A DNA stretch of 64,000 bases, taken from positions 1 through 64,000 of the IMG/VR virus record IMGVR_UViG_3300031957_002411; one strand, 5' to 3'. The translations under genes and the position numbers were made by a program. Source of the stretch: a virus. The notes under the pieces are model-generated. The model made no database searches. It was given only the letters and a program-made list of their open reading frames with translations, and had not been told where the DNA came from. Positions 1-64,000 of this stretch are shown here, piece by piece. Each line of letters opens with the position of its first letter. Position 1 is the stretch's first letter.

Positions 1-108
1 ATTAATGAAACATTGTATATTGGAACCGTTAGTTTAACAAGAACTAAAGCTAACAAACAAGTATGCAAGGATTTAATTAGTGAAGGTATCAAGGTTGATT
101 TTGTGTAA
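1..108 (+). CDS. 3' end of a hypothetical protein truncated by the window start
   Basis: Frame 1 open from base 1 (INETLYIG...KVDFV) to TAA at 106-108. Confidence 0.5.
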   Translation: MNETLYIGTVSLTRTKANKQVCKDLISEGIKVDFV

Positions 109-127
109 CTTTATAGAAAGGTTGATA

Positions 128-304
128 ATGAATAGTAAAAGTTATTTTTTGGTCGCAGCGTTTGCGAGTTTTGTTTTGAGTGTTTCCCTGTGGTTTTTTG
201 GTGATCAGGAGATTGCCAAGCAGCAGGGTATTTTCGTGGGACTTTGGGTTCCAAGTATTTTGACGCTTGGTACTTATTTCTGTCCCGCCTGCGATAAGGG
301 ATAA
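128..304 (+). CDS. small membrane protein (2 hydrophobic segments)
   Basis: ATG at 128 after AGAAAGG; YFLVAAFASFVLSVSLWFF and GIFVGLWVPSILTLG. Confidence 0.7.
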   Translation: MNSKSYFLVAAFASFVLSVSLWFFGDQEIAKQQGIFVGLWVPSILTLGTYFCPACDKG

Positions 305-306
305 TT

Positions 307-465
307 ATGGACAATATGACACTGTTTTTCTGCGGTGTTGTTGTAACCCTCATTGCAGGAATGGGAGTAATTACAAGCGAGGTTTTTCTTGGTTACAAGC
401 GTTTTATGCGTAAATATAAGCATGAAAAGCAGGAAAACCAACAAAAAGTATTTAAATTTAAGTAA
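307..465 (+). CDS. 52-aa single-TM protein (not in ORF track)
   Basis: Hand translation MDNMTLFFCGVVVTLIAGMGVITSEVFLGYKRFMRK...FKFK*, starts 2 nt after the previous stop. Confidence 0.65.
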   Translation: MDNMTLFFCGVVVTLIAGMGVITSEVFLGYKRFMRKYKHEKQENQQKVFKFK

Positions 466-471
466 ATACTA

Positions 472-543
472 GGCTCTATAGTTCAATGGATAGAACATCG
501 GTCTTCTAAACCGACAATGTGGGTTCGACTCCCGCTGGAGCTA
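472..543 (+). tRNA. tRNA-Arg (anticodon UCU), CCA not encoded
   Basis: Acceptor GGCTCTA/TGGAGCT, D arm GTTC/GAAC, anticodon stem TCGGT/ACCGA with loop CTTCTAA (TCT at 505-507), T arm GTGGG-TTCGACT-CCCGC. Confidence 0.95.
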
Positions 544-546
544 TTA

Positions 547-558
547 TAGTGTATATAT
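547..558 (+). promoter_or_regulatory. putative phage-specific promoter (GTGTATA motif)
   Basis: TAGTGTATATAT upstream of GGAGG/ATG 586; same core at 14554 and 23380. Confidence 0.45.
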
Positions 559-585
559 ACCATAGTCACACACGGAGGCAAAGCT

Positions 586-960
586 ATGAAATACTATGTT
601 TTTTTAGCAGCATTTACTTTATATGTTTCAGCATACACATTGCTGGGATTTGGAAGAGAACCTTACAATATTGAGTTTCTTGTCAGTGAACAACCTGCTA
701 AGGCTAAATTAATTATTTTCTCTGCTGATTGGTGTTCTCCATGTCAAGCAGCAAAAAGGGCGATGAAAGAGAATGTAGACTTAAAAAGAGTCGTAGACAG
801 TTACGAAGTAACATACTATGACTTTGATACAGAAATGATAATGAAGAGAAAATATAAGATTCAAAAAATTCCTACATTTATTATACTGACAGATGACGAA
901 GAAATAAGAAGACAGGTTGGATTTAGTAGCTCGGATAAATTAAAAAAGTTTTTAGATTAG
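586..960 (+). CDS. thioredoxin-like protein with N-terminal signal/TM segment
   Basis: FSADWCSPC active site, IPTF cis-Pro motif, hydrophobic N-terminus, GGAGG RBS. Confidence 0.85.
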   Translation: MKYYVFLAAFTLYVSAYTLLGFGREPYNIEFLVSEQPAKAKLIIFSADWCSPCQAAKRAMKENVDLKRVVDSYEVTYYDFDTEMIMKRKYKIQKIPTFIILTDDEEIRRQVGFSSSDKLKKFLD

Positions 961-963
961 ATT

Positions 964-3282
964 ATGTTAAGATTAATTCTTACCATTATATTATCCTTAT
1001 CAGCATCTACAGCATTATCGCAACAAAATGGTATACAATTTTTTGAGAAGAATATTCGCCCTGTTTTAAACACGCAATGCTATTCATGTCATTCTTCTAC
1101 GTCTAAAGATGTCAAGGGAGGACTGTCCCTAGATACTAGACAAGGTATATTAAACGGTGGTGATTCTGGACCATCGGTTGTTCCCGGTAAGATAGATGAG
1201 AGTTTATTATTAGACTACATTGAGTCTGGTGATATGCCTCCAGATAATCCTCTGAGTGAGGAAGTTGTTGATAATTTTAGACAATGGATTAAAATGGGTA
1301 TGCCTGACCCAAGATACAAGCCTGAGAACAGAGCGGTAGAATTAAGACAGGCTAGAAATTTTTGGGCATTCAAAAAAGTAACAAGACCTCCTGTAGCTAA
1401 ATATGATGATGGCACAGAAATAGATGCCATATTAAATTTAGAAATAGAAAAACACAAATTAAAACCAGTAGAGGCAGCAGATGATTATACTATTATGCGT
1501 AGGCTTTATTTCGATCTTATTGGCTTACCGCCGAGCGTCGAACAAATAAAAGGTTATATAAATGATACATCAGAAGATAAGTATGAGAAGTTAGTTGATA
1601 GTTTATTGCAGGACGAAGGGTTTGGAGAAAAGTGGGGACGACATTGGCTTGATGTGGCACGGTTTGCAGAATCCTCTGGACAAGATAGAAATTTAGTTAG
1701 TCCATACGCTTGGAGATACAGAGATTATGTAATAGATAGTTTCAATCAAGATAAGCCATACGATCAATTCATTATAGAACAAATAGCTGGTGATCTACTA
1801 CCACACAAAAATTATAAAGAATACAATAATAATAGAATAGCTACGGGATTTCTGACAATAGGAACTAAGAACATACAGGCGCAGATTAGACAGTTTGAGG
1901 CAGATCGCAACGACGATCAGATAGACGCTATTACCAGAGGTTTTCTAGGCATGACATTGAGTTGTGCAAGATGCCATGATCATAAGTTTGACCCATTCTC
2001 TCAGCAAGATTATTATGGTGTAGCTGGAGTATTTAATAACACAAAAAACATGGACGGGTTGTATAGAGGTAATAATAACACTGGCTATCTTGGTGATTAT
2101 GATTTTCTTGTGAACGAAAAAACTGAAGAATTATACAAAAATAAAAAGATAGAAGAATGGTTTTTACTTTGTGATATTAAAAATGCTGAATACCAAATAG
2201 AATCTATTAAGACTTGGAACAAAAGAGCTACAGAAGATCAACTTAACAGAGAATTAGGTAGGAGACAGAAGATACTAAATGAAGCTAAATCAAAATTACC
2301 TGAAGAGTATTTAAAATACTTAGAGGATCTAGAACCTATAATGTCTGTTAAAGATAAAGATAAGATGAGTGAAGTAAAACTGGCAATCAGGGGCGAAGTA
2401 AATAATCTGGGCGATGAAGTACCAAGAAGATTACCAGAGATATTTAGTGATAGACCTAATCTTGACTTTGATAATACAAGTGGACGATACGAACTTGCGA
2501 AATGGGTAACACACAAGACTAATCCTTTGACATATAGAGTACATGTAAACAGAGTATGGATGCATTTGTTTGGCAAAGGTATACTAGACAGTTTTGATAA
2601 TTTTGGTATACTGGGTGGAGAACCTACCAACCTTAAACTGATGAACTATTTGTCAACAAAGTTTGTTACAGGTAGACTATCCAATAAAAGACTTATTAAA
2701 ACTATTGTCATGAGCAATGCTTATAGACGTAGTAGTAAGTTTGATAAACATAATTTTGAAATAGATCCTGACAATATTTACTTCTGGAGAATGAACGAGA
2801 AAAGATTAGAGGCTGAACAAATTAGGGATTCATTACTGTTTGTCTCAGGTAAACTAGACGGATCGCACAGCAACATAAGTGATTTTCAAACAGATATAAA
2901 AAATGCAGGCAAAGAACTAAGAAAGTATATAGGAGAAACAAAGTCTAGATCAATTTATATACCATCCTTGAGAGATAATAAGATTGAGATACTAGACATA
3001 TTCGACAGACCAGATAATAGTTTGCTTAGTGCTGAGAGAAGTGTTACGACAGTATCTACGCAGGCTTTATTCTTGATGAATAATCCTAAGATCATAGCAT
3101 TATCGCAAGAACAGGCGAAAGAGTTATCTGATGTTAATGAAATATTCTTAAAATTTTTAGGTCGTCCACCTGACGAAACTGAACTAGAAGCATCAATAGA
3201 TTTTATAGAAGCAGATAATAATAATCTCGCACACTTAATACAAATACTAATCTGCACAGGAGAATTTCGTAATGTTAAATAG
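964..3282 (+). CDS. Planctomycete cytochrome c (PSCyt1) + DUF1549 + DUF1553 (PSD1) protein
   Basis: Signal peptide; FFEKNIRPVL..CYSCH; RRLYFDLIGLPP, RHWLDVARFAES, CARCHDHKFDP; VNRVWMHLFGKG, RLEAEQIRDS, QALFLMN. Confidence 0.92.
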   Translation: MLRLILTIILSLSASTALSQQNGIQFFEKNIRPVLNTQCYSCHSSTSKDVKGGLSLDTRQGILNGGDSGPSVVPGKIDESLLLDYIESGDMPPDNPLSEEVVDNFRQWIKMGMPDPRYKPENRAVELRQARNFWAFKKVTRPPVAKYDDGTEIDAILNLEIEKHKLKPVEAADDYTIMRRLYFDLIGLPPSVEQIKGYINDTSEDKYEKLVDSLLQDEGFGEKWGRHWLDVARFAESSGQDRNLVSPYAWRYRDYVIDSFNQDKPYDQFIIEQIAGDLLPHKNYKEYNNNRIATGFLTIGTKNIQAQIRQFEADRNDDQIDAITRGFLGMTLSCARCHDHKFDPFSQQDYYGVAGVFNNTKNMDGLYRGNNNTGYLGDYDFLVNEKTEELYKNKKIEEWFLLCDIKNAEYQIESIKTWNKRATEDQLNRELGRRQKILNEAKSKLPEEYLKYLEDLEPIMSVKDKDKMSEVKLAIRGEVNNLGDEVPRRLPEIFSDRPNLDFDNTSGRYELAKWVTHKTNPLTYRVHVNRVWMHLFGKGILDSFDNFGILGGEPTNLKLMNYLSTKFVTGRLSNKRLIKTIVMSNAYRRSSKFDKHNFEIDPDNIYFWRMNEKRLEAEQIRDSLLFVSGKLDGSHSNISDFQTDIKNAGKELRKYIGETKSRSIYIPSLRDNKIEILDIFDRPDNSLLSAERSVTTVSTQALFLMNNPKIIALSQEQAKELSDVNEIFLKFLGRPPDETELEASIDFIEADNNNLAHLIQILICTGEFRNVK

Positions 3283-4570
3283 AAGAAATTTATTACAAGC
3301 CAGTAGTTTTGGTTTTGGTATGCTTGCTCTCAAAGGATTGATTGCAGAAGAGGCTATGCGAAATAATAAAAGAGTTATCTTTATGTATATGAATGGAGGC
3401 ATGACACATACAGATACTTTTGATTACAAACCTTTAATGGTAGAAAAAGATGGCACAGACGATCCTGTAAGTAAAGGTAGAAAGATTGTAAAGCCCGGAG
3501 TGCCATTGACTCCTGCTGGCAAAAGTGGTATAGAGATTAGCGAGAATTTCCCGCATCTAAGAAAACATGCAGATGATTTATGCTTACTCAACGGCATGAA
3601 AAGTAAAACAGGCAATCATAATCAAGCTAGAAGTTTATTGCACACAGGTAATTTTCAATTCAGCAGACCTAGCATGGGTAGCTGGCTATTATATGGATTA
3701 GGCACAGAGAATAAAGAATTGCCGGGGTTCATAACTATAGATGCTAATATCGGCCCTGATAACTATGGCAGTGCTTTTTTGCCAGCAGTATACCAAGGAA
3801 CTGCTATCAATGCTGGAAATGTTCAAAGTCCTATTCCTAATCTTAAAAGTCCAATAGCATTAGAAAAACAAAGAGAGAACCTAGATTTCCTCAGAGATTT
3901 AAATGGTCATCAATTAGGCAATGGTGAGAATAGCAGACTAGAAGGATTGATTGAGAGTTATGAATTGGCTTTTAGGATGCAGACAAGTGTTCCTAGTACT
4001 ATTAATATTACAAACGAACCACCAGCAGTATTAGAAAAATATGGAATAAATGATAAAGCTACAGCTAAATTTGGACGACAATGTTTATTAGCAAAGAAGT
4101 TTAGTGAAGCAGGAGTAAGGTTTGTAGAAATTGGACATGGTGGATGGGACATGCATCAGAATATTGTGGCAAATTTACAAAAACAAGCGTATAATATAGA
4201 TAAGCCAATTAGTGGTCTAATACAAGATTTGAAGGACTGCGGCCTTTTTGAAGACACAATTATATTGTTTGGCAGTGAATTTGGAAGAACTCCGGGTATA
4301 AAAGAAGGTGCAACTGGCAGAGATCATAACAATGGTGGATTTTCTATGTGGATGGCAGGCGGTGGGATTAAAGGTGGAATTAGACACGGTTCTACAGACG
4401 ATTTTGGACATAAAGCAATTCCAGAATATAGCATGGACATGCATGATTTACATGCTACAATTTTACATCTCATGGGCATAGACCACACTAAACTAACATA
4501 TAGATATAGTGGTAGAGATTTTAGGTTGACAGATGTGTTTGGTAATGTACAATATGATATTATAGCTTAG
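3272..4570 (+). CDS. DUF1501 family protein (Tat-type signal)
   Basis: NRRNLLQ twin-Arg leader; IFMYMNGGMTHTDTFDYKP, GWDMH, SEFGRTP, GRDH, DLHATILHLMGIDH. Confidence 0.92.
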   Translation: MLNRRNLLQASSFGFGMLALKGLIAEEAMRNNKRVIFMYMNGGMTHTDTFDYKPLMVEKDGTDDPVSKGRKIVKPGVPLTPAGKSGIEISENFPHLRKHADDLCLLNGMKSKTGNHNQARSLLHTGNFQFSRPSMGSWLLYGLGTENKELPGFITIDANIGPDNYGSAFLPAVYQGTAINAGNVQSPIPNLKSPIALEKQRENLDFLRDLNGHQLGNGENSRLEGLIESYELAFRMQTSVPSTINITNEPPAVLEKYGINDKATAKFGRQCLLAKKFSEAGVRFVEIGHGGWDMHQNIVANLQKQAYNIDKPISGLIQDLKDCGLFEDTIILFGSEFGRTPGIKEGATGRDHNNGGFSMWMAGGGIKGGIRHGSTDDFGHKAIPEYSMDMHDLHATILHLMGIDHTKLTYRYSGRDFRLTDVFGNVQYDIIA

Positions 4571-4907
4571 GGGGCGTAAAGGTTTCGACAGGTAAAAAGA
4601 AATATAGATCGCATCGGGTAGTTGATCAAGAGGCTACCTTAAAACTTGATTACAATTTTAATTGCCGATACTTCTGTATTAGCACTCGCTGCTTAGTGAG
4701 CGGGGTTTCCTAAACCCTGTTGCCCAATTAGGATGACTCCGATAATCGGATAGGGAACGCAACCTGAACTAAATAAGAAATTGGCGTATTCGTCATGGCG
4801 CTGGAAAGACAGATAGTTTTGTTTGTAGTATTAATAACAACAAACTAACGATGTAGAAGTTTATGTGGAGTTTATACTGGACAGGGGTTCGATTCCCCTC
4901 GCCTCCA
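4570..4907 (+). ncRNA. ssrA: tmRNA
   Basis: 5' GGGGGCG pairs with 3' CGCCTCC-A (G3.U Ala identity), GGTTTCGAC near 5' end, T arm AGGGG-TTCGATT-CCCCT; tag ORF 4664-4696 encodes ADTSVLALAA*. Confidence 0.93.
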
Positions 4908-4924
4908 CTTAGGAAAGGACAACA

Positions 4925-5566
4925 ATGATCTTTAATTTACAATCTATCAATGCTCAATTGAATTTTGATATAACAGGTGTTATACACGTTGGTGCATTTG
5001 ATGGTGCAGAGTTAACAACATACAGGAAGTTAAATCTATTTAATACTATATTGTTTGAACCACAACGTGAAATGTATAATGTGGTTAGCCATAAGTGTAT
5101 TGACGATGAAGTTGTATATAATATAGCTCTTGGTTCAGAAGATATAGAAACAGAGATGTTTATATCTGATAAGGCTGGTGGTATGGCTAATGGTGCTACT
5201 CAGTCTAGTTCTATACTACAACCTAAAGTTCATCTGACAGAACATCCAGAGATTACATTTCCAAAGAAAGAAAATATCGTTGTAAAAAGATTTGACAATT
5301 TTGTACAATCTAATAACATTGATGTATCTGGTTATAACATGCTTAACGTAGACGTTCAAGGTTACGAACTAGAAGTGTTTAAAGGATTTGGTGACTACTT
5401 AAATCAGATTGATATTATTATTGCAGAGGTCAACAGAAACGAAGTTTACAAAGATTGTGCTATGATTGGCGATATTGACAATTACTTACTAAAGTATGGC
5501 TTAAAACAAGCCTCTGTTTACTGGCAATCTGCAAGCTGGGGAGATGCGATTTATGTCAGAAACTAA
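4925..5566 (+). CDS. FkbM-family methyltransferase
   Basis: VIHVGAFDG, FEP, LNVDVQGYELEV motifs. Confidence 0.85.
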   Translation: MIFNLQSINAQLNFDITGVIHVGAFDGAELTTYRKLNLFNTILFEPQREMYNVVSHKCIDDEVVYNIALGSEDIETEMFISDKAGGMANGATQSSSILQPKVHLTEHPEITFPKKENIVVKRFDNFVQSNNIDVSGYNMLNVDVQGYELEVFKGFGDYLNQIDIIIAEVNRNEVYKDCAMIGDIDNYLLKYGLKQASVYWQSASWGDAIYVRN

Positions 5567-6503
5567 ACATCTAGTAACTCTTAGCGATCATAATTACTTA
5601 GTATACGGCCTTAGTCTCTATGATTCTTTAGAAGAATACGATGACCAAAAAGACACATTTATCTTACATTATTTATGCACCAGCCAAGAAGCTTACGATA
5701 AACTGTCTTCTTTAAGTCTACCAAATATTGTTCCATATAATATAAAAGACTTAGAAAGCGATGAAGATTTTCTAAGATTAAAGAACAATCAACAGAGTAA
5801 TACAACTTCTGGGTATGATGGTAACAATCATTTTCACTGGGCATTGGCATCCTTCTTCTCGTATTATTTAATGGAGAATCATGATTTACCCCATATCGTT
5901 TACATTGATAGTGATATTATGTTTTACAATCCTGTGGACAGAGTGTTAGACGCAATGCAGGATAAGAGTATTGGAATTATTACTCATAAGCATATGGCTT
6001 TAGAAAAATCCAACAAAAATGTAGGATATTATAATGTAGGCGTTATAGTATTTAAAAATACAGAAGTTGGAAAGTCTTGTCTAAAATTTTGGAGAGACTG
6101 CTGTATTGATACAGATAATAAATATGCAGAAGATTTTGGTACGTGTGGTGATCAAAAGTATTTAGAGTTATTCGATGAATTGTTTGACGAAAAAGAAATT
6201 AAAGTTTTGTGTCATGATGTTGGCAACATAGCGCCTTGGAATTTGCATATGTGTAAATTGCTTGGTAATAATGAAATGATGTGGTATGATCACAAAGGTT
6301 TTGTGCTACAGCCTGAGCAGAGTAAACTGCAAGATATAGTTTTCATGCACTTCAGTCATTTTACTCCAGATTTCGAGAGCGGATCTTTTAGGCTTGACAG
6401 AGGTGGTGAATGGGGTCCAATAGCGTCATACGAAAATGTTGTAGATTTGTATAGAGAGTATTATATAACTTGTTCACATACAAAAAGGAAATATAACTTA
6501 TGA
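5553..6503 (+). CDS. GT-A glycosyltransferase
   Basis: YIDSDIMFY DxD, YNVGV, GDQKYL; start taken as ATG 5553. Confidence 0.8.
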   Translation: MSETKHLVTLSDHNYLVYGLSLYDSLEEYDDQKDTFILHYLCTSQEAYDKLSSLSLPNIVPYNIKDLESDEDFLRLKNNQQSNTTSGYDGNNHFHWALASFFSYYLMENHDLPHIVYIDSDIMFYNPVDRVLDAMQDKSIGIITHKHMALEKSNKNVGYYNVGVIVFKNTEVGKSCLKFWRDCCIDTDNKYAEDFGTCGDQKYLELFDELFDEKEIKVLCHDVGNIAPWNLHMCKLLGNNEMMWYDHKGFVLQPEQSKLQDIVFMHFSHFTPDFESGSFRLDRGGEWGPIASYENVVDLYREYYITCSHTKRKYNL

Positions 6504-7225
6504 CTAATGGAACGTATGTAGATTCTTGGAAAAGTTCAAAAAAAGCTTTTTATGATCAACTTAAATTAAATATGAGGGAAATGAAAGATAATCCCCCAGT
6601 TCATTGGCAAAATTTTATTGATTACATTAACGAGTGTAAGCCACAAAGAATAGTTGATGTTGGATGTGGAGCTGGCATATATTCTAAACTTTGTCATTAT
6701 ACTAAACCTAACTATGGACAAGACCATGACACTAAGATTGAATATATTGGATATGATTATGCTGAAGCAGCAGTAGAAGTTGCAAATGAAGCTTGGACTG
6801 AAGGAGTTATAGAAGATCCCAGAAGTAGAATAGTGTTGAATAATCATGTTAAAACAAATTGTAGTTTTCATGTTAAAGGCTATGAAGATATTACAAAAGA
6901 GGATATCAGAGATGGAGATTTATTAGTAGCTAATGGTTTAATTACTGTAATGGAAAATGGAATTGAATGTTTAGAACATCTGCTTTCTTTACAATGCAAA
7001 AATGTTCTTATACAGAGACAGGTAGTTACAGAAAAAGAAACATATGTAACAACTTATAACGCTTACGGTTTTACCACATATCTTTACCACATGAACAAAA
7101 AAGAACTTAAATCTATAGTAAGAAAATATAATTACGATATAGAACTGATACGTCTTGGCGCAAGAACAGTAGATGATGAAAACTTCGATGCTCACTACGA
7201 TATGCTTCTAAAATTACAGGATTAA
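6500..7225 (+). CDS. class I SAM-dependent methyltransferase
   Basis: IVDVGCGAG motif I, YIGYDY motif II. Confidence 0.8.
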   Translation: MTNGTYVDSWKSSKKAFYDQLKLNMREMKDNPPVHWQNFIDYINECKPQRIVDVGCGAGIYSKLCHYTKPNYGQDHDTKIEYIGYDYAEAAVEVANEAWTEGVIEDPRSRIVLNNHVKTNCSFHVKGYEDITKEDIRDGDLLVANGLITVMENGIECLEHLLSLQCKNVLIQRQVVTEKETYVTTYNAYGFTTYLYHMNKKELKSIVRKYNYDIELIRLGARTVDDENFDAHYDMLLKLQD

Positions 7226-7229
7226 GGTT

Positions 7230-8111
7230 ATGAAAATTACATTTGGTATGATAGTATTTAATGGAAATTATGTGCTAAAAGAAGCCATAGAATCTATTTA
7301 TCCATACGCTCATCAAATTTTAGTAGCAGAAGGCCCAGTTCAATATTGGCAAGACGAGGGCTATCAAACTTCAAATGATGGCACGAACGATGTTTTATCT
7401 CAGCTTTACGACCCAGATCATAAAATAACTATAGTACACAGTCAATATAAAGAGAAGGATGATCAGTGCAATATGTACATGAGTCTTATGAAGCCAGATA
7501 CAGACTATGTATGGAATTTAGATTGCGATGAAGTATTCAAACCTAAAGATACAGAAAAAGTTTTAGAGTTACTTGAAAAAGAAAAGTACACATCTGTTGG
7601 ATTTAAGAGTCAAACTTTTTACGGAGGCTTTGAAAGATATCTTACAGGGTTTGAAGAAAATGCAGAATTTATTAGAATTAGAAAAGTATATCCCGGTTCT
7701 TATTGGTCTACACACAGACCGCCAACAGTGGCGCATGTAGTAAAAGCAGAGGACAGACTACCTGAAAAGCACTTAAACTACAACGTTTTGGCTGATGAAC
7801 ACGATGTAAGAATGTACCATTACTCTTATGTGTTCCCACATCAAGTGTTTAACAAGATAAAATATTATAAAGAGTTTTTAAATAGTGCGAATACTATAGA
7901 TAATTATTTTTCACATGTATATCTGCCTTGGGTTATAGGTAGTGATCATATGAAAAACATGATAGAAGACAAATATCATGGAGTTCACGAATGGATACCG
8001 CAAGCTAGAGGGGAATGCAGAACAGCAAAGTTTACAGGTGAGCATCCAGAAGTTATAAATATAGAAGAATTGAACCACAAACTTGAGAAACAATTGAGTA
8101 AATATATATGA
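7230..8111 (+). CDS. GT2-like glycosyltransferase
   Basis: TFGMIVFNG, SNDGT, LDCDE DxD, MYHYS. Confidence 0.8.
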   Translation: MKITFGMIVFNGNYVLKEAIESIYPYAHQILVAEGPVQYWQDEGYQTSNDGTNDVLSQLYDPDHKITIVHSQYKEKDDQCNMYMSLMKPDTDYVWNLDCDEVFKPKDTEKVLELLEKEKYTSVGFKSQTFYGGFERYLTGFEENAEFIRIRKVYPGSYWSTHRPPTVAHVVKAEDRLPEKHLNYNVLADEHDVRMYHYSYVFPHQVFNKIKYYKEFLNSANTIDNYFSHVYLPWVIGSDHMKNMIEDKYHGVHEWIPQARGECRTAKFTGEHPEVINIEELNHKLEKQLSKYI

Positions 8112-8716
8112 AACCTTCAGTAATTTGTTGTGGATCTTTTCCATACAAGAATATTGATATAAATTACATAGTTGATTCTTTTGATACTATAATTAGACAC
8201 AACATGCTAGTGCCAAATTGTGGGTATGGGCTTAGAGATTCAACCATCCATGTGCTAAATAATCATTTATCTAAATATTGGAAGCAAAAAATTTCTATTG
8301 ACAGGTGGTGTAAAATATATGAAAACCTCTATAATATAAGTAGAGAGCATATTGAAAAATTTCACGATTATGTAAATAGAGACAATATAAATTTAATTAA
8401 CTATCCTACTAATAATACAGAATTAATGCAGGAAATATGCAAAAATAACAATGTAGAATATAATGTAACTGCTAAAATTCTTAGGTGTGGTTTAAGTTCT
8501 GTAGCTGCTTGTATATCAGATGGTTTAAAACCTTTCATGATTGGATACTCGATAGACGAAGAAAGCACGTTAGAGCATGTTTACAAGCATGATCGTACAA
8601 TTAACAAGAAATGGCATAATGCGTTGGAAGAAATCACCTTGATAAAATCTCTACATAAAGCTGGCTTAGTAGACGCTACGCTTTGCTGCTTAGAAGACAA
8701 AGATCATTTATCATGA
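8108..8716 (+). CDS. GT29 (sialyltransferase)-like protein
   Basis: Sialylmotif-L-like VICCGS...VDSFDTIIRHN...GYG; S-like CGLSSVAACISDGLKPFMIGYS; VS-like HNALEE. Confidence 0.55.
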   Translation: MKPSVICCGSFPYKNIDINYIVDSFDTIIRHNMLVPNCGYGLRDSTIHVLNNHLSKYWKQKISIDRWCKIYENLYNISREHIEKFHDYVNRDNINLINYPTNNTELMQEICKNNNVEYNVTAKILRCGLSSVAACISDGLKPFMIGYSIDEESTLEHVYKHDRTINKKWHNALEEITLIKSLHKAGLVDATLCCLEDKDHLS

Positions 8717-9633
8717 TAAACTTATTCAATGTCAATCATTACAAGATAGATACTGCACAGTTTTCAAATTTATTGCATGACAAATGTGTAACAGAGTTTG
8801 AAAATGATTTTGCAGATTATGTAGGTGCAAAGTATGCATGTACAGCAAATAGTGCGTCAAGCCTTATCTTTTTAAGTCTTCTCAGATATGCACCAACTGT
8901 AGTAAAGATACCTACCATAATGCCCATAGTGGTTCCTAATGTAATAACTAACACTAGGCACAAAATTATATTCTATGATGATCCTGATTGGGTGGGTCAT
9001 TGCTATCATTTACATGATAACATATACGATTCAGCCCAAGAAGTATCTAGAGATATTTACAAAAAAATAAATGATGACAACGCCATAATGATATTTAGCT
9101 TCTATCCAACAAAGCCAGTTGGCAGTTGCGATGGTGGAATGGTAGTCTGCAATGACTATGACACAATACAATATTTTAAAACAATGACTATGAATGGCAC
9201 AACGCAAAATAGTGATAGCTGGAAAAGAAGTCAGACAGTTGCTGGATATAAGATGCATATTAATTCTTTACAAGCTGCAATGGCTCATTCAAACCTTAAA
9301 AAGTTAGATACAAAAAATAAAATATTAGAAGAGATAAAGGGGATATACAATAAAACATTTGGTATACAAAATACTAGCAATCATCTATATAGAATTAAGG
9401 TTGCTAATAACGCTTTATTCTTGAAGAAGATGGCAGAATGTGGTATACAGTGTGGTATACATTATGAAACTTGTCACAATAAAACATTTTTCAATTGCAA
9501 CCAACAGTCTTTACCTATATCAGAATCAGCATCCATGCACTATGCAAGTATACCATTTCATGAAGGACTATCTGTAAACGACATCAAAAAAGTGATAACA
9601 TACACTCATAAATTTTCAAAGGATAACAGATGA
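8713..9633 (+). CDS. DegT/DnrJ/EryC1/StrS sugar aminotransferase
   Basis: FENDFADYVG, DSAQ, FSFYPTKP (PLP Lys), DGGM. Confidence 0.85.
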   Translation: MINLFNVNHYKIDTAQFSNLLHDKCVTEFENDFADYVGAKYACTANSASSLIFLSLLRYAPTVVKIPTIMPIVVPNVITNTRHKIIFYDDPDWVGHCYHLHDNIYDSAQEVSRDIYKKINDDNAIMIFSFYPTKPVGSCDGGMVVCNDYDTIQYFKTMTMNGTTQNSDSWKRSQTVAGYKMHINSLQAAMAHSNLKKLDTKNKILEEIKGIYNKTFGIQNTSNHLYRIKVANNALFLKKMAECGIQCGIHYETCHNKTFFNCNQQSLPISESASMHYASIPFHEGLSVNDIKKVITYTHKFSKDNR

Positions 9634-10553
9634 ATAGGATTATAGTTACTGGTGGAAAAGGTTTTTTAGGTAAAGTAGTAACCACCAATCTACATTCTAT
9701 GGGTATGGTACATGCTCTTGATAGTTCAATGTATGATCTTAGATCTTACGAAGAAACAGAGCAGATGTACATAGATTTTAATCCTAATATTGTTGTACAT
9801 TTAGCCGCTACGGTTGGAGGTATTGGGGCTAACAAAGAAAATCCGGGTAAATTTATTGAAGAAAACCTAGTAATGGGATATAATACTATCAAGTTAGCAA
9901 AAGAATATGGTGTTGAAAAATTTGTAATGCTAGGAACAGTGTGTTCATATCCCAAACATTGCCCAGTACCATTTAAAGAAGAGGATTTATGGAATGGCTA
10001 TCCAGAAGAAACAAATGCTCCATACGGAATAGCTAAGAAAACTCTTATGCAGATGATACAATCTTACAATCAACAGTATGGATTTAATGCAATTAATCTC
10101 ATACCCGTGAATATGTATGGGCCTAATGATAATTTTGATCCTAAATCTAGCCACGTTATACCTGCACTGATTTTAAAATTCCAACAAGCAATTGATAATG
10201 GTCATGAACCTGTTGAGATCTGGGGGACAGGTAGGGCTAGTAGAGAATTTCTATACGTTGATGATTGTGCAGAAGCTATAAAACTTGCAATCAAAAAATA
10301 TAATAGACCTGAACCAACAAATATTGGAACAGGTAAAGAAATTACAATTATGGAATTAGCACAGAAAATATCAATAATTATGGGACATAAAGGAAGCATA
10401 CACTATAATCCTAAATATCCAGATGGTCAACCAAGAAGATGCTTAGATACATCTAAGGCTAAAGAACGTTTTGGCTTTGAAGCAACAACTGATTTCGACA
10501 CAGGACTAACTAAAACAATAGAATGGTTTAGAAATGATTACAGTAATACTTAA
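9630..10553 (+). CDS. fcl: GDP-L-fucose synthase
   Basis: GGKGFLG, HLAATVGGIGAN, LGTVCSYP, YGIAK, SSHVIPAL, WGTG..SREFLYVDD, PDGQPRR. Confidence 0.9.
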   Translation: MNRIIVTGGKGFLGKVVTTNLHSMGMVHALDSSMYDLRSYEETEQMYIDFNPNIVVHLAATVGGIGANKENPGKFIEENLVMGYNTIKLAKEYGVEKFVMLGTVCSYPKHCPVPFKEEDLWNGYPEETNAPYGIAKKTLMQMIQSYNQQYGFNAINLIPVNMYGPNDNFDPKSSHVIPALILKFQQAIDNGHEPVEIWGTGRASREFLYVDDCAEAIKLAIKKYNRPEPTNIGTGKEITIMELAQKISIIMGHKGSIHYNPKYPDGQPRRCLDTSKAKERFGFEATTDFDTGLTKTIEWFRNDYSNT

Positions 10554-11280
10554 TGGGTACAGAAGACCTCATGTTCTAGAAGAACAGTATAACGCTATCA
10601 AAAATCAAACTTTAAATGAGATTGATGGTATAATGCTGTGGTGTAATTTTGATGAAGAGTCTATGTCTAAGTATCCAGCCCACGTAGTACAAAATTGTAC
10701 AGCTGCTTTTTGCAATCAAAATTTAGGCGTATGGGCTAGATTTTCTTACGCACTGAATAGTTTTTCAAAGTATATTTGCATGATTGACGATGATACTATA
10801 CCGGGATCAAAATGGCTACAAAACTGTGTTGATACCATGCAAACACACAGGGGAGTATTAGGATGCAGAGGTGTTCGCATGACCGGCGATGATTATTTAA
10901 ATTACCCCGGATGCCAATATGAAAGTTTTGGAGCAAGTAATCCTAATGAACAAGTTGAAGCAGTAGATATAATGGGTCACTGCTGGTTTTTTGAAAGAGA
11001 ATGGCTAAGGGCATACTGGGCTGAATCGCCATCTTCTAGATTAACAAGTGGTGGAGAAGATATGCACATGTCTTATGTGGTGCAAAAACATTTGGGTTTA
11101 TATACTTACGTTCCACCACATCCAAAAGATGATAAAGAAATGTGGGGTTCTCTTGATCCAAATACTCATGGTGAGGATATGGTAGCTACTTCTAGGACGG
11201 GAGAAGGCCACATGCAAGCACACGCATATTGGAACTATATTATAAAAAATGGTTATACTCTGGTTAAGGATAGAAAATGA
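10534..11280 (+). CDS. GT-A glycosyltransferase
   Basis: TVILNGYRR, IDDD, GEDM motifs. Confidence 0.75.
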   Translation: MITVILNGYRRPHVLEEQYNAIKNQTLNEIDGIMLWCNFDEESMSKYPAHVVQNCTAAFCNQNLGVWARFSYALNSFSKYICMIDDDTIPGSKWLQNCVDTMQTHRGVLGCRGVRMTGDDYLNYPGCQYESFGASNPNEQVEAVDIMGHCWFFEREWLRAYWAESPSSRLTSGGEDMHMSYVVQKHLGLYTYVPPHPKDDKEMWGSLDPNTHGEDMVATSRTGEGHMQAHAYWNYIIKNGYTLVKDRK

Positions 11281-12311
11281 TATTAGTAGCATTTGGAACA
11301 AGACCAGAATGGATTAAAATCAAACCTGTTTTAGAACAGTTCAGGCGTGGTCAAATTCCATACAAAATTATATCAACTGGTCAACACTGTGACATAATTG
11401 ATAAATCTGTAAAACATCACAATATAGAATATTTAAGTATACCTGAACAACATAATAGGCTGGATGATATTGTAAAGGCTGTAATAGATAATGGCGATAC
11501 AATTTACGAAGGTGTAAACCATGTCATGGTTCAAGGCGATACTACATCTGCATTTGCAGTTGCTTTAGGCGCATTTCATAGAAGAATTAAAGTGATACAT
11601 CTTGAAGCAGGACTTAGATCTTGGGATATGTATAATCCATATCCAGAAGAATTCAACAGAGTTACAATTAGCAGTATGGCAGATATACATCTTTGTCCGA
11701 CTGAGACTAATGCTGAAGTTATAAGAAAAAATCACAGCGGCAAGGTGTTTGTGGTAGGTAATACAGTACTAGACAATCTTACTCACTTGAAGCCATCTCT
11801 TGGAGATACTGTATTAATAACCATGCATAGGCGTGAAAATTTATCTATTATTGACAAATGGTTTGAAGCTATTGAAAAGGTAGCAGAAGATAATCCAAAT
11901 TTAAAGTTTATATTTCCTATGCATCCAAACCCAGACATAAGAAAACATAAAAAAATGTTAAAACATGTTGAAGTTGTGAAGCCTTTATCGTATAATGACT
12001 GTATAGAGATATTATCTAAATGCGCAATAGTTATTACAGACAGCGGTGGATTGCAGGAAGAGTCATCATTCTTTAAAAAGAAATGTATTGTATGTAGAAA
12101 AACAACAGAACGAACAGAAGGTGATGGATCGTTTGCTCGTATGTGTCATTCACCAGACAAGTTAAAAAAAATATTTAAAGACGCAAAGATAGAAATGGTA
12201 GATCAACCGTGTCCATATGGTGACGGTAACGCAAGTGTAAAGATTCTAAAAATAATTAAAAAGGAAACGTATAAAGATGCAGCCATCTATAAAACAAGAA
12301 AATCTAGGTAA
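11277..12311 (+). CDS. wecB: UDP-N-acetylglucosamine 2-epimerase (non-hydrolysing type)
   Basis: FGTRPE, TGQH, QGDTTS, HLEAGLRS, PYPEE, HRREN, TDSGGLQEE, PYGDG. Confidence 0.9.
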   Translation: MILVAFGTRPEWIKIKPVLEQFRRGQIPYKIISTGQHCDIIDKSVKHHNIEYLSIPEQHNRLDDIVKAVIDNGDTIYEGVNHVMVQGDTTSAFAVALGAFHRRIKVIHLEAGLRSWDMYNPYPEEFNRVTISSMADIHLCPTETNAEVIRKNHSGKVFVVGNTVLDNLTHLKPSLGDTVLITMHRRENLSIIDKWFEAIEKVAEDNPNLKFIFPMHPNPDIRKHKKMLKHVEVVKPLSYNDCIEILSKCAIVITDSGGLQEESSFFKKKCIVCRKTTERTEGDGSFARMCHSPDKLKKIFKDAKIEMVDQPCPYGDGNASVKILKIIKKETYKDAAIYKTRKSR

Positions 12312-12909
12312 TTACATAGTACCTGAAGAAGTAAAAGAAGGTGTTTGTTTAGAAATAGGAGCAAATGTAGGATCTTTTACAGATAAATACAAAGATTTCT
12401 TTGGCTTATTACACTATTACGAACCAATTACAGATTGCTTTAATGTTATAAAACAAAAACTTGAAGCATCGAACAATCCTCTAAGAAATGTAATAGGTTT
12501 TAACAAAGCATGTTATGATAAATCTGGAGAAGAACTAGAAATATTGTTGCATATAAATAATGACAGTGGCTCATCTGCTGTAAAAACAGATTTAACAAAA
12601 GACCATGAAGAGTGGAAAGATGGTAACGTCATTCAAAAAGTTTCAACTATTTCATTAGAAGACGCAATAGAAGAAATTGGTGGAAGCGTAGACTATTGCA
12701 AATGCGACTGTGAAACAAGCGAGTATTATATATTCATGAGCAAGGATCTTAGTGCCATAAATTACATAGGCATGGAAGTACACTGGCAAATGGGAGAAGA
12801 ACGACAACATGAATTACTAAAACATATTTCTAAAACTCACAAGTTTGTTATGGGCCATGCAGGTTACACTTATGGTATTAATAGAGAAATACTGCTAAAG
12901 AGGAAATAA
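12277..12909 (+). CDS. FkbM-family methyltransferase
   Basis: LEIGANVG, YEP, KCDCETSE. Confidence 0.75.
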   Translation: MQPSIKQENLGNYIVPEEVKEGVCLEIGANVGSFTDKYKDFFGLLHYYEPITDCFNVIKQKLEASNNPLRNVIGFNKACYDKSGEELEILLHINNDSGSSAVKTDLTKDHEEWKDGNVIQKVSTISLEDAIEEIGGSVDYCKCDCETSEYYIFMSKDLSAINYIGMEVHWQMGEERQHELLKHISKTHKFVMGHAGYTYGINREILLKRK

Positions 12910-12910
12910 A

Positions 12911-13657
12911 ATGAAACTATCAACAGTTCCAAAAAAAGATATTAAGCATGATATAAAAGTGTTTGAAGAAAAGCTAAAGAACAAAGAAAACTTTACTTTT
13001 TCTAAATACGCTGATGGTGAATGGTCTGTAATTACAAATCAATCTCTCAATAATAAAGAGTTTTGGTTTGATGCCAACAATGTCATGGATGGCTACAAAA
13101 GAACAAAACTTCTAGAGTCTTTCCAATATCATCATCCAAATTATTACGTTGGGGTTTCTTGCCCATGTTGCCAAGGTTTAGAAATTCATAAGAAAATGAT
13201 ACAGGAATGCAAACAAGATGAAGACCATATAACTTGGGCTAATCTTTGGGTAAATAATAACTATAATTATTTTACATCTAATATCTTACCGTTGTTCAAA
13301 GATCGTGATGTGGTTCTATATTCAAACAAAGAAGGGAAGTTTGAAAATCTACCTTTTAAGCCTATACAAATTTTTCCAGTTGAGAAGAATGCTTGGGCTT
13401 CTAATTGGAATTTTATAGAAGAAAGTAAACACTTTGTAAAAAATAATGACATAGAAAATGCTTTGTTTTTATTTTGTTGTGGGCCGTTTGGAAATATTTT
13501 AGCACATGAGCTAACAAGTTGTTGTCCACAGAATACATATTTAGACATTGGATCTACCTTAAATCCATATTTACAATCTGAAGGTTTTGTAAGAGATTAT
13601 TATGTTCAGGGTTCTTTCTTTTCTCAAATGGAGTGTATTTGGAATAATGAAGAATAA
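12911..13657 (+). CDS. GT-D-fold (DUF1792-like) glycosyltransferase
   Basis: FSKYADGE, LFCCGP, LDIGS motifs. Confidence 0.6.
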   Translation: MKLSTVPKKDIKHDIKVFEEKLKNKENFTFSKYADGEWSVITNQSLNNKEFWFDANNVMDGYKRTKLLESFQYHHPNYYVGVSCPCCQGLEIHKKMIQECKQDEDHITWANLWVNNNYNYFTSNILPLFKDRDVVLYSNKEGKFENLPFKPIQIFPVEKNAWASNWNFIEESKHFVKNNDIENALFLFCCGPFGNILAHELTSCCPQNTYLDIGSTLNPYLQSEGFVRDYYVQGSFFSQMECIWNNEE

Positions 13658-14561
13658 AAAGGTTACAAACTGTTATTACAACAGATCTTGTAGTGGGGTG
13701 GGAGATTTTTTACGTGGTTGTTGTCATCTTTTTGATATTTTAAATAACAACCTATCAATCTCTTTTAGCGCTCACGATCTAGGAAACTATATTTCTACGA
13801 AGTGTAAAAAGAAAATAGTTGACGATGAAATATTTGACACAGAAAGTTACAACAAAGATAACTGTGATAAGTATAATTACTTTGATAATATGAAAACAAA
13901 TTTAGAAAATGCACTAAACAACAACGAGGAAGATATGAAATTGTTCTCTAATTATTCTGATCACATTGTAGATTTAGAGGGTTACTTTTTATCACAAGAC
14001 TGTAAATCTTTCATGAAAGATAATATCATCTTTAGTGATGACATAGAGAGAGAGTTTTCTGAGCTGGGTATTGAAGATTATAATGTAATTCATTTTAGAC
14101 TAGGTGATAGGGAGTGTTGTGAAAGTGTCACGAATGAAGAACTAGATAGATACAATATCAATACTGCCATGTTCGACATAGACTACGGCAATTTATTTAG
14201 AGAGGTTTATTCATATTACCTACGTAGTAATCCAATTATAGGAGAAGAAAAAACCTTGGTAGTGCTTTCAGACTCTAATAAATTCAAAGATTTTCTAGAG
14301 GTCTTTTTAGGAGATAAACCTTGGGATATTCGCGTTATACACAAAAAAAGTCTACATTCTTCAGACAATCCGGGTTTTGTTAAGAGTTTAAACGTTGACA
14401 GGGAAGAAAAAATTGATAAAATGAGGTATGTAGCGTTAGATATGAAGGTCATTTCTAAGGCAAGTGAGATAAAATCATACAGTGTTTATCCTTGGGGATC
14501 TGGTTTTGCCTTCTGGTTAGCTAGGATATTTGATATTCCAATCTCTAATAATAGTGTATAA
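13647..14561 (+). CDS. fucosyltransferase-like protein (GT11/GT23-type motif)
   Basis: GVGDFL, IHFRLGD (HxRxGD), VLSDS, SGF; start taken as ATG 13647. Confidence 0.55.
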   Translation: MKNKKVTNCYYNRSCSGVGDFLRGCCHLFDILNNNLSISFSAHDLGNYISTKCKKKIVDDEIFDTESYNKDNCDKYNYFDNMKTNLENALNNNEEDMKLFSNYSDHIVDLEGYFLSQDCKSFMKDNIIFSDDIEREFSELGIEDYNVIHFRLGDRECCESVTNEELDRYNINTAMFDIDYGNLFREVYSYYLRSNPIIGEEKTLVVLSDSNKFKDFLEVFLGDKPWDIRVIHKKSLHSSDNPGFVKSLNVDREEKIDKMRYVALDMKVISKASEIKSYSVYPWGSGFAFWLARIFDIPISNNSV

Positions 14562-14563
14562 TA
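14552..14563 (+). promoter_or_regulatory. putative phage-specific promoter (GTGTATA motif)
   Basis: TAGTGTATAATA upstream of GGAGG/ATG 14581. Confidence 0.45.
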
Positions 14564-14580
14564 TCTATTGGAGGTTATTG

Positions 14581-14976
14581 ATGTTTAGTTTTATAGATAA
14601 AATGTACGGTAGGTCTCCTAAATGGAGGTCTGTGCGTAATGAATATATAAAAAATAATCCCACATGCGCTGCTTGTGGACGAAAAGATGGGCTTCAAGTG
14701 CATCATATCGTTCCTTATCACGTAGACCCTAGCAAAGAGTTAGACCCTACAAATCTTATCACACTATGCGGAAAATATTGTCATTTCGTATTTGGGCATT
14801 TCATGGATTGGAAAAGCTGGAATGAGAATGTAGTACGCGACTGTACCTTATATCATCTCGCAAAGAAAGATCGACCACACAGAGAAGTATTCGGTACTCC
14901 CCCAAAGGAGTGGTCCAATGCGGTATTTAATTTTATCTTTGATTATTTTACTTGGCCTTTCATCGACCGCGATTAG
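14581..14976 (+). CDS. HNH endonuclease
   Basis: CAACG...VHHIVP...NLITLC..CH; GGAGG before ATG 14581. Confidence 0.8.
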   Translation: MFSFIDKMYGRSPKWRSVRNEYIKNNPTCAACGRKDGLQVHHIVPYHVDPSKELDPTNLITLCGKYCHFVFGHFMDWKSWNENVVRDCTLYHLAKKDRPHREVFGTPPKEWSNAVFNFIFDYFTWPFIDRD

Positions 14977-15724
14977 CGGAACTAGAGATCCTAATACACC
15001 AGATTCCAAGCATTTAGCCTATGGCGAAAAACATGAATGCGTTGTTCCAGTAAAAGGCAAAATGAAAGTTAAAACGGTAGAAGGTGAAGAAATAGAAGTT
15101 ACTGCTTCTGGTTCTGGAGTTATTATAAAAAAAAGATATGTGCTAACAGCAGCACATGTTGTCCAAGGAACAAAAGATCCATACATAATTTTAAACGGAA
15201 AAAAGATACAAATTGAATGGGTTGTAATACCAAAAGCTTTTGATATAAATAAAACAGGACCAAACGATATAGCATTATGCAGACTACATGAAGATGCTAT
15301 AGTAGATTTTTATCCAGAACTATACGACAAAGACGATGAAATAGGCAAATTATGTAGTTTAGCTGGATGGGGTATGCATGGAACTTGGAAAACTGGCACT
15401 GTGTACGATGACGACAAGCGTAGAGCTGGGTCTAACTATGTTGATCCTATTATGTTCAAAGGAATGATAACATGCTCTTTACAAGATGTGAGCAAAAGAA
15501 CAAGTTTAGAGTTTTTGATTGGCAATGGCGACAGTGGTGGTGGATTGTTTATAGATAAAAAAATTGCTGGAATACATTCTTGCATTTACACAGGAGATGG
15601 TAAACTAGATTCTAGTTATAAAGATTATTCAGCCCACACTAGAGTAAGCCTTCACAAATCTTGGATTGACTTGATTACAAACAATTATGAAGAAATTTTA
15701 CAAAAAATTGCACCAGATAGTTGA
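14918..15724 (+). CDS. secreted trypsin-like (S1) serine protease
   Basis: Signal peptide; LTAAHV, NDIAL, GDSGGG catalytic triad. Confidence 0.88.
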   Translation: MRYLILSLIILLGLSSTAISGTRDPNTPDSKHLAYGEKHECVVPVKGKMKVKTVEGEEIEVTASGSGVIIKKRYVLTAAHVVQGTKDPYIILNGKKIQIEWVVIPKAFDINKTGPNDIALCRLHEDAIVDFYPELYDKDDEIGKLCSLAGWGMHGTWKTGTVYDDDKRRAGSNYVDPIMFKGMITCSLQDVSKRTSLEFLIGNGDSGGGLFIDKKIAGIHSCIYTGDGKLDSSYKDYSAHTRVSLHKSWIDLITNNYEEILQKIAPDS

Positions 15725-15749
15725 CTTTTTACTGTAAACACAGTATAAT
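15721..15749 (+). promoter_or_regulatory. sigma70-type promoter
   Basis: TTGACT-17 nt-TATAAT upstream of thyX. Confidence 0.75.
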
Positions 15750-15770
15750 TGGAATAGAGGAAAGGAACAT

Positions 15771-16415
15771 ATGAACACAGTAAAGCTTGTATCAATAACC
15801 CCCGATGCAGAAAAAACTATAGCCTATTGCGCTAGAGTGTCTAACCCTAACAATCAAGATACAAATGAGTATGCCAAACTTTTAAGGTATTGCATACAGC
15901 ATGGTCATTGGTCTATTTTTGAAATGGCTAATATGGTTCTTGAGATAAATACCACAAGAGGTATTGCAGCACAAATATTGAGACATCGTAGTTTTAGTTT
16001 TCAGGAATTTTCCCAAAGATACGCTGATACTTCGTTTCTTGGCAAGTCTATATCTACTCCAGATTTAAGATCACAAGACAATAAAAACCGTCAAAACAGC
16101 ATAGATGATCTTGACCAAGAAGTTAAACATAAGTATAATGTACAGATGAGAGAATTATTCTCAAAGTCTAAAGCATTATATGACGATATGATTAATAATG
16201 GAGTTGCAAAAGAGTGCGCAAGATTTGTATTGCCACTGGCTACTCCAACTAGAATGTATATGAATGGAACCATACGAAGTTGGATTCATTATATAAACTT
16301 AAGAGAGGGTCACGGGACTCAAAAAGAACACATGGATGTGGCAAATATGTGTAAGGATATTTTTATGAAACAATTACCCGTAGTATCGGAGGCATTAGGT
16401 TGGAATGTTAGATGA
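15771..16415 (+). CDS. thyX: FAD-dependent thymidylate synthase
   Basis: GHWSIFE, QILRHRSFSFQEFSQRYA, ARFVLP, RSWIHYINLR. Confidence 0.95.
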   Translation: MNTVKLVSITPDAEKTIAYCARVSNPNNQDTNEYAKLLRYCIQHGHWSIFEMANMVLEINTTRGIAAQILRHRSFSFQEFSQRYADTSFLGKSISTPDLRSQDNKNRQNSIDDLDQEVKHKYNVQMRELFSKSKALYDDMINNGVAKECARFVLPLATPTRMYMNGTIRSWIHYINLREGHGTQKEHMDVANMCKDIFMKQLPVVSEALGWNVR

Positions 16416-16860
16416 AGCTACAATCGAAGTAACAGATAGGCATATCAATGAGGCTTATAATTCTCTTAATCATGTCAATGGTGCTACTGTAAATCCTTTA
16501 GAGATTGCAGCAGCAGAAGTATTGAAAATTGATTTAGAGAGGGTAGAAGTAAAACATGATAGATTATTTGTCTGGATGTACGACGATTCAGACTATATAC
16601 TATACAAATATGATGAAGAGTCATATGTAAAGGTATATGATTTTTTAAATGAGTGGCAACTAGTACTACAAGGTGTGGAAGACGGTATTCCCACTAAATT
16701 TGAGGGTGATCTTATTTCTTTTAATGTAGAGGTGGATGATGATACAGGAACTCACTCCAATCATTGGCATGGAGCAAGCCTTTATTTTAGCGGGTTTGCC
16801 GACGAACTTGATTCTCACAAAAAAAATCTAAAGTTTCGTTTGACAGATGACGAATATTAA
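16405..16860 (+). CDS. hypothetical protein (acidic)
   Basis: 151-aa ORF overlapping the thyX stop. Confidence 0.6.
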   Translation: MLDEATIEVTDRHINEAYNSLNHVNGATVNPLEIAAAEVLKIDLERVEVKHDRLFVWMYDDSDYILYKYDEESYVKVYDFLNEWQLVLQGVEDGIPTKFEGDLISFNVEVDDDTGTHSNHWHGASLYFSGFADELDSHKKNLKFRLTDDEY

Positions 16861-16867
16861 GTATAAT
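16840..16867 (+). promoter_or_regulatory. sigma70-type promoter
   Basis: TTGACA-16 nt-TATAAT with an A-tract upstream. Confidence 0.7.
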
Positions 16868-16902
16868 GATGGTAGGAGATTTTTAACACACAGGAGATTG
16901 AA

Positions 16903-17769
16903 ATGAATTACATTATTGCAAATGACGGAAACGTAACAGCGACAGTAGCAGGTGAAGTTTACACCTTTGGCAAGTCGCATCCAAGATACGAAAGACTTAT
17001 TACTCATCTTAAGAATAATAATGTCGAACACTTTGAGGCATCCTATGATATCGTGTCGCATGTAAATGCGTATTGCGATGGATATGCCAGCGTTGAGAAT
17101 GGCAAGATGAAATGGGATGGGATTGATATGCCAGAGATGTTTGGTGGTACAATCCTTGATATGATCCAGCAGGGTTATCCTTTTGAGCCTATGCTTAACT
17201 TCCTTGATAACATGTCGCAGAATCCATCTGACCATGCTATCACAGAACTGTTTGAGTTTATGGAAAATAAGAACATGCCTATCACACCTGATGGACATTT
17301 CTTAGCATATAAAGCAGTATCTTCTAACTATAAAGATTTGTACTCTAATACATTTGATAACAGTGTTGGAAGTACGTGTGAGGTTCCACGTAGCAAAGTA
17401 AATGGAAACAGAGAACATCATTGTGCTGCTGGACTACACGTTGGAGCATTTGATTATGCCAAGTCATATGGCGGGATCGACTTGGATGATGACGAAGGCG
17501 GTGGTGGCAACAAGCTTATGATTTGCAAGGTTAATCCACGCGATGTTGTAAGTGTGCCAAACGACTGCCGTTGTCAGAAGTTACGCTGCTGTAAGTACGA
17601 AGTAGTCAGTGAGTTTGAAGACTTACTAAAGAGTGTTGTCCACATGACAAAGGACGACATTGACTACTCTAATCTCAAGAAGCGTAATAAGGAATGGATT
17701 GTCGAGGTCACTGCTAAGTTGGAGCGTGTCAATAACGTTCTCAAGAAGCGTGAAGCTGTTCTTAGCTAG
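16903..17769 (+). CDS. rIIB: rIIB-like protein
   Basis: DGHFLAYKAV, FDNSVG, CAAGLHVG, KVNPRDVVSVP, KLRCCKYEV. Confidence 0.85.
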   Translation: MNYIIANDGNVTATVAGEVYTFGKSHPRYERLITHLKNNNVEHFEASYDIVSHVNAYCDGYASVENGKMKWDGIDMPEMFGGTILDMIQQGYPFEPMLNFLDNMSQNPSDHAITELFEFMENKNMPITPDGHFLAYKAVSSNYKDLYSNTFDNSVGSTCEVPRSKVNGNREHHCAAGLHVGAFDYAKSYGGIDLDDDEGGGGNKLMICKVNPRDVVSVPNDCRCQKLRCCKYEVVSEFEDLLKSVVHMTKDDIDYSNLKKRNKEWIVEVTAKLERVNNVLKKREAVLS

Positions 17770-17770
17770 T

Positions 17771-17830
17771 GACTGTGGGGAGGGGTGGGGCAAGTAGTGT
17801 GTGGCTTGCCTCATCCCGGTCTTTATTTTT
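17771..17830 (+). terminator. intrinsic terminator after rIIB
   Basis: 14-bp stem GGGGTGGGGCAAGT/GCTTGCCTCATCCC (3 G.U pairs) followed by TTTATTTTT. Confidence 0.7.
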
Positions 17831-17848
17831 ACACATGGAAGCGGGGCC

Positions 17849-18010
17849 ATGAATTTGTGGAGAGTCTGGTGCAAAGCACTGGGAGAAAAAGCTGGGACAA
17901 CAGATAGACAGAGTGATGGTATTGCTTTTATAAGAACATTACTTGTCATGCAAGCAGTTGTCACTAACTTATTTATTGTTGCGAATATTCTAAAAGGATG
18001 GTACAATTGA
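17849..18010 (+). CDS. small membrane protein
   Basis: MNLWRVWCKALGEKAG...IRTLL..TNLFIVAN; start taken as ATG 17849 after the terminator. Confidence 0.65.
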   Translation: MNLWRVWCKALGEKAGTTDRQSDGIAFIRTLLVMQAVVTNLFIVANILKGWYN

Positions 18011-18288
18011 AAGAGATACACCCAGCAACTTGGATTATTTGGGGCTTGCTAATGATTAGTATAACAACCAACTGGGTACAATGGCTCCAAATAAAACAGT
18101 TAGAAAAAGAATTAGCGCCTGTTATAATTAGACCACATATTAGAGCTTACGAAGAACCAGATGAAAACACGTATGTAGACCAAATTAAACCTATTGATTT
18201 TTATTTAGTTTATAAGTATTGGTTTGACGAAGAGTGGAGACAGGCAGACGAAATAACTAGAAATGAATCATGGCATTACCAGCAATAA
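17998..18288 (+). CDS. hypothetical single-TM protein
   Basis: WIIWGLLMISITTNWVQW hydrophobic segment. Confidence 0.55.
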   Translation: MVQLKEIHPATWIIWGLLMISITTNWVQWLQIKQLEKELAPVIIRPHIRAYEEPDENTYVDQIKPIDFYLVYKYWFDEEWRQADEITRNESWHYQQ

Positions 18289-18428
18289 TTATATCTACAC
18301 TGTGCTATCTATGGACAACTACTGCATGTATAATTGGAAAAGATTATCCACACGCTTTGATGTGGTTTGCATACGCTTTGGCAAACACAGGGTTACTATG
18401 GTATGAGTTCAATAAAATGGGACAATAG
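18270..18428 (+). CDS. 52-aa membrane protein (not in ORF track)
   Basis: Hand translation MALPAIIISTLCYLWTTTACIIGKDYPHALMWFAYALANTGLLWYEFNKMGQ*. Confidence 0.6.
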   Translation: MALPAIIISTLCYLWTTTACIIGKDYPHALMWFAYALANTGLLWYEFNKMGQ

Positions 18429-18840
18429 ATTTTTAGATATGGCTAAGTTAGTTTCTACTTGGTCAAAAGATCCCTCTACAAAAGTTGGCGCAGTTATAGT
18501 TGATACTAATAATAGAGTCGTGTCTGTAGGATATAATGGTTTTCCACAAAAAATTTCAGATAATGATAGGTTAGAAAACAGAGAAGAAAAGTATAATATT
18601 ATTGTACACGCAGAGGCTAATGCGTTAATGTTTGCTAATAGATCTGTCAATGGGTATACTTTATATACTTATCCATTTCAGCCTTGCTCTAGATGTGCTT
18701 CTTTAATTATACAATCAGGCATAAAAAGAGTAGTAACAATAATTAATGAAGACAAAAAATGGGAAGAGAACTTCAAACTTGCAAAACGTTTACTATCAGA
18801 AGCAAATATAAAATTGGATTACTATGGACACATCACCTGA
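18403..18840 (+). CDS. dCMP deaminase
   Basis: SKDPSTKVGA, GYNG, HAEANAL, PCSRC. Confidence 0.92.
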   Translation: MSSIKWDNRFLDMAKLVSTWSKDPSTKVGAVIVDTNNRVVSVGYNGFPQKISDNDRLENREEKYNIIVHAEANALMFANRSVNGYTLYTYPFQPCSRCASLIIQSGIKRVVTIINEDKKWEENFKLAKRLLSEANIKLDYYGHIT

Positions 18841-19027
18841 TAAATACAATGATATAGAAGCATTAGTTTATGAATGCATAGCTTCTCATAACGAGATGAT
18901 ACTAGTAGAGCTGATTAATAACTTAGAAAAAGAATATATAGAATTAGCTAAACTCTCAACGTTTGGTGAATATGAAAGTGATTGGTCACACGAAGATGTT
19001 TTAAATTATGTTACATTTAATACATAG
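18824..19027 (+). CDS. hypothetical protein
   Basis: 67-aa ORF overlapping the preceding stop. Confidence 0.55.
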   Translation: MDTSPDKYNDIEALVYECIASHNEMILVELINNLEKEYIELAKLSTFGEYESDWSHEDVLNYVTFNT

Positions 19028-19072
19028 TTTTTTTATTGGAATATTGCTATAACTATATTGGAGGAAAAAATA

Positions 19073-19264
19073 ATGTCTGTAGAAGAAATGGCTCAAGCCC
19101 ATCTAAATACAATACAAAAGACAATAGTAGATCTGCAAAACCAGAGAGTAACTATTGAAAATGAAATTGTTAGGCTTACTGAATACTTGCAACGAGGCGC
19201 GATGTTATTAGAAGAACGTCAAAACTTGTCAAGTACAGCAACTGTTAGTGATTCTAGTTTATAA
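19073..19264 (+). CDS. small coiled-coil protein
   Basis: GGAGG RBS, heptad pattern. Confidence 0.6.
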   Translation: MSVEEMAQAHLNTIQKTIVDLQNQRVTIENEIVRLTEYLQRGAMLLEERQNLSSTATVSDSSL

Positions 19265-19276
19265 GAGGAGTTTTAT

Positions 19277-19594
19277 ATGAATGTTAGTAATGTAATTGAA
19301 AAGTTGAATGGTGTCGCTCATTCGTACCACTGGGATGTTGACAACAAGCGTGTTGTTGCAACTCTGCGTAGTGGTAGCTATCGTGGGCATACACTAAATC
19401 CATTGACAGCTTTAGCTCATAAGGCTGGTCATGGAGTTTTTGAAAATACGAGGGATGGCACTGAATATGCTGCAAGCCTTTTGGGTATTCCTCGTAGCAC
19501 TGCTAGAGCGATTTATAGTGCAACACTTGGCACTCACAATCGTGGTAATACACAGGTGCTTCGTGGTAAAATTAGATCTGCATTGGAGGTATAG
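19277..19594 (+). CDS. hypothetical protein
   Basis: GAGGAG RBS; 105-aa basic ORF. Confidence 0.7.
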   Translation: MNVSNVIEKLNGVAHSYHWDVDNKRVVATLRSGSYRGHTLNPLTALAHKAGHGVFENTRDGTEYAASLLGIPRSTARAIYSATLGTHNRGNTQVLRGKIRSALEV

Positions 19595-19597
19595 CGT

Positions 19598-19933
19598 ATG
19601 AATATGAATCATTGGAATGGAGCGGGTAGACTTACTAGAGACGCTGACTTTAGCGAAACTCAAAAAGGTACGTCAATGTCTAAATTCCGTATGGCTGTAA
19701 ACGACAGAAGGAACGATGATACCCTGTATCTAAATGTTCTATGCTTTGGCAAAATGGCTGAAGCTTTAAAAGATCATCTTAAGAGAGGTAGATTAGTAGG
19801 AGTGCAAGGAAAGATTAAGATAGACGATTATCAAGACAAAGAGGGTAATCCAAGAAATTCGGTATGCGTTATGGCAGATGAAATTTCTCTTGGACCTCAA
19901 AGTGCCTCTACGCAGGAGAAAAATGATAGTTAA
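19598..19933 (+). CDS. ssb: single-stranded DNA-binding protein
   Basis: GRLTRD, FRMAVN, FGKMAE, LKRGRLVGVQGKI OB fold. Confidence 0.88.
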   Translation: MNMNHWNGAGRLTRDADFSETQKGTSMSKFRMAVNDRRNDDTLYLNVLCFGKMAEALKDHLKRGRLVGVQGKIKIDDYQDKEGNPRNSVCVMADEISLGPQSASTQEKNDS

Positions 19934-19956
19934 CTCAATCTAATCATCCGATCTAG

Positions 19957-19997
19957 AATAGCCCGATGCGTTTATTCGTTTTCGGGCTATTTTTTTT
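19957..19997 (+). terminator. intrinsic terminator
   Basis: AATAGCCCGA/TCGGGCTATT stem followed by a T-tract. Confidence 0.8.
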
Positions 19998-20008
19998 CAA
20001 CTATACGA

Positions 20009-20036
20009 TTGACTTTGCCGATAGTAGTGTTATACT
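20009..20036 (+). promoter_or_regulatory. sigma70-type promoter (extended -10)
   Basis: TTGACT-16 nt-TATACT with TG before the -10 box. Confidence 0.6.
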
Positions 20037-20055
20037 TGAAACAAAGGAGAAAATT

Positions 20056-20511
20056 ATGAATCCACAACCAGAATTTTTAGAAGTTCTTCCGGTTACAATT
20101 GGTTTTTGCTTGATGGTTCTGTGGTTTGCTGCTAATCCTAAGAATCATTACAAATTTTCAGATAAATTTACACTCGCTGAGTGGGTAGACGAGTCGCCTA
20201 CTGAGCATCCAAAACCACCACCAGTTCCTACTGTAGATGTATCGTTGTATTGTAAAGAGAGTAAGAAGTCTACACATACAAAGAAATCTAATATTAATGC
20301 GTCTAGAAAGCCTTCAAAACAATCTAAGCCAACAAAATCTCGCAACCATAATGGTTATACAGATTTACAACAAGACTGTTTTGATGCATTGAAGTCATTA
20401 GGTATTAAAAGCGTAAAAGAAAGAAAATACATCGTAAGCAAAACTTTCAATGAACATGATCCAAAAACTATTCAAGAATTTCTTACAATTACAATGAGTA
20501 GGAGTTGCTAA
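20056..20511 (+). CDS. hypothetical single-TM protein
   Basis: AAGGAG before ATG 20056; TM segment then Pro/Lys-rich linker. Confidence 0.6.
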   Translation: MNPQPEFLEVLPVTIGFCLMVLWFAANPKNHYKFSDKFTLAEWVDESPTEHPKPPPVPTVDVSLYCKESKKSTHTKKSNINASRKPSKQSKPTKSRNHNGYTDLQQDCFDALKSLGIKSVKERKYIVSKTFNEHDPKTIQEFLTITMSRSC

Positions 20512-21047
20512 TGAATAATCTAAAGAATATGAGAACTTACTTGGCTGGAGCTATGGATAGAGTAGTTGACGGTGGTATTGGATGGAGAAATGCGATTACA
20601 CCAATGTTACAAGAATTGAGCGTCAGCGTTATAAACCCTTGTGATAAACCTATAGAATCTGCAAAAGAAGGTCCAGATACTAGAACTATAATAGAATATT
20701 ATAAACAAACTGGACAGTTTCATAAAATTAGAGAAGAATATGGACACATAAGAAATGCAGATCTAAGATGTGTCGATGTATCTGATTTTGTTATAGCTAA
20801 TATAAATATGAATGTACACATGTGTGGCTCATACGAAGAAATAGCTACAGCTAATAGACAGAAGAAACCAATTTTAGTATGGTGCGAACAAGGCAAAATG
20901 GCAGCACCTAACTGGTTGTTTTTTATGCTGCCACATGAACACATATTCAGCAGCATGGATTCAATGTTGGCTTACTTATACGATGTATCAAAATGTGAAG
21001 ATACAGGAAAATTAAAAAGATGGTTTTTCTTTAAGGAGGAAAAATGA
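20511..21047 (+). CDS. nucleoside 2-deoxyribosyltransferase-like protein
   Basis: TYLAGAM, WR, INP, DLRCVDVSDFVI, GSYEE, KPI. Confidence 0.7.
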   Translation: MNNLKNMRTYLAGAMDRVVDGGIGWRNAITPMLQELSVSVINPCDKPIESAKEGPDTRTIIEYYKQTGQFHKIREEYGHIRNADLRCVDVSDFVIANINMNVHMCGSYEEIATANRQKKPILVWCEQGKMAAPNWLFFMLPHEHIFSSMDSMLAYLYDVSKCEDTGKLKRWFFFKEEK

Positions 21048-22114
21048 TAAATGTCATAGCACCAATAAATCCTTTAGGTTATGGGATTGCTGGATTAAAT
21101 ATAACAAAACAACTGATAAATATAACTGATGTGGCACTCTGGGTCATTGGTCAAGCTCAGTTAGACAGTCAGCTAGATGCAGATGCATTGAGTAAAGCTG
21201 CAAAAAACACTGCTCTCTTTGACATTGACGCTCCATGTTTAAAAATTTGGCATCAACATGATATGGCTATGTTTGTTGGTCGTGGAGAAAGAATAGGATT
21301 TCCCATATTTGAACTGGACTCATTCAACGAAGTAGAAAAACATAACCTAAATTCACTAGATAGAATTTTCGTATGCTCACAATGGGCTAAAGACATTGTT
21401 CTGAAAGATATTAATATTAGTGAGAATAAGGTGAATGTAGTTCCTTTGGGGGTTGACAGCAATTTATTTCAACCAAGTGAATCAAAATCAACAAAAACTA
21501 TATTTTTTAACTGTGGTAAATGGGAAATCAGAAAAGGCCATGATATTTTAGTTAATATATTTAACAAGGCTTTTAATGAAGATGATGATGTGGAACTGTG
21601 GATGATGACTACAAATCCGTTTTTATCTCCAGAAGAAGACCAACAATGGAAAAATCTGTATTTAAACAGTAAATTAGGAGATAAAATTAAGTTTATTGAT
21701 AGGGTCGCTACACACAATGAAGTGTATAATATTATGCGCAGAACCGATTGTGGCATCTTCCCATCTAAAGCAGAGGGTTGGAATCTAGAATTATTGGAGA
21801 TGCTTTCTTGTGGCAAAACGGTTATTACCACTAATTACACAGCGCATACAGAATTCTGTACAGATGAAAATTCCTACTTAGTGAATATTAAAGACAAAGA
21901 ACCTGCATATGATGGAAAATGGTTCAATGGTGATACTGGGTCGTGGGCAAAGATATCTGACACAGAAATAGATTTATTTGTGGATTACATGAGAGATGTC
22001 CATAATCGTAAGTGTAATAACAAACTGGGTTTAAATGAAAATGGAGTTAAAACAGCTAAGAGTTTTAGTTGGGCTAATTCTGCCTCAACCATTAAAGAGA
22101 TAATAAATGGATAA
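21044..22114 (+). CDS. GT4 glycosyltransferase
   Basis: GKWEIRKGHD, FPSKAEGWNLELLEMLSCG. Confidence 0.88.
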   Translation: MINVIAPINPLGYGIAGLNITKQLINITDVALWVIGQAQLDSQLDADALSKAAKNTALFDIDAPCLKIWHQHDMAMFVGRGERIGFPIFELDSFNEVEKHNLNSLDRIFVCSQWAKDIVLKDINISENKVNVVPLGVDSNLFQPSESKSTKTIFFNCGKWEIRKGHDILVNIFNKAFNEDDDVELWMMTTNPFLSPEEDQQWKNLYLNSKLGDKIKFIDRVATHNEVYNIMRRTDCGIFPSKAEGWNLELLEMLSCGKTVITTNYTAHTEFCTDENSYLVNIKDKEPAYDGKWFNGDTGSWAKISDTEIDLFVDYMRDVHNRKCNNKLGLNENGVKTAKSFSWANSASTIKEIING

Positions 22115-22448
22115 TACAGAAGAAAAATTTGATGATGAAACTCTGGCAGCGATTACCTATCTAGCAAATGAAGAAGATGGCGAGATAGTAATTGATGTTG
22201 CTTTGTCAGATTATGACGAAAAATCCGCAAAAGCGTTATGTTCTATTCTAAGAGTATTGTCTAACGAAGCATCCATTCTAGAGACGATAAGCATAATCAA
22301 GGACTCTCTGATAGCAGCTGGAAAACAAGAGATGTTAATACAAATTTTGGCAGAAGTTGGAGCAATCGCAACTGACAAAGCATACAAAAAAAAGAATGAT
22401 CAAAATAATGATGACAAACCTTGCATATCTCCTTCAGATATGCTTTAA
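22107..22448 (+). CDS. hypothetical protein
   Basis: 113-aa ORF coupled to the GT4 stop. Confidence 0.6.
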   Translation: MDNTEEKFDDETLAAITYLANEEDGEIVIDVALSDYDEKSAKALCSILRVLSNEASILETISIIKDSLIAAGKQEMLIQILAEVGAIATDKAYKKKNDQNNDDKPCISPSDML

Positions 22449-22461
22449 TAAAGGAGAAAAT

Positions 22462-22884
22462 GTGTCAACTAAAAAAACCACTAAAAGAAGAATTGGATGG
22501 CAAAAGTATGAAGATTTACTAGAAAAACAAATCTCATCCCCAATGCTCAAAACTATTATACAGCAAATGATTTCATATGGTGGCAACGAGGATGAGCTTG
22601 ACGAAGCAGAAGAAGATCTTTATACTAGTACTGGGCCACAGTCTGATTTACCTTTACTTCCTATCAGTCAACAATTGATGGATGATATGGCTATGCTTTC
22701 TAATTTTGATTGTTGGATTGGTCACACAAACTTTGATATTACTAAAGACATAAAATCCAAATTGAATAAAACAGAAGGCGTAGAATTACTAAAAATTATT
22801 AGTAGGTACAGGTTTTTTGTTGGTGTTGGGCAAATGTTTGATTTTAAACAGGTTCGTAAAAATATTGAAATTAATATTATATAA
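22462..22884 (+). CDS. hypothetical protein
   Basis: AAGGAG then GTG 22462; WIGHTNFDIT, GVELL..ISRYRF. Confidence 0.65.
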   Translation: MSTKKTTKRRIGWQKYEDLLEKQISSPMLKTIIQQMISYGGNEDELDEAEEDLYTSTGPQSDLPLLPISQQLMDDMAMLSNFDCWIGHTNFDITKDIKSKLNKTEGVELLKIISRYRFFVGVGQMFDFKQVRKNIEINII

Positions 22885-22894
22885 AGGAGATTAT

Positions 22895-23377
22895 ATGAGC
22901 GATGATACTTGCATGAATACTAAAATTGAAAATGCTCTGATGGACAAGGATATTAGTAAAATAATGACCAAGGCAACAAGACCATTTTTAAATCAACTAA
23001 ATAGTGAGGATGTTTATACGTGTAAAATAAATGCATTATGGAAATCCTTTCTAAATTATGATCCTGATTTTGGTACTAAGTTTACCACCTATTTGTACAC
23101 TGGTGTGTTTATTGAGTGTTTAAAAGCTGCCAAATTCTTGGAAAAATCTAAGAGGTTTAAACAACTTCACGATGGCGTTACAGTAGAAAATAATGATTAT
23201 GAGCTATTTGTAGACATACTGGACGAGGCTGAAAACGGTCAGGAAAAGAACATGATAATTGATAAAATGTCCAAAATGACCAATAAAGAACTCAGTGCAA
23301 AATATGGTCTAGGAAAAGAAACCATGCGTAAAAAAATGAAGAAAATAACCAGCAAATTTCGTCACAAATTCACGTAA
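22895..23377 (+). CDS. compact sigma70-family sigma factor
   Basis: Region 2 ALWKSFLNYDPDFGTKFTTYL; region-4 HTH MTNKELSAKYGLGKETMR; AAGGAG RBS. Confidence 0.7.
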   Translation: MSDDTCMNTKIENALMDKDISKIMTKATRPFLNQLNSEDVYTCKINALWKSFLNYDPDFGTKFTTYLYTGVFIECLKAAKFLEKSKRFKQLHDGVTVENNDYELFVDILDEAENGQEKNMIIDKMSKMTNKELSAKYGLGKETMRKKMKKITSKFRHKFT

Positions 23378-23389
23378 TGGTGTATAATT
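23378..23389 (+). promoter_or_regulatory. putative phage-specific promoter (GTGTATA motif)
   Basis: TGGTGTATAATT directly after the sigma gene, upstream of a structural/lysis-like block. Confidence 0.45.
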
Positions 23390-23462
23390 TATTAGGAATA
23401 GGACTAAAAAGGATGAGTGGACATTGCTTTTAACACAATTACATTATATACGGAGATGATAT

Positions 23463-24134
23463 ATGTCTACTACAGCTGCAAAACAAGCTGGTGGTGCTGA
23501 AAAAGTTGATGGCGGTACAGTCGTCAATGCAGGTACTCCAGCGTCAGATAGTCCTATTACTGACACGCTAAATCCCAATGAGCTAGCTACAGGTTCTGAG
23601 TACGGCTCACAGGTTATTGCTAACGACGGTGGAGATACACCGGGGTTCACAGATCCTGCTGGCGTAACCACTGCTAAATCTGCTGGTACGGGTGGTTTGG
23701 CTTATTTTCCAACCAAAGAAGAAAGAAATTTCCTTATTAAAGGTGCTGGAGCCACTGGTGCTGGTAAAATTAATAATGATGCTTCAACGCTTCTAACCAT
23801 TCCCGGCGCACAATACGATAGCGTTGGTGTTGATGGAATTCATGAAACTGTCTCGACACGCAGAATTGGAAGTGCCTCTGATGTAGCTTTTGATGTCCTT
23901 GCTGTTCCTAGCAGCGGTGTTGTTCCGGGCAGGACCAAGGGTTCAAATGCTGGGGATGCACAAAACTTTGTACAAGCTGGCGATGGAAGCACTGCTGCCA
24001 CGGATGATGCAGGGACTCCAACAAGAGCTGTTCCGGGTGAACTTACCTATCACTTTGGTGGTCTTGGTAAGGCTACAACGGATGAGTACAAGGCTAGAGA
24101 TGCATTTGAAGACGCAACTGATACGTCTTCATAA
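23463..24134 (+). CDS. Gly/Ala/Thr-rich protein, probably virion structural
   Basis: Composition; PTRAVPGELTY; followed by a hairpin. Confidence 0.55.
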   Translation: MSTTAAKQAGGAEKVDGGTVVNAGTPASDSPITDTLNPNELATGSEYGSQVIANDGGDTPGFTDPAGVTTAKSAGTGGLAYFPTKEERNFLIKGAGATGAGKINNDASTLLTIPGAQYDSVGVDGIHETVSTRRIGSASDVAFDVLAVPSSGVVPGRTKGSNAGDAQNFVQAGDGSTAATDDAGTPTRAVPGELTYHFGGLGKATTDEYKARDAFEDATDTSS

Positions 24135-24154
24135 TTTATTTTGTTTAAGCAAAA

Positions 24155-24184
24155 AGATGCGCCCTTCAAACGAAGGGCGTGTCT
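24155..24184. terminator. stem-loop after the 23463 gene
   Basis: AGATGCGCCCTTC-AAAC-GAAGGGCGTGTCT; A-tract upstream, no + strand U-tract. Confidence 0.5.
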
Positions 24185-24207
24185 ACATTATATAAAGAGG
24201 CAAAAAA

Positions 24208-24798
24208 GTGACAGAATTAAATCCAGAAATAATAACAATTATATTTGGAGGAGTAAGCGGTGGAATTGGGCTTATTACTATATTTTGGAAGAAGTTTTTA
24301 AAGCCAATAGTAAAATTATGCAAAAATCAAGATCTTTTTATGGAGTCTGTGGCTGAAATAAAAAAAGAACTTACAACTAATGGTGGAAGTAGCCTAAAAG
24401 ATGCTATAATATCTATGGGCAAAAGTTGTGAAAGGATAGAAGAAAGACAAAAAGTTATCATACAAAGAACTAAAGCTGCCTTACACTACAGTGGCGCTGC
24501 TTTGTTTGAGACAGATGAAGACGGAAGAATGATATGGAGCAATGCTAATTTTTTCAAATATCTACCAGCGGGTGGAACGCATCTTGAAGGATTTGATTGG
24601 CTGAATATTATTCATGAAGACGAAAGAGAAGATGTCTTAAAAGAATTTATATCTTGTTTAACAATGAATAGAAGATTCTCAAGACCAGCAAAAAATTTCG
24701 ATGGACAAGAAATAAGATTTTTAGGTTATCCTTATCGTATAGACGAGGATAAACATGGAGGTTTCCTAGTAAGTGTTTCAAAAACTGAAGAGGTATAA
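24208..24798 (+). CDS. TM + coiled coil + PAS-domain protein (holin-like N-terminus)
   Basis: TM, ELTTNGGSSLKDA, PAS signature LFETDEDGRMIWSN...GFDWLNIIHEDER. Confidence 0.65.
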   Translation: MTELNPEIITIIFGGVSGGIGLITIFWKKFLKPIVKLCKNQDLFMESVAEIKKELTTNGGSSLKDAIISMGKSCERIEERQKVIIQRTKAALHYSGAALFETDEDGRMIWSNANFFKYLPAGGTHLEGFDWLNIIHEDEREDVLKEFISCLTMNRRFSRPAKNFDGQEIRFLGYPYRIDEDKHGGFLVSVSKTEEV

Positions 24799-24800
24799 AA

Positions 24801-25022
24801 ATGTCAGATAATAATAATTCACCAGCATTTAGTCTTAACGTAGCAGATGTACTTGATATTGCTAAGAACACTGCGCTAGTAGCATTGGCTGCTGGCCTTA
24901 CTTATCTTGGTGAAAATCTTGGAAATCTAGACTTGGGAAATGCGGGTGTTATGCTTGTGCCAATTGCAGCAGTTGTAATTAATACTGTTGTTAAATGGGC
25001 TAAGAATAACACATCGGAGTAA
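24801..25022 (+). CDS. small 2-TM holin-like protein
   Basis: Two hydrophobic helices, basic C-terminal region KWAKNN. Confidence 0.55.
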   Translation: MSDNNNSPAFSLNVADVLDIAKNTALVALAAGLTYLGENLGNLDLGNAGVMLVPIAAVVINTVVKWAKNNTSE

Positions 25023-25025
25023 AAA

Positions 25026-25946
25026 ATGTTTAATACACCGCGAGATATCTTGAAAGCTTACAAGGATGGTCTTGTAGGCTCATGGTGCGATCCAGAAGAT
25101 ACTGATAAACTTTTGGGAGAGTTGCCACACCCACTATTTGGTGTAGCTGCTTCTGATTTGTATAGTAGTGGCAAAGGGAAAGTTGCTTTACTCTATAAAT
25201 CTGCACAAAAATATGATCCCACCTTTGGTCCTCATGAGCGACAAACCACAGGTGACTGTGTTTCACACTCTACACGCACAGCGGTAGATGTAACTCGCTG
25301 CCACGAAATTGTTGGGGGAGACAGAGAAGATTTTGTTGCTAGAGGAGCTACAGAAGCTATTTATGGTTCTCGCGGTCATGGTGGTCAAGGAATGTCATGC
25401 TCTGTCGCTGCTAGATTTGTACATCAAAATGGTGGCATTCTAGTAAGAAAAGATTATGGATTTGTTGATTTATCTAAATATAATAGTAGAATAGGTACAA
25501 ACTGGGGAAGAAGTGGTGTACCTAAACAAGTAAAAGAAGAAGGCAAGAAACATCAAGTAAAAACTATTAGTCTTGTAAAATCTGTAGACGAAGCAAGAGA
25601 TGCTATTGCTAACGGGTATGCTTTAAGTGTCTGTAGTAATTATGGATTTTCCTCACGCCGTAGTGAACATGGTATAGCAAAAAAAAGCGGGTCTTGGAAT
25701 CACGCAATGGCATGGGTGGCGATGGACGACTCTCATGAGATATATAAGGAAACATTATTCTTAATTCAAAATAGCTGGGGAGCATTTAATAGTGGTCCCA
25801 AAAGATTTGATCAACCAGACGGATCATTTTGGATTAGAGAAAGAGATGCTGCTGGTATGCTCAATCAAAATGGAGCTTGGGCATTTAGTGACGTAGATGG
25901 CTTTCCACCACGAAAAGTAGATTGGACTATCGACGAGGTATTTTAA
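25026..25946 (+). CDS. papain-family (C1) cysteine peptidase
   Basis: QTTGDCVSH (Gln/Cys), WNHAM (His), QNSWG (Asn). Confidence 0.8.
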   Translation: MFNTPRDILKAYKDGLVGSWCDPEDTDKLLGELPHPLFGVAASDLYSSGKGKVALLYKSAQKYDPTFGPHERQTTGDCVSHSTRTAVDVTRCHEIVGGDREDFVARGATEAIYGSRGHGGQGMSCSVAARFVHQNGGILVRKDYGFVDLSKYNSRIGTNWGRSGVPKQVKEEGKKHQVKTISLVKSVDEARDAIANGYALSVCSNYGFSSRRSEHGIAKKSGSWNHAMAWVAMDDSHEIYKETLFLIQNSWGAFNSGPKRFDQPDGSFWIRERDAAGMLNQNGAWAFSDVDGFPPRKVDWTIDEVF

Positions 25947-27130
25947 TGGCTGCTATTTATCAGAGACTACAATTTAGAAGAGGGCAAGCAGGTCATTTTG
26001 CCATACACAATCCGATACTAGCTAGTGGTGAACCAGCGTTCACTATGGATACGCAAGTAATGAAGGTTGGAAATGGCTCTGACAGATGGAATGATTTGCC
26101 AGTGTTTTCTTCTGGTGTAAGCGATGCTGCTGGAGCTACATTTGCACAACTAGCGACTGTTTCTGGTATGCTAGATATAGCTTCTGGTATCGCAGTGTAT
26201 TCATCAGGCCAACAAAGTCTTGATGTAAGTAAAATTAATGCTGTTTCAGGCATTGCAAGTACTGCTTCCGGTATTTCTATATTTGCATCTGGACAAACTA
26301 TTTTATTAACAGCTTCTAGTGGAGCATTGAACACAAGCGTAGGACTACTCGAAGTATCTTCTGGTAATTTAAATACCAGCTCTGGCTTGCTCAATACAAG
26401 CGTTGGAGTGCTAGAAACTAACTCTGGCTTGCTCAATACAAGCGTAGGACTACTCGAAGTATCTTCTGGTAATTTAAATACCAGCGTTGGAGTGCTAGAA
26501 ACTAACTCTGGCTTGCTCAATACAAGCGTTGGAGTGCTAGAAACTAACTCTGGCTTGATCAATACAAGCGTTGGATTGCTTGAAGTTGCTTCTGGCGCAC
26601 TTAACACTAACCTTGGAACTGCTGAATCTGACATTATCATAGTTTCTGGTATTGCAGAAGCTGGAGGTGGCGGTGGTGCTACTGCTTCTCAACTAACTGG
26701 AGTTTCTGGAATAGCTGATACAGCTTCTGGTATTTCTGTTTTTGCTTCTGGGCAAACAATATTGCTTGCAGCAGCATCTGGCGCACTTAACACTAGCCTT
26801 GGAGTTGCTGAATCTGACATTGTTATTGTCTCAGGTATTGCAGAAGCTGGAGGTGGCGGTGGTGCTACTGCTTCTCAATTAACAGGAGTGTCTGGTATTG
26901 CTGATACTGCTTCAGGGATATCAGTGTTTGCTTCTGGTCAGACTATTTTAAATACTTCAAATAACACAATAGTATCAGGAATATCAGTACATTCTGTTAG
27001 TGGTAGTGTAACCTACAACTCAACAGCTAGTGGCAATATTAGTGGCATAAATACCATGCTTTTAGTAGATCAAGCTGCTTACAATTCACTTAACAAAGAT
27101 TCAAACACACTTTACTTTATACCGGAGTAA
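25946..27130 (+). CDS. fibre-like protein: Mtd_N/hyaluronidase-type N-domain + Ser-Gly heptad repeats
   Basis: RLQFRRG..NPILASGEPAFTMDT..MKVGNG..WNDLP; C-terminal AAYNSLNKDSNTLYFI; ATG 25946 overlaps the preceding TAA. Confidence 0.75.
   Translation: MAAIYQRLQFRRGQAGHFAIHNPILASGEPAFTMDTQVMKVGNGSDRWNDLPVFSSGVSDAAGATFAQLATVSGMLDIASGIAVYSSGQQSLDVSKINAVSGIASTASGISIFASGQTILLTASSGALNTSVGLLEVSSGNLNTSSGLLNTSVGVLETNSGLLNTSVGLLEVSSGNLNTSVGVLETNSGLLNTSVGVLETNSGLINTSVGLLEVASGALNTNLGTAESDIIIVSGIAEAGGGGGATASQLTGVSGIADTASGISVFASGQTILLAAASGALNTSLGVAESDIVIVSGIAEAGGGGGATASQLTGVSGIADTASGISVFASGQTILNTSNNTIVSGISVHSVSGSVTYNSTASGNISGINTMLLVDQAAYNSLNKDSNTLYFIPE
26330..26590 (+). repeat. in-frame ~42-bp tandem repeats (SGLLNTSVGVLETN-type units)
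   Basis: tctggcttgctcaatacaagcgttggagtgctagaaactaac at 26381 and 26507; 48-nt block at 26333 and 26438. Confidence 0.85.
26591..26948 (+). repeat. 186-bp-period tandem duplication (62 aa)
   Basis: SGALNT..G.AESDI.IVSGIAEAGGGGGATASQLTGVSGIADTASGISVFASGQTIL at 26591 and 26777. Confidence 0.85.
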
Positions 27131-27134
27131 TATA

Positions 27135-27599
27135 ATGCCAGATTACAGTAAAACACGCATACAGTTTCGCAGAGGGACTGCCGCAGAATTTGCTTCTGCT
27201 AATCCAGTGCTAGCGTCTGGAGAACCAGCATTTGCAGTAAATACTAATACCTTAAAAATAGGCGATGGAGAAACTGCTTATTCTAGTCTTTCTGCTGTTG
27301 CTGGAGGTGGAGGTGGGATTAGCAATGTTGTAGAAGATACAACTCCACAGCTTGGTGGTAATTTAGATCTTAATTCTAAAGACATAACCGGAGAAGGTGA
27401 TATACTAAGCACTGGAAGTGGTAACTTCGATCAAGGAGTTTTTGTAAGCGGTGATCCTGCTGTAAAATCTAGTGCATCGTCTGCGCTTGCTTCTGGTAGT
27501 TTGAATGTTAGTGGTGTAACTAATATGGTAATCACAGATTTAGCTGGCTACTCAGGCATAGCAGTGCCAGATGACAATACAATATATTTTATAGTCTAA
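27135..27599 (+). CDS. short paralogous fibre-like protein (Mtd_N-type N-domain)
   Basis: RIQFRRGTAA..NPVLASGEPAF..KIGDG; DTTPQLGGNLD; C-terminal DDNTIYFI. Confidence 0.75.
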   Translation: MPDYSKTRIQFRRGTAAEFASANPVLASGEPAFAVNTNTLKIGDGETAYSSLSAVAGGGGGISNVVEDTTPQLGGNLDLNSKDITGEGDILSTGSGNFDQGVFVSGDPAVKSSASSALASGSLNVSGVTNMVITDLAGYSGIAVPDDNTIYFIV

Positions 27600-27609
27600 G
27601 GGTATAAAA

Positions 27610-27729
27610 ATGTCAAATCAACAAGAAGGCAGGAAAGGGTTGTCAAACATAGCTCTTTACTATGTTGGTGATAGAAAAATAAATCAGATTAAAAAGGGAA
27701 CTAAAGTAATATACCCATCAGAAGGTTAA
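27610..27729 (+). CDS. 39-aa mini-protein (not in ORF track)
   Basis: MSNQQEGRKGLSNIALYYVGDRKINQIKKGTKVIYPSEG*; paralogue of the next ORF. Confidence 0.7.
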   Translation: MSNQQEGRKGLSNIALYYVGDRKINQIKKGTKVIYPSEG

Positions 27730-27733
27730 GAAT

Positions 27734-27838
27734 ATGGCTGGAAAGGTAAGCTTATCCGATATAGCTTCATATTATGTAGGCAATGTCGCAATAGCTAAAA
27801 TTTACAAAGGCACTAAAGTAATATATCCAGAATCGTAA
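27734..27838 (+). CDS. 34-aa mini-protein (not in ORF track)
   Basis: MAGKVSLSDIASYYVGNVAIAKIYKGTKVIYPES*. Confidence 0.7.
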   Translation: MAGKVSLSDIASYYVGNVAIAKIYKGTKVIYPES

Positions 27839-27858
27839 CTTAGTAAAGGAGAATAATA

Positions 27859-28080
27859 ATGGCAGTCGTATCAACTACAGATGTAGTAACAAATCCAAAC
27901 ACTTCTTCAGAAGCAACTAAAGAAGCAACAGTCGTAGTAACATGTCTAGCAACTGGTGAGCATAAAACTATTGATGCAACATTAGATGTTAGTCCAAGTT
28001 ACACTGTAATTGAAGCTAGACTAACTAGTAGATTTGATGACATTGCATACTATAATGCAGTAGATGGAGGCACTCCATGA
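27859..28080 (+). CDS. hypothetical protein
   Basis: AAGGAG RBS; ends VDGGTP. Confidence 0.65.
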   Translation: MAVVSTTDVVTNPNTSSEATKEATVVVTCLATGEHKTIDATLDVSPSYTVIEARLTSRFDDIAYYNAVDGGTP

Positions 28081-28457
28081 TAAAGGAATCAAGACTAAAT
28101 TTCATATTTATTCTTGTAGTAGCTTTTGCTTCATACATGGCGTTCAATCAAAAGTCTGCAAACATAGATGGTGGAACTCCATATAGTTGTAATACAGAAG
28201 ATATTACAAACATGTACGCAGACTACATTCAAAAATGGAAACAAGAGGTCAATATTGCATTTAATGAAGCTGAAGAAGAAATTATAGATATTGATACTCC
28301 AGATATTGTTGGTCCAGATCCAGATCCAAAAAAATGTATTTGTGGTGGATCGGGATGGATCAAACAAGGCGATGGTCATAAAACAAAATGCCCTTATCAT
28401 GGAACAGGGATGGGTGATATTATAGAAAAAAATGGATTAATTTTACATAGACATTAA
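28077..28457 (+). CDS. membrane-anchored protein with Cys cluster
   Basis: N-terminal TM; CICGGSG..GDGH..CPYH. Confidence 0.65.
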   Translation: MIKESRLNFIFILVVAFASYMAFNQKSANIDGGTPYSCNTEDITNMYADYIQKWKQEVNIAFNEAEEEIIDIDTPDIVGPDPDPKKCICGGSGWIKQGDGHKTKCPYHGTGMGDIIEKNGLILHRH

Positions 28458-28467
28458 GATTGGAGAT

Positions 28468-28758
28468 ATGATGGAAGTAGAAATGATACTAAGAATATCA
28501 GCTGTTGTTATTGCTGCTATGTTATTATTTGGAAATGTAGATATATCATATTGGAAAAATAAATTTACAGCACTCTTTAAAAGAAAACCAAGACCAGTTA
28601 TTGATGAGATAGAAGTAGAAAACGATAAAGCTTTCCTAGATATTGTAGATCTGTGGTATTCTCTGAGAAATAAATGCTCAGACCAAGAACTAACTCAGGC
28701 TGTAGAAAAATTGGACGAGGTATTTCCATTATTGAATGCGGAGAATGAAGATGCTTAA
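28468..28758 (+). CDS. single-TM hypothetical protein
   Basis: ILRISAVVIAAMLLF segment. Confidence 0.6.
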   Translation: MMEVEMILRISAVVIAAMLLFGNVDISYWKNKFTALFKRKPRPVIDEIEVENDKAFLDIVDLWYSLRNKCSDQELTQAVEKLDEVFPLLNAENEDA

Positions 28759-29221
28759 AAAGATTGTAATAATTACACTTTTAGCTTACGGTGTATTTGG
28801 AGGCGGTTTGTTGGATATTCTAGACAAACTGCCTAAACCAGATCCTAAACCTAATCCACCAGCTAAAATATTAAACATTGACACGCCTAGTCAAGATGTA
28901 ATTGATAGAGTAAAATTATTTTCCGACATAGTAACTGATCCTACTGATAAAGCTAAACTGGCGATTTTTAATTATGAATTTGCAACTAGAGTGTTGTCTT
29001 ATGACATAACATCTCAGCAGACAAATGATGTCTATACACTTGCTGGTAAGAAATTTTTTAAAAAAGCACTAGTAGATAAGTATGAAGGTCTAGCAGAAAA
29101 CATCGTAGATCTTCTAACAGAATGTATAGGGGAAGAAAATCACACACTCTCACAAAAGGAGAAGGAATCACTTCATGAGTATTTCTTAGCGGTAGCTTGG
29201 GTTCTAATACAGAAAGGTTAA
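28751..29221 (+). CDS. membrane-anchored/exported hypothetical protein
   Basis: N-terminal hydrophobic segment, PKPDPKPNPP linker. Confidence 0.6.
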   Translation: MLKKIVIITLLAYGVFGGGLLDILDKLPKPDPKPNPPAKILNIDTPSQDVIDRVKLFSDIVTDPTDKAKLAIFNYEFATRVLSYDITSQQTNDVYTLAGKKFFKKALVDKYEGLAENIVDLLTECIGEENHTLSQKEKESLHEYFLAVAWVLIQKG

Positions 29222-29225
29222 GTAT

Positions 29226-29849
29226 ATGTCACCTAGAGAAATATATGAAAATATATCTAATTTATTTAACGGAGAAGGTATTGTAGTCAAAGGATTTAAG
29301 ATTACATCAAAAACCCCAACTGTTGCTACTGTAAGATATGATAATGAAATTGCACATATTACATTTGGCGAGAATCAACCTAAAGCAGAAATTACAAAAA
29401 TAATTACAATTTATGCATACATTGAAAAAATAGTTTTTGGGCCAGAAGGTGGATCAATTAAGTTAAGAAACTTTCCAGACTTTAGTTTTAGTTATGCAGA
29501 AGAATTATCTACAACTTGTGCCACGTTTGACAACTCTGATATTTGCAATGAAATAGAAGTAAAATATTGTAAAAAATCTTACAAAGATATTGCTAAAAAG
29601 TGCTTGCAATATTCAGAAGAATGGGCTACAATGTCTATGTGTAATGGTATAACTTTTGATAATGCCGATTATTTTGATAGATGGAGACTTAAGGATCAGT
29701 GCTATAACTTTGTATATGAAAATGCAGTCGAAGAGGCAGAAGAAAAATACGGATCAATTATATTGACATGGATTTTCCTGTATGTCATCTTACCAACTAT
29801 CATAAGATGGATTGTAAATAGATTTTTAGATAAATTATTTGATACTTAA
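29226..29849 (+). CDS. hypothetical protein with C-terminal TM
   Basis: YGSIILTWIFLYVILPTIIRWI. Confidence 0.6.
   Translation: MSPREIYENISNLFNGEGIVVKGFKITSKTPTVATVRYDNEIAHITFGENQPKAEITKIITIYAYIEKIVFGPEGGSIKLRNFPDFSFSYAEELSTTCATFDNSDICNEIEVKYCKKSYKDIAKKCLQYSEEWATMSMCNGITFDNADYFDRWRLKDQCYNFVYENAVEEAEEKYGSIILTWIFLYVILPTIIRWIVNRFLDKLFDT
29604..29632 (+). promoter_or_regulatory. possible intragenic sigma70-type promoter for the RNR block
   Basis: TTGCAA-17 nt-TACAAT about 240 nt upstream of the RNR start. Confidence 0.35.
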
Positions 29850-29869
29850 AGAAAACACGGAGCTAGTAA

Positions 29870-32053
29870 ATGTCACTCAAGTCACTGATGAGTTATACGT
29901 TCGTATCTAAATATGCGAGGTGGGATGAAAAAAAATTAAGAAGAGAAACATGGGGCGAATCAGTAGATAGAGTAAGGCAAATGATGGTTGATAAGTATGG
30001 AGATACGCCAGAAGTATCTAAGGCCATTGACCAAGCTTATGGTGACATGAAAAAGAAAAAGATCCTTGGCTCACAAAGAGCTTTACAGTTTGGTGGATCT
30101 CCAGTATTTAAACACAATGCTAGAATATATAATTGTATTGCGTCGTATATTGATAGAGTAAGATTCTTTCAAGAATGTATGTATTTACTATTATGTGGAT
30201 GTGGTACTGGATTCTCTGTACAAAAACATCACATAGCCAAACTCCCTAATCTAATTAAAGAGAAAACAGGTCAGAAAAAATATGTAATTAAGGACTCCAT
30301 AGAGGGATGGTCAGATGCTGTAGGTGTTCTTGTCTCTAGTTATTTTAAGGGGTGTGACTTATTCCCAGAATACAGCGGTAAGAACGTGATGTTTGATTAT
30401 TCAGAAATCAGACCAGCAGGTGCATACCTCAAATCCAGTGGTGGAAAAGCACCCGGACCAGACCCTCTTAAAAATGCCTTGACACATATTAAAAAGGTTT
30501 TAGACTTGGCAGTTAAGAATGGTCAAAAAAAGATTACTCCAATCCAAGCATATGATATAGTAATGTATAGTGCAGACGCAGTAATCAGCGGAGGGGTTCG
30601 TCGTAGTGCTACGATCTGCGTATTTTCTGGTGATGATGAAGAGATGGCAAAAGCTAAAACTGGTAATTGGTTTACAGAAAATCCACAACGTGGAAGATCT
30701 AACAATTCTGCGCTATTGTTACGAGGCGAAACAACTAAAGAACAATTCGCCACATTGATGGAGTCAGTTAAAGAGTTTGGAGAACCCGGATTCGTGTGGT
30801 CTGATTCTACAGAACTGATTGTAAACCCTTGCGTAGAAATTGGCATGTGGCCTGTTGATGAACAAACTGGTGAAACTGGTTGGCAAGCATGTAATCTTTC
30901 TACAATTAACTGTGCCAAAGTAACCACAAAGAAAGAATTCTACAAAGCCTGTGAATCTGCTGCAATTATTGGCACACTACAAGCTGGATTTGCTAGTTTC
31001 CCATACCTTGGGGAAGTGTCAGAAAGAATTATTAGTCGTGAAGCTTTGCTTGGCGTATCAATGACAGGAGTTATGGAACAGCATGAAATATGTCTTGATC
31101 CAGAAGTGCAAAAGAAAGGTGCAGAGATAGTAAAAGAAACTAATGCTAAATTAGCAAAATGTATTGGCATTAATCAAGCGGCTCGTACAACTTGTGTTAA
31201 ACCAGAAGGTACATCTAGTTGCATCCTTGGCACATCTTCTGGCATTCACCCACATCACGCTAAGAGATACATCCGTAGAGTCCAAGCAAATAAAATGGAG
31301 CCTATATACCAGTATTTTAAAACTATCAATCCTAGAGCGTGTGAAGAGTCTGTATGGTCTAATAATGACTCAGATGATGTAGTTTCTTTTTGCGTAGAAG
31401 TTCCAGACGGTGCAAAAATTAAAAATCAAGTTGGTGCTGTTGATTTACTTGAATATGTCAAGAGTACACAACGTAATTGGGTTATTACTGGCACGAATCC
31501 AAAACAATGTACCCAGCCTTGGTTAACACATAATGTATCTAATACTATAAATGTTAAGCCAGATGAATGGGAAGATGTAACAGATTTTATTTATAAGCAT
31601 CGTAAATATTTTTGTGGTGTTTCCCTGCTTCCAATTGCTGGTGATAAAGATTATGCACAAGCACCTTTCACAACTGTGTATTTACCTAGTGAGCAAATAC
31701 AGCATTATGGAGATGCAGCGATGTTTGTAAGTGGTCTAATAGAAGTTGGACTATCTTTGTATGAAGATAACTTATGGGCAGCATGTGATAGCTTACTTGG
31801 TGTTGGTCAAAAAGTAAAGGGTAAAGAAAAGATTGCATACAAAGAACGATGCCAAAAATTTTCTGATAAATACATGGATGGCGATCTAAAAAGATTGACA
31901 TACTGTATGAAAGATGTATATAATTGGCATGAATGGTTAGATATTCAGCGTGAGTATAAAGAAGTTGACTATACAAATGTAATCGAAGAACAAAACAATG
32001 TAAATCCAGTACAGGAAGTAGCCTGCGCTGGAGGTAAATGTGATATTATTTAG
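29870..32053 (+). CDS. nrdJ: class II (B12-dependent) ribonucleotide reductase
   Basis: RRETWGESVDRV, YNC, GGVRRSA, NPCVEI, ACNL, TCVKPEGT, C-terminal CAGGKC; no R2 gene nearby. Confidence 0.85.
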   Translation: MSLKSLMSYTFVSKYARWDEKKLRRETWGESVDRVRQMMVDKYGDTPEVSKAIDQAYGDMKKKKILGSQRALQFGGSPVFKHNARIYNCIASYIDRVRFFQECMYLLLCGCGTGFSVQKHHIAKLPNLIKEKTGQKKYVIKDSIEGWSDAVGVLVSSYFKGCDLFPEYSGKNVMFDYSEIRPAGAYLKSSGGKAPGPDPLKNALTHIKKVLDLAVKNGQKKITPIQAYDIVMYSADAVISGGVRRSATICVFSGDDEEMAKAKTGNWFTENPQRGRSNNSALLLRGETTKEQFATLMESVKEFGEPGFVWSDSTELIVNPCVEIGMWPVDEQTGETGWQACNLSTINCAKVTTKKEFYKACESAAIIGTLQAGFASFPYLGEVSERIISREALLGVSMTGVMEQHEICLDPEVQKKGAEIVKETNAKLAKCIGINQAARTTCVKPEGTSSCILGTSSGIHPHHAKRYIRRVQANKMEPIYQYFKTINPRACEESVWSNNDSDDVVSFCVEVPDGAKIKNQVGAVDLLEYVKSTQRNWVITGTNPKQCTQPWLTHNVSNTINVKPDEWEDVTDFIYKHRKYFCGVSLLPIAGDKDYAQAPFTTVYLPSEQIQHYGDAAMFVSGLIEVGLSLYEDNLWAACDSLLGVGQKVKGKEKIAYKERCQKFSDKYMDGDLKRLTYCMKDVYNWHEWLDIQREYKEVDYTNVIEEQNNVNPVQEVACAGGKCDII

Positions 32054-32062
32054 GAGGTTATA

Positions 32063-32488
32063 ATGGTTTTTGTGCATTTTAAATTGTTGAACGGAGTAGC
32101 AACCAAACCAACTAAGGCTCACCGTGGTGACGCTGGCTATGATTTGTACTCATCTGAGGATACAGTCATTGTTGGCAGACAACGTACAACTATAAAAACG
32201 GGAGTCTCTTTAGATATGTCAGAGGGTATGGCTGGATTAATCTGGCCTCGTTCTGGCCTTTCTGTTAAAAAGGGACTAGATGTTTTAGCTGGAGTCGTGG
32301 ACTCTGGCTATAGGGGAGAGATCATGGTTTGTTTATACAATACTTCTGACGAAGATGTAGAAATAAATTGTGGGGATAGAATCGCGCAGATTATATTCCA
32401 AGAGGTTCCTCTAGTTTCTCTAATAGAATCAGAAAAATTAGAGACCTCGCAACGAGGGAGTAATGGTTTTGGCAGCACAGGCATTTAA
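32063..32488 (+). CDS. dut: dUTPase
   Basis: AGYDL, PRSG, GVVDSGYRGE, RIAQ, RGSNGFGSTG. Confidence 0.95.
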   Translation: MVFVHFKLLNGVATKPTKAHRGDAGYDLYSSEDTVIVGRQRTTIKTGVSLDMSEGMAGLIWPRSGLSVKKGLDVLAGVVDSGYRGEIMVCLYNTSDEDVEINCGDRIAQIIFQEVPLVSLIESEKLETSQRGSNGFGSTGI

Positions 32489-33146
32489 TAATAGAAAAAA
32501 GCGTAAAGAACAAAAAGCAAGCAAACCAAACGTTCTGGAGGCTAAGACTGAAAACCAAAAAGATTATATAAGATCAATAGTAGAAAACGACGTTGTTTTC
32601 TGTACTGGACCTTCTGGTAGTGGTAAATCATTTATCGCTGCTGGAATTGCAGCACAAAAGATTTTAAAAGACGAGATAGACATGATCATTGTAACTCGTC
32701 CTTTAGTTTGTGCAGGTAAAGATATTGGATCTTTGCCGGGAGAACTGAATGAGAAAATTAAACCTTATCTACAACCTATGGAAGAAAATCTACGTTACTT
32801 TCTAGGTAGAGATAAGTTTGGTTATTATTTCAATCAGCGTAGGATAAGATTTGAGCCGTTAGAAACAATGCGTGGATCTACGTTTCATGATTCTTACATG
32901 ATTTTAGATGAAGCGCAAAACTGTACACTAGAACAAATTAAAATGTTTGTTACACGTATGGGTAGACATTCTAAAGCTCTTATAAATGGTGATAATAAAC
33001 AGACAGATATCTATAAATATACTGGATTAGATACCTGTATGCAAAAATTATCCAATGTTACTGGGGTCGGAATCTCTAAATTAGAGTATCATGATATACA
33101 GAGGAATGGAATTATTGGGGCAGTATTGTACGCACTGGAGAGTTAA
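32463..33146 (+). CDS. phoH: PhoH-family ATPase
   Basis: GPSGSGKS, TRP, LPG, MRGSTF, LDEAQN, TRMG, GD..QTD. Confidence 0.92.
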   Translation: MVLAAQAFNNRKKRKEQKASKPNVLEAKTENQKDYIRSIVENDVVFCTGPSGSGKSFIAAGIAAQKILKDEIDMIIVTRPLVCAGKDIGSLPGELNEKIKPYLQPMEENLRYFLGRDKFGYYFNQRRIRFEPLETMRGSTFHDSYMILDEAQNCTLEQIKMFVTRMGRHSKALINGDNKQTDIYKYTGLDTCMQKLSNVTGVGISKLEYHDIQRNGIIGAVLYALES

Positions 33147-33484
33147 TGTTATACGATTATGGATGCCACGAATGTGGTGAGACTCTAAAGGATGTCAAAC
33201 AATCTATTCATGATGAAGCACTAACACTATGCCCATCGTGTGGTAAACATTCCTTAGAAAGAGTACCATATGGTGGGCTAGGTTCTTTTATGAAGCATGG
33301 ATCTAATACTATTGGTAGTCAAGCTGATAAGAACTGGTCTAACATGGGTCATTATCAAAAATCAGAAATTGAGTCTAAACGCAAGAGAGATCCTGCGGCA
33401 GAAAAGAAAAGGCAAGAGCGAAAAGAAATTAATAAAATGACAGCAAAGCAAAAGGAAAGGTATATAAAAACAGGTGAAAAATGA
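33146..33484 (+). CDS. FmdB-type zinc-ribbon protein
   Basis: YDYGCHECG...CPSCG. Confidence 0.75.
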   Translation: MLYDYGCHECGETLKDVKQSIHDEALTLCPSCGKHSLERVPYGGLGSFMKHGSNTIGSQADKNWSNMGHYQKSEIESKRKRDPAAEKKRQERKEINKMTAKQKERYIKTGEK

Positions 33485-33819
33485 AATACGTTGAAAAATA
33501 CTCTGTAAAAGATGACAAAAAAGAAACTGACAATAAGCAATATAATTCTTATGGAGAAACAGTGTCAACAGGAGAAGAGAAGATTTATGCAGAATACAAA
33601 GCTATAACTCTATCAGACAGTGTTCAAAAAAAGTTTTTTGTGCTTACATCTAATGGAAGTCTATTTGACCCAAGAGGAACAGATAGCCATAGAATAAATA
33701 CCATTCGTACAGAACTAAAGTCAACATCAAAACAAACATTTGATTATTATTTACAATATCTTAAAACTAAAAATACTTTATACATGCGTAGAGCAGAGAG
33801 GAGTTTTATCAATGGCTAA
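33481..33819 (+). CDS. hypothetical protein
   Basis: ATGA overlap; LFDP, FDYYLQYL. Confidence 0.65.
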   Translation: MKYVEKYSVKDDKKETDNKQYNSYGETVSTGEEKIYAEYKAITLSDSVQKKFFVLTSNGSLFDPRGTDSHRINTIRTELKSTSKQTFDYYLQYLKTKNTLYMRRAERSFING

Positions 33820-34114
33820 AAAAGGACCAATTAGTAAGATAGAAGCATTCTATATTGAAAGCAAGCAACGAGATCTGACTTTGGCAGAAATTGCAGTTGA
33901 TCTAGATAGGTCAGTATCTTCAATTGAAAAGTATCTCAAGAAATCTGTAGCTGAAGCGCCCAGACAAACTGGTGTTAAAGTTGGCGATCAATTTGCTAGA
34001 AATGACAGAGGTAGCGTTGTAATGACAGAAAATGCTTCACAGATGTCAGACGAAAAAAGAAAGAGTTCTGTTAGAAAACCTCAACATTGTGTAACTAAGA
34101 TTAAGAAGGACTAA
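33812..34114 (+). CDS. hypothetical protein (possible HTH)
   Basis: GAGGAG RBS; LAEIAVDLDRSVSSIEKY. Confidence 0.6.
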   Translation: MAKKGPISKIEAFYIESKQRDLTLAEIAVDLDRSVSSIEKYLKKSVAEAPRQTGVKVGDQFARNDRGSVVMTENASQMSDEKRKSSVRKPQHCVTKIKKD

Positions 34115-34551
34115 TGAGCTATATTTTTGGTAAAGATCAATGGCTAATACGTTATCGCAAACCAGAGAACAGAAGGAAGATCTGGATTTATGTAGTGACC
34201 TCTGATGGTCAAGACATATTTATGGATGACTACAAGCACTGGTTAACATTCCAAGATTATATTGATAAGAATAATTTACAAATTAAAAAGATTGGTCTAC
34301 AATTCAAGTCAACAGTAGTACAGCATGACGTTGAAGATGCTGAAGCAGTGTATGTTATAAAATCTGTAAAAGGAGAATTACATGCAGAAACTCTTCAGTG
34401 CTACACTTTGGGCTTGTTAAAAGATGGAAAAGTTAGTAAAACATTTTACATACTACCTTCCTTGGTACGTGATATAAGATGTGTTGACGATTTTGAAGGT
34501 TGTTTTAAAGAGGCTTTTGTATACAATGTCAGACAGAGCGAAACCATTTAG
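34114..34551 (+). CDS. hypothetical protein
   Basis: TAATG coupling; 145 aa. Confidence 0.6.
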   Translation: MSYIFGKDQWLIRYRKPENRRKIWIYVVTSDGQDIFMDDYKHWLTFQDYIDKNNLQIKKIGLQFKSTVVQHDVEDAEAVYVIKSVKGELHAETLQCYTLGLLKDGKVSKTFYILPSLVRDIRCVDDFEGCFKEAFVYNVRQSETI

Positions 34552-35047
34552 TCAGAAGTATCAAAAGCAATGGTCTGAAACACATAAGTACAAACATATT
34601 CACACTGGTGAGTATTGTACATTTGAATCATACCTTGCTGAATATTTGATTATCAGATGGACAGAAGCTTTCAAGATGGAAAAACCATCTTATAAATTCT
34701 GGACAGTGGGTGATAAATATCATGACATGTTTATGAGAAACATGAAAGCTGCAAAAGGATTGCAAAAAAAGTTTAAAGAGAGTATAATCTTAGAGGCTAT
34801 CAAGTCAGATCACTTCAAGAAAATATATCACATAGGATTAAAAGCGTATGGACCAAGAGGGTGGAAATATAATCAAGTAGCTGTGCAAGCTATTAAGAAC
34901 TATAACAAAGAGGTAAAGGATGCTGAAAAGCTAGCAAATAAATCCAAGCAAACAAAAAAAATAGTTGAAGAAAAGAAAGAAGTCAAAAGAAGAAAACAAG
35001 TATATTCAAAAAGTAAAAAATCATTAAACAAATTGAGGGATCTATGA
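34526..35047 (+). CDS. hypothetical basic protein
   Basis: Start taken as ATG 34526; abuts the recombinase gene. Confidence 0.6.
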   Translation: MSDRAKPFSQKYQKQWSETHKYKHIHTGEYCTFESYLAEYLIIRWTEAFKMEKPSYKFWTVGDKYHDMFMRNMKAAKGLQKKFKESIILEAIKSDHFKKIYHIGLKAYGPRGWKYNQVAVQAIKNYNKEVKDAEKLANKSKQTKKIVEEKKEVKRRKQVYSKSKKSLNKLRDL

Positions 35048-36156
35048 GCAAGTTAAAAAAGAAAAAGATAGCAAACAAATTTGATACCGATGTTGTAAGT
35101 AATTCAATTGTTAGCAAGTATGGCGATGTTGTTTGCACTGGCACAGATGTACTAGAAACTATCAATAGATTAGAGGTTATTGGTGTTTCCCCTGCGTTGG
35201 ATATTGCGCTTGGCGGTGGCTTGAGGGAAGGTTCTGTTGTTGTAATGACAGGCGATCCCAAGTCAGGCAAAACAACAACAGCATTACACTTTGCAGCAAA
35301 GTGTCAAGCCAAAGGAAAGCGTGTGATTTACCTAAATACTGAAGGTAGATTATCAAAACAAAACTTTGATGGTATTAAGGGTCTAGACCCTGAAGGTATT
35401 CTAATTGTGCAATCTACAGATGATAAGATTTTATCAGCAGAAGAATTTTTAAACATTACAGAGTATTATATTAATAATGATCCGGGTTGCTTGATCATTG
35501 CAGATTCGTTGTCCAACATGGTTCCATCAGTAGAGCTAGATGGTGAAGTGCGTACAGGTGTGCGTAACGCATTACCTCGATTGCTATCTATGTTTTTCAA
35601 GCGTATCAGTGGTTCGCTAATGAAGAACAAGACTATTCTCATAGCTGTAACTCATAATATTGCAAATACTGGTGGATCACCATATGCTCCAGCAAAGATG
35701 GCAGACTGTGGCAACATGCTACAGTATCAGGCTGGCACTAATATGGTAATCACACACCGTGGGCGTTGGCAAGTACCAAAAGATACTGGGCCTCACGTTG
35801 GTCAAATTGCCAACTGGAATATCAAAACATCTTGTGCTGGCGGTACTCCCAACAGCACAGCAGAAAGTTGGATTAGATACGGAATTGGTCTAGATGAAGT
35901 CCAAGAAGTAGTTCAAATTGCTTGTGAGTTTAGACTAATAAAAGCCGCTGGAGCTTGGTACACAATACAGTGTGCTGTTGATAACTTAGAAGATCCGGTA
36001 GTACAGAACATACTATCTGCCAATAAAATTTCTGATAAACCAGAAGATATAGAAAGATTTTTTAAATTTCAAGGTGCTAATAATTTAGCGACATTTCTTA
36101 ATGATAATCCAGACATTGCGACATTTGTATACGACAAAATAAAGGAATTATTTTGA
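35044..36156 (+). CDS. RecA/UvsX-like recombinase
   Basis: SPALDIALGGG, GDPKSGKTT Walker A, IIADS Walker B, AAGAWY. Confidence 0.88.
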   Translation: MSKLKKKKIANKFDTDVVSNSIVSKYGDVVCTGTDVLETINRLEVIGVSPALDIALGGGLREGSVVVMTGDPKSGKTTTALHFAAKCQAKGKRVIYLNTEGRLSKQNFDGIKGLDPEGILIVQSTDDKILSAEEFLNITEYYINNDPGCLIIADSLSNMVPSVELDGEVRTGVRNALPRLLSMFFKRISGSLMKNKTILIAVTHNIANTGGSPYAPAKMADCGNMLQYQAGTNMVITHRGRWQVPKDTGPHVGQIANWNIKTSCAGGTPNSTAESWIRYGIGLDEVQEVVQIACEFRLIKAAGAWYTIQCAVDNLEDPVVQNILSANKISDKPEDIERFFKFQGANNLATFLNDNPDIATFVYDKIKELF

Positions 36157-36222
36157 ATATAGAAACTATACTAAATATATGTGCTGGAATTATACTTGCA
36201 AAAATTCTAATAGGAGTTGTTA

Positions 36223-36645
36223 ATGAAGGTTACTGGTATAAATGGCAAAGAATACGCTTGGAATTTAACAAGCTATTCCGTAGACGCAAACGACAAACGC
36301 AAGCGGTCAAAGTTCCACGTTCGCGCAAGAGAACTCTTGAAGACTATCTTCCATAGCTACAGGATACTAGAAGAAGTTAAATTACCGGGAAGTACTGAAT
36401 CGCACAGAAAAGGTGTACTATATTTAGATTTTTATATACCACAGATTATGATGGCTATAGAGGTTCATGGTCAACAACATTATGAATACACACCATTCTT
36501 CCACAAGAATAAAGCAGACTTTGCACTTGCGCAAGCCAAAGATGATGATAAGATTAGATGGTGCGAATTAAATAAAATTGATATAATAGTATTAAAGCAC
36601 TCTGACACAGACGAGCAATGGAGAGATCAAATTGAAAACGGTTAA
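36223..36645 (+). CDS. PD-(D/E)XK / DUF559-like endonuclease
   Basis: EEV, LDFYIP, AIEVHGQQHY, DDDKIRWC. Confidence 0.7.
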   Translation: MKVTGINGKEYAWNLTSYSVDANDKRKRSKFHVRARELLKTIFHSYRILEEVKLPGSTESHRKGVLYLDFYIPQIMMAIEVHGQQHYEYTPFFHKNKADFALAQAKDDDKIRWCELNKIDIIVLKHSDTDEQWRDQIENG

Positions 36646-37093
36646 TGAGCAGTTGGCTGACTTGAAGGCTATGGTTGATGAATTTCTAGGTGGCAATAAC
36701 ACTAGATTTGCTAACTTTAAAGAAGAATTTTTACTAGCTGCTGACTTATCCCAAGAACAGATTAGAGCTTTGACTAAGGACGAATTGTTTGAAAATGGAT
36801 ACATTTTATATAGTTATGCTTCATACATACAGGACGAAATGAACATGCAAAAAATTGCACTAGATTGGTGCAATGATAAGCTAGATAAGATGGTAGCTAA
36901 GAATATAAATGAATTTAACCCATATACTAAACACGACATGCGTAGACAGTTGATTGTCATGAATGACGAGTTCGCAAACGCTGTAGATCACTACAGACAG
37001 ATCGCTCACGCAAGAGTGCAATCATTAGAGGGTAAGGTATACGAACTAAAAAGAAAAGCAGATATATTATTAGAGAAAGGTAAAAGATCATGA
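36632..37093 (+). CDS. helical protein in the recombination block
   Basis: 153-aa coiled-coil-like ORF, TTG start. Confidence 0.55.
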   Translation: MKTVNEQLADLKAMVDEFLGGNNTRFANFKEEFLLAADLSQEQIRALTKDELFENGYILYSYASYIQDEMNMQKIALDWCNDKLDKMVAKNINEFNPYTKHDMRRQLIVMNDEFANAVDHYRQIAHARVQSLEGKVYELKRKADILLEKGKRS

Positions 37094-37509
37094 ATCTAAA
37101 AAGTTTTGTTGATGGTTTAGACAATTCGGAAAGAGAAGAGTTACTAGATATTCTTACAGGACGTATGGATCAGTCTACAACAATGCCACCACACATTGCT
37201 AAGGAGTTTGAGGAAGAAGTTGAAAAACCTCAAAGAGCGCAAGAAGATTTTACAATGCACAAGAATAAAAGTAATAACGGTGTTAAAAATAAGAGAAGAG
37301 AACCAGTAAAAGCTAGAGCAAATACTTGGACAGATACTGGAGAACACAAAGAAGTAGCAACTCCAAATGTGCAAAGGACTCCTAGAAATAGGCCATCGCC
37401 CAAAAAGAAAGATGTTCGATGTAATACTTGTGGCAAAACGTTTAAGGTAAATGCTAGTATTGTGTATGGTGAATACTACAGGTGCGAAAGGTGCGTGGGG
37501 TCACGATAA
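37090..37509 (+). CDS. hypothetical protein with C-terminal zinc finger
   Basis: CNTCG...CERC. Confidence 0.65.
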   Translation: MNLKSFVDGLDNSEREELLDILTGRMDQSTTMPPHIAKEFEEEVEKPQRAQEDFTMHKNKSNNGVKNKRREPVKARANTWTDTGEHKEVATPNVQRTPRNRPSPKKKDVRCNTCGKTFKVNASIVYGEYYRCERCVGSR

Positions 37510-37514
37510 GTATT

Positions 37515-37928
37515 ATGATAAAACGAATAGATTCTAGCCACAATATAGATGAGTACTTTGATTGTGTTAAGGATTTAATGAGAAGTAATGCTAGGCCAGA
37601 TGATGATAAAGAAGCTTTGTCTAAAATCATGTATCCTACAAATAATTATCATGTATATGTTTATATTTATTATGGTAAAATAATTGCTACAAGCGCTATA
37701 ATGTATGAGTACAAAATACGATACACACGACCAAAGGCTTATATTGAAGACGTTGCTGTACACCCAAAGCATAGAGGTAAAGGTCTAGGTAAAAAAATGG
37801 TGGAACACTGCCTGTCTTGTGCTAAAAAAAGAAACTGTTATAAGGTAGTATTGAGTTGTGATGACAATGTTGTAGGTTTTTATGAAAACCTTGGGTTCAA
37901 AAAAGAAATAAACTTTATGGTTAAATAG
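37515..37928 (+). CDS. GNAT, glucosamine-6-phosphate N-acetyltransferase (GNA1)-like
   Basis: EYK, YIEDVAV..HRGKGLGK, CYKVVLSC, FYENLGF. Confidence 0.75.
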   Translation: MIKRIDSSHNIDEYFDCVKDLMRSNARPDDDKEALSKIMYPTNNYHVYVYIYYGKIIATSAIMYEYKIRYTRPKAYIEDVAVHPKHRGKGLGKKMVEHCLSCAKKRNCYKVVLSCDDNVVGFYENLGFKKEINFMVK

Positions 37929-37929
37929 T

Positions 37930-39399
37930 ATGGAAAAGTTGTTAGATGTTGGTGCAGAACGAGCAGTGCTAGCTGGATTACTCCAGTATGGCATAGATGG
38001 ATATGTTGGAATATCTGATTTGATTACTTCTGAAACGTTTGGGAATACGAATAATCAAATTATATACAACTGTATAGAAAAGATTATTGCTGATGATAAA
38101 TCTGTGGACATAGCATCTATATTATCTGCCGCAGAGCAGCTTAATCATTCAGACATTATTAATACTAAGCAAGAATTGAAATATATAAAATCTCTGATGG
38201 TCTTTCCAGTAAACAGAGACAATATTTTTAATTTTGCAATACAGATGAAAAAGTTTGAATTTGCTAGAAAAATTAAGAAACTTACTAGTAAAGTTCACAA
38301 AGATATGGATGATGTCACTGGTTCTGAAACAATCAATGAAATCATACAGAAATTAGAAGATCCTGTAACAGACTTTCTAAGGGAAGATGATGGCGGTGAG
38401 AATCCAGAAAAAATTGGCTCAGGAGCAGAAGATTATGTCAAATTTCTCGAAGAAAATAAATGCGATATCATTGGTATACCCACGGGATTCGCTAGATATG
38501 ACGAAGCCATTGGGGGTGGTCTTAGACGAAAATGCGTTGACCTTGTATCTGCAAGACCAAAAGTTGGTAAGTCAGTATTCGCTGATAATGTTGCCCTTAA
38601 CGTATCTTCACTAGACATTCCAGTTTTAGTTTTAGATACTGAGATGTCCAAGGAAGATCATCTGAATAGATTAATTGCAAACATAAGCGGCGTTCCCATA
38701 AACGAAGTAGCAACTGGAAAATTTGTAGAAGATCCCTACAAGCAGCAAAAGGTTCAAGAAGCGGTACAAAAATTATCTGACATACCATATAGTTATGTAA
38801 GTGTCGCTGGCAAACCATTTGAACAAATTCTAAATATTATTAAAAGGTGGATAGTACAAGAAGTAAAAACTGATGATTCTGGAAAAACAAATGATTGCGT
38901 GGTCATCTATGACTATCTTAAGCTGATGTCATCTTCATCTATTACAAACAATATTCAAGAATATCAAGCATTAGGATTCCAGATTACCTCTCTTCATAAT
39001 TTATGCGTTAAGCTAGACATACCATGTCTATCTTTCGTGCAATTAAATAGAGATGGAATCACAAAAGAAAGCACGGACGCTGTAAGTGGTTCTGACCGCT
39101 TGATATGGCTGTGTACATCTTTTAGTATATTCAAAACAAAATCTACAGAAGAATTAGCTGAAGATGGACCAAACGCAGGAAACAGAAAGCTTGTACCCAT
39201 TGTTTCTCGTCATGGTGCTGGTATGGATGATGGAGATTACATCAATATGCAGATGCAAGGCGCACACGCAAAACTGATAGAGCTACAATCCAGAAATGAA
39301 TTTAAGAATCAACCAGTAGGCGATACTGGGCTAATCAACAATGACTCTATGAAAAAACTAGCAAATGAACTTAAAACAGATCAAGAAGATGCTGAATGA
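37930..39399 (+). CDS. dnaB: replicative helicase DnaB
   Basis: AERAVLA, GIPTGF, ARPKVGKS, DTEM, YDYLKL, QLNR. Confidence 0.9.
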   Translation: MEKLLDVGAERAVLAGLLQYGIDGYVGISDLITSETFGNTNNQIIYNCIEKIIADDKSVDIASILSAAEQLNHSDIINTKQELKYIKSLMVFPVNRDNIFNFAIQMKKFEFARKIKKLTSKVHKDMDDVTGSETINEIIQKLEDPVTDFLREDDGGENPEKIGSGAEDYVKFLEENKCDIIGIPTGFARYDEAIGGGLRRKCVDLVSARPKVGKSVFADNVALNVSSLDIPVLVLDTEMSKEDHLNRLIANISGVPINEVATGKFVEDPYKQQKVQEAVQKLSDIPYSYVSVAGKPFEQILNIIKRWIVQEVKTDDSGKTNDCVVIYDYLKLMSSSSITNNIQEYQALGFQITSLHNLCVKLDIPCLSFVQLNRDGITKESTDAVSGSDRLIWLCTSFSIFKTKSTEELAEDGPNAGNRKLVPIVSRHGAGMDDGDYINMQMQGAHAKLIELQSRNEFKNQPVGDTGLINNDSMKKLANELKTDQEDAE

Positions 39400-40387
39400 A
39401 AATGCACATCTAGTTTTTGCAGAACTAGGCATGAAGTGTGAAACATTCTCAGACAATATATACTCTACGTGTCCAGTGCATGAGGGCAGCGATAATCCAA
39501 GAGCTTTCTCATTTTCTCCACAAAAAGGTATATGGAAGTGTTGGACGAGGGACTGTCAATCTGAATGTGGAAACGATCTGTTTGGTCTTATCGCTGGAGC
39601 TTTATCTGCACAGGAAGGCAGAACAGTTGAATTTAAAGAAGCTTTAGCTTGGGCGTGTAAGATTTTAAATGTAAAACAAACGTATACCCGTGGAACTCCT
39701 AGTCCAGTAGAAGAATTAGAAGATCCGTTCCAACAAATGATAAATATTATGAGTACCATGCCCGCTCCACATGAACATAAAACAGTGGAGATGGATGTAA
39801 ATATCGAGATACCATCACAGTATTTTGTGGAGAGAAACTATAATAAAAGAACTATGAAACACTTTGGGATTGGCGATTGTTATTCTAAGTGCAAATTAAA
39901 TGAAAGGGCGATAATTCCTATACATGACGAAAGTGGAAAACGATTAATTGGATTGATAGGAAGATCTACTAGAGACTACAGAATACCCAAATTTTTATTT
40001 TATCCTACTGGTTTTGACAAAAGATACTGTTTATACAACTACCACAGGGCAATCAAAAAAGCAATAGAAACCTCTTGCCTCTATATAGTTGAAGGACAAG
40101 GCGATGTCTGGAAACTATACGAAGCGGGAGTTCACAATGCTGTGAGCATCTTTGGTAAAACTGTATCAAGTCAACAACAACAAAAACTAATGAGTATACC
40201 AGTAACACATTTAATTATACTTACTGACAATGATCAAGCAGGAAGAGAGTCTAAGGTTCAAATAAAAAGGGATCTTGGAAGAATGTTCAAGCTTACTTTT
40301 CCAAAGCTAGCTCATAAAGATGTTGGAGATATGAAGGTAAAAGATATTAAATTAAACATTTTATCTAATCTAAAGGGTACTTACTAA
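39365..40387 (+). CDS. DNA primase (Zn finger + TOPRIM)
   Basis: CPVH..WKCW..C; RAIIPI; VEGQGD; TDNDQAG; KDVGD. Confidence 0.88.
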   Translation: MNLKQIKKMLNENAHLVFAELGMKCETFSDNIYSTCPVHEGSDNPRAFSFSPQKGIWKCWTRDCQSECGNDLFGLIAGALSAQEGRTVEFKEALAWACKILNVKQTYTRGTPSPVEELEDPFQQMINIMSTMPAPHEHKTVEMDVNIEIPSQYFVERNYNKRTMKHFGIGDCYSKCKLNERAIIPIHDESGKRLIGLIGRSTRDYRIPKFLFYPTGFDKRYCLYNYHRAIKKAIETSCLYIVEGQGDVWKLYEAGVHNAVSIFGKTVSSQQQQKLMSIPVTHLIILTDNDQAGRESKVQIKRDLGRMFKLTFPKLAHKDVGDMKVKDIKLNILSNLKGTY

Positions 40388-41133
40388 TGGTAAAGATTAT
40401 AGGAATATCAGGAAGAAAACAGGCTGGTAAGAATACAGTCGCTAACTATATAAATGGCGATATACTAAAAACACACGGTATGGTAGATGATTTTTCAATA
40501 AATACTAATGGCGAATTAGAAATAAACACAACTGACTCAAACGGTCACAAAGATTGGGGCGTGTTTGATGTAACCAGAAAAGATAATTCATTTCTTGAGT
40601 ATGCAGAAAAAGAACTTTGGCCTTACGTAAAGCTGTATCATTTTGCAGATTCTCTCAAAGAAATTGCTATAAATTTGTTTGATATCAACGCTGTAAAAGT
40701 TTATGGAACAGACGATCAAAAAAACACAATGACAAAAATAAAATGGCAAAATATGCCTGAGTATAATGGTGATAAATCAGGTAATATGACTATAAGGGAG
40801 TTTCTTCAGCATTTTGGAACAAATGTCATGAGAAAAATAAAAAACGACATATGGGTGTCTGATACCATAAAAAGGATTCTTTTTGAAGATTCTGAGGTAG
40901 CAATTATACCAGACGTTAGATTTCCAAATGAGGTAGATACAATACAGGAAAATGGTGGAATTGTAGTTAGATTAACTAGAGATGTATATACTGATAAACA
41001 CAAATGTGAAGCATCTTTAGATCAAGAAAACTTTAATTGGGATAAGTTTGATTACATTGTTGATAATAATAATTGTAATATAGATAGTCTGTGTGAGTCA
41101 CTGGAACAAATTAAACACATATGGAGTAATTAA
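40387..41133 (+). CDS. deoxynucleoside monophosphate kinase
   Basis: GISGRKQAGKNT, FADSLK, REFLQHFGT, PDVRFPNE. Confidence 0.88.
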   Translation: MVKIIGISGRKQAGKNTVANYINGDILKTHGMVDDFSINTNGELEINTTDSNGHKDWGVFDVTRKDNSFLEYAEKELWPYVKLYHFADSLKEIAINLFDINAVKVYGTDDQKNTMTKIKWQNMPEYNGDKSGNMTIREFLQHFGTNVMRKIKNDIWVSDTIKRILFEDSEVAIIPDVRFPNEVDTIQENGGIVVRLTRDVYTDKHKCEASLDQENFNWDKFDYIVDNNNCNIDSLCESLEQIKHIWSN

Positions 41134-42171
41134 ATGTTAGTAACCTACATAAGATCATCTAGTTATAATAATTATGCATACTGTCAAATGCAATACTTTA
41201 TAACATACAATCTTGGGCATCAATCTAAGAGTGGCAAGAAAGCAGACATGGGTACAATGGTACACAAGGTCATGGAAGTTTTAGCTGGATTGAAAAAGTA
41301 CGAGCAAGACAAACCAAAGGTTAAATTTTTAAAAGTAGATGACGACGCTATTGGTAAGTTTAAGTGTAGAAAAGAAGAACTGCATACTGATGAATTAGTA
41401 AATCAATTAATTGATCTCAGCATAGATTCCTATGAAGCAAAGTCTCCCCACAGTTTTAGCAAAACGGATAGATCAGAAATAGCAAAAACCGCTTGGTGCT
41501 TTTTAACTCACAGCGATTGTCAATTCGATCCTAGACTAAGGGATATTCACTATCCAGAACCGCACTTTGATATACCTATTGAAGAAGATTGGGCTAAATT
41601 TGAGTATGAAATAGATGGCAAAAAGGTTACTGGTAGATTAGCAATCAAAGGCACAATTGACCTTGTAACTAAGATTAATGATGATACAATAGAGGTTGTC
41701 GATTGGAAAACAGGCAGGAGAATGGATTGGGCTACGGGGGAAGTCAAAGATTACGAGAAATTAGAGAATGATCCACAGTTATTATTATACTATTATGCAA
41801 TCTCTAAACTATATCCTGAATTTCCTAACAGAATCATGAGTATTTTCTTTTATAAAGACAAGGATGGTAATCCTGACCCGTCGCCTTTCAGTATATGCTT
41901 CTCACCGGAAGATGAAGAAAGATTCTTAGAAATGCTAAAAAATAGAGTAAATGAAATTAGACAAAATATGCTGCCTGAACCCCTAGATCCTAACAGAAAA
42001 CACTGGAAATGCACTGCTTTATGTCATTTTTGCAAGAACAATTGGCCCGGAACTGACGAAAAAATGTGTATTTATATAGAGAAGTACTTGAAAAAACATG
42101 GAATGGAGAAAACTGTTGCTGATTGCAGCAGGGAAGGTTTTGATATAGGATTTTACGAAGCACCGGGATAA
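41134..42171 (+). CDS. Cas4/AddB-like PD-(D/E)XK exonuclease with 4-Cys cluster
   Basis: SSS..Y.YC, GTMVH, GTIDLV, VDWKTG, QLLLY, C...CHFC. Confidence 0.8.
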   Translation: MLVTYIRSSSYNNYAYCQMQYFITYNLGHQSKSGKKADMGTMVHKVMEVLAGLKKYEQDKPKVKFLKVDDDAIGKFKCRKEELHTDELVNQLIDLSIDSYEAKSPHSFSKTDRSEIAKTAWCFLTHSDCQFDPRLRDIHYPEPHFDIPIEEDWAKFEYEIDGKKVTGRLAIKGTIDLVTKINDDTIEVVDWKTGRRMDWATGEVKDYEKLENDPQLLLYYYAISKLYPEFPNRIMSIFFYKDKDGNPDPSPFSICFSPEDEERFLEMLKNRVNEIRQNMLPEPLDPNRKHWKCTALCHFCKNNWPGTDEKMCIYIEKYLKKHGMEKTVADCSREGFDIGFYEAPG

Positions 42172-42176
42172 AGGAT

Positions 42177-43043
42177 ATGATAAAAAAAGATAATAAATTA
42201 CTGACGATAGGAATGGCTACCTACGATGATTATGACGGTTTGTATTTTTCAATACAGAGTTTACAGTTATATCATCCAATCGCTAGAAGTGATGATGTAG
42301 AAATACTAGTTATCGACAATAATCCAGACAGTGAACACGGAAAAGCGACTAAGAATTTAGTAGAAGGATGGATAAAAAACGGACGATATATACCATTTAC
42401 AGCAAGAAAAACAACAGCTTGTAGAAATGAGATTTTCAGGAATGCAAGGGGCAGATATACAATATCTATGGATTCTCATGTTCTGTTCATGAAAAATTCA
42501 TTAGAATCCTTGATACAGTATTACGGAATGAATCCTAATTGTAAAGACATAGTTCAAGGACCACTAATTTATGATGACTTAAAACTGGCTTCAACTCATT
42601 TCAAAAAAGATTGGGGTGGTGACATGTATGGTAAATGGGCTACAGATAAAGAAGGTTTAGCGACTAATAAGCCTTTCCCCATACCAATGCAAGGATTAGG
42701 TGTATTCTCTTGTGAGACGCATAATTGGAGAGGTTTTAATAAATATTTTAGAGGATTTGGTGGAGAAGAAGGATATATTCATGAAAAATTTAGAATGATG
42801 GGCGGCAGGGCCATATGTTTACCGCAATTTAAGTGGCTTCACAGATTTGGAAGACCCGGAGGTGTTCCTTATCCACTAAAAATAGAAGATAGAATATGGA
42901 ACTATTTTATAGGATGGTTAGAACTGTATCAGGATGAAAATCATCAAATGATACAAGACATTTATAATTATTTTAAAACTCGTATTCCTGTGCAGACTTT
43001 AGACAATATTCTAAATGAAGCTAAAGAAAAAATGTTAATTTAA
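42177..43043 (+). CDS. GT2 glycosyltransferase
   Basis: LTIGMATYDD, VIDN, MDSH, FRGFGGEE. Confidence 0.82.
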   Translation: MIKKDNKLLTIGMATYDDYDGLYFSIQSLQLYHPIARSDDVEILVIDNNPDSEHGKATKNLVEGWIKNGRYIPFTARKTTACRNEIFRNARGRYTISMDSHVLFMKNSLESLIQYYGMNPNCKDIVQGPLIYDDLKLASTHFKKDWGGDMYGKWATDKEGLATNKPFPIPMQGLGVFSCETHNWRGFNKYFRGFGGEEGYIHEKFRMMGGRAICLPQFKWLHRFGRPGGVPYPLKIEDRIWNYFIGWLELYQDENHQMIQDIYNYFKTRIPVQTLDNILNEAKEKMLI

Positions 43044-43053
43044 GGAGAATAAA

Positions 43054-43899
43054 ATGCCCACACCTAAACGTGGAAAAGAAGAAGATCGCAATAAATTCAT
43101 GTCCAGATGTATGCGTGATCCTAACATGAAAGAAGATTACAAGGAAGGCAATCAAAGAGTTGCTGTATGCCTAAATCAAGCTACAGAGGGTATGGATTTG
43201 ATTCAAAAAGCAGACTTTGAGAAACAAGTTAAAGAATATGGATATGCGGAAGAACTTGATGAAAACAATTTTTACGTTCCAGCAGAAGCTGAATACGAAG
43301 ATTTTGGGGAACCAGAAGAAGAATGGGACATTTCGATAGCAAAACCGGGACTTTGGGAAAATATTCGCAGAAAAAAAGAACGTGAAGGCAAGAACTATAA
43401 GCCAGCTAGAACTGAAAAAGAAGGTAGGCCCACACAAGAGCAACTTAAAAGAGCGCAATCAGAACCAAGCGAAAAGCAAAAAAAAGCTCTTGATAAAAAC
43501 AAAGATGGCAAGATCAGCAAGGAAGATTTTGAATTGCTACGTAAAGGTAAAAGTTCGTACAAGTATGAAGATCCAAAAACAGGACAAGTATTTACCTATA
43601 CAAGAAGAGGTAACTATAAAAATGGAGATACGCCCTTAATATATAAAGGTGAAGCAGCGGAATATCAGGGTAGAAAAGTTAAACTTGGTAAGCCATTCCT
43701 CACTCCAGACGGTCCTAAAAAAAGAAGCGTATATGTAAAGAATGATAAAGGTAACGTAGTCAAGGTAAACTTTGGCGATCCTAATATGGAAATTAAAAAG
43801 GATAATCCTGCAAGAAGGAAGTCTTTCAGGGCTAGACATAACTGCGATAACCCCGGACCACGCTGGAAAGCACGATACTGGTCCTGCAAAGCTTGGTAA
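43054..43899 (+). CDS. modular phage protein with EF-hand and DUF6321-like C-domain
   Basis: DKNKDGKISKED; AEYQGRKVKL, VNFGDP, RRKSFRARHNC, ARYWSC. Confidence 0.7.
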   Translation: MPTPKRGKEEDRNKFMSRCMRDPNMKEDYKEGNQRVAVCLNQATEGMDLIQKADFEKQVKEYGYAEELDENNFYVPAEAEYEDFGEPEEEWDISIAKPGLWENIRRKKEREGKNYKPARTEKEGRPTQEQLKRAQSEPSEKQKKALDKNKDGKISKEDFELLRKGKSSYKYEDPKTGQVFTYTRRGNYKNGDTPLIYKGEAAEYQGRKVKLGKPFLTPDGPKKRSVYVKNDKGNVVKVNFGDPNMEIKKDNPARRKSFRARHNCDNPGPRWKARYWSCKAW

Positions 43900-43909
43900 G
43901 GAGTAAAAA

Positions 43910-44536
43910 ATGAAATACATTAACGATATAGACAAACAAATATGTAAATCTGACGAGGGCAATATGGCTAAGGGCCAGCTTATGAAAATCTCTAAGCAGG
44001 CTGGAGAGCTAGCTGAAAAAATACAAAGTGGTATGAATTTAGACGCTTGGGTACAAGACAAGATATCTAAAGCAGAACATTTTATTGAAGCGGCATATGA
44101 CTTCATGATGTACAGCGAAACAGAAGCGTCACAAACACAAGCAGACAAGCCGGGACCAAAAGATCCTAGAAGAACTCCTGCGCCTAAGAAAGATCAGAAA
44201 AAGGGCAGTAAGAAAAACAAGCCTGATAGTGCTAAAGATGATAAAGGTAAGATTAGCTTTAATCAAAGCACTACAAAAAGGCTACAGCAAAAAGTAAAAG
44301 AACATAACGCAAAGGGTAAGGGTAGCAAGGCAACGCTTGGTATGCTCAAGGCAGTGTACAGAAGAGGTGCTGGTGCATACTCTACTTCTCATGCGCCTAA
44401 AATGAGTAGAGATGGTTGGGCTATGGCTAGAGTAAACGCCTTTCTTACGCTACTCAGAACAGGTAGACCCTCTAACTCAGGTTATAAACAAGACAATGAC
44501 TTGTTGCCCAAGGGACATCCGAGAAGTTCAAAATGA
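43910..44536 (+). CDS. modular basic phage protein (DUF5824-like C-domain)
   Basis: EGNMAKGQL, WVQDKIS, AVYRRGAGAY, WAMARVNAF. Confidence 0.65.
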   Translation: MKYINDIDKQICKSDEGNMAKGQLMKISKQAGELAEKIQSGMNLDAWVQDKISKAEHFIEAAYDFMMYSETEASQTQADKPGPKDPRRTPAPKKDQKKGSKKNKPDSAKDDKGKISFNQSTTKRLQQKVKEHNAKGKGSKATLGMLKAVYRRGAGAYSTSHAPKMSRDGWAMARVNAFLTLLRTGRPSNSGYKQDNDLLPKGHPRSSK

Positions 44537-44754
44537 CACTAAAGAAAAAATGGATCGAGCATTTAAGTGAAAATCATATGACCTACTGGGAACATTGGAA
44601 GTTTGCAGTGAGTCATGGGCTAACATGTGTAAAAGCTGGAATATACTTGTGTATACATGGCTTTTTCCCTTGTTGGTACAGAAAAGCCGGAACTAAACTA
44701 GTGCATAAATTAGAACAAGATTTTACTGAGAGAGAAAATGAGCTTAATAAATAA
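44533..44754 (+). CDS. DUF6356-like small protein
   Basis: HLSENHMTYWEHWKFA, IHGFFP. Confidence 0.6.
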   Translation: MTLKKKWIEHLSENHMTYWEHWKFAVSHGLTCVKAGIYLCIHGFFPCWYRKAGTKLVHKLEQDFTERENELNK

Positions 44755-45442
44755 AGTATCTGCGATTATTGATAACAAAGTTCCACTGAAAGATCTTACA
44801 TATTCTCAACCATTTGTGTATGAATCAGGACAGGGTATACTTAGTATAAATTGGAAAAATATTCTACCAAAACCACCTGCTAATGACAGCATAACCACCA
44901 AAAAAGAACTAGATTTGGTCATTGAAGCAGCAGCTAATAGAAGTAATAAAGCTACTGAACTAGTATATAAAGTAGACGATGACCCTTTGCATTTATTCTA
45001 CGATTTTCTAGAAAAGAAGAAATTAGAATATAATAGAAGTCTGTTTGACGAATACTATAATATATTAGAGTCTTACATGTATGCTACAAAATATCATTAC
45101 AATAGACCTAGACCAGAGCAAATTGCACCTTATTACAATCAAGAAGTCAAAGTTATATATACATCTACGCATCAAACTCCAGCATATCCTAGTGGTCACA
45201 CAGCGTATGCAGCCTTAGCAGCACATATGTTATCTAAGAAATTTCCAGAATATAAAAAACAATTTTTCGACTTGGCAAAACAGGCTGGAACTGCTAGAAT
45301 ATTACAGGGGGTTCACTTTCCCTCTGATAATGTCGCTGGAATAACTCTCGCAAAATTTATATTTAAAGAGATTGAAAGGAAGGTCCAAGATGTCTCAAAA
45401 AGAACCAAAACGTATCCCTCTGACTACACCCGGACAACCTAA
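44738..45442 (+). CDS. PAP2-superfamily acid phosphatase
   Basis: K.HYNRPRP, YPSGH, RILQGVHFPSD. Confidence 0.85.
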   Translation: MSLINKVSAIIDNKVPLKDLTYSQPFVYESGQGILSINWKNILPKPPANDSITTKKELDLVIEAAANRSNKATELVYKVDDDPLHLFYDFLEKKKLEYNRSLFDEYYNILESYMYATKYHYNRPRPEQIAPYYNQEVKVIYTSTHQTPAYPSGHTAYAALAAHMLSKKFPEYKKQFFDLAKQAGTARILQGVHFPSDNVAGITLAKFIFKEIERKVQDVSKRTKTYPSDYTRTT

Positions 45443-45488
45443 GCGTATAAAAGAACCTAAAAGAAGGCCGTTGCGACCAAAGAAATAA
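45390..45488 (+). CDS. 32-aa Pro/Lys/Arg-rich peptide (not in ORF track)
   Basis: AAAGGAAGG RBS; MSQKEPKRIPLTTPGQPKRIKEPKRRPLRPKK*. Confidence 0.5.
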   Translation: MSQKEPKRIPLTTPGQPKRIKEPKRRPLRPKK

Positions 45489-45516
45489 TTGATTTAGGAC
45501 TTCACAAGGAAACGAA

Positions 45517-46371
45517 ATGAACGTTGTACCCATACCACCTTCGTATAACGAAGATCAATCTCTATCACTAAAAGATACAGAATTTTACATTAAATTTCTA
45601 GAAGTAAATCATTGCCAAGCAGTGATGACTACCGCTGGAACCTCCCAGTTTAATCTACTGTCTATAGAGGAAATCAAGGAATTAAACTCATGTGTGTGTG
45701 ATTTTTCTGGTAAAAAGATTATTGGTTTACCACCTTTATCTCTTGTAAAAGTAATTGAATTTGTGAAATCCTGCACAGAGTCGGAAGATTCGCACTGGAT
45801 GGCATTGTACCCAGACAGATACTACGACGATGATTCTATTGTTGAATATTTTCTAAGGATTAGAGAGCATACTAACAAAGCTATTTATGTTCACGGTATG
45901 TTTACTAGATCTGGATACGGAGGTACTTGGAATTACACCGCTGATGTTTTGAATAAACTGTGGGATCAAGGCATTATATGTGGAATTAAAGAAGAACATA
46001 GCGACCTTGCCAAAGCATTCAATGTTCTAAATAAATGCCCTAAAAATCTAGATGTAATCGTAGCTGGAGGCAGTATGAGAAGACATCAGTTTTTAAAGAA
46101 CGCTGGAGCAAACTCTTTTCTTGCTGGCATTGGTAATATATTTCCTAGCATAGAACAGAAATATTGTGATGGTGTTGATATTGATAAATGCTTGCAAAAA
46201 GAAAGTACGTTGTTTAGTACATTCGGAAAGTATGGTTGGCACAGATCTCTAAGAATAGGTCTTGCTCTATCTAATCTTTGTTGTTATAATGATAGAATGC
46301 CATATCCAAAGAGAGACACAGAAGTTGTCAACGCAATAAAGAAAGTTTTGGAGAAGATATCAAATGTATAA
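45517..46371 (+). CDS. DapA/NanA-family class I aldolase
   Basis: TTAGTSQFNLLSIEE, GIKEE Schiff-base Lys, GNIFP. Confidence 0.7.
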   Translation: MNVVPIPPSYNEDQSLSLKDTEFYIKFLEVNHCQAVMTTAGTSQFNLLSIEEIKELNSCVCDFSGKKIIGLPPLSLVKVIEFVKSCTESEDSHWMALYPDRYYDDDSIVEYFLRIREHTNKAIYVHGMFTRSGYGGTWNYTADVLNKLWDQGIICGIKEEHSDLAKAFNVLNKCPKNLDVIVAGGSMRRHQFLKNAGANSFLAGIGNIFPSIEQKYCDGVDIDKCLQKESTLFSTFGKYGWHRSLRIGLALSNLCCYNDRMPYPKRDTEVVNAIKKVLEKISNV

Positions 46372-47167
46372 AACTTGGATATTGGGACCATGCTCTATAG
46401 AGTCGGAAGCATTGTTTTTCGAGTGTCTTGCTGAAATCAACTCAATTATGGATACTAGAACTGTTCATAGAGAATCCGATGATACATGGTACATGAAAGC
46501 TAGTTTTGATAAGGCAAATAGGACATCCTTACATGGTGGTCGTGGTCCGGGTCTGGAAGAAGCTTTAAAAATATGGGCTGCTGCAAAAGAGAAATACCCA
46601 AAAGTTAAATTTACAACAGATGTGCATGAGTGCCATCAAGTAGAAAAACTAAAGGGTGTTATTGATGTAGTGCAAATACCAGCATTTTTGTCGCGTCAGA
46701 CTGATCTTATTGTAGAGTGTGCTAAACACTTTGATGTTGTCAATATTAAAAAAGGTCAATGGCTTGGTCCAAATAACCTTAAAGCTTCTGTAGATAAGAT
46801 TAAAGAAACAAACGATAAGTGTCAAGCTTGGGTTTGTGACAGAGGATCAAACTTTGGTTATCATGATTTGTTTGTAAACTTTGGAATTGTAGACGAACTC
46901 AAAAAGTGTTATGACAAAGTAATCCTTGATTGCACACATTCAACCCAAAGATCCAGAGAAGTGTATGGCGTACAAGGCGATCCAGTATTAGCTGAGAGAT
47001 ACTTTTTAGCTGCTGATATTTTTAATTACGATGGAGTTTTTGCAGAGGTTCATCCTAGACCAAAAGAGTCTGTGTCAGATGGAGAATGTCTTATTGATCT
47101 TGAACGACTTCGTTCTTTAGTTATAGAGGCTAAATCTATTAAAAGATTGAGAGAAAAATTACGATGA
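46364..47167 (+). CDS. kdsA: KDO8P synthase-like enzyme
   Basis: GPCSIES, KASFDKANRTS, TTDVHE, QIPAFLSRQTDL, NIKKGQ, DCTHSTQ, EVHP. Confidence 0.9.
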   Translation: MYKTWILGPCSIESEALFFECLAEINSIMDTRTVHRESDDTWYMKASFDKANRTSLHGGRGPGLEEALKIWAAAKEKYPKVKFTTDVHECHQVEKLKGVIDVVQIPAFLSRQTDLIVECAKHFDVVNIKKGQWLGPNNLKASVDKIKETNDKCQAWVCDRGSNFGYHDLFVNFGIVDELKKCYDKVILDCTHSTQRSREVYGVQGDPVLAERYFLAADIFNYDGVFAEVHPRPKESVSDGECLIDLERLRSLVIEAKSIKRLREKLR

Positions 47168-47838
47168 TAATGCAAACTCTTTTACACACCAATCCTATAG
47201 AGGACATGAAAGATGTGCTAGTAGAAGACGGTGTTTTTAAGATTGATAATTACATTTCTGATACAACTCTACAAGAATTATACGACGATGTGCTACAAAG
47301 ATGCACTACTGAGGCCGGTCATTATGAGTTTGGAAGAAACTACAGGGGTGGAGACTTATCAACATATAATAAGTCAAATATAATTCATAGAGTATACAAT
47401 GCGGAATGGATGAGAAAACTACATGATTTGTACACTGGTAGGCCACAGACATATGGAATGAACGTATTTGCTACGCATGATTATAAATACGATGGAGAGC
47501 TAGCTAGAAATGGTTGGCTACACTTCGATAGACATTGGAGGCTAAAGTTTTTTCTGTACCTTACCGATATAGACGTTAGTTCAGGTGCATTTAGTTGTTC
47601 AGTTGGTTCTAGATTTGCTGGATCAGTGCTTAGAGAAAAAGCTTGGCAGCAACCTAAATATGAAGACGTAAAAAATAGGATAGAGCTAGATTATCCAGAT
47701 TTAATTGATAAATATCCAGCAGAACCAGTTGAGGGCAAAGCTGGAACTTTAATAGTATTTGATACGGACACTTTCCATAAGGGTGGCAAGTGCGAAGATG
47801 GAAAAGAAAGACTAATCGTGAGGTTGCATTGTGGATAA
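47164..47838 (+). CDS. PhyH-type 2OG-Fe(II) dioxygenase
   Basis: LHFD, KFFLYLTD, GAF, GTLIVFDT..FHKG. Confidence 0.75.
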   Translation: MIMQTLLHTNPIEDMKDVLVEDGVFKIDNYISDTTLQELYDDVLQRCTTEAGHYEFGRNYRGGDLSTYNKSNIIHRVYNAEWMRKLHDLYTGRPQTYGMNVFATHDYKYDGELARNGWLHFDRHWRLKFFLYLTDIDVSSGAFSCSVGSRFAGSVLREKAWQQPKYEDVKNRIELDYPDLIDKYPAEPVEGKAGTLIVFDTDTFHKGGKCEDGKERLIVRLHCG

Positions 47839-49000
47839 AGTTAAATTTCTTGATTTAGGCAAACAACCTATAGCAAATAGATTTTTAAGTAAAGATGATT
47901 TTGAGAATGAATTTTTCTATAATCTTCAAGTTGGCGTAGACAAAGAAACAATGCTAGTTACACACATGAACTATGTAGATGCACCACTTATGTTCAATGA
48001 CAACTATGCATATAGGGGTTCAATGTCAAAGACTATGGTTAATCATTTTCAGAGTTTTAGTTCATTGATCAGAACATCCTTAAAACCTGAAGCAAAGATT
48101 TTAGAAATAGGTAGCAATGACGGAGTGTTCCTAAAAAATTGGCATACAGATAATACTATTGCTGTAGAGCCTTGTGGTAACTTTGCAAAAGAAACAAATG
48201 ATTTAGGATATAAAACATATGATGAATTTTGGACAGAGGATTTAGCAGAAAGAATAGTAGAAGAACACGGTCAGATGGACTTTATTTTTTCAGCTAATTG
48301 TATGTGTCACATACCAGATTTAGACCAAACTTTTAACGCTATAGTAAAAGTCATGGATCATAATGGTATATTTGTGTTTGAAGACCCATCATTATTACAA
48401 ATGATTTGTTTAAATTCATATGATCAAATATACGATGAACACCCACATGTATTTTCAATAACATCTTTAGATAGAATATTAAGAAAACATGGACTATTTA
48501 TAATTAAAGTAGAAAATACTACAGTGCATGGTGGATCAAATAGAGTATGGGTTCAGAAAAAACATGCAAATAGGGATAGAACAGTAGAAGATAATCTCAA
48601 TGCAGAAAGAGTAATGGGGCTTTGTGATATGTCTACTTATGATAAATTCGCTGAGTCTGTAGACAAGTCAAAAAATGATTTAGTAAATCTGTTGAAAAGA
48701 TGTAAAGCTGATGGTAATAAAGTTATATCATACGGCGCAACTTCAAAATCAACTACTGTATTTAATTACTGCAATATTGGAACTAATCTTATTGACTATA
48801 TTACAGACACTACCCCTGAAAAACAAGGACTTTATTCTCCCGGTATGCACATACCAATTATACCACCGGAGCAGGGAGTTGATAAAACAGTAGACTTTGC
48901 TTATTTAGGTGCTTGGAATTTTGCTCAAGAAATACAAGAAAAAGAAAAGAACTTTCATGGGAAATTTATAACACATGTACCTACAGTAAGGATATTATGA
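47831..49000 (+). CDS. NDP-hexose C-methyltransferase
   Basis: LDLGKQPIAN, LEIGSNDG, YDQIYDEH, HGGS, YGATSK, KQGLYSPG, AWNF. Confidence 0.85.
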   Translation: MDKVKFLDLGKQPIANRFLSKDDFENEFFYNLQVGVDKETMLVTHMNYVDAPLMFNDNYAYRGSMSKTMVNHFQSFSSLIRTSLKPEAKILEIGSNDGVFLKNWHTDNTIAVEPCGNFAKETNDLGYKTYDEFWTEDLAERIVEEHGQMDFIFSANCMCHIPDLDQTFNAIVKVMDHNGIFVFEDPSLLQMICLNSYDQIYDEHPHVFSITSLDRILRKHGLFIIKVENTTVHGGSNRVWVQKKHANRDRTVEDNLNAERVMGLCDMSTYDKFAESVDKSKNDLVNLLKRCKADGNKVISYGATSKSTTVFNYCNIGTNLIDYITDTTPEKQGLYSPGMHIPIIPPEQGVDKTVDFAYLGAWNFAQEIQEKEKNFHGKFITHVPTVRIL

Positions 49001-49398
49001 ATTATCACGAAGACGATAGGGGTCAAAGATTATTTGATCTGTTTCCAGAACTTAATGGTCAAGTAAATATTACCTATGTAAACTCAACAAGCCATGTTGT
49101 AGCTTGGCATAGACACGAAATACAAACTGATTATTGGTTTTGCCCAAAGGGTTCTTTTAAGGTTGGTTTAGGATATGAAAGAGATGATGGTACGGTAGAT
49201 GTAGATGTAGTTTGGCATTATATATCAGACAAGAACCATCGTGTCCTTGAAATACCTCCGGGCGTGTGGCACGGATATAAAGCTTTACAACCAGAATCAA
49301 TTATGTTATACTACCTTACAGAAAAATATAATTTTGCAGATGAAGAAAAAGTTTTACCCGGAGCGTTCCACGAAGATTGGAACACAATAAGTCAATGA
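48997..49398 (+). CDS. RmlC-like cupin (NDP-sugar 3,5-epimerase family)
   Basis: HEDDRG, AWHRH..Q, IPPGVWHGY. Confidence 0.75.
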   Translation: MNYHEDDRGQRLFDLFPELNGQVNITYVNSTSHVVAWHRHEIQTDYWFCPKGSFKVGLGYERDDGTVDVDVVWHYISDKNHRVLEIPPGVWHGYKALQPESIMLYYLTEKYNFADEEKVLPGAFHEDWNTISQ

Positions 49399-49847
49399 AG
49401 ACTAAATATGGACTACCAACAGTTCAAGATATAAAGATTATTAGCTTTCCACTCAATATTACTACGTTGGGTAACGGTCAAAATGCTGGTCATCTAGTGG
49501 CAATTAATATGCCTGAATTGCCTTTTATTCCTAAAAGGATGTTTCATGTGTCAAATGTTCAGCATAGATTTGATCGAGGTAGACATGCACATTATGATAC
49601 TACTCAATTGATAACGTGTGTAAGCGGTAGCGTTAAGCTAACTTTGAAAGATGGAATAGGTGGCGTTGTGTCTTTCAATCTATCACAACCTCAAACTGCC
49701 ATCCTTGTACCTAGAATGATATGGGATGAAGTGAATTACGCTGACTCTCAATCTACTTTATTGGTTTTTAGTGACACAGAGTACGATCCAGAAGATTACA
49801 TTATCAGTTGGGATAAATATATAAATGAATATAATAAAACCTCATGA
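49395..49847 (+). CDS. FdtA/QdtA/WxcM-like sugar 3,4-ketoisomerase
   Basis: PF.PKRMF, RGRHAH, VSGS, LLVFSDTEYDPEDYI. Confidence 0.78.
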   Translation: MKTKYGLPTVQDIKIISFPLNITTLGNGQNAGHLVAINMPELPFIPKRMFHVSNVQHRFDRGRHAHYDTTQLITCVSGSVKLTLKDGIGGVVSFNLSQPQTAILVPRMIWDEVNYADSQSTLLVFSDTEYDPEDYIISWDKYINEYNKTS

Positions 49848-50472
49848 AAACTTTGATGCTTGGTATATTGACAATTTTGTACCATCAAGCGGATTAGTTA
49901 GAGCAGCAGCAGAAAGTTTTGATAGACTAGCACCTGAGTGGTGGGTCTCATATGGCGATGAAGGACAGATAGGTAAATGTTCTCCCGCATCTATACAGTC
50001 AATTACGCATGAGTGCTTAGTGGTAATGGACTACATAGCGACACATTTTGACACCACTGCGATAAATAAGAAAGACAAAACTTTCCCAGATTTAACTGGT
50101 TACGGTGGTGGTATGATGGTGACACCAAATAAAAATGGTGAAGGAGGGTTTCTTGGTATGCACATAGATGCTCAAACTCACAAGCTTCACACAAACTGGA
50201 AGAGAGAATACAGTGTAGTTCTTGGTTTATCAGAAGACTATGATTCTTCGTTCGATCTAAGATTGCACAATGGAGAGCAACATTGCAGATTACCTTACAA
50301 ATTCAATAGACTAAATATATTTAAGTTTCATGAAAACTCTTGGCATGGATTTCCAGAGATTACAAAAGGTAAAGACAGGAAAACTATTGGCCTAATGTAT
50401 TGGTCTATAACAGATGAGGAAATGTCTTTTACTAAAGCTAGATTTAATAGGGAACTAAATTTTAATGAATGA
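49825..50472 (+). CDS. 2OG-Fe(II) oxygenase
   Basis: GGG, GFLGMHID, FNRL, SWHG, RK. Confidence 0.72.
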   Translation: MNIIKPHENFDAWYIDNFVPSSGLVRAAAESFDRLAPEWWVSYGDEGQIGKCSPASIQSITHECLVVMDYIATHFDTTAINKKDKTFPDLTGYGGGMMVTPNKNGEGGFLGMHIDAQTHKLHTNWKREYSVVLGLSEDYDSSFDLRLHNGEQHCRLPYKFNRLNIFKFHENSWHGFPEITKGKDRKTIGLMYWSITDEEMSFTKARFNRELNFNE

Positions 50473-51454
50473 TGTTTGCTTACTAGTCACAGTTAGGACA
50501 AGAAGAGATAATATACCAAAACTATGTGGTTACTACAAAGACTTTCCTTGTAGAAAAATATTATCAGATAATTACGACACACCATATGAAGATATCGAAC
50601 TAATTAAAGAGTGTGGATTTGAGTATATACATAGTGATCCTAGCAAATGGTGGTGGGATATCCTAGCAGATATTTCTTTAAGTATTGAACAAAAGTACAT
50701 GATACAAGTAGCAGACGATGATAGAATATTAAAATCAGGTCTGATAAAAAGTTTAGATTTGTTAAGACAAAATGAAGATATGGTCACATGCGATGGTGGT
50801 CAACTAGGATTTAATGTGGCACATAATCCAGATATTTCAAGAGTTACTGTAAAAAACTTAGGAAGTGGTTCGTATTACAAACAAAATACAATGAACCCTG
50901 ATTCGCGGCAACGATTAATAAATTTTTATTTTCATAATTACTATGATATCATACATTCAGTTCATAAAACTGAAGTACATGCTAGAGTATATGATTTCTT
51001 AAGAAGTAGTGGCGCAAGGAAATCCCTAAACGCAGAGGGGAATTTTTTCACAATTATGGCTCTAGATGCAGGCAAAAAGGGTTCTGTTGCTCCATATGCA
51101 ATGTTAGTTAGAAATACAAACACAAAAGACAGAGAAATAGAAATGGGTCATGAAAGGAAGTTGTATGAATTACTTGGTTGGAATTTAGATTCAGAATTTA
51201 CTGAGAAAAAACAAAATTTGGTAGAATTATCTGAAATTGTTCTAAAAGATACTTTACTTTTAGATAAAGATCAAAATACTGTAGATAAAATTGATTTTCT
51301 ACATGGACTGACAACTGCCTATATTAAATTCTGGAGAAGAGATATACATAGTAAGAGATTTACTCCGTGTCCTGATAGACGTTTAGATTTCAACGAATAT
51401 ATGCACGAAAGTCAAGTTACAGAAATATCTAACTGTATAAGGAATATGAAGTGA
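50465..51454 (+). CDS. TIGR00180-like GT-A glycosyltransferase
   Basis: VTVRTR, LSD, VADDD, HSVHKT. Confidence 0.6.
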   Translation: MNDVCLLVTVRTRRDNIPKLCGYYKDFPCRKILSDNYDTPYEDIELIKECGFEYIHSDPSKWWWDILADISLSIEQKYMIQVADDDRILKSGLIKSLDLLRQNEDMVTCDGGQLGFNVAHNPDISRVTVKNLGSGSYYKQNTMNPDSRQRLINFYFHNYYDIIHSVHKTEVHARVYDFLRSSGARKSLNAEGNFFTIMALDAGKKGSVAPYAMLVRNTNTKDREIEMGHERKLYELLGWNLDSEFTEKKQNLVELSEIVLKDTLLLDKDQNTVDKIDFLHGLTTAYIKFWRRDIHSKRFTPCPDRRLDFNEYMHESQVTEISNCIRNMK

Positions 51455-52155
51455 GATTACTAGTATCTGGTGGGAATGGCAAATTTTGCAATAAACTTAT
51501 ACAAAAAAATAAAGATCATGAAATATTTGCGCCTGATAGATATGACATGGATATTACTAATATTAATTCTGTAAAAAGCAATATTAGTAAATTCAAACCA
51601 GATATATTTTTACACGCAGCAGCACTGACTAGACCAATGGTTAACCATGTAGACAGGCCACACATAAGTATAAAAACTAATATTATTGGTACTGGAAATG
51701 TCTGTTTAGCTTGCATGGAAAGTAATCTAAAACTAGTCTATATTTCTACTGATTATGTATATCCCGGCACGAAAGGTGATTATAGAGAAGATGATCCCCT
51801 TTTACCAGTAAATGAGTACGCTTGGTCTAAATTGGGTGGAGAATGTGCTGTGCATTTATACAAAAATTCACTTATAATTAGGACTTGTATGACAGAAAAA
51901 CCCTTTGTGCATACCCACGCATTAGTAGATTGTAAAAAAAGCATGATTTATATTGACGATGCAGCAGAAATATGCTTGAAAATTTTAGGCCAAACGGGTA
52001 TCATTAATTTAGGCGGGTCTCCTACTTCTCCTTACGAATTTGTAAAAAAAGATAATAAAGACATAGGGAAGATATATATGGAAGACGTATCAGATGTTGA
52101 TATGGCTGAAGATAGTACGATGAATATAGACAAGCTAAAAAAGGCATTGACATGA
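51451..52155 (+). CDS. rmlD: dTDP-4-dehydrorhamnose reductase-like
   Basis: GGNGKF, HAAA, YISTDYVY, NEYAWSKLGGE, IIRT. Confidence 0.8.
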   Translation: MRLLVSGGNGKFCNKLIQKNKDHEIFAPDRYDMDITNINSVKSNISKFKPDIFLHAAALTRPMVNHVDRPHISIKTNIIGTGNVCLACMESNLKLVYISTDYVYPGTKGDYREDDPLLPVNEYAWSKLGGECAVHLYKNSLIIRTCMTEKPFVHTHALVDCKKSMIYIDDAAEICLKILGQTGIINLGGSPTSPYEFVKKDNKDIGKIYMEDVSDVDMAEDSTMNIDKLKKALT

Positions 52156-52757
52156 AAAAATTAAATTTAGGATGTGCATGTCGATTTTTAGAAGGATATA
52201 TCAATATAGATATGGATTCTATTGAGGACATAAAGCACAGATATCCAAACGTAAATATAAATGATAACATAGAATTTATTCAAGCAAATGTATTAGAATT
52301 GCCATTCGACGATGAATCAATTGATGAGGTTAGGTGTGACGCATTAGTAGAACATTTTTCATTCAAAGAAGAATCATTGTTTTTTAATGAAGTCAATAGA
52401 GTTTTAAAATCAGGGGGTAATTTTAATTTCTCTACTCCCGATTTTGATGAGACAATTAGAAAATGGACACAGGCTAAAGATGATTGGAAAGAATTTTTTA
52501 GAAACGATGAAGAGGCTATCAGGAATGAACATTGGTTTGGCAATAATTCCTATTCTACAGAAAATAAGTGGGGCTATTTAACAGCTTGCATCTTTGGCAC
52601 ACAAAATGGAGTGGGACAATTCCACAAGAACGCATATACTGAAGATAAAATTATAGCTATTTGCAAAGCAATGGATTTTACTCCACCAAAAATTACCCGA
52701 TTTATATGGAAAAAAGATAGAGATATAATGCTTCAAGCAGAGACCTTTAAGAAATGA
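52152..52757 (+). CDS. class I SAM methyltransferase
   Basis: KLNLGC, GYINID, LPFDDESID, VEH, RVLKSGG, TPD. Confidence 0.8.
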   Translation: MKKLNLGCACRFLEGYINIDMDSIEDIKHRYPNVNINDNIEFIQANVLELPFDDESIDEVRCDALVEHFSFKEESLFFNEVNRVLKSGGNFNFSTPDFDETIRKWTQAKDDWKEFFRNDEEAIRNEHWFGNNSYSTENKWGYLTACIFGTQNGVGQFHKNAYTEDKIIAICKAMDFTPPKITRFIWKKDRDIMLQAETFKK

Positions 52758-53761
52758 ATTTAGAAGATTGCTTATGTGTTCTTATACCACTTAAAGGTAG
52801 GGAAATAGAAACGCACAGAATAATAAAGTACTTTCAAAAGGTAAAGCTACCTTTTAAAATCCTATTTGCTGATGGTGGCGATAGGGACTTATCTTACGAT
52901 ATAGACAGAACTAATCTAGATATAGAATATTTTTACAATGGTCCAGATAGAACCATACATGATTTCATGCGCAAGATGCGTATAGCGTTTGATAAAATTG
53001 AACAACCGCTTACAATAATGGTAGATAATGATGATTTTATTTCCGTGTCTGGAATGATAGATGCAATTAAATATCTAGAAAAACATGATGAATTTTCTAG
53101 TTATAGAGAGAATGTTTTTTCCTGTAACAGTTTTGTGCCATTGTATGAATCAACATCTATTGATGATGACGATTTATTTTCCAGAATTTTTTCCGCTATG
53201 AATAATAGAACTGTATCATGGCATGATGTAACAAGAACCCACTACAATAAAATATTGTTTAGAATATTAGATCAATGCAATGTCAACGATCTACAGATGA
53301 CTTTTTCTTCTCATATGTTTTGGTCTGAAATTTATGGAAAGTCTTACAAAGGCTTTGATAAAAACTACTACTACCATGTTCTTAGTAATAGCTTAGTGCA
53401 AAACAGAGGAATATTCACTAAATACAACCAATGGATGTTTGACAAAAAATTTGAAAACTCTTTTTCTATTATATTAAGCGCTGCATCTCAAGCTATAGCT
53501 ACGGTTCATGACGCAACCATTCTCGAAATAAAGGATAGACTTGGTGGATTTTATCTAATAGATTTAGCGAAAAGGAACAACATTTCAATTTCAGAACTTA
53601 ATCTCATGAAATATATTAATCAATCCAATAAATACGATGATATTTGTAAGAGGTTGGTAAAACCAGTTCATGATGCGCCCCTATCTTTTAAAATAACTAA
53701 TAATTATACTAATGAAATTACGCCACATGAAGAACTTAGCATAGTAAGGGCATTAATATGA
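52754..53761 (+). CDS. TIGR00180-like GT-A glycosyltransferase
   Basis: LIPLKGR, FADG, VDNDDF. Confidence 0.6.
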   Translation: MNLEDCLCVLIPLKGREIETHRIIKYFQKVKLPFKILFADGGDRDLSYDIDRTNLDIEYFYNGPDRTIHDFMRKMRIAFDKIEQPLTIMVDNDDFISVSGMIDAIKYLEKHDEFSSYRENVFSCNSFVPLYESTSIDDDDLFSRIFSAMNNRTVSWHDVTRTHYNKILFRILDQCNVNDLQMTFSSHMFWSEIYGKSYKGFDKNYYYHVLSNSLVQNRGIFTKYNQWMFDKKFENSFSIILSAASQAIATVHDATILEIKDRLGGFYLIDLAKRNNISISELNLMKYINQSNKYDDICKRLVKPVHDAPLSFKITNNYTNEITPHEELSIVRALI

Positions 53762-54519
53762 AACAAGTTATTAATTGGATGCCAGAATCTGATCCATACA
53801 CAAAAAAGGGCGAAATTGAAGTTCACTCTATTATACATGATATCATGTCAAAAGATGGTCATCATAAATTTAAAAGTAAACAAAATAGAATAAACATATT
53901 AGAACAAGCAGAGAAAGTGATAGATAAACGTATATCTGGTAACGTTTTGGATATAGGATGTGGTAATGGATATGCGTCTATATTCCTAGCTAAAAATAGA
54001 CCAATAGACGTTGTACACAGCATGGAATGTAACATGCCTGCAATTGACGGTCTAGTAAGAAACCATTTTATTCAAGCGGGGATAGATGATAACAAATACG
54101 ATCTAGTCTTGGGCAGCTTTAACAATATTAAGATGAAGCAATTTTATAATTATGTAGTATCTTTAGGCGCTTTGCATCATTCATCAAACTTACTTAAAAC
54201 TGTATCTGAAATTTACTCGTCATTGCAATGTGGTGGATACTTGATAGCCCACGAACCATACATGAGTAGTTTTACTCCAAATAAAAAGTATTTACAAAAA
54301 GATAGCACTTCAAAAAAAGTACAAGGATTAGTGGATTGGAAAGAGTCTAACAGAGATGACCACTTCTTTAGAGAATGCGAATGGCTTACAGCGTTTCATC
54401 ACGCAGGATTTAATATTGTTTGTTTTGAGCGCGAGAGTAAAGATGATGATATACTAAATGCAATCATAGTATTACAAAAACCACACAAAGAGCTAGAATA
54501 CATCCCACATAAATGGTAA
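53758..54519 (+). CDS. class I SAM methyltransferase
   Basis: VLDIGCGNG, ALHH, L..GG...AHEP. Confidence 0.8.
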   Translation: MKQVINWMPESDPYTKKGEIEVHSIIHDIMSKDGHHKFKSKQNRINILEQAEKVIDKRISGNVLDIGCGNGYASIFLAKNRPIDVVHSMECNMPAIDGLVRNHFIQAGIDDNKYDLVLGSFNNIKMKQFYNYVVSLGALHHSSNLLKTVSEIYSSLQCGGYLIAHEPYMSSFTPNKKYLQKDSTSKKVQGLVDWKESNRDDHFFRECEWLTAFHHAGFNIVCFERESKDDDILNAIIVLQKPHKELEYIPHKW

Positions 54520-54529
54520 GGAGACAATA

Positions 54530-55237
54530 ATGAAAGGCATAATATTAGCTGGTGGAACAGGTAGCCGTTTGTACCCACTAACAAAAGTGACTAATAAACA
54601 CCTTTTGCCCATAGGATCATTCCCTATGATTCATTATCCCATAATTAGCATGACAAATGCAGGAATTAAAGATATTATGATTATCAGTGGAACTGGTCAT
54701 GTTGGCAATATGATTAATTTTTTAGGAAGTGGAAGTGGATACGACTGTGATTTTACTTTTAAGGTGCAAGATAGACCAGATGGAATAGCTGGTGCATTAA
54801 AGCTTTGCAAAAATTTTGTTGGGAACGATAGTTGTCTTGTCATACTTGGTGACAATATTTTTGAAAGAGATCTATCTAAGGATGTAAAAGAGTTTAAATC
54901 TGACATGAAATTATTTTTCAAACAAGTACCAGATCCAGAAAGATTTGGCGTAGCAGTTTTGAACAAAGAAGACAAATTAGTTAAGATTGAAGAAAAGCCT
55001 AAAAAACCAAAAAGTAATCTTGCATGTATGGGCGTATACATGTATAATAGTATGGTGTTTGATTGTCTAAATAAAATTAAAAAATCACCTAGAGGTGAAT
55101 ATGAAATTACAACAGTTAATAATTGTATGTTGAGAAAATACGAATCAGAATTTAGTATTATAGATGGTTTTTGCGTGGATGCAGGAACTATGGAGTCTTA
55201 TCACGGAACAAGCAGGTTAATGTATGAGCAAGAATAA
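54530..55237 (+). CDS. rmlA: glucose-1-phosphate thymidylyltransferase
   Basis: GIILAGGTGSRLYPLT..NKHLLP, LGDN, EEKP, SPRGEYEIT, DAGT. Confidence 0.92.
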   Translation: MKGIILAGGTGSRLYPLTKVTNKHLLPIGSFPMIHYPIISMTNAGIKDIMIISGTGHVGNMINFLGSGSGYDCDFTFKVQDRPDGIAGALKLCKNFVGNDSCLVILGDNIFERDLSKDVKEFKSDMKLFFKQVPDPERFGVAVLNKEDKLVKIEEKPKKPKSNLACMGVYMYNSMVFDCLNKIKKSPRGEYEITTVNNCMLRKYESEFSIIDGFCVDAGTMESYHGTSRLMYEQE

Positions 55238-56180
55238 TGTACTGATAACGGGCTGTGCTGGTTTTATAGGTAGTCACTATCTAGACCTACTATTACAGAA
55301 CGGTCACAAAGTTATAGGCGTGGACAGCATGACCTATGCCAGTAAACTTTCTAACTTTGAACATCACATGACTGATAAAAACTTTGAATTTCACAAAGCA
55401 GATATTTGTAGAACAATGTTCATGATTGCTTTATGTGAAATACATGAGATTGATTATATAATAAATTTTGCCGCTGAAACACATGTGGATAATTCCATAT
55501 TAGGTGGTGATTGTTTTATTAACTCCAATGTCTCAGGCGTTAAATCCTTGATGGAAGTTTGCAAACGATTAGAGATTCCCATATGTCACATATCTACAGA
55601 TGAAGTATACGGACCAATAAAACAAGGATCGTTTAGTGAATATGCTAATTTATCTCCAAAAAATTATTATTCAGCTACCAAAGCTGCTGCTGAACATATA
55701 GTGTCTGCTTATGCAAACACATTTAAAGTGCCTTACACTATGGTAAGAATGAGCAATAATTACGGCCCAAGACAACATGACGAAAAGTTTTTGCCAACAA
55801 TACTAAGATCTATAAAGCAAGGCACTAAGATACCATTATATGGAGATGGAAAACAAGTAAGAGATTGGATTTTCGTAAAAGATTCTGTGAATATAATATA
55901 CAAAATATTAGAAGAGTATGACAGATTTGAAGAAATACCATTTAGTAATCAGGTTTATAATGTAAGTTTACGTGATGAAAAACAAAACAAAGATGTCATA
56001 CAAAGTGTTCTTTCACTTATGAATCTAGAGTGGGACGATCATGTGCGATACGTGGAAGATAGACTTGGACATGATGTGCGATACAGTATTCACAATGAGA
56101 AGATAGGTGATATAATTGAAAGCATTGATACTACTAGTTTTGAAAATGGACTAAGAAGGACAATCCAATACTATGAATAA
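55224..56180 (+). CDS. rmlB: dTDP-glucose 4,6-dehydratase
   Basis: GCAGFIG, FAAETHVDNS, STDEVYG, YSATK, NNYGP.Q, RDW, DRLGHD.RY. Confidence 0.92.
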   Translation: MSKNNVLITGCAGFIGSHYLDLLLQNGHKVIGVDSMTYASKLSNFEHHMTDKNFEFHKADICRTMFMIALCEIHEIDYIINFAAETHVDNSILGGDCFINSNVSGVKSLMEVCKRLEIPICHISTDEVYGPIKQGSFSEYANLSPKNYYSATKAAAEHIVSAYANTFKVPYTMVRMSNNYGPRQHDEKFLPTILRSIKQGTKIPLYGDGKQVRDWIFVKDSVNIIYKILEEYDRFEEIPFSNQVYNVSLRDEKQNKDVIQSVLSLMNLEWDDHVRYVEDRLGHDVRYSIHNEKIGDIIESIDTTSFENGLRRTIQYYE

Positions 56181-56856
56181 ATTAGCAGTTATTCCCGCTA
56201 GAGCAGGATCTACTAGACTTAAAAATAAGAATACTTACCCACTGTTGGGCGAACCTCTGATAAGGTGGGTGACAAAATCAGTAATTTGTTCTAAACGTTT
56301 TGATAAAGTCTTAATATCTACAGATAGTGATGAAATATTCAATTGTGTAGAAGATTTAGAAGTAGAAAGACATGAAAGACCTGAAGAACATGCAACAACA
56401 AAATCAACAGTCTTAGACGCGATGATAGATTTAATGGAAAACTACGAAACGCATGATGTATTTTCTTACTTTTTACCAACGTGTCCATTTATCACTTCTG
56501 AACAGGTGGCTTCTGGCGTTGACATGTTAGAAAAATATAGGTGCGATTCAGTTATTAGTATGACAGAAATGCAAGACACTGTACAATTAGCCTGCCTAAT
56601 GAGTCAAGATAGGGTGCTTCCAGTTTTTGACAATCTTGAAGCTGGTCTTACTAACAGTAAATTTATTAAAAAATACTACAAACCTTCAGGCGCATTTTAC
56701 ATGGGATTCTGGGACTCAATACTAAAATATAGAAACTTTTTTGTAGGAGATACAAGAGGTGTACTTATACCAACAGATAATTCAGTTGATATAAATAATA
56801 TTGAAGACATACATTACGCTGAAACGATAGGAGCAAAGAATGGTTATTTATGTTGA
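56173..56856 (+). CDS. acylneuraminate/ulosonate cytidylyltransferase
   Basis: IPARAGSTRLKNKN, ISTD, PTCP, GAFY, SVDIN. Confidence 0.88.
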   Translation: MNKLAVIPARAGSTRLKNKNTYPLLGEPLIRWVTKSVICSKRFDKVLISTDSDEIFNCVEDLEVERHERPEEHATTKSTVLDAMIDLMENYETHDVFSYFLPTCPFITSEQVASGVDMLEKYRCDSVISMTEMQDTVQLACLMSQDRVLPVFDNLEAGLTNSKFIKKYYKPSGAFYMGFWDSILKYRNFFVGDTRGVLIPTDNSVDINNIEDIHYAETIGAKNGYLC

Positions 56857-57145
56857 TATAGATAATACGATTTGTAAAACTAATAGTTCTGCTGAGTATG
56901 ATAAAGCAGTGCCAATTAATTCAAGAATTGAAAAAATCAACAAGCTTTATGACGCTGGACACACTATAATATATTGGACAGCTAGAGGAACTAAAACAGG
57001 AAAGAATTGGAAAGACTTAACAGTGAGACAATTTAGAGAATGGGGCGTAAGGTGTCACGAATTACATTTTAAAAAGCCAGTGTACGATCTGTTTATTGAT
57101 GATAAAAATATAGAGTCTAATACTTATTTTGAAGACGTAGATTGA
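56840..57145 (+). CDS. small HAD phosphatase
   Basis: YVDIDNTI, WTARG, KP..DLFIDDK. Confidence 0.8.
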   Translation: MVIYVDIDNTICKTNSSAEYDKAVPINSRIEKINKLYDAGHTIIYWTARGTKTGKNWKDLTVRQFREWGVRCHELHFKKPVYDLFIDDKNIESNTYFEDVD

Positions 57146-57157
57146 TAGGAGAAAACA

Positions 57158-58723
57158 TTGAACTGGTTTCCATTGAAGAACTTTACGCATTATAGTTTAC
57201 TAAGAGGATTCTCTAAGCCACACGAACTTGCAAAGATTTGTGCTGACAATGATTATCCAGCATGTGGTATTACAGACTACAAATCTATATCAGGCGCTGT
57301 GTCTTTTCACCAAGCTTGTAAAAAAGTTGGAATCAAGCCAATCATAGGATGCTCATTTGATAACACGACTGTATACGCAAAAAACAAAGATGGATGGCAC
57401 GATCTAATACAAATGGTATCAATGACTGACGAAAATGGCAACATGCCAACAGATATTGCTAAAGATATTATTAGTAGAAATAACCTAGTAGCACTACCAA
57501 AATCTAAAGATAAAATAAAACCTTCGTATTATGTAAAAAAAGAACAAGCTGGATTACATAGAGTTTTATTATGTTCTGCCCTAAAAACAACACTGCCCAA
57601 AATCCAAACTCAAATACGTAAAAAAGAATTAGACAAAGATATACTAGAGTACTTCAATAAAGATGATAAATGTGTCACTGAAGGTGAGGTGACTAAAGAA
57701 TTAGAATACATATACAATTCTTGTGAAGAATACGATATACTAAGCCCACCAATGTTGCCTACCTTTGTTTGTCCTAATGGTATGTCACAAGAAGAATATC
57801 TAACAAATATGGCTAGAAAGGGATATACTGAATTATTAAAACCAAAGGTTGGTAAAGACAAAGAAAAGCAAAAAGTTTATGGTGACAGATTTCAGAAAGA
57901 GTTAGAGGTAATCAGAAATGCAGACCTGTTTGGCTACTTCTTGATTGTTCAAGATATTATCAGACATATAGAAAAAGATATGGGTTGTTTAGCTGGACCG
58001 GGGAGAGGATCTGCTGCTGGTTGTCTGATATCATATCTTATTGGAATCACTAAGATTGATCCAGTAGAACATGATTTGCTATTTGAAAGATTTTATAATG
58101 CGGGTCGTAATGCTGGTGGTAACGTTTCTTTGCCCGATATTGACATGGACGTTCCGGGCAAGAGAAGAGATGATGTCATAGACTATCTCAAGGAAACATA
58201 TGGTAAAGAACATGTTAGTCAAATGATTACGTTTGGAAGACTACAGGGACGTAGTGCTATTAAAGAAGTTTTAAGAATTAATGATGCTTGTTCCTTTAGC
58301 GAAATGAACACTATAACTAAAAGTGTTCCAAATGAAGCAGAAATATCTGACCAACTGGTAGAAATGGACGATGAAGATAGATCAATTATTAAATGGTCTC
58401 TCATGAATCGTGCAGACGAACTAAGAGATTTTTGTCATATAACAGACGATGGAAAGCTTGAAGGTGACTACGCAGAGTATTTCCAGCAAGCAATAGAAAT
58501 AGAGGGAACTTTTAAAACGCAGGGTAAACATGCTGCTGGTGTTGTCATATCAAAAGACAAGCTGAAGAATGTTTGCCCAATGGTAGAACAGAAAGGATCT
58601 ATTGAAAAGATAGCAGGTTTAGAAATGTCTGATCTAGAAGCGCTAGGTCATGTAAAATTTGACGTTCTAGGAATCAATCTTCTAGATAAACTCATGAAAA
58701 TTAAGGAATTAACTAATGGCTAA
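57158..58723 (+). CDS. dnaE: DNA polymerase III alpha, N-terminal half (degenerate PHP + palm/thumb)
   Basis: THYSLL.G, GITD, KPIIG; GPGRGSAAG, LLFERF, PDIDMD, HAAGVVI, KFDVLG then stop. Confidence 0.9.
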   Translation: MNWFPLKNFTHYSLLRGFSKPHELAKICADNDYPACGITDYKSISGAVSFHQACKKVGIKPIIGCSFDNTTVYAKNKDGWHDLIQMVSMTDENGNMPTDIAKDIISRNNLVALPKSKDKIKPSYYVKKEQAGLHRVLLCSALKTTLPKIQTQIRKKELDKDILEYFNKDDKCVTEGEVTKELEYIYNSCEEYDILSPPMLPTFVCPNGMSQEEYLTNMARKGYTELLKPKVGKDKEKQKVYGDRFQKELEVIRNADLFGYFLIVQDIIRHIEKDMGCLAGPGRGSAAGCLISYLIGITKIDPVEHDLLFERFYNAGRNAGGNVSLPDIDMDVPGKRRDDVIDYLKETYGKEHVSQMITFGRLQGRSAIKEVLRINDACSFSEMNTITKSVPNEAEISDQLVEMDDEDRSIIKWSLMNRADELRDFCHITDDGKLEGDYAEYFQQAIEIEGTFKTQGKHAAGVVISKDKLKNVCPMVEQKGSIEKIAGLEMSDLEALGHVKFDVLGINLLDKLMKIKELTNG

Positions 58724-59396
58724 TAGAGACTTTATTGTATTTGACTTTGAAACAGGAAGTCGTAATCCTCATAAAACACAACCCACGCAAATTGCTGCTT
58801 TGGCTTTAGATGGTCGTAATCTTGCTATGAAAGGTACATTCAACAGTGAAATTAGACCTATCTTAAACGACGAAGCCGCTATTGCTGCTGGGTTAGATCC
58901 AATTGAAGACGGAGCATTAAAAGTTACAGGAAAAAATAGAAAAGATCTAGCGAAGGCTCCAACTCTAAAATCAGTTTGGAAAAAGTTTTGCACATTTGTA
59001 GATAAGTATAATTGGAAAAAAGATCCATTTTATAATCCTATACCTGTTGGATATAATATTATAGGATTTGACATGGTTATAATCAACAGGTTATGTAAAG
59101 AGTATGGACCATTTGACGATGCTAGACAACAGCAAAAAATATTTAGCAGAGTTCACAAATGTGACGTTATGGATAACATGCATATGTGGACAGAGGGTGA
59201 TCCTAGCATCAGATCTATCAGCATGGATACGTTGCGTGAACGCATGGGACTGTCGAAAGAAAATGCACATGATGCGTTGCAAGATGTTAAGGATACGACT
59301 AATATATTTATAAAGCTACTAAAGACTCATCGCGCAGTTTACCAAGAAATACAACTAGACAAGGCTTTTGCTAATGGAAACCTCTACGTTAAGTAA
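58716..59396 (+). CDS. DEDDh 3'-5' exonuclease (DnaQ-like)
   Basis: VFDFETG, GYNIIGFD, AHDALQDV. Confidence 0.88.
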   Translation: MANRDFIVFDFETGSRNPHKTQPTQIAALALDGRNLAMKGTFNSEIRPILNDEAAIAAGLDPIEDGALKVTGKNRKDLAKAPTLKSVWKKFCTFVDKYNWKKDPFYNPIPVGYNIIGFDMVIINRLCKEYGPFDDARQQQKIFSRVHKCDVMDNMHMWTEGDPSIRSISMDTLRERMGLSKENAHDALQDVKDTTNIFIKLLKTHRAVYQEIQLDKAFANGNLYVK

Positions 59397-59724
59397 AGTA
59401 TGCAAGACCTGTGGTATAAAAAAGTCAAACGATGAGTTTGTAAAGGCTGATGGTCAACATCGCTCAACGAGAAACAGATGCAAAGATTGTCATAAAGCAC
59501 AAGCAAACATACGAAAGAAGTTAAGAAAAGAAAACCCACCGCCAAAAAGTGGGAAATGTCCAATATGTCAAAAGCATACAGAGGATTGGGTTTTAGATCA
59601 TTGCCATGTTAATGAAAGTTTTAGAGGATATATCTGTAGATACTGTAACTCTGGGATAGGATTGTTAGGCGACGATGTAGACGGTGTGGTCAACGCATTG
59701 AATTATTTAATTGAAAGAAGATAA
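59374..59724 (+). CDS. endonuclease-VII-type His-Me nuclease (probable homing endonuclease)
   Basis: CKTC..CKDC; CPIC, LDHCH, RGYICRYCN.GIG. Confidence 0.8.
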   Translation: METSTLSKVCKTCGIKKSNDEFVKADGQHRSTRNRCKDCHKAQANIRKKLRKENPPPKSGKCPICQKHTEDWVLDHCHVNESFRGYICRYCNSGIGLLGDDVDGVVNALNYLIERR

Positions 59725-61283
59725 TGAAATACAACGACGAAAAAACTTGGCAGTTGTTTGAGGAAGGCAAAACAAAAGGTGTCTTCCAGTTAGAGAGTAA
59801 TCTTGGTAAGTCTTGGTCTAAGAAATTAGCACCAAGTAATATAGAAGAATTGTCAGCACTTATTGCGATTATTCGTCCGGGCTGTTTAAAAGCATATGTT
59901 GATGGAAAATCTATGAGCCAACATTTTATTGATCGTAAGCATGGTCGTGAAGAAGTCACGTACCTACATGAATCTCTAGAAGAAATTTTAGCACCAACGT
60001 ATGGCGTTCTTGTGTATCAAGAGCAGTCCATGCGTATTGCGCAAAAAATAGCAGGATTTGATCTACAAGAAGCAGATGAGCTTCGTAAAGCCATTGGAAA
60101 GAAAAAGGCTGACCTAATGGCTAAAGTTAAAAAGAAATTTATAGCTGGTGCAAAAAAGGTTGGTATAGTCAACAAGGAAGAAGCAGAAGAAATATTTGGA
60201 TGGATTCAAGCATCTTCTAGGTACGCATTTAACAAATCACATAGTATATCATATGCTGTTTGTTCATATTGGAGCGCGTATGAGAAAGCTCATCATCCAG
60301 AAGAATTTTTCTTATCATATTTGTACTATGCAAATGAAAAACAAGACCCACATCAAGAAGTATATGAATTATTTTCTGAGGCAAAGTTATTCGATATTCA
60401 AGCAAGAACACCAAGTCTTGCAAATTTTGATACAAAGTTTAATGCTAAAAAGGGTAAAATATATTTTGGTATAAAGGATATTAAATCACTTACAGGTAAA
60501 ACTGGAGACAGAGTTGTTGACTCAGTAAAAGAAGTAGAAGAAGAACTAGGAAAACCAATGACTAAGTTCACATGGGTTGAAATACTCTTGTTCTTTGCTC
60601 CCAAAATTACTTCAACAGCTTTTAAAGCGCTTGCTTCTATAGGATTTTTTAGGGACTTTAAGGATAAAATATCTAGAAATAAAGCTCTATACGACTATGA
60701 TATATACAGATTACTAACCAAGGCAGAGCAAAAATGGATACAAACAAATTACCAAACAAAGAAATGGAAAACTTTTATAGCCTGCTTAGAGGATTTAGCA
60801 CCAACAAAAAAGAATGGTGGTGGAACCCACAAAATCGAAAGATCGCAAGCTGTTGAGAATGAGATACAGTTATTACTAGACCCTCCATACGCCTTAGATG
60901 ACGACCCAAACTGGATTATAGATCAAGAAACTAGATTTCTAGGATGCCCAGTATCAATGACTAAGGTAGAGGTTGCAGATACTTCAGCAGCTAATACCAC
61001 TTGCAAAGATATCATAAATGGTAAGAAAGGCAAAGATATATGTGTAGTGGGCAACATTCAAAGAATGGCAGACTATACTATCAGCAAGGGTGACTCAAAG
61101 GGGAAGCTCATGTCATTTCTAACCATAGAGGATGACACATGCATTTTAGATAGTGTTGTAGTATTTCCAAAAATTAGACAGAAATATAAATATATATTAT
61201 ACGAAGGTAATAATCTGATATTTTGCGGCTCTGTTGCCAAACACGAAACATCTCTAATAGTCGATAAAATTTATGAAATTTAA
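59724..61283 (+). CDS. dnaE: DNA polymerase III alpha, C-terminal half (fingers, HhH, OB)
   Basis: GKTKGVFQLES, IRPG, TYGVLVYQEQ, ADELRKAIGKK, YAFNKSH, MSFLTIEDDT. Confidence 0.9.
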   Translation: MKYNDEKTWQLFEEGKTKGVFQLESNLGKSWSKKLAPSNIEELSALIAIIRPGCLKAYVDGKSMSQHFIDRKHGREEVTYLHESLEEILAPTYGVLVYQEQSMRIAQKIAGFDLQEADELRKAIGKKKADLMAKVKKKFIAGAKKVGIVNKEEAEEIFGWIQASSRYAFNKSHSISYAVCSYWSAYEKAHHPEEFFLSYLYYANEKQDPHQEVYELFSEAKLFDIQARTPSLANFDTKFNAKKGKIYFGIKDIKSLTGKTGDRVVDSVKEVEEELGKPMTKFTWVEILLFFAPKITSTAFKALASIGFFRDFKDKISRNKALYDYDIYRLLTKAEQKWIQTNYQTKKWKTFIACLEDLAPTKKNGGGTHKIERSQAVENEIQLLLDPPYALDDDPNWIIDQETRFLGCPVSMTKVEVADTSAANTTCKDIINGKKGKDICVVGNIQRMADYTISKGDSKGKLMSFLTIEDDTCILDSVVVFPKIRQKYKYILYEGNNLIFCGSVAKHETSLIVDKIYEI

Positions 61284-61330
61284 TTGGTTTTTTTAACTGT
61301 ACAAGCTAATATACTAAGATAGGAGAGAAT

Positions 61331-61648
61331 ATGAACAATTGTTGTTTTACTGGATACCTTGTAGAAAACCCTAGAACGTCAGTGGTCGGAGATGTCGTAC
61401 TAGCTGAGTTTACTGTGGTCGTATATAATTATAGAAGAACAAAAAGCACTGGAGAAAAGAGTAGGATACCCACTTACTTAAATTGCGAAGCTTGGCACAC
61501 AGGCGCTGAAACTATCGAAAGATTTGCAACAGAAGGAACAAAAATTACAATAAACGCTTCAGCAAAAAATAGATCTAAAGATGATGAGTCTGTTGTTTTC
61601 AGAATAAACGAATTTGACATATGCAGTCAAGACTATAACGAAGAATAG
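61331..61648 (+). CDS. divergent SSB-like OB-fold protein
   Basis: MNNCCFTGYL, YLNCEAW..GAE, GTKITI. Confidence 0.65.
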   Translation: MNNCCFTGYLVENPRTSVVGDVVLAEFTVVVYNYRRTKSTGEKSRIPTYLNCEAWHTGAETIERFATEGTKITINASAKNRSKDDESVVFRINEFDICSQDYNEE

Positions 61649-61654
61649 GACAAG

Positions 61655-63301
61655 ATGAGAAAGAAAAGAATATTATTCTGCACAGAGGCGACATTTCTAA
61701 ACACTGGCTATGCCACCTACACTAGAGAAATGCTTAAGTACTTACACAGTACAGATAAATATGAGTTGGCAGAATTAGCAGCTTACGGAGAACCAAATGA
61801 TCAAAGAGCAAAGGGCATACCTTGGAAATTTTATGGAATTATGCCAACAAATAATGCAGAGACAAATGAATACAATGCTAAACCCACTAACCAGTTTGGT
61901 GAATTTAGATTTGAAGAAATATGTTTAGATTTTAAACCAGATATTGTCTGTGACATCAGGGACTTTTGGATGCTTGACTTTGCAGAAAGGTCTCCATACC
62001 GCAAGTTTTTTAAATGGTGTATCATGCCAACAGTTGATGCAAGACCACAGGCTAGACAGTGGATTGCAACATACTCTTCAGCAGACGCTTGTTTAACATA
62101 TTCCGATTGGGCTGGGGATGTACTTAAACAACAAGCTGGAGATCATATCAATTATTTAGGTTCAGCCCCACCTTCTGCACATCCAGCATATGAACCTAAA
62201 GACAAAATTGCACTACGGAAAGCTTTTGGTATAAATGAAAATGCTAAAATCATTGGCACAGTTATGCGCAATCAACGTAGAAAATTATACCCAGATTTAT
62301 TTAAAGCATTTAGATTACTATTAGACAGTGTAGATAATCCAGAAGAATATTTCTTATATTGTCATACAAGCTATCCAGATCTTGGGTGGGAACTACCAGA
62401 ATTGATACAAGAAAACAACATCGCCTCTCACGTTTTATTTACATATGTTTGTAGAGAAACGCAACAGCCTTTTGCATCTTTGTTTAGAGGTGCTTCTGCT
62501 CAATCTCCCTATACTGGTAAATGGGGATCAACACTATCTAATGTGAGACAAGGCTTAAGTTATGAACATTTAGCAAGTGTAATTAATTTATTTGATTTAT
62601 ATGTTCAGTATGCAAATTGTGAAGGTTTTGGATTACCGCAAGTAGAAGCAGCAGCATGTGCAGTGCCAGTAATGGGTACTGATTACTCTGCTATGGAAAG
62701 TGTTCTCAGGCAACTGGATGGTACGCCCATTAAACCCAAAGCGCTCTATAAAGAGCTAGAAACTGGTTGTCTGAGAGCCGTTCCAGATAATGAACTGGCA
62801 GCAAAATTGTTTAAAGAATTTTTTGAATTACCAAAAACTGTTAGATCTAAAAAAGGTTTTGATACTAGACAGAAATTTTTAGATCTTTTTCAATGGGATA
62901 AATCTGGCAAAGTGTGGGAAAGCTATTTTGATAGTGTAGAAATTAGACCTGATACTGAGACTTGGCTATCGCCAGTTGACATACAAAATCCAGAACCAAA
63001 ACCAACTATATCACCAGAAACTAAGCACAATGATTTAGCACAATGGCTAATTGTAAATGTTCTAAAAGAACCAGATAAAATTGGAAAGTATTTAGAATCT
63101 AGATTAACAAGAGATTTAATGTATGAATGTATGTCTGCATCAACAGCTGGTATGTACTTTAATGAATTTTCTGCTGCTTTTGACGGAAAGAATCAAAGAC
63201 ATCCATTTAATTTTGACATTGCTTATAATGAGATGGCTAACATACGTTTAAGAAAAAACAAATGGGAACAAAAAAGAGCGGAGGTATTTGGGATAGAATG
63301 A
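61655..63301 (+). CDS. GT4 glycosyltransferase
   Basis: TGYA, RNQRRK, EGFGLPQVEAAAC. Confidence 0.85.
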   Translation: MRKKRILFCTEATFLNTGYATYTREMLKYLHSTDKYELAELAAYGEPNDQRAKGIPWKFYGIMPTNNAETNEYNAKPTNQFGEFRFEEICLDFKPDIVCDIRDFWMLDFAERSPYRKFFKWCIMPTVDARPQARQWIATYSSADACLTYSDWAGDVLKQQAGDHINYLGSAPPSAHPAYEPKDKIALRKAFGINENAKIIGTVMRNQRRKLYPDLFKAFRLLLDSVDNPEEYFLYCHTSYPDLGWELPELIQENNIASHVLFTYVCRETQQPFASLFRGASAQSPYTGKWGSTLSNVRQGLSYEHLASVINLFDLYVQYANCEGFGLPQVEAAACAVPVMGTDYSAMESVLRQLDGTPIKPKALYKELETGCLRAVPDNELAAKLFKEFFELPKTVRSKKGFDTRQKFLDLFQWDKSGKVWESYFDSVEIRPDTETWLSPVDIQNPEPKPTISPETKHNDLAQWLIVNVLKEPDKIGKYLESRLTRDLMYECMSASTAGMYFNEFSAAFDGKNQRHPFNFDIAYNEMANIRLRKNKWEQKRAEVFGIE

Positions 63302-64000
63302 AAGTTTTATACATAGGACATTTTAGAGAGGCTGGTGGTTGGTCTAATGCTGCTATAGATTTTGCATTAGCGTTAGATAAAGTTGGTGTTGACGTTGTTT
63401 GTAGAGATATAAAATTAACTGACAAACAATCTGAACTACCAGATAGAATAAAAGAATTAGAACAAAAAACATTAGACAATGTAGATTATTGTATTCAAAA
63501 TGTTTTACCACACCATCTTGTAGCAACGGACAAATTTAAAAAGAATATTGCGTATTTTTTTAGTGAGACAGCATCCATAACTAGCTCTTGGATAGACAAT
63601 CTAAATTTGATGGACGCAGTGTGGGTTCCTAATGAAACTAATCGTGATGCATTACTTGACAGTAAAATTGAAACTAATGTAGATGTCATACCTGTGCCAT
63701 GTGATCTATCTAAATTTGCAAAACAATATGATAAATTAGACATGTTAGAGGTAAATGATCAATTTAAATTTTATACAATGTGTGATTTAAATAGTCGCAA
63801 AAATATAGAATCTATCATAAAGTGTTTTCACAGTGAGTTTTGCAATGGAGAACAAGTAGCATTAGTTTTAAAGATTAATAAATATGGATTGTCTCCAGAT
63901 CAAGTAGGATTAGAATTTGAAAATATATCAAAAAATATAAAGGAACGAATGAGAATCGGCCCTGTTTCAAGTCTTGCAAAAGAAGTTATCATACCTACTT
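63298..64000 (+). CDS. GT4-like glycosyltransferase, truncated by the window end
   Basis: Hand translation MKVLYIGHFREAGGWSNAA...WVPN...RKNIESII; ATGA overlap. Confidence 0.75.
   Translation, partial: MKVLYIGHFREAGGWSNAAIDFALALDKVGVDVVCRDIKLTDKQSELPDRIKELEQKTLDNVDYCIQNVLPHHLVATDKFKKNIAYFFSETASITSSWIDNLNLMDAVWVPNETNRDALLDSKIETNVDVIPVPCDLSKFAKQYDKLDMLEVNDQFKFYTMCDLNSRKNIESIIKCFHSEFCNGEQVALVLKINKYGLSPDQVGLEFENISKNIKERMRIGPVSSLAKEVIIPT

Follow-up and report, generated by a model that had tools for sequence, protein, structure and literature searches.

The stretch analyzed here, hereafter the window, comprises bases 1–64000 of a 135,790-bp contig (G000) from a large, tailed dsDNA phage that is uncultured and aquatic. 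The genome encodes a terminase, a tape measure, and a cement protein, as tailed phages do, and no integrase family was detected among the 142 proteins scanned from a record estimated by CheckV to be ∼83% complete, so the phage is probably virulent. Two host-like genes recognized by Pfam lie near the start of the window on the plus strand, namely a PSCyt1/PSCyt2/PSD1 gene (964–3282) and a DUF1501 gene (3272–4570). Over its full length (1–64000), the window contains no CCWGG, none of 28 palindromic hexamers, and no GGYRCC, GDGCHC, GRCGYC, YGGCCR, GGTNACC, GCTNAGC, CCTNAGG, CCTN5AGG, GACN3GTC, TCCNGGA, or CCAGTC.

Restriction-site words are missing or strongly depleted in this DNA relative to composition- and codon-aware null models. 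CCWGG is the Dcm/EcoRII-type site, and an earlier note had proposed that it is purged throughout the window. Exact counts bear this out: CCWGG occurs 0 times in the window and 0 times across the entire contig, far from expectations of 43.2 ± 7.1 in the window (100 dinucleotide-preserving shuffles) and of 51.1 in the window and 123.2 genome-wide under a maximum-order Markov model. It is the most depleted of all 4- to 6-mers (z = −8.7 in the window and −13.6 in the genome). The codon-shuffled null suggested in the same note gave a concordant result, as per-gene synonymous shuffling (n = 300) predicts 37.0 ± 4.3 copies (minimum 27) in the window genes and 90.7 ± 6.5 (minimum 73) in the genome, where none is observed. 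The genome-wide expectation from codon shuffling is divided over the three frames as 57, 12, and 22 copies; all three are cleared, and CCWGG is also missing from 6 kb of non-coding DNA and from genes of either strand. Applied to three bacterial control genomes, the Markov method returned observed/expected counts near 1 (334/432, 332/352, and 114/115). There are 2,515 single substitutions that would each create a CCWGG and none is present, which argues that selection is still acting.

The absence is readily seen at Pro-Gly pairs. Proline before glycine is written CCC or CCG in 30/30 cases in the window and 73/73 in the genome; before other residues it is CCA or CCT in 580/663 and 1446/1651 cases (87%), respectively, in agreement with the codon preference that the note had ascribed to this AT-rich sequence. 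Its tally of about 30 pairs proved to be exactly 30, and the 14 positions it listed are all in-frame Pro-Gly pairs of the form CCC/CCG-GGN. The complete set, all in frame on the plus strand, consists of CCCGGT at 1183–1188, 7692–7697, and 48839–48844; CCCGGA at 3494–3499, 10906–10911, 30452–30457, 30785–30790, 42046–42051, 42855–42860, and 43852–43857; CCCGGC at 23802–23807 and 51763–51768; CCGGGG at 3722–3727, 23640–23645, and 57998–58003; CCGGGT at 4292–4297, 9843–9848, 14370–14375, 24033–24038, 35482–35487, and 46547–46552; CCGGGA at 10801–10806, 32736–32741, 36385–36390, 42163–42168, 43345–43350, and 44150–44155; and CCGGGC at 23925–23930, 58154–58159, and 59877–59882. Similarly, no NCC codon precedes TGG (0/49 in the window and 0/93 in the genome), compared with C as the third base in 289/3683 comparable codons elsewhere in the window. 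Pro-Gly dipeptides themselves stand at 73/124 in G000 (ratio 0.59), but low ratios were also obtained for relatives that bear CCWGG (0.84) and for unpurged viral loci that are unrelated (0.68), so no claim of a proteome-level cost through Pro-Gly loss can be made.

The purge includes the two host-like genes. Their four Pro-Gly pairs (starting at 1183, 3494, 3722, and 4292, within 964–4570) are all CCS-GGN, and CCWGG occurs 0 times against 4.2 expected, a zero reached in 0/1000 shuffles; both genes have 35–37% GC. Among their homologues, 14 from phages contain 0 CCWGG in 18 kb and 8 from bacteria contain 20 in 9.6 kb. The PSCyt/DUF1501 pair is embedded in related viral contigs of 117–166 kb at 80–90% identity and is phage-borne in 16, which supports the proposal that these genes have resided long in the phage lineage. 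Sixteen further contigs with a DUF1501 gene contain 9 CCWGG in sum vs 208 expected, and 11/21 unrelated DUF1501-bearing viral loci have none.

CCWGG is one of ∼30 restriction-type words that have been cleared, most of them dyad-symmetric, and as the most frequent it is the most visible. In the genome, 28/64 palindromic hexamers have no copy, although together they would be expected 232 times; in coding sequence only, 29 have none, and 100 codon shuffles leave on average 1.0 and at most 3 at zero. Observed/expected counts are 0/24 for CTGCAG, 0/20 for GGATCC, 0/14 for CCATGG, and 0/13 for GCATGC among hexamers; 0/47 for GGYRCC, 1/77 for GDGCHC, and 0/33 for GRCGYC among degenerate words; and 0/25 for GCTNAGC, 0/16 for GGTNACC, 0/12 for CCTNAGG, 0/12 for CCTN5AGG, and 0/11 for GACN3GTC among interrupted ones. 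GACN4GTC is also among the purged words. Two non-palindromic words, CCAGTC (0/27) and CACGAG (1/12), are purged as well. Words that differ from CCAGTC by one substitution occur as often as expected; we know of no prototype enzyme for CCAGTC itself.

What is spared shows how narrow the targets are. Palindromic targets are hit as exact dyad-symmetric words, not as half-sites or through composition, because hybrids of two purged half-sites remain: CCAAGG (47/49), ACCGGA (13/13), ATCGAA (38/24), GGATCG (32/20), CCATGC (41/27), and CTGCAC (49/34). Hexamer palindromes with ≥4 G/C are at zero in 26/32 cases, and the other six are at expectation; GC-rich palindromes left alone include CAGCTG (44/41), AGCGCT (21/23), and GCTAGC (19/28). 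The palindrome AAGCTT is kept too, and the AT-rich palindromes TTCGAA and ATCGAT are purged.

Avoidance differs between related phages, as expected if it tracks exposure. Across 80 related viral contigs (917 kb), CCWGG occurs 34 times vs 715 expected and is absent from 68, and pooled counts are 0/121 for CTGCAG and 0/72 for GTCGAC. The relative G001 is depleted in CCWGG (2/43) and GDGCHC (0/55) and retains GGYRCC (21/39), GGATCC (9/22), and ATCGAT (23/21); the relative L040 retains CCWGG (10/10.4) and GDGCHC (11/8). CCAGTC is purged in four genomes (G000, G001, G003, and G004) and occurs at the expected frequency in two others (G002 and G005). In a quick TerL tree, the CCWGG-bearing contigs fall into four small nested groups, and five longer relatives point to separate gain and loss of each word. 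Seven relatives carry 29 CCWGG sites, 20 of which could be aligned to G000, where 9 of the 20 read CCSGG. Codon choice follows the same division, with CCC/CCG at 361/361 Pro-Gly pairs in the 68 relatives with zero CCWGG and CCA/CCT at 14/24 in 5 CCWGG-bearing relatives. The clade, which includes complete relatives of 155–195 kb, has at least 596 terminase relatives, and the terminase reaches no more than 27% identity with the 61 phage records that it matches. Megablast with 20 kb of the window returned no close cultured relatives, and a literature search found no paper describing the clade or the purge, which does not prove that none exists.

No DNA methyltransferase family was detected among the 142 scanned proteins of the ∼83% complete record or by six-frame searches of G000 (PF00145, PF01555, and PF02086), and six-frame searches of G001–G005, relatives that keep some of the words, also found none. 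Nor did any of 54 otherwise unannotated proteins match an anti-restriction or methylase PHROG. Given the completeness of the record, a methyltransferase or anti-restriction gene could sit in the missing part. The earlier note had also argued that the many glycosyltransferases do not shield the DNA at CCWGG, which is a reasonable inference though not a proven one: the sugar genes fall into families of the polysaccharide type, and a search for a ThyA-family hydroxymethylase (PF00303) gave no match. The T4 beta-glucosyltransferase profile (PF09198) also gave no match, in a search whose positive control was likewise without one.

These patterns are, in our judgment, very probably the product of classical avoidance of restriction sites by a phage exposed to many orthodox type II enzymes, where we infer both the enzymes as agent and their specificities from the sequence. 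Phage DNA would enter the host without protective modification at the purged words, and variants carrying a target of restriction endonucleases common in the host population would be cut and lost over a long time. Removal would be mostly silent, through replacement of CCA/CCT-GGN by CCC/CCG-GGN and exclusion of NCC ahead of TGG, and would sometimes involve a residue change, with ongoing purifying selection keeping the words out. Sister lineages would meet other host strains and thus acquire other sets of purged words. With 28 hexamers and degenerate, interrupted, and asymmetric words at zero, the agent would be a broad enzyme repertoire and not one Dcm/EcoRII-type system. The selection by a host system proposed in the earlier note therefore survives in this reading, while its single CCWGG-targeting system does not, some 30 words being hit. 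Two observations sit less easily with such avoidance: more than 30 specificities are very many for one host population, and the purged words include two that are not palindromes, although systematic avoidance of such words is reported to be rare.

A single host system of the Dcm/EcoRII type would match the rank of CCWGG as the strongest single signal and the most widely purged word of the clade, as well as its absence from about half of the unrelated DUF1501-bearing loci, but it does not explain why 28 hexamers are at zero, along with words of degenerate, interrupted, and asymmetric form. Most of the other purged words share no letters with CCWGG and so are not by-products of its removal, and we consider it extremely unlikely that one such system accounts for the finding. 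The identity of CCWGG as a Dcm site also invites a mutational reading, scarcely conceivable on the present data, in which host Dcm methylates the phage sites and deamination of 5-methylcytosine erodes them. The words that deamination would produce are not clearly in excess (CTAGG/CCTAG 136/135 and CTTGG/CCAAG 291/259, ratios 1.01 and 1.12), and other one-substitution neighbours of CCWGG reach 1.2–1.6; the replacement actually found is CCSGG (77/48), and decay would explain neither total loss, nor the choice of synonymous outcomes, nor the other words. A translational or codon-pair bias against CCW-GGN deserves virtually no weight: the signal was first spotted at Pro-Gly codon pairs, but all three frames, both strands, and the 6 kb of non-coding DNA are cleared, and close relatives freely write CCA/CCT-GGN.

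Two further alternatives, both very unlikely, invoke other nucleases. Under self-immunity, nucleases of the phage would attack these words in the DNA of the host, and its own genome would lack them for that reason. The genome does encode PD-(D/E)XK, ERCC4-type, HNH, and endonuclease VII nucleases, yet phages commonly use these families for recombination, packaging, and homing, and ∼30 independent words switching among sister phages would require equally many nucleases. One or a few unconventional host defense nucleases with a loose preference for GC-rich palindromes would fit the clearance of 26/32 G/C-rich hexamer palindromes, but not the six exceptions at expectation, the spared half-site hybrids, the independent switching of words among relatives, or the purging of AT-rich palindromes and interrupted words. 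As for a sequencing or assembly artefact, we found no point in its support and regard its probability as negligible, given the same purge in 68/80 separately assembled contigs, the low CCWGG count in the 16 further DUF1501 contigs, and the intact reading frames with synonymous changes.

As to the host, the earlier note had pointed to Planctomycetota, a call that finds weak support. The PSCyt gene leans, if weakly, toward a PVC host, with a full-length match in PVC genomes (525 bits, 19–61 matches per genome) and piecewise matches only in Bacteroidia (17/301 genomes, N- or C-terminal half per stretch, best 206 bits). DUF1501 does not discriminate: its best bacterial matches (a Planctomycetota MAG, a Chthoniobacteraceae MAG, and Roseiconus) are 43–45% identical, and matches in Bacteroidia genomes are equally similar (39–45%). 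The tmRNA has one match among species-representative genomes, in a Flavobacteriales MAG with two tmRNAs, but the matching contig is a related-phage fragment with 0 CCWGG, compared with 114/115 in the remainder of that MAG; BLAST against 301 Bacteroidia matched the 3′ end only, in two other genomes. Terminase matches in bacterial genomes are five and scattered over MAGs labelled SAR202, Silvanigrellaceae, Rickettsiales, Flavobacteriales, and “bacterium”, which looks like binning noise. Three sampled bacterial genomes of candidate-host type show no matching depletion of their own, a result that leaves their standing as possible hosts unchanged.

The mechanism is textbook, and our understanding of how phages escape restriction is unchanged; the value lies in how very clean and broad the case is, in a lineage of aquatic phages that is abundant and uncultured. 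In the loss of exact palindromes alongside retained half-site hybrids, the sequence gives direct evidence that the agent consists of dimeric, site-specific cutters. Sister lineages are purged of different words, so their fingerprints could, if compared with methylomes, point to host strains, a use that the earlier note had proposed; they also predict restriction specificities (e.g. CCAGTC) in bacteria that have never been grown. More tentatively, and perhaps with somewhat less than even chances, the on/off pattern of ∼30 words across the clade may record the restriction specificities circulating in each host population, such that combining it with R-M genes and methylomes of metagenome-assembled genomes would assign hosts at strain level; the same proposal envisages an uncultured aquatic bacterial group with dozens of orthodox type II enzymes that turn over faster than ∼20% terminase divergence.

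Avoidance of short palindromes in phages was reportedly the subject of older work by Sharp in 1986, Karlin in 1992, and Rocha in 2001. In EcoRII/Dcm-type systems the recognition word, CCWGG, is identical, and the present phage is without a clear deamination footprint. According to Rusinov et al. 2018 (BMC Genomics, PMC6286503), it is typically non-temperate dsDNA phages that eliminate sites, and typically orthodox type II sites that are eliminated, and systematic avoidance of non-palindromic sites is reported as rare. The present phage resembles the phages described there in the full loss of orthodox type II-type palindromes from a tailed dsDNA phage; here, moreover, recoding is mostly synonymous and a phage methyltransferase was not found in the searches above. 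It differs from those cases in the number of words (∼30), in the more than 100 expected copies of CCWGG, and in the two non-palindromic words. Published cases are also defined by their link to cognate systems, whereas the purge here is known from the phage alone. The avoidance of R-M targets described for plasmids by Shaw et al. 2023 (PMC10359461) likewise concerns mobile DNA losing such targets, there in plasmids and here in a phage.

CCWGG is absent from the window, against 43.2 ± 7.1 sites in 100 dinucleotide shuffles, and from the entire 135,790-bp record. Maximum-order Markov models predict 51.1 sites in the window and 123.2 in the genome, and by this measure no other 4- to 6-mer is as under-represented. 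When every protein and each gene's codon usage were kept (300 codon shuffles), 37.0 ± 4.3 sites were expected in the window's genes (minimum 27) and 90.7 ± 6.5 genome-wide (minimum 73), spread over all three frames. The purge claimed in the earlier note is thus borne out under shuffled, Markov, and codon-aware nulls. All 14 positions that it offered as examples are in-frame Pro-Gly pairs written CCC/CCG-GGN, and the window has exactly 30 such pairs, all so written, where the note had checked about 30. Pro preceding Gly is CCC or CCG in 30/30 cases in the window and 73/73 in the genome, and Pro elsewhere is CCA or CCT in 580/663 and 1446/1651, respectively. A second frame is also cleared, an NCC codon ahead of TGG occurring at 0/49 (window) and 0/93 (genome). 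Selection must be ongoing, given that a CCWGG would arise from any of 2,515 different single substitutions.

The purge extends to many other words (counts are observed/expected). Twenty-eight of the 64 palindromic hexamers have zero copies in the genome, with a summed expectation of 232, while the remainder lie close to expectation and almost none are intermediate. Within coding sequence, 29 are at zero, compared with a mean of 1.0 and a maximum of 3 in 100 codon shuffles. Bacterial controls sit near expectation, so the method is unbiased: over 200 kb per genome, the 28 words occur at 0.99 of expectation in a Verrucomicrobia single-cell genome, 1.01 in a Planctomycetota MAG, and 0.88 in a Flavobacteriales MAG, with CCWGG at 334/432, 332/352, and 114/115, respectively. 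Degenerate words are lost as complete sets (GGYRCC 0/47, GRCGYC 0/33, GDGCHC 1/77, and YGGCCR, with its asymmetric member TGGCCG at 0/6.5), as are the interrupted palindromes GCTNAGC (0/25), GGTNACC (0/16), TCCNGGA (0/17), CCTNAGG (0/12), CCTN5AGG (0/12), GACN3GTC (0/11), and GACN4GTC (0/11). Two non-palindromic hexamers, CCAGTC (0/27) and CACGAG (1/12), are also purged, bringing the total to about thirty words (about 34 by grouping palindromic, degenerate, interrupted, and non-palindromic words). Nearly all of them are sites recognised by classical type II enzymes, for example PstI, BamHI, NcoI, SphI, SmaI, BanI, Bsp1286I, AcyI, EaeI, BstEII, BlpI, Bsu36I, EcoNI, Tth111I, PfoI, and BssSI; we know of no enzyme with CCAGTC/GACTGG specificity.

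GTAC (294/423), CGCG (37/87), and GGCC (79/134) are partially depleted genome-wide, beyond the share due to purged hexamers containing them. Nine copies of near-purged words survive, three of them (GDGCHC at 111094, ACCNGGT at 109412, and AGGNCCT at 110543) in one 1823-aa structural gene beyond the window (107888–113359, minus strand) that accounts for 4% of the genome. This gene may be recently recombined DNA, still uncleaned.

The target of selection is the exact symmetric word. Hybrids of two purged half-sites stand at or above expectation (CCAAGG 47/49, ACCGGA 13/13, CGACCG 4/4, ATCGAA 38/24, CTCGAC 7/8, GGATCG 32/20, CCATGC 41/27, and CTGCAC 49/34), every word one substitution away from CCAGTC is at expectation, and six GC-rich palindromes are untouched, including CAGCTG (44/41), AGCGCT (21/23), GCTAGC (19/28), and TGCGCA (11/13). 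GATC (491/546) and GANTC (360/365) are likewise undepleted. The pattern fits site-specific, mostly dimeric cutters rather than a compositional or structural bias.

Deamination of Dcm-methylated sites is not supported: its products show no clear excess (CTAGG/CCTAG 136/135, CTTGG/CCAAG 291/259), other near-site words reach ratios of 1.2–1.4, and CCSGG (77/48) exceeds expectation the most. A codon-pair bias against CCW-GGN fails as an explanation, as CCWGG is missing in every frame and from genes of either orientation, and the avoided CCA/CCT-GGN pairs do occur in close relatives. An artefact of sequencing or assembly is excluded by the recurrence of the purge in many separate assemblies. We read the finding as restriction-site avoidance.

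No close cultured phage was found. The terminase has at least 596 relatives in the viral contig collection, and the best 80 (74–88% identity, 917 kb) contain 34 CCWGG sites where 715 are expected, with 68/80 contigs having none. Pooled over these 80 contigs, CTGCAG (0/121), GTCGAC (0/72), GTGCAC (0/59), CGTACG (0/57), CTCGAG (0/41), CGATCG (0/40), and CCGCGG (0/33) are absent, and TTCGAA, ATCGAT, TGGCCA, ACCGGT, and TCGCGA are at about half of expectation and therefore purged in only some lineages. Among five longer related viral genomes (G001–G005), G003 has a word profile like that of our phage. G001 is purged of CCWGG (2/43) and GDGCHC (0/55) and retains GGYRCC (21/39), GGATCC (9/22), CCATGG (9/13), ATCGAT (23/21), and ACCGGT (14/21); G002 retains TTCGAA, ATCGAT, and TGGCCA; and another viral contig (L040) retains CCWGG (10/10.4) and GDGCHC (11/8). 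CCAGTC is purged in our phage, G001, G003, and G004 and at expectation in G002 and G005, and CACGAG is purged in all six genomes except G003.

On a terminase tree built by a quick method, contigs with at least two CCWGG sites fall into four small nested clusters, so that at least four changes are required. Seven relatives carry 29 CCWGG sites, 20 of which aligned to our phage; 9/20 are CCSGG in our phage, homologous Pro-Gly pairs being CCA/CCT-GGN in relatives where our phage writes CCG/CCC-GGN, and the others differ otherwise, some by residue change, several being one position counted in more than one relative. Pro-Gly pairs are CCC or CCG in 361/361 cases in the 68 zero-CCWGG contigs, and CCA or CCT in 14/24 in five CCWGG-bearing contigs. 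Avoidance of CCWGG is common among such aquatic phages, since 11/21 unrelated viral loci bearing a distant DUF1501 have no site where 6–13 are expected; others are at expectation (e.g. 16/17.8).

A PSCyt1/PSCyt2/PSD1 gene (PSCyt) followed by a DUF1501 gene (964–4570, plus strand; Pfam) has 35–37% GC and no CCWGG against 4.2 expected, zero being reached in 0/1000 shuffles. Fourteen phage homologues hold no CCWGG in 18 kb, and eight bacterial ones (44–65% GC) hold 20 in 9.6 kb. DUF1501 recurs at 80–90% identity on 16 viral contigs, across which the gene pair is conserved, several times deep within contigs of 117–166 kb, and CCWGG around these genes numbers 9 against 208 expected (summed over rows). 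The suggestion that the purge covers host-like genes of long residence is supported, and both are long-standing phage genes.

The record, whose first 64,000 bases are the window, is ∼83% complete (CheckV), lacks a terminal repeat over its 135,790 bp, and has 36.4% GC (window 35.2%). A simple ORF-based call gave 143 genes covering 95.6% of it, 91 in a plus-strand arm (586–69,739), with large structural genes in the minus-strand arm. Pfam identified a tailed-phage set that also includes the PSCyt and DUF1501 genes: terminase, tape-measure, and cement proteins with a Clp protease; DnaB, primase, RecA, and a DNA polymerase III alpha in two parts; ThyX, dCMP deaminase, dUTPase, and a class II ribonucleotide reductase; and numerous sugar-nucleotide and glycosyltransferase genes. 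On the plus strand, the polymerase parts (PHP and NTPase domains, 57158–58723; finger domain, 59724–61283) flank an RNase T-type exonuclease (58716–59396) and an endonuclease VII gene (59368–59724). Two Mtd_N (major tropism determinant N-terminal) domain proteins lie at 25922–27599 (plus strand), the larger, with many repeats resembling SGxLNTSVGxLE, probably being a receptor-binding fibre. A RIIB-like protein (16903–17766, plus strand; PHROG 609, E 5e-63) sits in a phage otherwise siphovirus-like. A tRNA-Arg (anticodon TCT, 472–543, plus strand) close to the left end recurs in a related viral contig (L184) upstream of its PSCyt/DUF1501 block. The DUF1501 gene is separated from the phage gene that follows by a full-length tmRNA gene (4570–4910, plus strand; Rfam RF00023, 116.6 bits; tag peptide ADTSVLALAA); this tmRNA was not found at the loci of eight close relatives.

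No DNA methyltransferase family was detected by Pfam in 142 proteins of the ∼83% complete genome, and six-frame searches of it and G001–G005 gave no match to PF00145, PF01555, or PF02086. The ThyA family, which has the fold of base hydroxymethylases, was not found in our phage; neither was T4 beta-glucosyltransferase, a weak blank as this family matched in no control. No anti-restriction or methylase PHROG was found in 54 otherwise unannotated proteins from outside the structural arm. The types of sugar gene present are those of cell-surface polysaccharides (RmlA/B/D-like, DegT, FdtA, C-methyltransferase, Kdo8P synthase, CMP-Kdo synthetase, and GDP-mannose dehydratase). Because of this, and as no modification enzymes were found, it is reasonable to suppose, with the earlier note, that the glycosyltransferases may leave the DNA unshielded, as judged on ∼83% of the genome.

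Host signals are mixed. The earlier note's Planctomycetota call has weak support at most: DUF1501 does not discriminate (43–45% identity to the best Planctomycetota and Verrucomicrobiota matches, 39–45% to Bacteroidia), and the MAGs in which terminase relatives were found bear five unrelated labels. For PSCyt the evidence leans towards the PVC group, in which there is a full-length match of 525 bits and genomes have 19–61 matches each; in Bacteroidia it matched in 17/301, at 206 bits at best, each stretch covering the N- or C-terminal half only. The Bacteroidia samples include one genome flagged as unpublished (G186), on which no conclusion depends. A Flavobacteriales MAG (G006) includes, besides a different tmRNA of its own, a phage-like contig whose tmRNA is 85% identical to ours; this host lead ended there, the contig being a phage fragment. 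At least two contigs of the MAG (C23 and NZWA01000009.1) derive from phages: one carries the tmRNA together with a ThyX that is 72% identical to that of our phage, and the other a terminase with 54% identity. With GC varying from 24 to 33% among its contigs, the MAG probably contains viral contigs as contamination.

Selection by a host CCWGG-targeting system, as the earlier note proposed, is right in kind and too narrow, CCWGG being one of about thirty words. The phage adds a case to known restriction-site avoidance. Rusinov et al. 2018 (PMC6286503) report such avoidance mainly for non-temperate dsDNA phages and for sites of the orthodox type II kind, and find that roughly a tenth of viral genomes have eliminated sites almost completely. 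Our phage agrees with this class in the absence of words against codon-aware nulls, in the exactness of the words removed, and in their variation between related phages, and it departs in no tested feature; matching host enzymes, the link that defines the class, are predicted. It stands out in breadth (about thirty words, ∼34 by grouping), in its two asymmetric words, and in word-by-word switching among sister lineages.
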